From: Chiloscyllium plagiosum
Taxonomy: Eukaryota
NCBI RefSeq assembly: GCF_004010195.1
Contig: NC_057753.1
Span: 10,458,351-10,499,886 of the forward strand
Direction: 5' to 3'
DNA: 41,536 bases
Part shown: positions 1 through 41,536 of the stretch, piece by piece
How positions within the stretch are numbered: the stretch's first letter is position 1
Layout: every line of letters begins with the position of its first letter
Position numbers and translations under genes: made by a program
Notes under the pieces: model-generated
What the model was told of the DNA's origin: nothing
Database searches by the model: none
Seen by the model: the letters and a program-made list of their open reading frames with translations, nothing else

Positions 1-235
1 GGGGTTGATATAGGACTGAAGTTAGGGGTAGGTTCTTCACTCAGCGAGTCGTAAGTTCATGGAATGCCCTGCCAGTAGCAGTGGTGGACTCTCCCTCTTT
101 ATGGGCATTTAAGCGGGCATTGGATAGGTATATGGAGGATAGTGGGTTAGTATAGGTTAGGTGGGCTTGGATCGGCGCAACATCGAGGGCCAAAGGGCCT
201 GTACTGCGCTGTATTCTTCTATGTTCTATGTTCTA
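1..235 (+). mobile_element. CR1-type LINE 3' end with (TTCTATG)n tail
   Basis: FFTQRVVSSWNALP-like coding remnant, 'gggccaaagggcctgtactgcgctgta' 3' UTR motif and ttctatgttctatgttcta tail. Confidence 0.85.
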
Positions 236-517
236 ACCACCTGATGAAGGAGCATCACTCCAAATAGGAGTCCTTCCAAACAAACTTGAACTATAACCTG
301 GTGTTGTGTAATTTTTAACTTTGTCCAGGAGAGAGTGTATTGACCATCAACATCGAGGGCCAAAGGGCCTGTACTGCGCTGTATTCTTCTATGTTCTATG
401 TTCTAACCACCTGATGAAGGAGCATCACTCCAAATAGGAGTCCTTCCAAACAAACTTGAACTATAACCTGGTGTTGTGTAATTTTTAACTTTGTCCAGGA
501 GAGAGTGTATTGACCAT
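178..517. repeat. Exact 170-bp tandem duplication (178-347 / 348-517)
   Basis: Two copies identical by direct comparison; each spans a CR1 tail and a hammerhead-bearing repeat. Confidence 0.95.
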
Positions 518-1039
518 GCTAAATTACCTAAAGTACCCAGGGATGTGCAGGTGAGGGTAGATCGGCTGTACCCTATTAGATGTGTTAGTCGAGGGTAAAT
601 GTTGAGCAATAGGGGTAGGGGAAAGGGCGTGGGTAGGTCAGTGTGGACTNNNNNNNNNNNNNTGGGGAAAGGCAATGGACGGGGGTAGGCTGAGGGAGGG
701 GGACAAGAGAGGGTGGCATGAGAGAGAATGGAGGAGGTGTTGGGTGGAAGAGATAGAATGGACAGAATGCTGTGGATCATAGAGGGCAGTGGACTGGGGG
801 CACAGTGGGTGGCAGGTGAGAATGCACAGGGGCGCTGTGGGTAGTTGCGGCAAATGTCATTTCAATGCAGAACTTTTCTGACAATAGTTGTGAATTCTGT
901 CTGGGTCCCAATGTCAGACTGACATTTTTGTTAGAAAAGCTCTGCATTTAAATTACATTCTTGAGAATGCTATTTAATGCTATTTAAATCTAAAATTGTT
1001 TAATGTATTAGATCTTTGTGACACTGGACTCCTTTGGAT

Positions 1040-1195
1040 ATAAATTGTCATCGTGATCTTATTCCCCACAACCACCTGATGAAGGAGCAGCACTCCAAAA
1101 GGTAGTGCTTCCAAATAAACCTGTTGGACTATAACCTGGGACTGTTACATTTTTAACTTTACCCACCCGAGTCTAACGCCGGCTCCTCCACATCA
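1040..1195 (+). mobile_element. Penelope-derived repeat 3' end (family A) with degenerate hammerhead motif
   Basis: cacCTGATGAaggagcagcactccAAAAggtagtg at 1073-1107 followed by 'aaataaacctgttggactataacctgg'; same repeat at several other sites. Confidence 0.65.
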
Positions 1196-1301
1196 TTTTT
1201 AGTGAACACAGCCCACATCTCCCTGTGCTCCCAGTAAACTTTACAATGCTGATGAAATGACGCACTCTGCACTCCTGAAAAATTTACAATTTGTAATTTA
1301 T

Positions 1302-1622
1302 GGGCACGGTGGCACAGTGGTTAGCACTGCTGCCTCGCAGCGCCAGAGACCCGGGTTCAATTCCCGACTCAGGCGACTGACTGTGTGGAGTTTGCACGTT
1401 CTCCCCGTGTCTGCGTGGGTTTCCTCCGGGGGCTCCGGTTTCCTCCCACAGTCCAAAGATGTGCAAGTCAGGTGAATTGGCCATGCTAAATTGCCCGTAG
1501 TGTTAGGTAAAGGGGTAAATGTAGGGGTATGGGTGGGTTACGCTTCGGCGGGTCGGTGTGGACTTGTTGGGCCGAAGGGCCTGTTTCCACACTGTAAGTA
1601 ATCTAATCTAATCTAATCTAAT
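1302..1622 (+). mobile_element. HE1-type V-SINE, near full length
   Basis: tRNA-like head (A box tggcacagtgg, B box gggttcaattccc), V-domain 'gtgtggagtttgcacgttctccccgtgtctgcgtggg', CR1-like tail and (AATCT)n. Confidence 0.93.
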
Positions 1623-1754
1623 TTCTATCGATACTAGCATTCACTGCTCCATCTGATACACGACATTGAAAACTCAGTGCAGGAGGCCAAAAGAAATGAG
1701 CAGCTTTAAAATAAAAAGCTTTGAGGGTTTCAGTGAGAGTCTGAGCCCGGCATT

Positions 1755-2230
1755 ATGGGCATTCCGGATCTCACTGAGGTACAAGACGAGATCCAGGTGT
1801 TCCTTGAAGGGACCAGTTGGGGAAACTGGGGATCGGGCTGTTGGTACAATTGGCTTATCAATTTAGCTATGTATGTCAGAATAATTTTCCTCTTTGTCAG
1901 TATTGCTATTGTTAGGTGTTTAATTGTTAAGCTTATGAGGTCCCTTAGTGATATAGATTTGCTCTAGAAATTGCTCCTTTTGTAATCCGATGGCTCACCC
2001 ATATTTGATGATGGCAATGATAAATATGACCAGATGAGCTGCGAAGATGGTGGTGCTGCTCTAGAGGATGTTGATGGTTGGAACACCTTGAAGGACATTT
2101 GTTTGGATCAGCCTTCCCTTCAGTGATCGTGGTCCGATCAAAGGGAGGAAATGAGGATGTGGGCATCTGAGAGGTAGGACAAAATGGCTTCTGCTTGGCT
2201 AACTTGGTCTGAACAGAGTTCATTTAAAAT
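1755..2230 (+). mobile_element. ERV remnant 1: env TM C-terminus, polypurine tract and start of 3' LTR
   Basis: ORF 1755-1967: IPD...Trp-rich WGNWGSGCWYNW, then a hydrophobic anchor; PPT aaagggaggaaa at 2140-2151 directly followed by TG. Confidence 0.65.
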
Positions 2231-2530
2231 CTCACCCTCATTCTAAACCTATGATCCATCCAGGGAAAAGACCTTGTCTATTTATCCCTATCCATGCTCC
2301 TCATGATTTTATAAAAGTTTGTAGGGTCACCCCTCGGCCTCTGACGTTCGAGATAAAACAGCCCCACCCTGTTCAGCTCAAACCTGACAACATCCTTGTC
2401 GATCTTTTCTGAACCGTTTCAAGTTTCATAACATCCTTTCTCTAACAGAGAGACCAGAATTGCACACAACATTCTATAAGTGGCCTAAACAATGTCTGGT
2501 ACAGCTACAACATAAATTCAACTCTTATAA
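2229..2530 (-). mobile_element. CR1 LINE fragment
   Basis: Reverse complement matches the CR1 ORF2 C-terminal region (LERVQKR...LRGD motif area). Confidence 0.75.
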
Positions 2531-2761
2531 TCAGAGGATTGGGAAAGTTTTCAAAACCCACAAAAGACAACTGGGAAAGAATGGAGGGACAAACTGTGAG
2601 AAACGAAGCTCACTGCCAAATAATTTTAGTCCGAGTTAAATTCCAAAGCAGTCTTTATTCATATGTTCTTGCAAGACTGGGTGACCACAAAATAGGCACA
2701 CACAATAATATTAGTGCACATTTATACAGTTTCTATGAGCCTCTCTGTACTTACCCTTTTA

Positions 2762-4726
2762 GAACATAGAACAATACAGTGCAGAACAGGCCGTTCGGCC
2801 CTCGATATTGCGCCAACCTGTGGACTATTCTCAGCTCATCCCCCTACACTATACCAAAATCATCCATGAGCTTATCTAAGGATTGTTTTAAATCTCCCTA
2901 ATGTGGCTGAGTTGACTACCTTAGCAGGTAGGGCATTCCACGCCCTTATACACTCTGCATAAAGAACTTGCCCCAGACATCAGTCTTAAATCAATCACCC
3001 CTCAATTTGTAGTTATGCCCTCTCGTACAAGCTAACGTCATCATCCTAGGAAAAAGTCTTTCACTGTCTACCCTATCTCATCCTCTAATCATCTTGTATA
3101 TCTGTATTAAATCCCCCCTTAGCCACCTTCTTTCCAATGAGAAAAGACCCAAGTCTCTCAGCCTTTCCTCATAAGACCTACCCTCCAGACCAGGCAACAT
3201 CCTAGTAAATCTCCTCTGCACCTTTTCCAATGCTTTCCAATACATCCTTTCTGTAATGGGGCGACAAGAACTGTACACAATATTCCAAGTGTGGCCGCAC
3301 CAGCGTTCTGTACAGATGCAGCATGATATTGGAACTCAATCCCTCTACCAATGAAACTTAACACGCTGGATGGCTTCTTAACAGCACTATCCACCTGGGT
3401 GGCAACTTTCAGGGATCTATCTACATTAGATTAGATTACTTACAGTGTGGAAACAGGCCCTTCGGCCCAACAAGTCCACACCAACCCGCCGAAGCGCAAC
3501 CCACCCAGACCCATTCCCCTACATTTACCCCTGCACCTAACACTATGGGCAATTTAGCATGGCCAATTCACCTGACCTGCACATTTTTGGACTGTCGGAG
3601 GAAACCCACGCAGACACGGGGAGAATGTGCAAACTCCACACAGTCAGTCACCTGAGGCGGAAATTGAACCGGGGTCTCTGGCGCTGTGAGGCAACAGTGC
3701 TAACCACTGTGCCACCGTGCCGCCCACATGGACTCCAAGATCCCTCTGCACATTCACACTACCAAGAATCTTTCCATTGACCAAGTACTCTGCCTTCCTG
3801 TTATTCTTCCCAAAGTGCATCACCTCACATTTAGCTGCATTGAACTCCATTTGCCCCTCTCAGCCCAATTCTACTGTTTATCCAAATCCCCCTGCAACCT
3901 GTAACATTCTTTCAAACTTTCCACTACTCCACCGACTTTAGTGTCATCTGCAAATTTACTAATCCATCCACCTATGCCTGTGTCTAAGAAATTTATAAAA
4001 ATGACAAACAGCAGTGGTCCCAAAACAGATCTTTGTGGAACACCACTAGTAACTGGACTCCAGACTGAATATTTTCCTCAACCACCACTCGCTGCCTTCT
4101 TCCAGAAAGCCAGTTTCTAATCCAAACTGCTGAATCACCCTCAATTCCATGCCTCTGCATTTTCTCCATCAGCCTATCAGGTGGAACCTTATCAAAGGCT
4201 TTATTGAAGTCCAAGTATACCATGTCAACTGCCTTACCCTCATCCACATGTTTGGTCACCTTCTCAAAAAACTCAATGAGGTTTGTGAGACACGACCTGC
4301 CCTTGACGAAACCATGTTGACTATGTGAAATCAAATTGTTGCTTGCTAGATGATTATAAATCTTATCTCTTATAATCCTTTCCAAAACCTTTCCTGTAAC
4401 AGAACTCGGGCTCACTGGTCTATAATTACCTTGGTTATCTCTGCTGTCCTTGAAGGGCACAACATGTGCAATCCTCCAGTCCTCAGGTACTATGCCCATA
4501 GACAATGACGACTCAAATATCAAAGCCAAAGGCTCTGCTATCTTCTCCCTAGCTTCCCGGGGAATCCTTGGATAAATCCCATCTGGCCCGAGGACTTGTC
4601 TACTTTCACTCCTTCTAGAATGGATAACACCTGTGCGTAACTAACCTCAATCCTTTCTAGTCTAATATCTCGTACCTCATTCTTCTCCTTTACAATATTG
4701 CCCTTTTCCTCGGTGAACACTGATGA
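2762..4726 (-). mobile_element. 5'-truncated CR1 LINE, disrupted ORF2 reverse transcriptase, interrupted by a SINE
   Basis: ORF 3993-4529: NYRPVS, QHGFVKGRSCLTNL, YLDFNKAFDKVP; ORF 3078-3278: [15 protein letters not shown]...LRGDLI; tail rc agaacatagaacaa. Confidence 0.95.
3427..3725 (-). mobile_element. HE1-type V-SINE nested in CR1
   Basis: Reverse complement of the 1302-1622 element; flanked by acat (3423-3426 / 3726-3729); CR1 reads through when it is removed. Confidence 0.93.
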
Positions 4727-5166
4727 GAAATGTGACAGTTGTAGTGCTCTGTGCAGCTGCTAATCTAATCTGTTTACCACATCTGTCTGTGGCCTGTTGT
4801 TAGCGTGCAACCCCCCCACTTCATAGCTGAGTGGTATTACTTTCACTGACGCAACACTGAGTCTTATCACTTCTGCACAGAGTCTTTATGACTATGTGAC
4901 TTCTGCAGAAGCAATACTTACACACATTTTCCACAAAACCGATCTTTTGAGGGTCAGCGTGGACATTACGGCGGGGGGATGGGAATGAGGGAAGGAAGCT
5001 TAATGTACTGGAGCCAAGGCGCAGAAAGAACAAAGGATGCAAAACCGGCTTCAAGCTGCAATGAGGAATATTGCATGTGCTGTGCTTGCACCTGTTGCAG
5101 TTGTGGGAATCGGGTGCATTTAAAAAATAAAAACAGAAAAGCTATTTATCCCTCCGCCTTCCCAAC

Positions 5167-5460
5167 GTCGTTCCTTCTGTTCCTCCTCACTCGGATAATT
5201 AAGACACATACCTGCGTTTGCGGAGTCTGCTCCCTCCCTGGATTCACTCAAGTTGCCATAAGTGAACAATTCCCCCTCCTCCCATCTATCTCCCTCTCAG
5301 GATGAAGAGTTGCTCAAAGGGAGGGCGATTCACTTTGAAACTGACAGGGCGACTTCCGCGTTGTGACGTCATAAAGGAGTGAGGGACGGGGCGAGCAAAA
5401 GTGACAGTAAAGGAGGCGGGGCGAAAGCGTCAGCGGGCCGCCGCACTGCCTTGCAACAGC
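5167..5460 (-). promoter_or_regulatory. CpG-rich promoter + non-coding exon-1 module, paralogous to the ZNF gene 5' end
   Basis: Aligns with 20375-20610; ETS site acttccg 5352-5358, CRE tgacgtca 5364-5371, GC boxes; minus-strand donor CAG|GTATGT at 5211. Confidence 0.6.
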
Positions 5461-5503
5461 AGGGGAGGAGAACACACTTTCCACAAACCCCTTCAAAGAA
5501 TCC

Positions 5504-5725
5504 CTACAGTGTGGAAGCAGGCTACTCGGCCTCACCGACCCTCCCAAGGGTAACCCACCCACATTCGTTCCCCTATCCCCATTGCTCGACATTTAACCCT
5601 GAGTAATGCACCTCCCCTGCACATTCCTAGACGTTATGCCTAGTTTAACGTAGCCTATGCACCCTAACCTGCACATCCCCAGGCACTATGGGTAACTAAG
5701 CATAACCAATCCACTTTAACCTGGA
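5504..5725 (-). mobile_element. Degenerate HE1-type SINE 3' portion
   Basis: 'tacagtgtggaagcaggc...acatttaaccctg...acctgcacatcc' matches rc of the SINE tail; orthologous position 20720-20893. Confidence 0.7.
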
Positions 5726-5728
5726 CAA

Positions 5729-6714
5729 AGTTTAAAATCACACAACTCCAGGTTGTGGTCCAACAGGCTTCTTTGGAAGCAGTAACTTTTGGGGTGCCGC
5801 TTCTTCATCAGGTGGTTGTGGAATATAAGATCCTAAGACACAATTTATAGCAAAACATTACAGCGTCCTCCCACTGAAATGGCATATTGAACAACCTGGA
5901 TTGTTAAGTCTTTCATCTTTTAGAATGGTACAGGTATCATTACGATGTTTTCCAGCAACACATTTTCAGCTCTGATCTCCAGCATCTTGCAGTCCTCACT
6001 TACTCCTCATTAGAATGTAAACCCCAGAACTTCTTGTTGTCACCTTCTTGTGATAACAAGGTTTTATAGCAAAAGGTGACATCTCAGCTCAGACAATGCA
6101 TCAAAGGTCAGAGTCTGCCTGTGTCCCAATCTTGAGTCAGACTGGTTCTATTTCCAAAGTGGAATTTACAAACTATTACAAGTATTGACTGCCTGCAGAT
6201 TGTGCATTTTTTAAGCAAAATAGAATGTATCTGCAAATATACATCCGCGCACACGTGCGCACAGGTTTGTTGGGTGAATTTATATTTGCAAAATTACATC
6301 TTACTTTGCTCAAAAACTGCATGATTCCATCCAAGATTCTGTAAATCAGTCTAACCATTGTGGCACAGACAACCTCACACAGGGGAGCTCACACCTTCAA
6401 TAAATTATCTGGGCTGACAAGACACCAATTGGTAAAGTTCACTTGAGAATTTAACTATTAAAAAAAGTTTTGTGATTTCCATGTGGAAGAACTGAAACTA
6501 ACATGGTCATTCGAACAGATGAGAGACTTAACAAACATTCCAGGTCTTTTTCAATATATAATTTCAGTTACATCACACTGTAAACTGTTGCTATAAATTC
6601 TGTGTCTTACAATCTTATATTCCATAATCCCCTGATGAAGGAGCTGCAGTCTGAAAGCTAGTGTTTCCAATTAAACCTGTTGGACTATAACCTGGTGTTG
6701 TGTGATTTTTAACT
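5729..6714. mobile_element. ~1-kb imperfect palindrome of two inverted Penelope-derived family-A ends
   Basis: Left end agtttaaaatcacacaac... is rc of right end ...gttgtgtgatttttaact; hammerhead motifs at 5780-5814 (-) and 6629-6663 (+); centre near 6240-6280. Confidence 0.75.
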
Positions 6715-6880
6715 CTGCAAATACACATTCACTCCCATGAACTTCTGAGCGCATATGTGCATGACAGAGAGAAAAAGTCTACATCAGTGTTATATGTCTC
6801 TATGTCTATTTGATAACAGATGCTTTATTTCTGTTGATGTAAATATTGTGGTAAATCTTAGCTGGGTAATAATAGTTAGA

Positions 6881-6884
<4 letters not shown>

Positions 6885-6913
<29 letters not shown>
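6885..6913. repeat. (GA)n microsatellite
   Basis: agagag... run; much shorter in the paralogous block near 21321. Confidence 0.95.
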
Positions 6914-6917
<4 letters not shown>

Positions 6918-7049
6918 CTCAAGTAGGCACCATAAGAATCCTGGGAAACCCCAATTTCTGGTTTACTTCCTAATGAACAAACATTCAGCACGATCACCTA
7001 TTTATTTCTGATTTTGTTTCATTTTTCTTGTTTTATTCCCTGCGATGAT

Positions 7050-8225
7050 GTGGGAGAGTTGTTAGATTTGGGTCAGCCATTTTGTCACATATTAAAGTCT
7101 GGAAACCATTTTGAATCTCATCTTAGTGCCTACTTGCTAAAGCTTATGTTTCTCAGGCTCAGCAGAGACTGTTGGCCTTGCAGCTGCACTGCTCCCTGAT
7201 AAACAAATTCTTTCCTTGCATAGGACTTTATTTCCATCCTCCACAGTTGTCGAGTCAGGCAGGAGATACCCTGGTTCTGCCAGGTCACTGGCCGATATCC
7301 TTTGAGAGATGAAATATAGAGGGTGGTTGCTGATTTTGTTGTGTCCAAAGGAAAAGGAAAGCTTGCCAGGGACAAAAGTGCTGTTAGAAATGCTGATACA
7401 ATTCTTGCTACTCAGCCACAAGATACTAATATGAGTACTCAACAGGGTCCTAGCGTCCGGACGTAATGGTGCTGAGAGCACTTACGCTTTACAAAATTAA
7501 TAATAAAGATTTTGCTTGCCCCAGGGTTATGACAGGGGAAACCCTATTTGATAAGCCCGGGACCCACATTGAGGTCCACGGCATGCTTCAAAATGCCCCT
7601 GATCTGTTCGAGTGCCCAACGTTAGTTTGAATTGGGTAGTAGAAAGCTGAAGTATAATTGCTCGCTTCAGGACGTCCAGACTTGAATGAATTTGGCATAC
7701 AGGACACATTGGGCAACTATGAAAGACTCCGTTGTATTTCCCCTGGACTCAATGCAGAGACACGAAAAACTTGCCTTGAAAACAGTGTTCGATTTGCAAA
7801 TGGAACAGCTGTCTGGTATTTAGAGTTTGCACACTTGGTTAGGCAGCTATGTATCACAGCCAGGATTTATGAGACTTAACTCCCTAACTTTGACTGTTCT
7901 GGAAAGTATGCGCTTCATTACCCTTGGAAGGAAGGAACAAACAAAAGCTGACAAACTAAGATATGAAGAAAGTTGGAGAATATTACAGAAAGACACACAC
8001 ACAGAAGTTTGCAGAAAGGTTAACACTTCATAATCTGGTTTAAATACACATTTGCCTGGGTATGGTACTGAAATCACAGGGGAAGCCCCTGCTGAAGTGC
8101 ACAAATATGGCCTCAAAAAGGGTACTCCCTCAATACTCAAACCAAAATGTGGGTGACCCCCTGCTGGACTGGTTTGTGTTCATTCTTTGCTGCTGCTTGT
8201 TTCAGTTGAACATTATTGTACACAC
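7050..8225 (+). mobile_element. Possible decayed ERV gag/leader region
   Basis: Non-LINE sequence directly upstream of an integrase remnant; weak capsid-like fragments (QKFAERL, SGLN) near 8000-8045; many stops. Confidence 0.3.
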
Positions 8226-8476
8226 TTACAAACATGGTGGCACCCAGATTTTCGGAAAGCAGCAAAGAAAAGAGCTGAAGCATGTTTAATTTGTAATCAA
8301 ACAAGCTGCATGCTCTAAGAGGGATGCCCTGTGTTTGTTAACCACCTCCTTGCGTGGTCGGCCTTTTTACTTATCTACAACTTGCTTTTATAGAATCACC
8401 TCGCGTACATTGTTATGAATATTGTCTAATAAGAGTAGATGTATTTAGTAGATGAATTAAAACCATCCAAATGACT
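8226..8476 (+). mobile_element. ERV remnant 2: integrase zinc-binding and core N-terminal fragment
   Basis: Manual translation LQTWWHPDFRKAAKKRAEACLICNQ...GLFTYLQLAFIESPRVHCYEYCLIRVDVFSR*IKT, matching retroviral IN CxxC and LQLDF...VDxFSRW motifs. Confidence 0.8.
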
Positions 8477-8913
8477 GAAGCAGCTGCCACTATAGTATTG
8501 GACAAGTGGGAAATATTTGCATCAGTTAACCAAAACACTTCAAAGTTTACATTCACGAGTACGTCAAGCCGAAGAAGTAGGACCAGGGCATATTGGAGCC
8601 TGCTTCTTTGGGCAGATACACTCTCTGGGAAAAGCAGCAGTCCTCACTTCCTCCTCCTCATCTCTGTCCTAAACCAACTCCCCCTAAGCTTGAGGCCTAG
8701 AAATGACTGGATAGGGTAGTGCTTCATCCCCACAGTGCAATGAATTCCCACTTTCCACCAAAATCCCAGATGTACTCACTTAGTTGCTTGCTGTCTCACA
8801 AATGAAAGATTTAATCGTAACTTCTTCCAGTCCCAGAAATGGTCATACATCTTTGAAAGCTGCTCTGAAAATCCAGTCTTCACAACCATACTTCTGTTTT
8901 CACCGAAGACAAT

Positions 8914-9715
8914 TAGAGTCATACACCAAGAAAACAGACCCTTTGGCCCAATTTGTCCGTGCCAACCATATATCCAAAATCTATTCCCATTTGCCAGCAT
9001 GTAGCCCGTATTCCTCAAAACCCTTCCTATTCATGTACCCATCCAGATGCTACTTAAATGTCGTAATTGTTCCAGTCTTCACCACTTCCTCTGTCAGCTT
9101 GTTCCATTCGTGCAGCACTCTGTGAAAAAGTGGCCCCTCGGCTCCCTTTTAAATCTTTGCCCTCTCGGCTCAAACCTCTCCCCTCTAGTTTTGGAATCGC
9201 TGATCTGAGGAAAAGATCTTGGCTACTCACCCATATGCATGCCCCTTATAAACTGATAAAATGTCACCCCTCAGCCTCCGACACTACAGGGAAAACAGCC
9301 CCAGCCTATTCAGCTTCTCCCTCTCGTTCAAACCCGCAACTCTGGCACCAGATTTATAAACCTTTTCCAAACCCTTTCAAGTTTCACAACATCCTTCCAT
9401 AGGACGGAGACCAGAATTACATACAATATTCCAAAAGTGGCCTAACCAAGGTCCTGTGCTGCCGCAGCATGACCTCACAACTCTTTCACTCAATGCTGTG
9501 ACCAACAGAGGAAAGCATACCAAACATCATCTTCACTATCCTGTCTACCTGCAACGCCACTTTCAAGGAACTAGAAACCTGCACTCCAAGGTCTCTCTTC
9601 GGCCACACTCCCCCTGTGTAAGTCCTGCCTGCATTGCTTGACCAAAATGCACCACCTCACATTTCTCCAAATTCAACTCCATTTGCCACTCCTTAGCCCA
9701 TCAGCCCATCCAATC
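8914..9715 (-). mobile_element. CR1 LINE 3' fragment
   Basis: rc tail 'tagagtcatac' and CR1 ORF2 C-terminal similarity; paralogous to 22835-23595. Confidence 0.8.
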
Positions 9716-9834
9716 CAGAAGGTGAAAATCTCCATCCCACAGACTCTCCCTCCATTCTCACTTTGCTGAACCTAATCCCAGCTGCACCTCACCCTGAAGG
9801 GTCTGGTTCATGCTGATTAATTGGCCCACACTCA

Positions 9835-10210
9835 GGGGAGATCTAATTGAAACATACAGAATACTGAACAGCCTGGACAGAGTGAATGCTGGGAAGATGT
9901 TTACCTTGGTAGGACCCAAGCGCACAGCTTTAGAGTAAAGGGAAGACCTTTTAGAATGGAGGTAAGAAGAAACTTCTTCAGCCAGAGAGTGGTAAATCTA
10001 TGGAATTCATTGGCACAGAAGGGTGTGGAGGCCAGGTAACTGAAGATATTTAAGACTGAGATAGCTAGGTTCTTAAGTATCAAGGGGATCAAGGGTTAGG
10101 GGGAGAAAGCAGGAGAATGGGGCTCAGAAACTTATCAGCCGTGATTGAATCGTATGAGCAGACCTGATGGGCTGAATGGCCTACTTTATGCTCCTATGTC
10201 TTTGGGTCTC
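9835..10210 (+). mobile_element. CR1 LINE 3' fragment
   Basis: GDLIETYRIL...FFSQRVVNLWNSL motif and 3' UTR; paralogous to 23752-24110. Confidence 0.85.
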
Positions 10211-10324
10211 TTGCTGTCCTGGACACAGAGTGAGAATTGGGAGCAGAAATCAGCAATTTGGACTTACAAGACTGCACCAGCTTTGAACAGATCACAAATG
10301 GATATGGATCTCTCTACATCTAGG

Positions 10325-10707
10325 TGCAGAGGCTGGGACTTTTTTAACTGGAGCAATGGGGGCTGAGAGGTGACCTTAGAGAGGGTTAAAAAATTATGAG
10401 GGATATAGGTGAGGTGAATGGCAGGTGTCATTTCAAGATGAGGAAGCAAACTTTTAAAGTGAGAGTAGAATGATTTTAAAGACATGAGGAGCACCTTTTT
10501 CACAGAGGTGGCTTGTGTGTGGAATGAATGTCCAGAGGAAGTGGTAGATGCAGGTACAGTAACAATGTTTAAAAGATGTTTGGATAAGTACATGAATAGG
10601 AAAGGTTTGTAGGGATATGGGCCAAACTAGGTGGGACTAGTTTAGTCTGTGGATATAGTCAGCATGGACTAATTGGACTCAAGGGTCTGTTTCTGTGCTG
10701 TATGACT
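10325..10707 (+). mobile_element. CR1 LINE 3' fragment
   Basis: 'ggctgagaggtgacctt...gtgtggaatgaa...gggtctgtttctgtgctgtatgact'. Confidence 0.75.
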
Positions 10708-10937
10708 AACTTGCCTATAATGGTCTTAAAACTATTTTCTTGCCTTCCACTTCTCTGTTCTTCAAAATCAGATGAACTCAGCTTTGAATATATTCACCTG
10801 CAGGAAGACATCCCCAATTCTGAACTCAATTCCTCTTGCTAATATACCACTTGCCTTGCTGATTGCTTGCTGCACCTGCCTGACAACTGGCTTTGACTGG
10901 TGTAGAAGGACACTGAGGCCCCTTTGTACATCCATAC

Positions 10938-11070
10938 ATCATTCCTGATGAAGGGCTCGTGCCCGAAACGTCAAATCTCCTGCTCCTCGGATGCTGCCTG
11001 ACCTGCTGTGCTTTGCCAGCGCCACACTTTTTGACACTGATCTCCAGCATTTGCAGTCCTCACTTTCTCC
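10938..11070 (+). mobile_element. Penelope-derived short element (family B) with hammerhead motif
   Basis: Same sequence as the 3' end of the GIY-YIG Penelope at 29655-29752. Confidence 0.8.
10941..10976 (+). ncRNA. Minimal type I hammerhead ribozyme motif, catalytic core intact
   Basis: attc-CTGATGA-a-gggc(tcgt)gccc-GAAAC-GTC-aaat: CUGANGA, 4-bp stem II, GAAA, palindromic ACGU stem III, GUC triplet; one mismatch in stem I. Confidence 0.7.
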
Positions 11071-11184
11071 AATTCGCAATACACCTCCTTTCTATTTTCT
11101 TTTCACATCAAAGGCTATAACTTCACACTGTGGTACTCCATTTGCCATGTGTTAGAGATAGACCTGCACCAGCTTTTCCAGAGT

Positions 11185-11620
11185 CCAGCCTCTCCCTCTA
11201 ACTCAAACCCTCCTGGCAATGTGCTGGTAAATCTTTACCAAACCCCCTCTCATAGTATTCTTCCTACTACAGGGTGACCAGAACTGCACTCAGTACTCTA
11301 AAAGTGGCCTTATCAACATTCTATACAACCTTAACATGTCCCAAATCCTATACTCAACAGTGTGGACAATGAAGGGAAGTGTGCTAAATATCTTCTTCAC
11401 CACCAAGTCTACCAGTGATGTAACTTTCAAGAACAATGAACCTGAACACGACCCAGGGCCCTACCTTTACCTGTACAAGTCTTGCCCTTCTTTATTTTAG
11501 CAAAACGCAACCCCTCGCTTTTATGCATACCCCTCTCATATGCTCATACTTCATCACAATCACACTTTACCAAGCATGTACAGATGCAAATACACTCTCA
11601 TGCACAAACTCACACACACA
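11185..11620 (-). mobile_element. Old CR1 fragment plus flank, paralogous to 16572-17095
   Basis: Shared CR1-to-flank junction 'caaaacgcaacccct.gctttta..catac'. Confidence 0.7.
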
Positions 11621-12404
11621 CTCTTTCCTGATGAAGGGCTTTTGCCCAAAACATCGGTTTTCCTGCTCCTCGGATGCTGCTTGCCTTGGTCTGCTTTTCT
11701 AGCTGAACGCTGAACCTATTACCCTCTAGTTCTGGACTCCCCCATTCAAAGGAAAACACCATGTCTATTTACCCTATCCATGCCCCTTGTGATGTTATAA
11801 AAGTCTATAACGTCACCCCTCAGACTCTGGCACGATGGAGAAACAGTCCCACCCTGTCCTTCCGCCTCGCCTCACTCGGGTAATTAAGACACATACCTGA
11901 GTTTGCAGAGTCTGCTCCCTCCCTGGATTCACAACAGTTGCTACAAGTGAACAGATTTCTCCCCACCCCTTTCTCTTGCCCCTCTCTGGATTCACTCCAG
12001 TTGCTACAAGTGAGCCTGCTCCGTCATTCATTAAGATCATGGCTGATCTATCCATCGTCTCAGCTCCTCCCCCCTGCATTGTCACAAGTAATCCCTTAAT
12101 TCCCCTACCAGGCAAAAACCCATCCAACTGTGTCTTGAATATACGTAATGAAGCTGCCTCTACTGCTTCCTTGGGCAGAGAATTCCATAGATTCACTGCT
12201 CTCTGGGAAAAGCAGTTCCTCATCTCTGCCCTCTGGAAAAAGCAGTCCCAAAAGCAACTCCCCCTAACATTGAGGCCTAGTCTCACCCACCAGTAGAAAT
12301 GTCTGGTTAGGGTAGGACTTCATCCCCACAGTGCAATTATGGTGGGAAGAAGTTTCCATTGGTAGGGGAGACAAGAACCATAGGGCACAGCTTTAAGGGT
12401 AAAG

Positions 12405-12776
12405 CTCTGGACCAGATGGGCCAATGGGCTGAGAAGAGGCAAATGGAATTTAATTCACGTAAATGCGAGGTGCTGCATTTTGGGAAAGCAAATCTTAGCA
12501 GGACTTAATGGTAAGATCTGAGGGAGGGTTGCTGAACAAAGAGACCTTGGAGTGCAGGTTCATAGCTCTTTGAAAGTGAAGTAGCAGATAGGTAGGATCG
12601 TGAAGGCAGCATTTGGTATGCTTTCCTTTATTGGTCAGAGTATTGAGTACAGGAGTCGAGAGGTCATGTTGCGGCTGTACAGGACATTAGTTAGGCCACT
12701 GTTGGAATATTGCACGCAATTCTGGTCTCCTTGCTATCGCAAACATGTTGTGAAACTTGAAAGGGTTCAGAAAAGA
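12405..12776 (+). mobile_element. CR1 LINE ORF2 fragment
   Basis: ORF 12600-12788: [19 protein letters not shown]...LERVQKR. Confidence 0.9.
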
Positions 12777-13027
12777 TGTTCTTCGTAGGATATGTGGAAC
12801 AATCCATCTTCCGCAACTACACTGGCCCCACCCCCCACCTTTTCCTCCGCTACATCGATGACTGTATCGGCGCCGCCTCGTGCTCCCACGAGGAAGTTGA
12901 ACAGTTCATCCACTTCAACACCTTCCATCCCGACCTCAACTTCACCTGGACAGTCTCAGATTCCTCCCTCCCCTTCCTCGACCTTTCTATTTCCATCTCA
13001 GGCGACCGAATCAACACGGACATCTAC
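12777..13027 (+). mobile_element. Penelope-like element reverse transcriptase fragment
   Basis: FVGYVEQSIF...FLRYIDDCIG...FHPDLNFT...LPFLDLSI...TDIY: RYIDD and LPFLD motifs of PLE RT. Confidence 0.92.
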
Positions 13028-13678
13028 GTCACCCCTCAGACTCTGGCACGATGGAGAAACAGTCCCACCCTGTCCTTCCGTCTCTCCTCACCCCACCCAG
13101 GTAATTAAGACACATACCTGAGTTCGCAAAGTCTGCCCCCTCCCTGGATTCACTCCAGTTGCTACAAGTGAGCCTGCTCCGTCATTCATTAAGATCATGG
13201 CTGATCTATCCATCGTCTCAGCTCCTCCTCCTTGTATTGCCGCAAGTAATCCCTTAATTCCCCTACCATGCAAAAACCCATCCAACTGTGTCTTGAATAT
13301 ACTTAATGAAGCTGCCTCTACTGCTTCCTTGGGCAGAGAATTCCATAGATTCACTGCTCTCTGGGAAAAGCAGTTCCACCTTATCTCTGCCCAAAAGCTA
13401 CTCCCCCTAACATTGAGGCCCAGTCTCACCAGCAGAAATGACTGGATAGGGTAGGACTTCATCCCCACAGTGCAATGACGTTGGGAAGATGTTTCCATTG
13501 GTAGGGGAGACTAGGACCAGAGGGCACAACTTTAAGAGTAATGGGGAGATCTTTAGGAATAGAGATAAGCGATGTCGCCTTTTCTGCCAACAGCAAGGAG
13601 CAGGCGCAATGTTTTGATGACATCAGCAACCATGCGTGCTGCTTGTTCACACCGAGAGGCAGACACAATATGCTCTGT

Positions 13679-13866
13679 TGAAAAGTGTGGTGCTGGAAAA
13701 ACAGCAGGCCAGGTAGCATCCGAGGAGCAGGAGAATCTTCAGAAGGGCTTATGCCCGAAATGTTGATTCTTCTGCTCCTCGGATGCTGCCTGGCCTGCTG
13801 TGTTTTTCCAGCACCACATTTTTTAACTCTGGTACTCCAGCATCTGCAGTCCTCACTTTCTCCTCC
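13679..13866. mobile_element. Family-B Penelope-derived fold-back element
   Basis: Arms 13681-13737 and 13765-13823 are reverse complements; loop holds agggcttatgcccgaaa (hammerhead stem II + GAAA). Confidence 0.85.
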
Positions 13867-13872
13867 ACATAT

Positions 13873-14199
13873 GGGCGGCACGGTGGCACAGTGGTTAGCA
13901 CTGTTGCCTCGCAGCGCCGGAGACCCGGGTTCAATTCCCGCCTCAGGCGACTGACTGTGTGGAGTTTGCACGTTCTCCCCGTGTCTGCGTGGGTTTCCTC
14001 CGGGTGCTCCGGTTTCCTCCCACAGTCCAAAGATGTGCAGGGCCAGGTGAATTGGCCATGCTAAATTGCCTGTAGTGTTAGGTAAGGGGTAAATGTAGGG
14101 GTAGGGGTATGGGTGGGTTCGCTTCGGCGGGTCGGCGTGGACTTGTTGGGCCGAAGGGCCTGTTTCCACACTGTAATGTAATCTAATCTAAAAAAAAAA
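13873..14199 (+). mobile_element. HE1-type V-SINE, full length
   Basis: tRNA-like head, V-domain, (AATCT)n + poly(A); atatg on both sides. Confidence 0.95.
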
Positions 14200-14402
14200 A
14201 TATGTTCTGTGGAAAGCTGGTGTTTTTAACTGATTTTAAGTGTCCAAATGCAATAGGAGAAACAAAAGGGTAGAACAACAATCCACACTGTAATGTAATC
14301 TAATCTAAAAAATAAAAAAAAATATGTTCTGTGGCAAGCTGGTGTTTTTAACTGATTTTAAGTGTCCAAATGCAATAGGAGAAACAAAAGGGTAGAACAA
14401 CA
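14165..14402. repeat. ~117-bp near-exact tandem duplication
   Basis: 14165-14281 repeated from 14282; differs in poly(A) tract and one base. Confidence 0.9.
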
Positions 14403-14479
14403 ATATATTTTCCCCATGTGGCTCGACATTTTATTGCTTTTGCATTTTGTCAGGCTGCTCAACTTTATGTCTTTTCCCC

Positions 14480-14727
14480 AGTGTAGGGGTGAAGTTCAGA
14501 ACTAGAGGGCATAGGTTTGGGGGGGGGGGGGGGTGAGTGTATGGAATGAGCTGCCAGAGGAAGTGGAGGAGGCTGGTACAGTTATAGCCTTTAAAAGGCA
14601 TCTGGATGGGTATATGAATAGGAAGGGTTTAGAGGGAGATGAGCCAAGTGCTGACAAATGCGACTTAATTAATTTAGGATATCTGGTTGGACCAAAGGGT
14701 CTGTTTCCATGCTGTACATCTGTGAGT
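14480..14727 (+). mobile_element. CR1 LINE 3' fragment
   Basis: VWNELPEEVEEAGTVIAFKRHLDGYM and CR1 3' UTR. Confidence 0.9.
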
Positions 14728-14999
14728 CTAAATAATAAAAAGTATACTTTGACAAATAACAAACTATATCCATGTTAACAAGGCTTAGTACACCACATTT
14801 TCAGCAGGTCCTGCCCCTTCAGTGACTGAGGAACATATCTCCTGGTGCATAATCTCCTTCACTAGTATTTACACACTCGCCTCAGCAATTGCACAAGTAA
14901 CAGCAAGAGTAAAAAAAACAAGGTTTTTTTTTAGATAAGAGTGAGGGTAAAAAGCACAAGCCCCAGTAAAAGCAGATGGAAAGTGAGTGTAAAATGTCA

Positions 15000-15500
15000 C
15001 TATGACAGGACGGGCCCCACATTCCTTCCCCTCCGTTCCCCCCCCCAACCTGCCTCACCTTTCACCTCCCGGGCCCAGTACCTTCCAGGTGGCCCCATAG
15101 TTGACACAGGGGCCGCCCCACGACCAGTAGAACTCCACCACCCAGGCGGCCGACGAGTTCCCAAGCAGGCCCTTAACCCCATCCGCCTCCAGAATGCTCA
15201 CCGGCTCCTGCCTGCTGTACAGCCGGCCGGTGTGGCCGTGACACAGCAGCTGCGCCAGGAAGGCGGCGGTGCCCAGTGACGGGTGTCTGCCCCGGGCCGC
15301 ACGGCGCCATTTTCCTAATGGCCGCCGCTTCCCCGCTCGAGCGACTTGTCCTCCCAACCGCCTTCGCCCCCGCGTGACATCAGCTCGGGGTTGGCGGGGC
15401 CGGGGGAGCCTCACCGTCACCAAGCAACAGCCACCTCGCGCTACAACTGCTCATTCACAAAAACAAACTCTCCTGTCTCGCTCTGCAGCTGCAGGGGGGA
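15000..15500. promoter_or_regulatory. CpG island around the QSOX-like exon, with YY1-type motif
   Basis: Visibly GC- and CpG-rich against the flanks; cgccatttt at 15305-15313 overlaps the ATG. Confidence 0.65.
15059..15310 (-). pseudogene. QSOX2: Sulfhydryl oxidase QSOX (QSOX2-like) exon 1, apparently disabled
   Basis: RLYSRQEPVSILEADGVKGLLGNSSAAWVVEFYWSWGGPCVNYGATWKVL-AREVK matches the QSOX thioredoxin-1 N-terminus; signal-like LGTAAFLAQLL; donor AAAG|GTGAGG at 15058; ATG at 15310 is out of frame; CGHC reads GGPC. QSOX1 vs QSOX2 is tentative. Confidence 0.75.
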
Positions 15501-16169
15501 CACTGCCACGTTTCGAGGAGCCCTGTCCACATTGTGAAAGCTTATGGCTCAATTTAAACAGATATTCCAACATTATAACAAAGCATCGTCAAATCTAAAG
15601 GGGGAAATGTGCATTTTAAAGGGACGTGGATATTTTAACGGGCTACTGCTGCAAATAAAGAATTTAAATGAAGACGATTATATTTCAAAGGGGTGTGGAC
15701 ACATTCAGAGGGATATCTCAATATGCAAAGTGATGCAGTCTTATCTAAATGAATCTACAATTCAAAGAAACGTTGCCCTATTTATTAGCAGAAATATCCC
15801 TTTAAGAGACAATAGGTGTGAACTCCATGCCCCAATGTTGAACCAAACAGACATTTTCTTAGAAAAGCTCTGTGTTTAAATTACATTCTTGAGAAGGTAA
15901 TTTATGGATATGTGTGTGGGTTAAAGTAGATTGGCCGTACTAAATTACCCATAGTACCCAGGGATGTGTAGGTTAGGATGGGTTAGCCATGGGAAATACG
16001 GAGTAAGGAGCTGGTGGGATGGTCTTTGGAGAGCCAGTGTGGAAAAGATGGGCTGAAGCTACCACATTGTTGGCATTCTATGATACCCCCCACAAAGAAG
16101 CATTTTATCTGCATCTATCCTGTCAGGCCCCTCTCAGAATTCTACTAATTTCAAAAGGTCACTTCTGGT

Positions 16170-16930
16170 TCATAGAGGTATACAATACAGTAACAGACTC
16201 TTCGGTCCAACTCATCCGTGCAGACCAGGATTCCCAAACTAAACTAGTCCCACTTGCCTGCATTTGGCCAATATCCCTCTTAAACCTTTCTATTCATGTA
16301 CTCATCCAAATGTCTTTAAACCTTGTAACTATATCTACATCTGCATCTACCACTTCCTCATCAAATTCATTCCACACGCAAACCATCCTCTTGTCAAAAC
16401 GTTGCCGCTCAGGTTCCTTTTAAATCTCTCCTCTCACCTTAAAAAAAAAAAGCCCCTAGTTTCGAGCTCTGCTACGCTAAGGAAGAGCCCTTTGCTATTC
16501 ACCTTACCTCCATTCCTCATGATTTTATAAATCTCAATGAGGTCACCCTCCTGTGCTCCATTGTAAAATGTCCCAGCCTCTCCTTCCAACTCAAACCCTC
16601 CGGTCCTGGCAACGTCCTTGTAAATATTTACCGAACTCTCTCTAATAGAATTCTTCCTATTACAGGGCCACCAGAACCATACTCAGTACCTGGAAAGTGG
16701 CTTCACCAACATCCTGTACAATCTTAACATGATGTCCCAACTCCTATACTCAATGGTGTGAACAATGAAGGCAAATGGTGCTAAGTGCCTTCTTAAGCAC
16801 CATGTTAACCAGTGATGCAATTTTCAAAGAACTATGTACCTGAACACATCCCCCATGCCTCTCTGTTTTGCAATATGACCCAAGACCCATTTACTGTACA
16901 AGTCCTGCCCTTCCTTCCTTTTAACAAAAC
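16170..16930 (-). mobile_element. CR1 LINE 3' fragment
   Basis: rc tail 'catagaggtataca' and typical CR1 3' region. Confidence 0.8.
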
Positions 16931-17009
16931 GCAACCCCTTGCTTTTATTCATACCTCTCTCAGACACACGCTCTCTCTTAGACACCCCCCCCAATACTCT
17001 AACAGGCTT

Positions 17010-17650
17010 ATACTCCATCACACTCAATTTACCAAGCATGCACACAATCTTATGTGCACTCTCACGCACAAACTCACGTGCACACAACCACACTCTCTCA
17101 TGTACGCGCACAAACGTAACTCTATGGAGAGAATTTGTATTGGCAGAATTATATTTGCAGATACTTTCAATTTTGCTCAAAAAGGGCACAATCTGCAGGC
17201 AGTCAATCCATGTACTACTTCATAAATTCCTACTTTGGAAATAAAACTAGTCTGATTCATGATTGGGATACTGACAGACTCGAACCTCACACCTTACATG
17301 CATTGTCTGAGATGAGATGTCATTTTTTTTATATAAAACTTTAAGTCATCTCGAGAATACGACTTATAAGGTGTTCTAGGACTTACATGTTAATGAACCG
17401 AAATCTGCAACCCACTCTAAAAGATAAAAAACTTAACAGCAATCTAGGTTTGTTCAATATATCTTCTCAGTTGCATGACACCGTGATCTTTTGTGATAAA
17501 ATCTGTGTCTTATGATCCTGCTCCACAGCTACCCGATGAAGGAGCAGCACTCCGAAAGTTAGTGCTTCCAAATAAACCTACTGGACTATAACCTGGTGTT
17601 GTGTGATTCTTAACTTTATCCACCCCAGTCCAATATCAGCGCCTCCACAT
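17010..17650 (+). mobile_element. Penelope-derived family-A element with degenerate hammerhead
   Basis: Homologous to rc of 5729-6240; tacCCGATGAaggagcagcactccGAAAgttagtg at 17530-17564. Confidence 0.7.
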
Positions 17651-17860
17651 GGTTTCTAGTGAACACAGCCCACACCTCCTGGTGCTGCCACTACACTTTA
17701 CAATGCCAATGAAACGACGCACTCTGCATTCCTGAAAACTTTACTATTTCTAACGGTACTAGCTACTCCTTCTGATACACGACATTGGAAACTTAGTGCA
17801 GGAGGCTGAAAGAAATGAGCAGCTTTAAAACAAAATCCTCTTGGAGCTCAAAGCCTTTAA

Positions 17861-18030
17861 TGAGAGTCTGAGCCCAGTGGTAAGTTCAGGTAACCTTTAT
17901 TGTGACCCAACTTTGTTACAGCTTCAGATGCCCCTACAAAAAGTCATAGAAAAAGTAGCTGCTTTTTATACAGCTCAAGGTTAAAGCGCGCACACTACCC
18001 CACACACACACCCACCTCACATTCTTTACT
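17861..18030 (-). mobile_element. Possible solo-LTR fragment
   Basis: On the minus strand TATAAAAAG (17962-17970) is followed ~60 nt later by AATAAA (17896-17901), and the segment ends in ...ctctCA. Confidence 0.4.
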
Positions 18031-18074
18031 ACTGGTGACCGAGTTGCCCCTTTGTAATTGGATCCACATCCCCA

Positions 18075-18218
18075 GTGAAAATAGTTTCACAGTTAGATTC
18101 TAACTCCAGATTTCTAACCAAATTCCAATTCCGCCATCTGCCGTGTTGGGATTCAAACCCAGGAATCCCCAGAACTAGGTGGATAGTCCAGTTCATAATG
18201 GCACTCAGCCGTTGCTCC
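18075..18218 (-). mobile_element. Old tRNA-derived SINE head (SacSINE/DeuSINE-like)
   Basis: rc 'gggtttgaatcccaacacggcagatggcggaattggaattt...aaatctggag': B box plus characteristic downstream sequence. Confidence 0.6.
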
Positions 18219-18294
18219 TTCAATTCCTTGCGATGGCACATGAACTCGCTGGTGGCAGGCGCGGGTGAAGCCCTTCCTGCATTGAGAGCAGAAT

Positions 18295-18990
18295 TATGAC
18301 CTCTCCCCGGTGCGGACCCACCGATGGGTCAGCAGGTTGAAGGAGTTGCTGAAGGCCTTCCCGCAGTCGGCACAGGGCAATGGCCTCTCCCCGTGTGGAC
18401 CCGCCGGTGTCTCAGCAGGGTGGAGGAATTGCTGAAGACCTTCTCGCATATGACACAGCTGAAGGGCCACTCCTTGGTGTCAGCAGGTTGGAGGAATTGA
18501 TGAAGGCCTTCCCACACTCTGGGCAGGAGAACGGCCTCTCCCCGGTGTGGACCCTCTGGTGGGTCAGCAGGTCGGAGGAATTGCTGAAGGCCTTCCGACA
18601 CTTGGGGCAGCTGAAGGGCCTATCCCCCATGTGGACCCGCTGGTGCTTCTGCAGGTCAGTGGAATTGCTGAAGCCCTTCCCGCACTTGGGGCAGCTGAAG
18701 GGCCTCTCCCCCGTGTGTATCCGCTGGTGGGTCAGCATGGTGGAGGCCTGGGTAAAACACTTCCTGCATTCGGTGCAGCTGAAGGGCCTGTCCCCCGCGT
18801 GGATCCGCCGGTGGGTCAGCATGGCAGATGAACAGCTGAAGTCCTTCCCGCAGACAGGGCAGGAGAACGGCCTCTCTCCGGTGTGGCTGTGCCGATGAGT
18901 CTCCAAGGCAGATGGGGCATAAAAGCTTTTCCCACAGTTGCCACACTTCCATGGTTTCTCCACAGGGCGGGATTCCTTGGGTTGCTCCAT
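18295..18990 (-). pseudogene. Tandem C2H2 zinc-finger gene, frameshifted (5 intact fingers, then 3 disrupted or out-of-frame fingers)
   Basis: MEQPKESRPVEKPWKCGNCGK... with TGERP-type linkers; ~16-bp deletion in finger 6 near 18478; 1-bp deletion near 18390; current frame stops at 18412; no KRAB/SCAN domain seen. Confidence 0.9.
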
Positions 18991-19232
18991 GGCCGAAGAT
19001 TCAGCTGCACACAAACACGTATACATGCCCTCCCTGCTGTGAATTCCTCTTTCCAGGCTGTATAGTTGTTATGCTCTCCACAGTCAGTGTGCTGCAACAG
19101 TAGGGTCTCTCATCCAGACCCACTGATGCTGAAAACGTACTCAAACTGGAACCAAAAAGCTTTGCTCCTTCTCACAGAGTCATAGTCGAAAATTGTTGCG
19201 GTCCCAATGGATTCAGTGACTGTCAGACATTG

Positions 19233-19360
19233 ACTGCAAAGTGAGGACTGCAGACACTGGAGAGTCAGTGTCGAAAGGTATGGTGCTGGAAAAGTACAGC
19301 AGGTCAGGCAGCATCCAACGAGCAGGAAAGTCAACGTTTCGGGCATAAGCCCTTCATCTG
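19233..19360 (-). mobile_element. Family-B Penelope-derived element inside the ZNF 5' UTR
   Basis: rc cagatga-a-gggc(ttat)gccc-gaaac-gtt followed by the family-B tail. Confidence 0.8.
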
Positions 19361-19398
19361 TTCATTTTGAGATTTCTGTCTTCAGATCTTAAAATATT

Positions 19399-20414
19399 CT
19401 GCAAAAAGAGATTTCAAAAGTCATCACTGTCAGTCCAGGGTAGAAATTCAGAACAAGCAATTCTACTTTCTGCAGAACACTGTTTTCTTTTGTTATTCCA
19501 CAAAATTGAAAGCACTCTCTCCCCCTCTGTTCTCATTCCTCTGTAACTAATTCTCCTGAAGGTGCTGATTCAGGATCTTAAGGGGCAGAAAAGTAAAAAC
19601 ATCAAGACTGACGTCTCTCTGCATTTTGAGTAACTCCACCTGAAAGTTAATGTCTTTCACAACACTGGGCTACTGCTGAGAGTGAGCAGGCCTGATCTTG
19701 GGAAGCAAAAAACAAAGTATGGCAATTCAGGGTGAACCTGCAATTCAGCGTCTTGAGGAACAACCAGACATGAAAGGGTTAACATCCCCAGGAATGTGGG
19801 AGCAAAATGAAACTTCAAGGCATTAACACCGACACACTCCAGTTAAAACATTCTTGAAATCTGCTCTGACAGTCCAGTCTTCACAACCACAGTTCTGCGT
19901 TCATCGAAACAGACCCTTTGGCCCAACTTGTTGCATGCTGACCAGATATCCTATGGCGAATATCACATTCGCCATTACTTGGCTCCTATATGGGCCATGT
20001 GCTGGCAGGTGGGACTACATTAGGTTGGCTATCTGGTCAGCGTGGATGAGTTGGACCGAAGGGTCTGTTTTTGTGCTGTACGTCTCGATGTATTCATACG
20101 CCCATCCAGACGCCTTTTAACTGTTGTAATTGTACCAGCCTCCACCACTTCCTTGGCAGCTGATTCTATACACACACCACACTCTCTGTGAAAAGGTTGC
20201 CACTGAGGTCTCTTTTACATCTCATCCTACCCTCACCCTAAACCTATTCCCCTTGAGTTCTGGACTCAAAGAAAAAACCTTGTTTCTTGACCATATCCAT
20301 GACCCTCAATTTTATAAAAGTCTATAATGTCACCCCTCAGTCTCTAGCGTGCTGGGAAAAATAGCCCCATCCCATCCTTCCGTTCCTCCTCCATCGGGTG
20401 ATTAAGACACATAC
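19399..20414 (-). other. Predicted intron 1 of the ZNF gene (1016 bp)
   Basis: Donor GAG|GTATGT at 20414; acceptor tttgaaatctctttttgcAG at 19399 with upstream ctgac branch-like motif. Confidence 0.6.
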
Positions 20415-20680
20415 CTCAGTTTGCAGAGTCTGCTCCCTCCCTGGATTCACTTCACTTGCTACAAGTGAACAGATTGCCCCCACTCCCCGTCTCAGGATGA
20501 AGAGTTGCCCAGAGAGAGGCAGTTCACTCAAACTGGTAGGGCCACTTCCGCGTTGTGATGCCATCAATGGGTCAGGGGTCGGGCAGGGAATGGAAGACGG
20601 GGCGGGGTGAGATCCGGGCTACACCTACAGCAGGACCCCACACTGCGTATGCTATGGCCGGCCAGCTCGCCCGCACAGCC
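20415..20680 (-). promoter_or_regulatory. ZNF non-coding exon 1 and proximal promoter
   Basis: ETS cacttccg near 20544, GC box ggggcgggg near 20600; the CRE of the 5364 copy reads tgatgcca here. Confidence 0.6.
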
Positions 20681-20894
20681 CTGTCCAGTTTGCAGATATC
20701 CCTTCCGTTTAGAGCATCTACACAGTGTGGAAGCAGGCCACTCGGCCCAACCAGCTACACCGACCCTCCGAAGAGTAACCCACCCACAACAATTGCCTAC
20801 CCCTACTCTACATTTACCCCGAGCACTACACCTAACCTGCATATCCCTAGGTACTATGAATAATTTAGCATAGCAAATTCCCCCTAACCTAGAC

Positions 20895-21150
20895 AAAGTT
20901 AAAAATCACACAACACCAGGTTTGGGTCCAACAGTTTTATTTAGAAGCACTAGCTTTTGGAGTGCTGCTCCTTCAATAGGTGGTTGCAGAGAATAAGATC
21001 AAAAGACACAGAATTTATGGAAAAACATTGCAGTGTCCTGCCACTGAAATGATACATTGAACAAACCTGGATCGTTAAGACTTTAATCTTTTCGAATGGG
21101 TTGCAGGTATCATTAATATGTAAATCTCAGAACTTCCTGTAAGGCGTCTT
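20895..21150 (-). mobile_element. Family-A Penelope-derived end (single arm)
   Basis: Orthologous to the left arm 5729-6050; degenerate hammerhead at 20948-20982. Confidence 0.75.
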
Positions 21151-21347
21151 CTCAAACACATTCACTCCCGTGGACTTATGCGTGTGCGAGTGCATGAGAG
21201 AAAGAAAATGTCTTTATCCATCCAGTATATTTCTATACCTATTTGAGAACAGATACCTTATTTCTGTTGGTGTGAATATTGTTGTAAATCGTAGCTGGGT
21301 ACTAATAGTTAAATGTAAGGGAGAGAGAATTCCTAAAGTATTATTGT

Positions 21348-21591
21348 GGGCGGTACAGTGGTTAGCACTGCTGCCTCACAGTGCCAGCGACCCGGGTTCA
21401 ATTCCCACCTCAGGCCACTGTCTGTGTGCTGTTTGCACATTTTTCGGTTTCCTCCCACAGTCCAAAAATGTGCAGGTGAGGTGGATTGTCCGTAGTGTTA
21501 GGTGAAGGGGTAAATGTAGGGGAATGGGTCTGGGTGGATTGCTCTTCCGCGGGTCGGTGTGGACTTGTTGGGCCGAAGTAATCTAATCTAA
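21348..21591 (+). mobile_element. HE1-type V-SINE with internal deletions
   Basis: A/B boxes, partial V-domain, aatctaatctaa tail; absent from the paralogous site near 6925. Confidence 0.88.
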
Positions 21592-22324
21592 TGAGACCTC
21601 CATTTCTGGTTTACTTCCGAATGAATAAACACTGGCACCTATTTAGTTAGAATGTTGTTTCATTTTTCTCGTTTGATTCCCTGCTATGAGTACACTCTGT
21701 GTCTGGATGATTGACAGGCTGGGAGATTGTGGGTTGGGGCTTGATTGACTGAATGTTTTTATTGTTCCCAAAGGTGTCAAAGGAAGGGGGTGGGGGGGGG
21801 GGGGGGTGAAGAGCTTCAGCAGAAATCCAGCAGAGTTGAGAACAGACCGACATCATATTCTGTGGGAATTGGGAGATCAACAGGGGACAGAGAAACCAGG
21901 ACCTGAAATCCGAACTAACACCAGACTACTCTGTGATTTGTGCTTTGATTAGCAGTGTCAACCCTCTGCCTTTCCCATTTGACTACGTCCTTGATATTCA
22001 GGATCCAACCTTCTCATCCTGAAGCTATATCGCTTAAGGAGTTTCAGATCATATTTATTCTCTTCAATGTGTGCGGTTAATTCATTCACTTTTGTTACAA
22101 TGTACACCATTTTTAGTTGCAATTTTTGCGATCTTTCGAATCCAGCTTTGATTGCTGGTATATTTACTCTCCTTGTCCCTTTCTATCATTCTCTGATGTT
22201 TATTTTCCATATCACTACATTGCTCACCAGCCTTGATTTGGATTGACCATGCTAAATTCCCCCCAATGTTGAGGGATGTTCGGGTTAGGTGGGTTAGCTG
22301 TGGGGAATGCAGGGTTATAGTTTC

Positions 22325-22610
22325 ATAGTAACAGAAGCAGGAGTAGGCCATTTGGTCCATCAAGCCTAATCCACTATTCATTAAGATCATGGCTGAGATA
22401 TCCTTTGTCTCAGCTCCTCCTCCCTGCATTATCGCAACGGCCCTTAATACCCCGATCATGCAAAAACCCATCCAATGTGTCTTGAATATATTTAATGAAG
22501 CTGCCTCTACTGCTTCTTTGGGCACAGAATTCCATAGATTCACTAACCTCTGGGAAAAGCAGTTTTTCCTCATCTCTGTCCTAAATCTACTCCCCCTAAT
22601 CTTACGCCTC
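22325..22610 (-). mobile_element. CR1 LINE 3' fragment
   Basis: ORF 22082-22678 contains FRTEMRKNCFSQRLVNLWNSVPKEAVEA. Confidence 0.85.
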
Positions 22611-22834
22611 ATCTCATCCACCAGCAGAAATGACTGGATAGGGTAGGGTTTCAGCCCCACAGTGCAATGAGTTCCCACTTTCCACCAAAATCTCAGATGT
22701 ACTCATTCAGTTACTGTCTCACAAATCAAAGAATTCATTGTGACTTCTTCTGCTCCCAGTAAGGGCGAGACATCTTTGAAAGCTGCTCTGAAAGCCAAGC
22801 CTTCACGACACTTCTGTTTTCATTGAAGATGATT

Positions 22835-24510
22835 AGAGTCATACAGCACAGAAAGAGACCCTTCACCCCAACTCGTCAGTGCCGACAAGATATCGTCTCA
22901 TTTGCCTCCATGTGGCCCATATCCCTGTAAACCTTTCCTATTCATATGCTCATCCAGATGCCTTTTAGATGTTGTCATTGTACCAGCCTCCACTACTCTG
23001 GCAGCTTGTTCCATGCATGCACCACTCTCTGCGTAAAAAAGTTGCCCTCGGGTCTCTTTTAAATCATTCCCCTCTCACTTCAAACATATGCCCTCTAGTT
23101 TTGGATTACCCTAGGGAAAAAAAATCCCTGGATATTCATGCTATCCATGCCCCTTATGAATGTCCATAAGAGCACCCCTCAGCCTCCGAAGTTCTGGAGA
23201 AAATAACTCTGTCTCTGTACTTCAAACCCTCCAACTCTAGCAACAGCTTTGTAAATCTTTTCCGACCCATTTCAAAGTTTCACAACATCTTTCCTATAGC
23301 AGGGAGGCCAGAACTGAACACAAAAGGAGTGTAACCAATGTCCTGTACATGACCTCCCAAATCCTATGCTATGACCAATAAAGGAAAGCATACCAAATGC
23401 CTTCTTCACTATTGTATCTTCCAGAAATTCCACTTTCAAGGAATTCTGAACCTGCACTCCAAGGTCTCTTTGTTCTGCAATACTCCCCTTACCTGAGTCA
23501 GTCCTGCCTGGATTGCTTGACCAAAGTGCAAACCACACATTTCTCTAAATTAAACTCCATCTCTAACTCCTCGGGACATCAGTCCATCTGATCAATTCTA
23601 TTTTATATCAAACTTTCTTTCCTCTCTCATTCCCAAAGAGCTGAAAATCTCCATCCGACACACTCCCCCTCCATTCTCACTTTGCTGAACCTAATCCCTG
23701 CTGTACCACATCCTGAAGGGTCTGGTTCATGCTGATTAACAGGCCCACACTCGGGGATCTAATTGAAATGTACAGAATCCTGAACGGCCTGGACAGAGTG
23801 GAAGCTGGGAAGACGCTTCCTTTTGGAGGAGAGACTAGGACCCGAGGACACAGCCTTAGAGTAAATGGAAGACCTTTTAGAACGAAGGTAAGGAGTAACT
23901 TCTTCAGCCAGAGAGTGAGGAATCTATGGAATTCACTGCCACAGAAGGCTGTGAAGGCGAGGTCATTGAGGATATTTAAGACTGAGATAGATAGGTTCTT
24001 GAGTATCAAGGGTGGAAGAATGAGGTTGTGAAACTCATCAGCCATGATTAAACGGTGGAGCAGACCCAATGGGCTGAATGGCATAATTTTTGCTCCTATG
24101 TCTTATGGTCTGTTGATGTCCTGGAAGAGAATTGGGAGCAGGAGTTGGCCATTTGGTCTTTCGAGCCTGCACCAGCATTGAACACATCATAACTGGATAT
24201 GAATCTACCTGCATATAGATGAATAGGCTGAGACTTTTTCACTGGAAGAAAGTGAAGACTGCAGATGCTGGAGATCAGAGTCGAGAGTGTGGTCCTGCAA
24301 AAGCACAGCAGGTCAGGGCTGATGAAGGGCTTATGCCCAAAATATCCATTTACCTGCTCCTCGGATGCTGCCTGACCTGCTGTGCTTTTCTAGCACCACA
24401 CTCTTTTTCACTGAAGCACAGGAGGTGACCTTATAGAGGCTTACAAAATCATTAGGGGTATAGATGAGGTGAACAGCAGGAGTCCTTTCCCGAGGATGGG
24501 CGTTTCAAAA
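22835..24510. mobile_element. Cluster of CR1 fragments (22835-23595 -, 23752-24110 +, 24218-24510 +)
   Basis: GDLIEMYRILNGLDRV...FFSQRVRNLWNSLP; same order as in 8914-10480. Confidence 0.8.
24245..24402. mobile_element. Family-B fold-back element with 11-bp TSD
   Basis: ctttttcactg at 24234-24244 and 24403-24413; inverted arms flank CTGATGAagggcttatgccc at 24319. Confidence 0.85.
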
Positions 24511-24511
24511 C

Positions 24512-24642
24512 TACCTTTATCTGCATCTCCCCCTACACCCATCCCTAGTCTTGAAGAAGGGTTACACCCGAAACGTCGACTTCTCCAACTCCTGATGCTG
24601 CCTGGCTTGCTGTGTTCTTCCAGCCTCCTGCCTGTCTATTTT
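24512..24642 (+). mobile_element. Penelope-derived end with hammerhead motif
   Basis: agtc-TTGAAGA-a-gggt(tac)accc-GAAAC-GTC-gact at 24547-24581: perfect 4-bp stem I, C3 to U change. Confidence 0.75.
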
Positions 24643-24649
24643 GCCAATT

Positions 24650-25001
24650 GACCAACGTTTCCAGAGTCTGTCCCCTCCCGGATTCACTCCCTTTCTGTTA
24701 CTGCAAGTCATCAATTGAATGAAAAAGAAATGGAAAAAGCGGCAAGAAAAGGGAATGCTGGACTCTCAGATATTAGACAGAGGAAGGATTTGCAGTCTGG
24801 GCAAAGCTCAAATCTTCATTCAGACAGAAAAGAGCAGGAGTACCAGCTTCAGAAGGTCATTGTTCAACTTTCCCATTCAGATAATAGGGTGACTCTGATT
24901 GGCAGGAGGACCAGTCTCCTTCCGGTCCTCCAGGGTTCCCTATTCGTCCATCAAAAGAAGGTCTCGCACCAATTTTGCAGATAGCGATGAGCATGCGCAC
25001 T
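24650..25001 (-). promoter_or_regulatory. Second type of promoter/exon-1 module (copy 1)
   Basis: Homologous to 34471-34838; ctgattggc (CCAAT), cttccgg (ETS), gcatgcgca (NRF1-like); left end resembles the ZNF exon-1 module. Confidence 0.5.
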
Positions 25002-25416
25002 GCTTTGCTGACTGGCAAATATGCGTAGTATGCTGTATGGGAATACGGGAGTTACTGACAAATTTTGTGTCCAAACGCCAATGGGGTTTTTTTTTCTTCT
25101 ATGGCTGGACATTTTGTTGCTTTTGCATTTTATCCGGCTGCTCAATTTTTCTATGTCGTTTCCCCTTGTTGAGAGAGAGAGAGAGTGGCCCCGTGAGCTG
25201 ACTGTGGGAAGGAGCTTTAACCGGTTACACAGATTGAAGACACTATTCGCAGCAAAGGGGTGACTGTACACGTTTTCTGACTGTGGTCATACTTTCAATT
25301 TTTCATAAGAAACACAGAGCCAAAAGGACACCAGAACTGCAGAGATGTGGAAATGTGGGGACTGAGGGAAGAGATTCCATTCCCTGTCGGCACTGGAGAT
25401 TCATCAGCTCAGTCGC

Positions 25417-25940
25417 AGTGGGGAGCGGCAGTTCTTCAAAAAAAGTATTTCCTATTGACAAAAACACATTCACACTGCCTGATTACCTTGAACTTATACA
25501 AGTGCCCTGTCATAACATCTTTAATAATAGTTTTGAACATTTTTCCCATGACATATGTTAAGGTAAATGGTCTACAGTTTCCTGTTCTCGGTCTCTCTTT
25601 TTGAAGGAAGGTGTCTCCCAATCTAAAGATATCTTTCTTGAAACTAATGACGTTTGGAAAATGAAAACCAATGCATTAACTATTTCACTAGCCAGTTTTT
25701 CTTCAAGAGGTCTAGGATGAAATCCTTCGGGTACCTGGGACTCATCAACTCGTAGTTCCAACAGTTTACTCAGTACTACTTCCCTGGTAATTGTAATTTT
25801 CTTCAGTTCCTCTTTCCCTTTCAATTCCTGATTTACAGCTAGTTCCAGGGTGTTACTTGTATCCTCTCTAGTGAAGACAGATTAAAGCTCTTTTCAATTT
25901 ATCTGCCATCTCTTTATCCTCCATTATTGAATCCCCATTT
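25417..25940 (-). mobile_element. Old CR1 RT fragment
   Basis: GNCRPFTLTYVMGKMFKTIIKD; VLSKLLELRVDESQVPEGFHPRPL. Confidence 0.85.
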
Positions 25941-26117
25941 TTCTCTCAAAATCATCACTTATTTCGTTAATTTTTAAGAAATAACCTGATGAAACTTTCC
26001 TACCTATTTTTATATTTTTGGCTAACTTTCTAACCCTAATTGCTGTGCTCCTGCCTGCATTATTTCTGATGTTTTGCCGAAGCTCTCAACTCTAGCATCA
26101 ACCTGTCTGCTTATTCT

Positions 26118-26184
26118 GGATCAGTGGTGCTGGAAGAGCACAGCAATTCAGGCAGCATCCAAAGACAGGCAAAATCGACGTTTC
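26118..26184 (-). mobile_element. 67-bp Penelope-derived insertion with 24-bp TSD
   Basis: agcatcaacctgtctgcttattct at 26094-26117 and 26185-26208; insert rc begins gaaacgtcga. Confidence 0.88.
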
Positions 26185-27016
26185 AGCATCAACCTGTCTG
26201 CTTATTCTATTGAACTGACCTTGGTTAAGTGTTGCAAAACACACAAAGCAAATCTTTCCTCTCCTGAAAATCTTAGTACTTAACACAATAAAATTCACTT
26301 TGAAATATTGTTCATCCAAATTTTACCAAGCACATACTACAGATTCAACATCCCACAATGACACTCGGTTTTGTTATGACCTTTAGTTCTGAAGAGAAAT
26401 GTGAATACCTAGTGATTAACTGGAAGAACTGTTCATTAAGTTTTCATATTTTTAAACAAATAAAAATTACCAATTAACTGGAGTAACTTAGCAGAATGGG
26501 ATGTATGGCCTTAAATTGTAAATCTAGTTTTCTTTACTTCCCTGTAAGAGTTCCCACGAATCTTTACATTAATCTTGATAGTTCATTCACTTTCTGGGAA
26601 TAGTCCAAGGCATCCAAGGTTTCACTTGAATCCTTCTCAGAATTCCAAGTATTCCTGGTAATTGTATGTGGAAAAAGATCTACCACCCTGGCAACCCACA
26701 AAAGCAAAATTGGCCAAACTACCAAAACACCCAGAATGCCTCAGCAGGGACCAAGCAGGCTGACAAGCGAAACTAGACTGCATTCACAGACAAGGGAATA
26801 CCTGTACACTTAAAGCACCCACTAACAATGACAGAGCACCACAGCTATCCCAAAGCCCTGAGGGCAGTTTCACAACCCAGCAATACCAAAGCCACACAAA
26901 GAACAGGTCAGACAGAGAGGCACCAGCAAGAGCCTTGCTCCCGGGACAGGACAATGGAAGTACCTCACCACATCAGAGGAGACATTAGCACCTACCTGCG
27001 AAGAGGAATGGGAGCT

Positions 27017-27790
27017 CCAGACCGTTTCAGCCTCTTACAGATTGACTTCGCACACCTGCCCCAAAAACAGGGTTATAAGTACATCCTGGTCATCACAGAC
27101 ATGTTCTCCAAATGGGTGGAAGCATTTCCCACAAGAAAGGACGACACACACATGGTAGTAAAACGCCTCCTCAAGGATGTCATCCCCAGATTTGGAGTTC
27201 CCGGTAGCATAGGGACGGACAGGAGGACTCACTTCACTGCTCGGCTCACAACTGGCATTAGTGAGGCACTAGAGATACTGTGGTGACACCATATCCCCTA
27301 CCAACCTCAGTCTTCAGGAATGGTCGAGCGGATGAGTGGCACCCTTAAATCCACACTGACCAAGATCACCCAGGACACAGGACTGACCAGACCAGACGCC
27401 TTGCCGCTTGCCCTGCATACTATACCTGTGCAGGCAAACTGCATGACTGGGCTCACCCCTTTTGGAGGTGCTTATGGGGTGACCTATGCCCACTGATACC
27501 AGACCCCCAAAACTCTCCCCAGATACAGCCCTTCTCCTGAAACTGAATTATGTCCAGGCCCTGAGCAAGAGCATTGGTGTTACACACGACCAGGTCAGGA
27601 CTGCGTTGCCCACATCCTAAACAGTGCCCATTCAGCTGTTCTGACCAGGGACTAAGTCATGATAAGATCACTCGGAAAGGATTCTCTCTCTCGGAGGTGA
27701 TCCTGCTGATGACCCGGACCGCTGTGAAAGTGGAAGGATGGCCTGCATGGACACATGCCACCCACTACAGAAGGGCTCCACCTCCAATGA
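27017..27790 (+). mobile_element. ERV remnant 3: integrase (gamma/epsilon-like class I), disrupted
   Basis: LQIDF...TDMFSKWVEAFPT...IPRFGVP...TDRRTHF...W*HHIPYQPQSSGMVERM (D,D,E), GLTPF, C-terminal TRTAVKVEGWPAWTHATH; stop at 27284. Confidence 0.95.
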
Positions 27791-27869
27791 AGAGGGACCA
27801 GACAGAAGAAGACACCACTTCAATCGCCGAGGATGGATCCAGCTGCTCGCCTCAGCATCAGCACTCTCG

Positions 27870-29090
27870 GCCTGACCTGTCTGACCATCACACTGTGGCT
27901 TGCTGGTAAACAGGGACAAGGGGGCGAGACATTTAATAATCCGGCGTGACTTGTGGGCCAACATCTTCCTGAGTATGCCCAGAGATTTAACCAGATCTGT
28001 TGCTGGGATCCCCGTCCACTCTCATGGGGGCATTTTCTTTGCCTCAATCCCATTAAATATCTCTGATATTGCAGAGTGTGGCTCGAACCAGATAGGTCCC
28101 TTGGGGTTACCACACTCAAAATACCACCAACATTGACCAAATATGGGGACAACAGCCCAGCCCACTGGAGGTCTGCGGGGTCGCACCTGGACAAATGTAA
28201 AGGGTGGTTTTACCCGGCCTGCAACCTCTCCCATGAACCAATGCTGGCACCAGCACACTTGGGCCACCTCCAGGATCCATCTGTTTGAAATGCACACAGC
28301 CATTCGGATGGGAGGCTGACTGGAGCACTGACTCCCTGCTCCTAACACCCGCAGCACACCAAACCTGCTGCAGAAAGCAGAATTAAACCTACAGGTCCTC
28401 AACAGGACCAGCCAGAACACCACCTTCCTCACCATCTGGACAGAGACCCAGACCTGCCATCTCTAGACCTACAATGGCACCTATTTGATCTGTGGCCACA
28501 AACCCTTCCCCTGGCTGCCATTGTTCTGGACTGGGAGCCCTCACTGCCAGTGAAGCAGCTCTCTACCTGATGGCACCCTGCCATGCAACCCTATGGTTAC
28601 AGATAGAGGCCCACAAACTCGCCACTACATTAGAGGAGATGGTTAACTCCACAGCTGAAGCGCTTGCCCAGCTGAATGCAGAGGCTGTTGCCATCCGTAC
28701 TGTGGCTCTGCAGAACAGGATGGCCCTGGATACCTGCTCACTGCGAAAGGGGGCACACAGAGTCATAGTCATAGAGATGTATATGCACCCTCATTGGTGC
28801 TGACTGTTGCACTTACATTCCTGACCCCAGAGAAAACATCACACAGCTGGCCCAACATATCCGACAGGCAGTTTCTGTCCTGCATGATCAGAACGCCCAC
28901 TGGGACCTATGGGATTGGGTAGCATCCTGGCTGGGCTCATGGACTGCTACAGGGACTGATAGCCTTCATTGCTATCATTGCTGGGATTGTAGCACTGGCG
29001 ATGGCTATCCGACTGTGTTGTTCACGTCTGTGTGCAATCTTGCTACCCTCTGCCCCGGCCACCACTCAGCTAGTACAGGTCGATTGGGAT
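27870..29090 (+). mobile_element. ERV remnant 3: gamma-type env, disrupted
   Basis: NGTYLICGHKPFPWLPLFWTGS (28473), ISD LQNRMALD (28708), CX6CC CTLIGADCCTYIPD (28784), Trp-rich MPER and anchor LIAFIAIIAGIVALAMAI. Confidence 0.92.
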
Positions 29091-29091
29091 A

Positions 29092-29752
29092 CAACCTCCA
29101 TATACATTGTATCATCCGTCGTCATTTCTGCCACCTCCAAACGGACCCCACCACCAGGGATATATTTCTCTCCCCTCCCCTATCAGTGTTCCGAAAAGAC
29201 CACTCCCCCTACGACTCCCTCGTCAGGTCCACACCCCCCACCAACCCAACCTCCACTCCCGGCACCTTCCCCTGCAACCGCAAGAAATGCAAAACTTGCG
29301 CCCACACCTCCCCCCTTACTTCCCTCCAAGGCCCCAAGGGACACTTCCATATCCGCCACAAATTCACCTGCACCTCCACACACATCATCTATTGCATCCG
29401 CTGCACCCGATGTGGCCTCCTCTATATTGGGGAGACAGGCCGCCTACTTGCGGAACGGTTCANNNNNNNNNNNNNNNNNNNNNNNNNNNNNNNNNNNNNN
29501 NNNNNNNNNNNNNNNNNNNNNNNNCCTCTCCGTCCCCACCCCCACTCCGGCCTATCACCCTCACCTTAACTTCCTTCCACCTATCGCATTTCCAATGCCC
29601 CTCCCCCAAGTCCCTCCTCCCTACCTTTTATCTTAGCCTGCTTGGCACACTTTCCTCATTCCTGAAGAAGGGCTCATGCCCGAAACATCGATTCTCCTGT
29701 TCCTTGGATGCTGCCTGACCTGCTGCGCTTTTCCAGCAACACATTTTCAGCT
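29092..29752 (+). mobile_element. Penelope-like element 3' part: GIY-YIG endonuclease + pseudo-LTR with hammerhead
   Basis: PCNRKKCKTC...FTCTSTHIIYCIRCTRCGLLYIGETGRLLAERF; attcCTGAAGAagggc(tcat)gcccGAAACATC at 29658-29689; contains an N gap. Confidence 0.93.
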
Positions 29753-30159
29753 CTATTCTCACCTGCCTGCAAAGAGAGCTGGAATCTCCTGATCCCACCA
29801 AGAACGCATTGATACTGACAGGATGTTACATTGTATTGACCATCAGGACATTCTTCCCATAACTGTTTTTCAATTCTCATCATTGTAACTGGATTACTTA
29901 ATTTCCAAATACATTGTATCTTTCCCCATTTTAATCAATCTCATTGTACAAGATTCCTATAAGACCTGGCTTGATTCTCAGCTCAGGGAAGAGAATTCTC
30001 GGCTACCTGGACAAACTGTCTGTGCTGTTTCAGCTTAGTCAATGTCTCTTTCGGGATTTCACTGTACTCATAAACTGCTTGTCAATTTCACTTCGAACTG
30101 TGCTTTGTGATCTCTAAGTTATTGGGCTAATTTCTCCGACAGGGGAAACAATGGGGCAT

Positions 30160-30390
30160 TGTTTTCACACAAGAGTGTGGTGCGTGTATGGAATGAGCTG
30201 CCAGAGGAAGTGATGGAGGTGGCTACAATTACAACATTTAAAAAAATGTCTGGATGAATAGTTCTGGTTTACAAGGATATGGGGCAAATGCTGCGAATTG
30301 GGACTGGGTCAGATTGGGACATCTGGTCAGCATGGATGAGTTGAACCAAAGAGTCTGTTTCCATGCAGTGTGACTCTTGAAGTCTCTATG
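30160..30390 (+). mobile_element. CR1 LINE 3' fragment
   Basis: 'gtatggaatgagctgccagaggaagtg...tctgtttccatgc'. Confidence 0.8.
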
Positions 30391-30403
30391 ACCAAACCTA
30401 CCT

Positions 30404-30710
30404 ATTTACTGAATCTTCTTGCTAGATTTTTTTAATGCACCCAGTTTAAGGAGATTTCTGGAGAGGGAAATTGGCATATGTCTTGTATCCTGGAAGGTTT
30501 GGAAAATAAAAGTAGATAATCCTCCCTGGGAATGGTACAATCCACCCCCCCCCCAATGATTTACTGAATCTTCTCGCTGGATTTTTTTAATGCACCCAGT
30601 TTAAGGAGATTTCTGGAGAGGGAAATTGGCATATGTCTTGTATCCTGGAAGGTTTGGAAAATAAAAGTAGATAATCCTCCCTGGGAATGGTACAATCCAC
30701 CCCCCCCCCC
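30404..30710. repeat. ~155-bp near-exact tandem duplication
   Basis: 30404-30554 / 30559-30710, about two substitutions. Confidence 0.9.
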
Positions 30711-30950
30711 ACGAATGACACAATCCTTCTAACCACCCTCCCACCCCGCAATCCTCCCCCTCTGAATGGTTCAATCCTCCCAATTTTCAATGGTACAGTT
30801 CTACCTGATCCATATTTGCCATGGATGGTACAATCCTCCCCTTCCCATGTTAGTGATAAGATCCTTTCTCCACACCTTCCCCCCCATGAATGGTAGGATA
30901 CTTCGCATCCCCGTTCCCAAATCTCCGCTGCAGGAGTACAATCATCCCCC
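30687..30950 (+). repeat. Degenerate minisatellite, core aatggtacaatcc(t)ccc
   Basis: Roughly seven diverged copies at irregular spacing. Confidence 0.65.
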
Positions 30951-31149
30951 TGAGAATCCTGAGCTGGGCCTCAAAAGTCCCTTTCTGTTTCACATTTCCG
31001 AAGCCTTTCCCATTTGAAAACAGTCTCTGTTTCTGGTCTTCCCACCAAAGTGCATAACCTCAGACCTTACCACATCTGCCCCTTCTCTAGCCATTCTCCT
31101 GGCCTGTCCAAGCGTTCCCAGCATGGACCCCTTCTGGAACTCCATCTGC

Positions 31150-31460
31150 CCCATCCTGATAAAGACCCCTTTATGCTGACTCTGTCTTCCGCCAGTCAGC
31201 CAATCCTCTATCCATGCGAGTACCTTGCCCCTACATCGAGGACTCTTATCTTACTGAGCAGCCTCCTGGGTGGCACCTTGTCAGAGGCTTTCTGGAAATG
31301 CAAATCGGTCATGTCCACTGGCTCTCCCTTTGTCTAGCTTGCTCATTACCTGCTCAAAGAATCCTAACAGATTTGTCAGACATGACCTCCTCTTGTCAAA
31401 GCCATGCAGACTCAGTCCTGTTCTACCATGAACCTCTAAATATTCCTATCACACACACTT
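31150..31460 (-). mobile_element. CR1 RT fragment
   Basis: rc of FQKASDKVP region ('ggcaccttgtcagaggctttctggaaat'). Confidence 0.75.
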
Positions 31461-31669
31461 CATAATGCCTGTTAAGTTTACCATAAATAAGCTGTTCTGT
31501 TCATTAAAATATAATCAAATTTAAAGATTTAATATTAAGCATGTACAGTATCTATGCCCCTCAATATTTCATCCTTCTGAAGACCTCCAAAAAAGATTAG
31601 CACAAGATATAAAACAGATTGTGTGAGTGCATCAAGTGAAGGAGATAGTAAGAATGAGAAAGGAGTGGC

Positions 31670-32065
31670 TAAACATCTAAACCTACCCATGCAATGGTCA
31701 AGAAAGCACAGCAACACCTTTTCTTCTTCAGGAGGCTTAAGAAATTCAGCATGTCCACAAGGACCCTCACCAACATTTACAGATGCACCACAGAAAGCAT
31801 TGAATCTGGGTGCATCACGCCCTGCTACAACAACTGCTCTGCCCAGGACCGAAAGAAACTACAGAAGGTTGTGTGCACAACACAGTCCATCATGAGAGCC
31901 AACCTCCCATCCGAGGAATCGATCTTCACTTCTCATTGTCATGGAAAGGTTGCCGATATCATCAAAGACCTCTCCCAACCCGGGAATCATCTCCTACACC
32001 CTTTTCCATCAGGCAGAAGATACAGAAACTTGAACACATGCACCAACAGGTTGAAGAATTGCCTC
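31670..32065 (+). mobile_element. Rex1/Babar-type LINE C-terminal fragment
   Basis: VKKAQQHLFFFRRLKKF...YRCTTESI...LQKVV...IIKD...PSGRRYR...TNRLKN. Confidence 0.85.
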
Positions 32066-32370
32066 TAGATTAGAGTGGTGCTGGAAAAGTACAGCAGTTC
32101 AGGCAGCATCCAAGGGGCAGGAAAAGCGACGTTTCGAGCAAAAGCCTTTCATCAGGAATAGAGGCAGAGTGCCTGCAGAGTAGAGAAATAAATAAGAGGA
32201 CGGTGGGGTTGGGGAGAAATTAGCATAGAGTACAATAGGTGAATGGGGGTGGGGTGGAGGTGATAGGTCAGGGAGGAGGGTGGGGGAAGGTAGCAAGGAG
32301 TACAGTGGGTGGATGGGAGTGGGATAAAGGTGATCGGTCAGAGAGGAGGGTAGAGTGGATAGGTGGAAAA
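32066..32370 (-). mobile_element. Penelope 3' end with hammerhead motif
   Basis: rc ttcCTGATGAaaggc(tttt)gctcGAAACGTC at 32128-32158. Confidence 0.8.
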
Positions 32371-32412
32371 GACTTTCTCCCCACCCTCCTCTCATTTTTT
32401 TTACTTTTTTTT

Positions 32413-32483
32413 TACATTACATTACAGTGTGGAAACAGGCCCTTCGGCCCAACAAGTCCACACCGACCCGCCGAAGCGCAACC
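32413..32483 (-). mobile_element. HE1-type SINE tail running into an N gap
   Basis: acattacattacagtgtggaaacaggcccttcggcccaac. Confidence 0.85.
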
Positions 32484-32829
32484 NNNNNNNNNNNNNNNNN
32501 NNNNNNNNNNNNNNNNNNNNNNNNNNNNNNNNNNNNNNNNNNNNNNNNNNNNNNNNNNNNNNNNNNNNNNNNNNNNNNNNNNNNNNNNNNNNNNNNNNNN
32601 NNNNNNNNNNNNNNNNNNNNNNNNNNNNNNNNNNNNNNNNNNNNNNNNNNNNNNNNNNNNNNNNNNNNNNNNNNNNNNNNNNNNNNNNNNNNNNNNNNNN
32701 NNNNNNNNNNNNNNNNNNNNNNNNNNNNNNNNNNNNNNNNNNNNNNNNNNNNNNNNNNNNNNNNNNNNNNNNNNNNNNNNNNNNNNNNNNNNNNNNNNNN
32801 NNNNNNNNNNNNNNNNNNNNNNNNNNNNN

Positions 32830-33121
32830 CACCTTGTCTCAGTCAAATCCATCAAACTCAGCACCACCTTCCTAACCTGCAATCTTCTTCCTGACCTCTC
32901 CGCCCCCACCCCAAGTCTCCGGCCTATCACCCTCACCTTGACCTCTCTCCACCTATCGCATTTCCAACGCCCCTCCCCCAAGTCCCTCCTCCCTACCTTT
33001 TATCTTAGCCTGCTGGACACACTTTCCTCATTCCTGAAGGGCTTATGCCCGAAACGTCGATTCTCCTGTTCCTTGGATGCTGCCTGACCTGCTGCGCTTT
33101 TCCAGCAACACATTTTCAACT
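32830..33121 (+). mobile_element. Penelope 3' end (family B)
   Basis: Near-identical to 29525-29752; hammerhead core has a 3-nt deletion. Confidence 0.88.
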
Positions 33122-33760
33122 ACATGTAATACTGTATAGAACAGCACAGTACAGGCCCTCGATGTAGTGTCGGCCCGTTATCCTACTTTAGGATCAGACT
33201 AACCATCATGCTCTTCACTGTACTAACTTCCATGTGCCTATCCAAGAATAGCTTAAATATCCCTAATCTATGTGACTCCACTACCCATGCCGGCAGTGCA
33301 TTCCATGCACCCACCACTCTGTGTAAAGAACCTACTCTGACACCTCCCCTAAACCTTCCTTTAATTACCTTAAAATTATGACCCCTCATAATAGAAATTT
33401 CTGCCAAGGCTATCCATTCTATCGATGACTCTCAATATTTTGTACACCACTATCAAGTCACCTCTCATCCTTCTTCACTCCAATGAGAAAGGCCTTGGCT
33501 CTCTCAACCCTCCAGTCCAAGCAGCATACTGGTAAATCTCCTCTGCACCCTAAGTTTCCACATCTTTCCTACAATGAGGCAACCAGAACAGAACATAATA
33601 TTCCAAGTGTGGTCTCACCAGGATTCTATAGAGCTACAACATAACCTTGCAACTTTTAAACTCAATACCCCAATACACCATATGCCTTCTTAACAACCCT
33701 ATCAACTTGGGTGGCAATGTTGAGGGACCTGTGGACATGGGCCCCAACATCCCCCTGTTC

Positions 33761-34052
33761 TTAGTGAGTTTTGAGAAGATTTGTATCTCAGGTTTTGAAT
33801 GCAGGTTTGCTCACTGAGCTGAAAGTTTCATTTCCAGACGTTTCGTTACCTTACTAGGTAACATCTTCAGTGGACCTCATGCAAAGCAATGCTGAAAATT
33901 CCTGCTTTCTATGTTTGAGTTTCTTTGGATTGGTTACATCATTTCCTGTGGTGAAGTCACATTGCTTTGCGTGAGGTCCACTGAAGATGTTACCTAGTAA
34001 GGTAAAGAAACATCTGAAATGAACCTTTCAGCTCAGTGAGCAAACCTACATC
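33761..34052. mobile_element. 292-bp fold-back element with two inverted hammerheads (family C), 13-bp TSD
   Basis: Arms 33799-33891 and 33960-34051; TSD catccccctgttc / catccctctgttc. Confidence 0.88.
33833..33874 (-). ncRNA. Minimal type I hammerhead ribozyme motif, fully intact
   Basis: rc: tcca-CTGAAGA-t-gttacc(tagtaa)ggtaac-GAAAC-GTC-tgga; 4-bp stem I, 6-bp stem II, palindromic stem III, GUC cleavage triplet. Confidence 0.8.
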
Positions 34053-34470
34053 CATCCCTCTGTTCCTCCACACTGCCAAGAATCCTGCCTTTCACCCTGT
34101 ATTTTGCATTCAAATTTGACCTTCCACAGTAAATTACTTCACACTTTTCTAGGTTGAACTCCATCTGCCACTTATCAGCACAGTTATGCATCTTGTCAAT
34201 GTATTATTGCAACCTACAACAGCCCTCCACACTATCCACAACTCTACCAACTGAATGTGGGACATGTGGCAATAAATCAAATCAACAAGCTCTCACAAAG
34301 AGCCCTCAGAGGAAATCTGACCCCTGACCAGCACCCTATTTCTCATGCAGATTCAGTATTCTTACATCTATCCTGATGGCGGATCAAGAGGCCATCTTTT
34401 TTGCGAGACTAATAAATGAGTCAAGTTGAGGAAACAACGCCTGTCAATGTCTTTAATAGACACAGATCTA

Positions 34471-34838
34471 GACCAACGTTTACCAGTCTGTCCGCTCGTC
34501 TGGATTGACTTGCTTTCCCTCCAGCTCCTGCAAACCAATAGTTGAACCCCAGGATGACAGAGGAAATGGAAAAAGGAGGGGAAGGTGAGAAAAGAAAATG
34601 CTGTACGTTAGACAGAAGGAAGTTGCAGTCTGGGGTAAAGCTCATTCTTCATTCAGAGAGACACGAGCAGCCGCTTCAGCAGCTCAAAGTCCACCTTCCG
34701 CATTCAGACAATAGGCGGGCTCTGATTGGCAGGAGGACCAATCACCTTCCGGTCCTCCAGGGTTGACCAAAGGTCGGTCTCCCCGTCCATCAGAACCATG
34801 AGGGGCGGGGCAGCATTGCGATCTCACACATGCGCACT
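34471..34838 (-). promoter_or_regulatory. Second type of promoter/exon-1 module (copy 2)
   Basis: ctgattggc and accaatca (opposed CCAAT boxes), cttccgg, ggggcggggc (34802-34811), catgcgca; ggaggacc...ggtcctcc dyad. Confidence 0.55.
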
Positions 34839-35186
34839 AGCACCTCCATTACTGCCCACGGTTGATAGTGATTTCTGGACCTCAAAGGATTGGAGAGATA
34901 ACGCCACCATTAAAGTAATGAAATCAAATGTCGCATATGCCTTCTTAACCGTCCTGTTCGCATGTTGGTGCAGTATATGTCAGGAGTCAATCTTTTAATC
35001 GAGTTTAGATTTATACACTGAATTAAACACTAAAAGTGTTTAACTCTAAACTGTTTCCAATTCAGTGTCAGTCTGTCGCTCTTGTTCTGTCCTCAAATAA
35101 GGACCGAAACAGTGCCCTCCATGTGTGGATTTTCTTTTAGTTTGCAAATTCCAACCTTCTGTTTCGATAATTTATTAAACGTTACT

Positions 35187-35740
35187 CTTAGGGCATCACT
35201 GGCTGGCCAGCATTTAGTTCCCCTTGAAAAGGTGGTGGTGGCCAGACTTCTTCAACTGCTATGCTCCACACACTGTACAATGCCCTGAGGGAGGGAGTTC
35301 CAGGATTTAGACCCAGCAGCACTGAAGGAACAGCAATATGTTTCTAAGTCAAGATGGTGGGTGGCTTGGAGAGTTATTTGCAAGAGGTTGTGTTCCCAAG
35401 TATCAGTTGTCCTGGTCCTTCTAGATGGAGTTAAAAATCACACAATATCAGGTTATAGTCCAACAGGTTTATTTGGAAGTACTAGCTTTTGGAGCGCTGT
35501 TCCTTCGTCATGTGGTTGTGGAGTATGAAGGAGCAGCTCCAAGCCAGTACACTCCAGTCCAATACTGGCATTTCCAAATCACTTCTAGATGGAAGTGGTT
35601 GTTGGTTTGGAAGGTATTTTCTAAGGATCTTTGGTGAATTTCTGTGGTGCGTCTTGTAGATAGTAATCACGAACTGCTTCTGAACAGTGGAGCAGAGAGA
35701 GTGGATGTTTGTGTGTTTGGTGCCAATCAAGCAGGCTACT
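35187..35740 (-). mobile_element. Old CR1/L2-group LINE 3' fragment with a nested family-A piece (35428-35525)
   Basis: 'gagggagttccaggattt.gacccagc' repeat signature; nested hammerhead motif 35480-35514. Confidence 0.6.
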
Positions 35741-35747
35741 ATGTCAT

Positions 35748-36515
35748 TGAGTCAGAGAGATGTACGGCATGGAAACAGATCTCTCGGTCCAATTCGTTCA
35801 CGCCAACGATATATCCCAACTTACTCTCATTGCACCTGCCTGTACCCAGCCCATATCCATACACCCATCCAGATGCTTTTTAAATGCTTCAATTGCACTA
35901 ACCTCCACCACTTTCTCTGGCAGCCCATTCCACACACGCACCACCCTCTGAGTGAAAAAGTTGTCCCATAGGCATCTTTTATATCTTTCCCCTTTCAACC
36001 GAAACATATGTCCTCTTCGTTCACGCCAACGATATATCCCAATTTACTCTCATTGCACCTGCCTGTACCCAGCCCATATCCCTCCAAATCCTTCCTATTC
36101 ATACACGCATCCAGATGCTTTTTAAATGCTTCAATTGCACGAACCTCCACCACTTTCTCTGGCAGCCCATTCCACACACACACTACCCTCTGAGTGAAAA
36201 GGTTGTCCCATAGGCATCTTTTATATCTTTCCCCTTTCAACCGAAACATATGTCCTCTTGTTCCGGACTTCCCTACCCCAGGAAAAGACCTTGTCTATTC
36301 ACCCTATCCATGCCCCTCATGATTCCCTCAGCCTCCAATGCTCCAGGAAAACAGCCCGAGCCTATTCAACCTCCCCCTATAGCTCAAATCCTCCAACCCT
36401 GGCAACATCCTTGTCAATCTTTTCTGAACCCTTTCAAGTATCACAACATCTTTCCGATAGGAAGGAGACCAGAATTGCACGTAATATTCCAAAAGTGGTC
36501 TAACCAATATCCTGT
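35748..36515 (-). mobile_element. CR1 3' fragment containing a tandem duplication (35793-36015 / 36016-36257)
   Basis: FFTQRVVRVWNGLPEKVVE occurs twice; copies differ by a 19-bp indel and a few substitutions. Confidence 0.9.
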
Positions 36516-37394
36516 TCAATCATATTTTTGTGAATGCCCTAACAATATTTTAAAACTTGGCTTCAGCTAACACAAGTCTCGGTTTCCTAGACTTGTGTAT
36601 TGGCATGTTTGCTTCCTATTTGTCAAATGCAAACTCTGCTGCCTTTCCAGCAGCTTGATTTGGTGATTAAACCTGGCAATGGGATTTCACACGTTCCAGC
36701 AAATAAAAATCCCAGCCTGGCATCCTATTACATTTTGAAGGTAAATAATATTTCAGTAACTTTCTTCACAAACCAGCCAACAGATTATTTCAGCCAGCCA
36801 GTGTGATTAATTCTTCAGGTCAGTTTGAAATGTACTGTTCAGGCAATTAAGTTAATATCTGCAGTTCATCTGATCTACTTTACATAGGACAAATTTGTGA
36901 ATCTCTTGCCCTTTTTTAATGCTATAAAGTTATACTTGTCCAAACATTCCCCGTAGCACATCCTTTCACTTCACATTGCTGCTCTTATTTCCATCTTTCC
37001 CAAAAAATATTTATCGTTTTTTTGTGCCATTGTAATTAAACTGAACATACTGTCCCAGATAAGCAGCAATATTTAAACAAGGCCAAAACTGCTTTTGTCC
37101 CAGTGTTCTGGTTATATTTCCCAATACTTCATTAAAGTATTATCTCATTAAACAGGACAAACAGTGTACTATCATTCCTCAGTTATACAATCGTTTGACT
37201 CATGCGAATAACTCTTAATCTCACTTTAAATCGGAGTTTTCACTAAGTTTTTTTCCATAACTCATCTAAATCCCCTGTATATCTTTAGCACTTACTGAGT
37301 ACGTACTGCTCTCTATTGTAGAGTTTTATGGAAACTTGATAAAGGCTGCAATTGGTTTTGATTCCTTGGTTATTTAAAGATCAGAAGCAACAAG

Positions 37395-38655
37395 AGCTCG
37401 AGAAATCGTGGATCCGTTGGTGATTATTTTCCAGAGTTCGATAGATTCGGGATCAGTTCCTGCGGATTGGAGGGTGGCTAATGTTGTACCACCATGGTGG
37501 GAGAGAGAAAGCAGGAAATTATAGACCAGCTAGTCTAACCTCAGTGGTGGGAAAGTCTATTATAAAGGATGAAATTACGACACATCTGGATAGTAGTAAC
37601 AGGATAGGTCAAAGTCAGTATGGATTTATGAAGGGGAAATCATGCTTGACTAATCTTCTGGAATTTTTTGAGGATGTAACTCTGAAGATGGACAAGGGAG
37701 ATCCAGTAGATGGAATTTCAGAAAGCTTTTGATAAAGTCCCACATAGGAGGTTAGTGAGCAAAATTAGGGCGCATGGTATTGGGGGCAAAGTACTAACTT
37801 GGATTGAAAGTTGGTTGGCTGATAGGAAACAAACAGTAGTCATAAACGGCTCCATTTCGGAATGGCAGGCAGTGACCAGAGGGGTACCGCAGGGGTCAGT
37901 GCTGGGACCGCAGCTTTTTACAATATATATTAATGATATAGAAGATGGTATTAGTAATAACATTAGTAAATCTGCTGATGATACTAAGCTGGGTGGCAGG
38001 GTGAAATGTGAGGAGGATGTTAGGAGATTACAGGGTGACCAAGACAGGTTAGGTGAGTGGTCAGATGCATGGCAGATGCAGTTTAATGCGGATAAATGTA
38101 TGGTTATCCACTTTGGTGGCAAGAACAGGAAGGAAGATTACTACCTAAATTGAATCAATTTAGGTAAAGGGGCAGTACAAAAAGATCTGGGTGTTCTTGT
38201 ACACCAGTCAATGAAGGTAAGCATGCAGGTACAGCAGGTAGTGAAGAAGGCTAATGGTATGCTGGCCTTCATAACAAGAGGGATTGAGTATAGAAGTAAA
38301 GAGGTTCTTCTGCNNNNNNNNNNNNNNNNNNNNNNNNNNNNNNNNNNNNNNNNNNNNNNNNNNNNNNNNNNNNNNNNNNNNNNNNNNNNNNNNNNNNNNN
38401 NNNNNNNNNNNNNNNNNNNNNNNNNNNNNNNNNNNNNNNNNNNNNNTGCTCTGTCCCAGAGGGCAGTGGAGGCCCAGTCTCTGGGTTCATTTAAGAAAGA
38501 GTTGGGTAGAGCTCTCAAGGATAGTGGAATCAAGGGTTATGGAGATAAGGCAGGAACAGGATACTGATTAAGGATGATCAGCCATGATCATATTGAATGG
38601 TGGTGCAGGTTCGAAGGGCAGAATGGTCTACTCCTGCACCTATTGTCTATTGTCT
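37395..38655 (+). mobile_element. 5'-truncated CR1 LINE with RT domain, 6-bp TSD
   Basis: GNYRPASLTSVVGK, FQKAFDKVPH, GVPQGSVLGP, ADDTKLGG; (CTATTGT)n tail; aacaag at 37389-37394 and 38656-38661. Confidence 0.95.
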
Positions 38656-39399
38656 AACAAGCATCTAATGGCCTTAGTATTCCACTCAACACCATCCCCT
38701 CAGTCTCAACTCAACTCTTTCCAGTTGCACATTTTCTTATTTTTGAACTAAATTCTTAGTTTGATTTCCCATGGAGCTAGGATAGTCTTACACCTAATAA
38801 ATGCAGAAATTAAATGCTTTTGCTGGGTTCAAACTTTAACATGGAATGATAGATTATGACCACCAGGGGCTGTGTAAGCAATTAAAGTGCGAGATACTTA
38901 GTATAGTTTTCAAAACTGAATTGCATCAATTGAATGTCCTGGGGGTTTGTTTACAGATTAAAACTCAATGTCCAATGTCTTGAGCTGCTACCACTAGCTC
39001 TGGAAAATCCTTCATAAATTACTAATTCAACTTTTCTAAAATAGTTCAAAAAATCTTCACTCGACCAATAAAGTTTCTAAATCTTCATTTATTCAGAGTT
39101 GGGGTTTTTTTCCCAGTTCAATGAGACCCATTTCCATTAGAATCAGCATTGAAAAATTCAACATCACATCTTTCTAGTTATTAGATAATATTTTTTAAAT
39201 TAATAAAATCCTATGCTGTTTTCATCCCTTAAATCAAATCAAAGGATAATTGAAATTGCTATTTACACAGAAAACAGCTAACCAGTAATTATCAAAGGCA
39301 GATTGCTAGGCAAAGACTCCACTTATAATTCACCATATCTCCAGCATACACCTATTGTAATCTTCTTAAAATGAATTGTTCTAAACTCTCAGTTTATAG

Positions 39400-40030
39400 T
39401 CAGCAATGTGCATTGATGTAATCCTGGATGGTATCAAGCTTTTTGAATGTTGTTGAAGCTGCACCCATCCAAGCTGGCGGGAGAGTATTCCATTACACTG
39501 CTGACTTGTGCCTTGTCGAAGATAGACAGGTTTTGGGAGTCAGGAGATGAGTTACTCGCCCCAGTATTCCTGACCTCTGACCTGCTCTTGTAGCCACTAT
39601 GCATATGTGGCTAGTTGAGTTGAGTTTCTGGTAAATGGTAAACTCCAAGGATGTTGATAGTGGGGTATTTAGTGACAGTAACACTGTTGAATATCACAGG
39701 ACAGTGGTCAGACTCTCTTTTGTGGATGAGTCATTGCTTGGCATTTGCATGGCACACATGTTACTTGCCACTCATCAGCCCATTGGATATTGTTAAGATT
39801 TTGTCACATTTCAAACTGAACTCCTTCAATTTGGGAGGAGTTGTAAATCATGTTGAACATTGTTCACCAATAATTGCACATCGCCACTTCTGACCTTATG
39901 ATGCAAGAAGGTCATTGATGAAGATGGTTGAGCCAAGGACACTACCCTATGAACTCCTGCAGAGATGTCCTGGAGCTGAGATGACTGACCTCCAATACCC
40001 ATAGCCATCTTTCTATGTGCTGGGTATGAC
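39400..40030 (-). mobile_element. Old CR1/L2-group LINE RT fragment
   Basis: rc GQSSQLQDISAGVHRVV (decayed GVPQGS region) and AGQRSGILGRVTHLL. Confidence 0.7.
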
Positions 40031-40524
40031 TTAATTATTAAGACACACAAACAATATTTCAAAACTAATTGAAGGAATAGGAATGAGACTGCGTGTCTCC
40101 AGTGAATGTTTATAGATCCAAAAAAAACCTATTTGATAAATGTTGACTTTAATCAACTTTTTTGATCTTGGCAGTTTCCTTTCTCTCCAACATCGTTTCA
40201 TGTTAGCAAGTTGAATTCTTCTTCATTTTCAGGAAAACATTTTACAAAAAGTAACATTCTTAATATCTGTGTAACATTCCGTGGGAAAACTGTTTGTAGT
40301 CTGCCAATTGGAGAGAATTTCTCTGAAAGTATTTGACAAATGCACAGCTTCCACAAGATCCAGTGTTCCCAAAGTTAGAGTACTTTTGGCAGCCCCTTTA
40401 TATTTTCCAGAATTCCCAGGATCAGGGACATGTGCCACTTGTACCCACCACAAATCTCCTGAAACTGGGTGCACGAAAAAAACCAGCAGGAAGATCAGTA
40501 AAAAGGTCTGGTTTTGGTAATAGA

Positions 40525-41180
40525 GTTATAGACTTATAGTCACACTGCACAGAAACACCCTTTGGTTCAACTCACCCATGCTGGCCAGATGTCCCAATCT
40601 GACCCAGTCCCAAGATTTGGCCCTTATCCCTTTTATCCCAAAATATTCCTCCAGTAACCTTAAGTGTTGTAATTGTACCCACCTGCACTACTTTCTCTGG
40701 CAGGTTGTTTCACACGCACACCACCCTCTGCAGGAAAATGTTGCCCCTTTGTAAACCTTCCCCCCTCTCACCTTCAATTTATACCCTCTAGTTCTGGACT
40801 CCCCCACCCTGGGAAAAAGACCTTGGCAATTTGCCATATCCTTGCCCCTCATGATTTTATAAACTCTATCAGGTCACCCCTCAGACTCCAACGCTCCAAA
40901 GTAAAAGAGCCCCAGCATCTCCCTATAACTCAAAACCTCCAGTCCTGGCAACATCCCTGTAAATCTTTTCTGCAGCCTCTCAAGTTTAACAGGGTTCTTC
41001 CAAATGAATGGCGACTAGACTTCCATGCCGTGTCCTAAAAGTAGTCTCACCAGTGTCCTGTAGCCACAACAGGACGTCCCAACGCCTCTACTCAATGCGA
41101 TGATCAATGAAAGCAAGCATTCCCTTCACAATCCTGTCTTCCTGCAACTCCATTTCAAGGAATTATGTGCTGCATTCCTG
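40525..41180 (-). mobile_element. CR1 LINE 3' fragment
   Basis: rc tail 'tagagttatagacttatagtca' and CR1 ORF2 C-terminal similarity. Confidence 0.8.
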
Positions 41181-41204
41181 GGACAATTTGTTTGTTCTAT
41201 TCTT

Positions 41205-41536
41205 TAGACCTAGTTTTGTTTTAAAAGGTTACTTTCAGAGGGATGGCAGTGAAAGCAGTGCAATGTTCCTCTTGCAACATGTTTGAGGTGAGGGATGCCA
41301 TGGACGTCCCTGCTGATTACACTTGCAGGAAGTGCACCCATCTCCAGCTCCTCCAAGACCGTGTTAGGGAACTGGAGCTGGAGTTGGATGAACTTAGGAA
41401 CATTCGGGAGGCAGAGGGGGATCATAGATCGGAGCTTTAGGGAAGTAGTAACTCCAAAGATGGCAGATAGATGGGTGACAGTGAGGGGGACTGGGAGGAA
41501 GCAGCCAGTGCAGGGAACCCCTGCGGCCGTTCCCCT
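41205..41536 (+). mobile_element. CR1 LINE 5' region, ORF1 N-terminus (zinc finger + leucine zipper), frameshifted, runs off the window
   Basis: MAVKAVQCSSCNMFEV...YTCRKCTHLQLLQDRVRELELELDELR from 41243. Confidence 0.85.

Follow-up and report, generated by a model that had tools for sequence, protein, structure and literature searches.

The pseudo-LTRs (pLTRs) of Penelope-like elements (PLEs) carry minimal type I hammerhead ribozymes that combine a CUGANGAH box, an extra base between positions 9 and 10.1, a G10.1-C11.1 pair, a palindrome at 15.2/16.2 and a short stem I. These occur as several families per genome, mostly as single copies, with opposite-strand pairs lying 100-700 bp apart (Cervera and de la Pena 2014, PMC4209133). 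PLEs with an endonuclease (EN+) of the Neptune/Nematis type encode a C-terminal GIY-YIG domain and a zinc-finger-like linker between reverse transcriptase (RT) and endonuclease, and EN+ insertions show 5′ truncation, an inverted adjacent copy and an optional tail of 30-40 bp (Craig et al. 2021, PMC8557442). For PAc Poseidon of Anolis, an intact element with a tested, protein-assisted ribozyme, the tail is set by two RT start sites, one at either end of it as shown in vitro, and no RNA reads end at the cleavage site (Frangieh et al. 2024, PMC11167929). Lastly, animal non-LTR retrozymes are repeats without coding sequence that carry type I hammerheads and are related to PLE pLTRs; by definition they are tandem repeats in which consecutive units, of ~150-450 bp, each contain a complete hammerhead, and they are expressed as circles (PMC7229834; bioRxiv 10.64898/2026.07.22.740005). 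The comparisons made here draw on portions of these sources.

We analysed a window of 41,536 nucleotides from Chiloscyllium plagiosum (NC_057753.1, positions 10,458,351 to 10,499,886), in which about 19 hammerhead motifs of three families had been predicted. A copy of family A, B or C lies at all 19 named sites (Table 1); every site is real, although the minus-strand coordinates had been given too low. Judged by their sequence, the 19 motifs are genuine minimal hammerhead-ribozyme sequences, 18 of them damaged, for which cleavage is a prediction. Their agreement with the published PLE consensus (PMC4209133, in the portion used) bears out their reading as PLE-type minimal type I hammerheads. 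Taken together, the data make it probable that they are the 3′ pLTR ends of at least three Penelope-like families, and probably the remains of truncated insertions that have become inert. This kind of element is already described, and the finding extends the 2014 result to shark PLE families. The portion of the supplement consulted (PMC4209133, file 2) lists no shark, and a literature search, with most subscription papers outside its reach, returned no relevant paper on hammerhead ribozymes of shark Penelope elements.

Table 1. Hammerhead-bearing copies and PLE protein fragments in the window (C3, position of the core nucleotide C3).
Feature	Position	Strand	C3	Remarks
Family A copy	209..327	+	241	motif 237-273, dead: G12, A15.1, U16.1 changed
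Duplicate of 178-347 (100% identical, 170 bp)	348..517	+	411	SINE-like end and dead family A copy, motif 407-443
Family A copy	987..1193	+	1076	motif 1072-1108, G12>A; tail 1157-1193; 3′ flank common with 17533
Family A copy	5722..6248	-	5811	motif 5779-5815, G12>A; left arm of head-to-head inverted pair; split by a family B end piece
Family B 3′ end and tail, without hammerhead	5948..6006	+		not in the original prediction
Family A copy	6266..6717	+	6632	motif 6628-6664, core unaltered, stems weakened; right arm of inverted pair
Family B copy	10939..11070	+	10945	motif 10941-10976, core unaltered, stem I broken; tail 11034-11070
Family B copy	11618..11703	+	11628	motif 11624-11659, G12>A, palindrome lost
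PLE reverse-transcriptase fragment	12767..13036	+		82% identical to Chiloscyllium punctatum RT+GIY-YIG protein
Family B inverted pair	13677..13863	+	~13737	arms 93% alike, 61 nt; 5′-truncated motif in loop; tail 13824-13863
Longest family A copy	17134..17652 (5′ limit approximate)	+	17533	motif 17529-17565, U4>C; has tail
Family B copy	19238..19364	-	~19360	truncated at 5′ edge of motif; tail present
Family A copy	20892..21153	-	20979	motif 20947-20983, three core changes; segmental paralogue of 5811
Family B copy	24247..24414	+	24319	starts at C3; G12>A; adjoins inverted arm with tail (24247-24317, -)
Family B subfamily copy	24534..24624	+	24551	motif 24547-24581, C3>U
Family B-related remnant	26124..26208	-		without 5′ core; not in the original prediction
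PLE linker zinc finger (C-x4-C-x2-C) and start of GIY-YIG endonuclease	29093..29461	+		ends at 62-N gap
Family B long copy	29525..29752	+	29662	pyrimidine-rich upstream; motif 29658-29693, core unaltered, palindrome lost
Family B copy	32072..32173	-	32155	motif 32124-32159, first stem II pair broken; different upstream sequence
Family B long copy	32830..33121	+	33034	93% like 29525-29752; motif 33030-33062, 3-nt core deletion
Family C left arm, only fully intact motif	33796..33895	-	33870	motif 33833-33874; predicted cut after 33837
Family C right arm	33957..34054	+	33981	94% like left arm; motif 33977-34018; C11.1 and palindrome lost
Family A copy	35429..35528	-	35511	motif 35479-35515, C3>A, G12>A; AAUAAA at 35473-35468

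The original prediction had proposed a descriptor search for such motifs. Run on the window, it returned two matches with zero core changes and six with at most one, whereas 30 shuffles under the same descriptor gave no perfect match and a mean of 0.17 (maximum 2) at up to one core change; the 19 motifs thus exceed chance expectation. It is scarcely conceivable that we have read a chance resemblance into ordinary repeats. Such a reading could appeal to an Rfam search of the window, in which no hammerhead family reached E≤1, to an automatic joint alignment and fold of 10 copies, which missed the structure and misaligned family C, and to the failure of most single copies to match the descriptor. 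Yet the three families have unrelated stems and nevertheless a common core, inserted base, palindrome and compensatory pairs.

The core CUGANGA...GAAA...UH is unaltered in 6/19 copies, spread over all three families, and the helices, predicted to be unrelated around a common core and pairing, covary between families: read by hand, helices I and II show compensatory changes from one family to another, and the subfamily at 24551 departs from family B in both stems in this way. Within families, changes in the stems mostly disrupt pairs, and the copies at 13738, 19358 and 24319 lack the 5′ strand of stem I. The extra base between 9 and 10.1 is A in families A and B and U in C, and the first stem II pair, G10.1-C11.1, is G-C in all four forms. 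Stem II of families A and B has 4 bp, whereas that of the schistosome type has 7-8 bp (PMC4209133). A palindromic stem III had been proposed for each family. The palindrome at 15.2/16.2 is present (GC in A, CG in B and C) and retained in 10/19 copies, in one of these through a chance ATAT, but its 4 nt form one half of an intermolecular helix III and not a stem of the monomer, which has no helix III. Only the copy at 33870(-) combines an intact core with both stems and the palindrome. On folding it formed stems I and II; its palindrome duplex reached only -1.7 kcal/mol, and co-folding favoured a swap of stem II.

As had been noted, most copies carry core mutations (13/19). The commonest change is the predicted CGAAA>CAAAA, that is G12>A at a CpG, found in 8 of the 13 core-changed copies and the majority state among the family A copies of the window. 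This frequent loss of the general base would be explained by the CpG that spans C11.1-G12. The two CpG sites of family A go almost only to CA (11 CA, 1 TG), in copies that are not independent. Outside CpG, decay is about 8% (48/550 sites in 7 copies of family A; 40/525 sites in 8 of 10 aligned copies of family B). Several family A copies are segmental duplicates, and independent insertions number fewer than 19: 238/408 is a duplicate, and 1076/17533 and 5811/20979 have common flanks. We caution that most hammerhead-like matches in shark DNA are transposon ends in decay.

The anatomy of the copies is that of EN+ PLE insertions, with 5′ truncation, inverted adjacent copies and optional tails all present in the window. 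Copies have common 3′ ends and variable 5′ ends; those of family A can be aligned with the longest copy across 100-462 nt and have a common 3′ endpoint in 6/6. Head-to-head inverted pairs occur in family A (5722-6717), family B (13677-13827 and 24247-24414) and family C (33796-34054), and tails of 30-40 bp in 2/8 family A copies and in 4/9 named family B copies plus one fragment. In an active parent, reverse transcription would begin a short way past the hammerhead, at one or the other end of the 30-40 nt tail, and would often halt early; because of these early halts, copies would have a common 3′ end, a retained hammerhead, a variable 5′ end and occasionally a second, inverted arm. For the parent hammerhead, self-cleavage is predicted to need either a dimer formed through the 4-nt palindrome or the aid of an element protein. 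The dispersed copies would afterwards have decayed.

Moreover, the window contains RT and linker-zinc-finger/GIY-YIG fragments whose identity to shark RT+GIY-YIG proteins is 74-87%, and a C-x4-C-x2-C linker, as in Neptune/Nematis, is present in the endonuclease fragment. The endonuclease fragment is on the same strand as the family B copy at 29662 and stands directly before the assembly gap preceding that copy; the link between this ORF and family B spans a gap of 62 N, shorter than the ~290 nt that must be missing. Unlike the EN+ PLEs described, the window holds fragments only and no full-length element. Neither family A nor family C has an ORF linked to it there; both probably belong to PLEs. 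Pfam matches to the fragments were weak: GIY-YIG scored E 0.021, below the cut-off, and the RT profile was unmatched. A permissive tblastn with C-terminal peptides gave a non-significant match at 32831 (E 1.7). Metagenome scans yielded 345 pattern matches to the endonuclease fragment, none of them confirmed, and no match to the family A pattern; a viral scan with the family B pattern also gave none.

The original prediction had further described the repeats as retrozyme-like derivatives. The window does not support this: the copies are dispersed, 5′-truncated or inverted PLE ends, with no tandem of working motifs, unlike animal retrozymes. Only 1/9 tandem-repeat rows in the window contains the motif, dead in both units, and this sole motif-bearing tandem is the 170-bp duplicate of a dead motif and unrelated flank. 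A narrower proposal is that some copies, chiefly a ~85-nt family B unit, represent a short non-autonomous element resembling a retrozyme or a SINE, which would be transcribed, self-cleave, circularise and be copied in trans by PLE proteins. Moving upstream from the family B motif, summed DNA contig depth drops in steps (9.8M, 2.7M, 1.4M), and downstream it drops 25-fold, a profile that we count in favour of truncated PLE ends; the core is, though, 4-7 times deeper than the upstream sequence, many contigs cease matching ~10 nt before C3, and several window copies begin at the motif. Retrozymes derive from pLTRs and have also been reported for one chondrichthyan, according to the portion of the literature used. 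However, the upstream drop occurs because family B upstream sequences differ by subfamily, the 5′ ends are ragged, some lying inside the motif, and the tandem rows offer only the dead duplicate. We therefore regard a non-autonomous element as improbable, and truncated ends of PLEs remain our preferred reading.

Family A has an additional feature. AAUAAA follows its motif, as it does the turtle motif and one Xenopus motif (alignment in PMC4209133). RNA evidence came from one poly(A)-primed run of one sample, compared over 2.8 kb of sequence. In most family A reads poly(A) begins 12-15 nt past AAUAAA, ~30 nt beyond the predicted cleavage site; T-run reads number 687 at 35453 and 460 at 35456 (15 and 12 nt past AAUAAA), in DNA that is not A-rich, and read orientation is 4:1 in favour of that expected of sense transcripts. 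No pile-up of read ends was seen in this poly(A)-primed run at predicted cleavage sites or anywhere in the 2.8 kb, as for PAc Poseidon. A literature search that left most subscription papers outside its reach found no account of a PLE poly(A) site.

These reads could suggest that family A was co-opted as a 3′-end cassette, whose AAUAAA ends host transcripts while intact copies remove the poly(A) tail and so tune stability; for mammalian Clec2, the part of a review drawn on reports a hammerhead that lies upstream of a poly(A) signal. We hold this to be very unlikely: all 8 family A copies in the window are damaged, no cleavage ends appear among the reads, and the reads, from one run of one sample, could come from one or two genes or from the element's own transcript. 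It is also doubtful, in our estimation quite improbably the case, that family A forms a hammerhead and poly(A)-signal cassette of some 10^5 copies serving the 3′ ends of many shark transcripts, with either an amplified, ribozyme-dead G12A subfamily or intact copies acting as tail-removing switches. If a G12A subfamily has been amplified, it would be natural proof that PLE mobility can dispense with cleavage, and the family A poly(A) site may shape 3′ ends of shark transcripts. Returning to decayed PLE ends, the 4,000-9,000 copies reported in PMC4209133 are intact descriptor matches, and numbers here look far higher; so large a pool could help decide whether PLE hammerheads must cleave for the element to move.

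Two further observations concern the repeats of the window. Rfam matches to MIR533 and mir-2756 at 13690-13814 fell below the gathering score and reflect the family B inverted repeat. SINE- and CR1-like pieces are also common.

On copy-by-copy inspection, every one of the 19 originally predicted hammerhead motifs was present at its place. Moreover, a descriptor scan for minimal type I hammerheads returned two matches in the window without a core change and six with at most one, compared with none and a mean of 0.17, respectively, in 30 shuffles. Stem II, read by hand, is composed of GC GC AU GC in family A, GC GC GC CG in family B, GC GC GC UA in the B subfamily copy at 24551 and GC UA UA AU in family C. 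Stem I varies likewise and the stems pair throughout, bearing out the expectation that the families differ in helix sequence whilst sharing their pairing. In every family A9 is followed by a single extra base, stem II opens with a G10.1-C11.1 pair, and the palindrome is 4 nt long. Cervera and de la Pena (PMC4209133) gave these features for minimal hammerheads of Penelope-like elements (PLEs), and the families also agree with the consensus line of that study. An Rfam search of the window gave no matching hammerhead, and an automatic joint fold across copies did not recover the structure owing to misalignment.

Six of the 19 copies retain an unaltered core (6632, 10945, 29662, 32155-, 33870- and 33981; - denotes the minus strand). 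Only 33870(-) has an intact core, stem I, stem II and palindrome, and its lowest-energy predicted fold comprises stems I and II. The other 13 have core changes, as had been claimed for most copies, and in 8 of these the change is G12>A, at the CpG made by C11.1-G12. Non-CpG divergence is 8.7% in family A (7 copies, duplicate 408 excluded) and 7.6% in family B (8 of 10 aligned copies, a subfamily copy and a remnant excluded), therefore the copies are old. At the two CpG sites of family A, decay is nearly all to CA (11 CA, 1 TG), only a lead towards a ribozyme-dead subfamily since the copies lack independence and the G12 site alone gives a non-significant 5:1 (p 0.22).

Indeed, several motif copies are not independent of one another. 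Copies 238 and 408 lie within a 100% identical 170-bp duplicate, 1076 and 17533 have 132 nt of tail and flank in common plus a second shared block nearby, and the flanks of 5811 and 20979 are shared over 490 nt. The same portion of a SINE-like repeat, presumably HE1-like, follows three family A copies (497-650, 5460-5722 and 20700-20892); two are segmental paralogues, and the third may be another or may reflect target preference. A CA-rich stretch upstream of B copy 11628 (11445-11625) is 85% alike to one upstream of the longest A copy (16872-17097), which makes it part of the family A upstream region or else a segmental duplicate. Near-perfect two-copy tandems of unrelated sequences at 178-517 (100%), 14165-14404 (95%) and 30404-30709 (98%) are possibly assembly artefacts. 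A C2H2 zinc-finger gene with 84-bp repeats (18248-19068, minus strand; apparent frame shift near 18480) sits among segmentally duplicated blocks.

Features of the window
Feature	Position	Strand	Evidence
PLE reverse-transcriptase fragment	12767-13036	+	protein similarity
Linker-zinc-finger and GIY-YIG fragment	29093-29461	+	protein similarity
Head-to-head inverted pair, family A	5722-6248 with 6266-6717		
Head-to-head inverted pairs, family B	13677-13827; 24247-24414		
Head-to-head inverted pair, family C	33796-34054		
Segmentally duplicated blocks (examples)	8699-9715/22626-23593; 9720-10344/23639-24239; 11974-12402/13132-13541		

In keeping with the anatomy of the copies, the motifs are most likely inert pseudo-LTR ends of truncated PLE insertions. 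Six A copies align to the longest over 100, 115, 170, 260, 429 and 462 nt with a common 3′ end point, all three families form inverted pairs, and 2 of the 8 A copies bear a tail of ~35–40 nt, as do one B fragment and 4 of the 9 named B copies. PLE insertions are likewise described as 5′-truncated, with inverted neighbours and, optionally, a tail of 30–40 bp (PMC8557442); in an anole PLE the tail was traced to two reverse transcription start sites (PMC11167929). One family B pair (13690-13814) forms a long hairpin with sub-threshold scores against miRNA families MIR533 and mir-2756, likely a source of false miRNA calls or double-stranded RNA.

Four N gaps interrupt the window, a stretch of vertebrate DNA rich in repeats; its best-matching named proteins come from Chiloscyllium punctatum and Rhincodon typus, marking it as shark-like. 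Both PLE fragments share 74–87% identity with proteins of sharks, and relatives of these proteins contain RVT_1 and GIY-YIG. The endonuclease fragment ends at a 62-N gap, beyond which lies the long B copy (29662) on the same strand; the two likely belong together, graded no higher because ~290 nt are missing relative to its homologues. No ORF in the window is linked to families A or C, which are assigned to PLEs on the basis of motif and anatomy. PLE expansion has been described in whale shark introns (bioRxiv 10.1101/443036). Directly adjoining the endonuclease fragment is broken endogenous-retrovirus-like sequence (26777-29090, plus strand), in pieces we take to be integrase-like and envelope-like reading frames. 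LINE reverse-transcriptase fragments, presumably CR1-type, occur at 3726-4640 and 37455-38567, with many shorter 3′ pieces window-wide.

Two sets of DNA contigs and a pair of RNA runs were matched to region 32830-35600 at 80% likeness; one of the RNA runs yielded no reads. In one contig set, depth was ~5.9 over unique stretches; summed depth reached 9.8 million at the B motif, 2.3 million at A and ~0.1 million at each C arm. The ratios give ~10^6 (B), 10^5 (A) and 10^4 (C) copies, values that hold at best to an order of magnitude because depth is not copy number. Depth at B drops stepwise upstream and 25-fold downstream, which fits truncation and subfamilies with differing upstream sequence. 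That family B is in part a short non-autonomous element is unlikely: complete motifs in tandem, which define retrozymes, are absent from the window, and the retrozyme-like reading of the original prediction is not upheld.

For the preferred pseudo-LTR reading, the parent ribozyme is predicted to work either in dimeric form or with the help of protein. PLE minimal hammerheads show low activity in published work (PMC4209133), 8 of 9 Xenopus dimer elements reportedly gave no cleavage, and insertion of an anole PLE in vitro persisted with the hammerhead inactivated (PMC11167929). Our literature search turned up no publication on PLE hammerheads of sharks, and a 2026 preprint describes retrozymes in one chondrichthyan (bioRxiv 10.64898/2026.07.22.740005).

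Lastly, 6,081 reads of a poly(A)-primed single-cell RNA run, of which ~2% was read, matched the region. Read ends did not pile up anywhere in 32830-35600, hence no cleavage was seen in a library that is a weak test. In family A, 687 reads have a T-run at 35453 and 460 have one at 35456, 15 and 12 nt past the AAUAAA at 35473 (minus strand) and ~30 nt past the predicted site of cleavage; the DNA there is not A-rich. It is likely that family A supplies some loci with a genuine poly(A) site, and transposon-derived poly(A) sites are known in mammals (PMC2553571). These reads are what points to co-option of family A as a 3′-end switch, which we regard as highly improbable. Family A DNA copies run ~25 nt past the poly(A) site; the polyadenylated end would therefore not be the start of the copied template, in agreement with internal initiation of reverse transcription.
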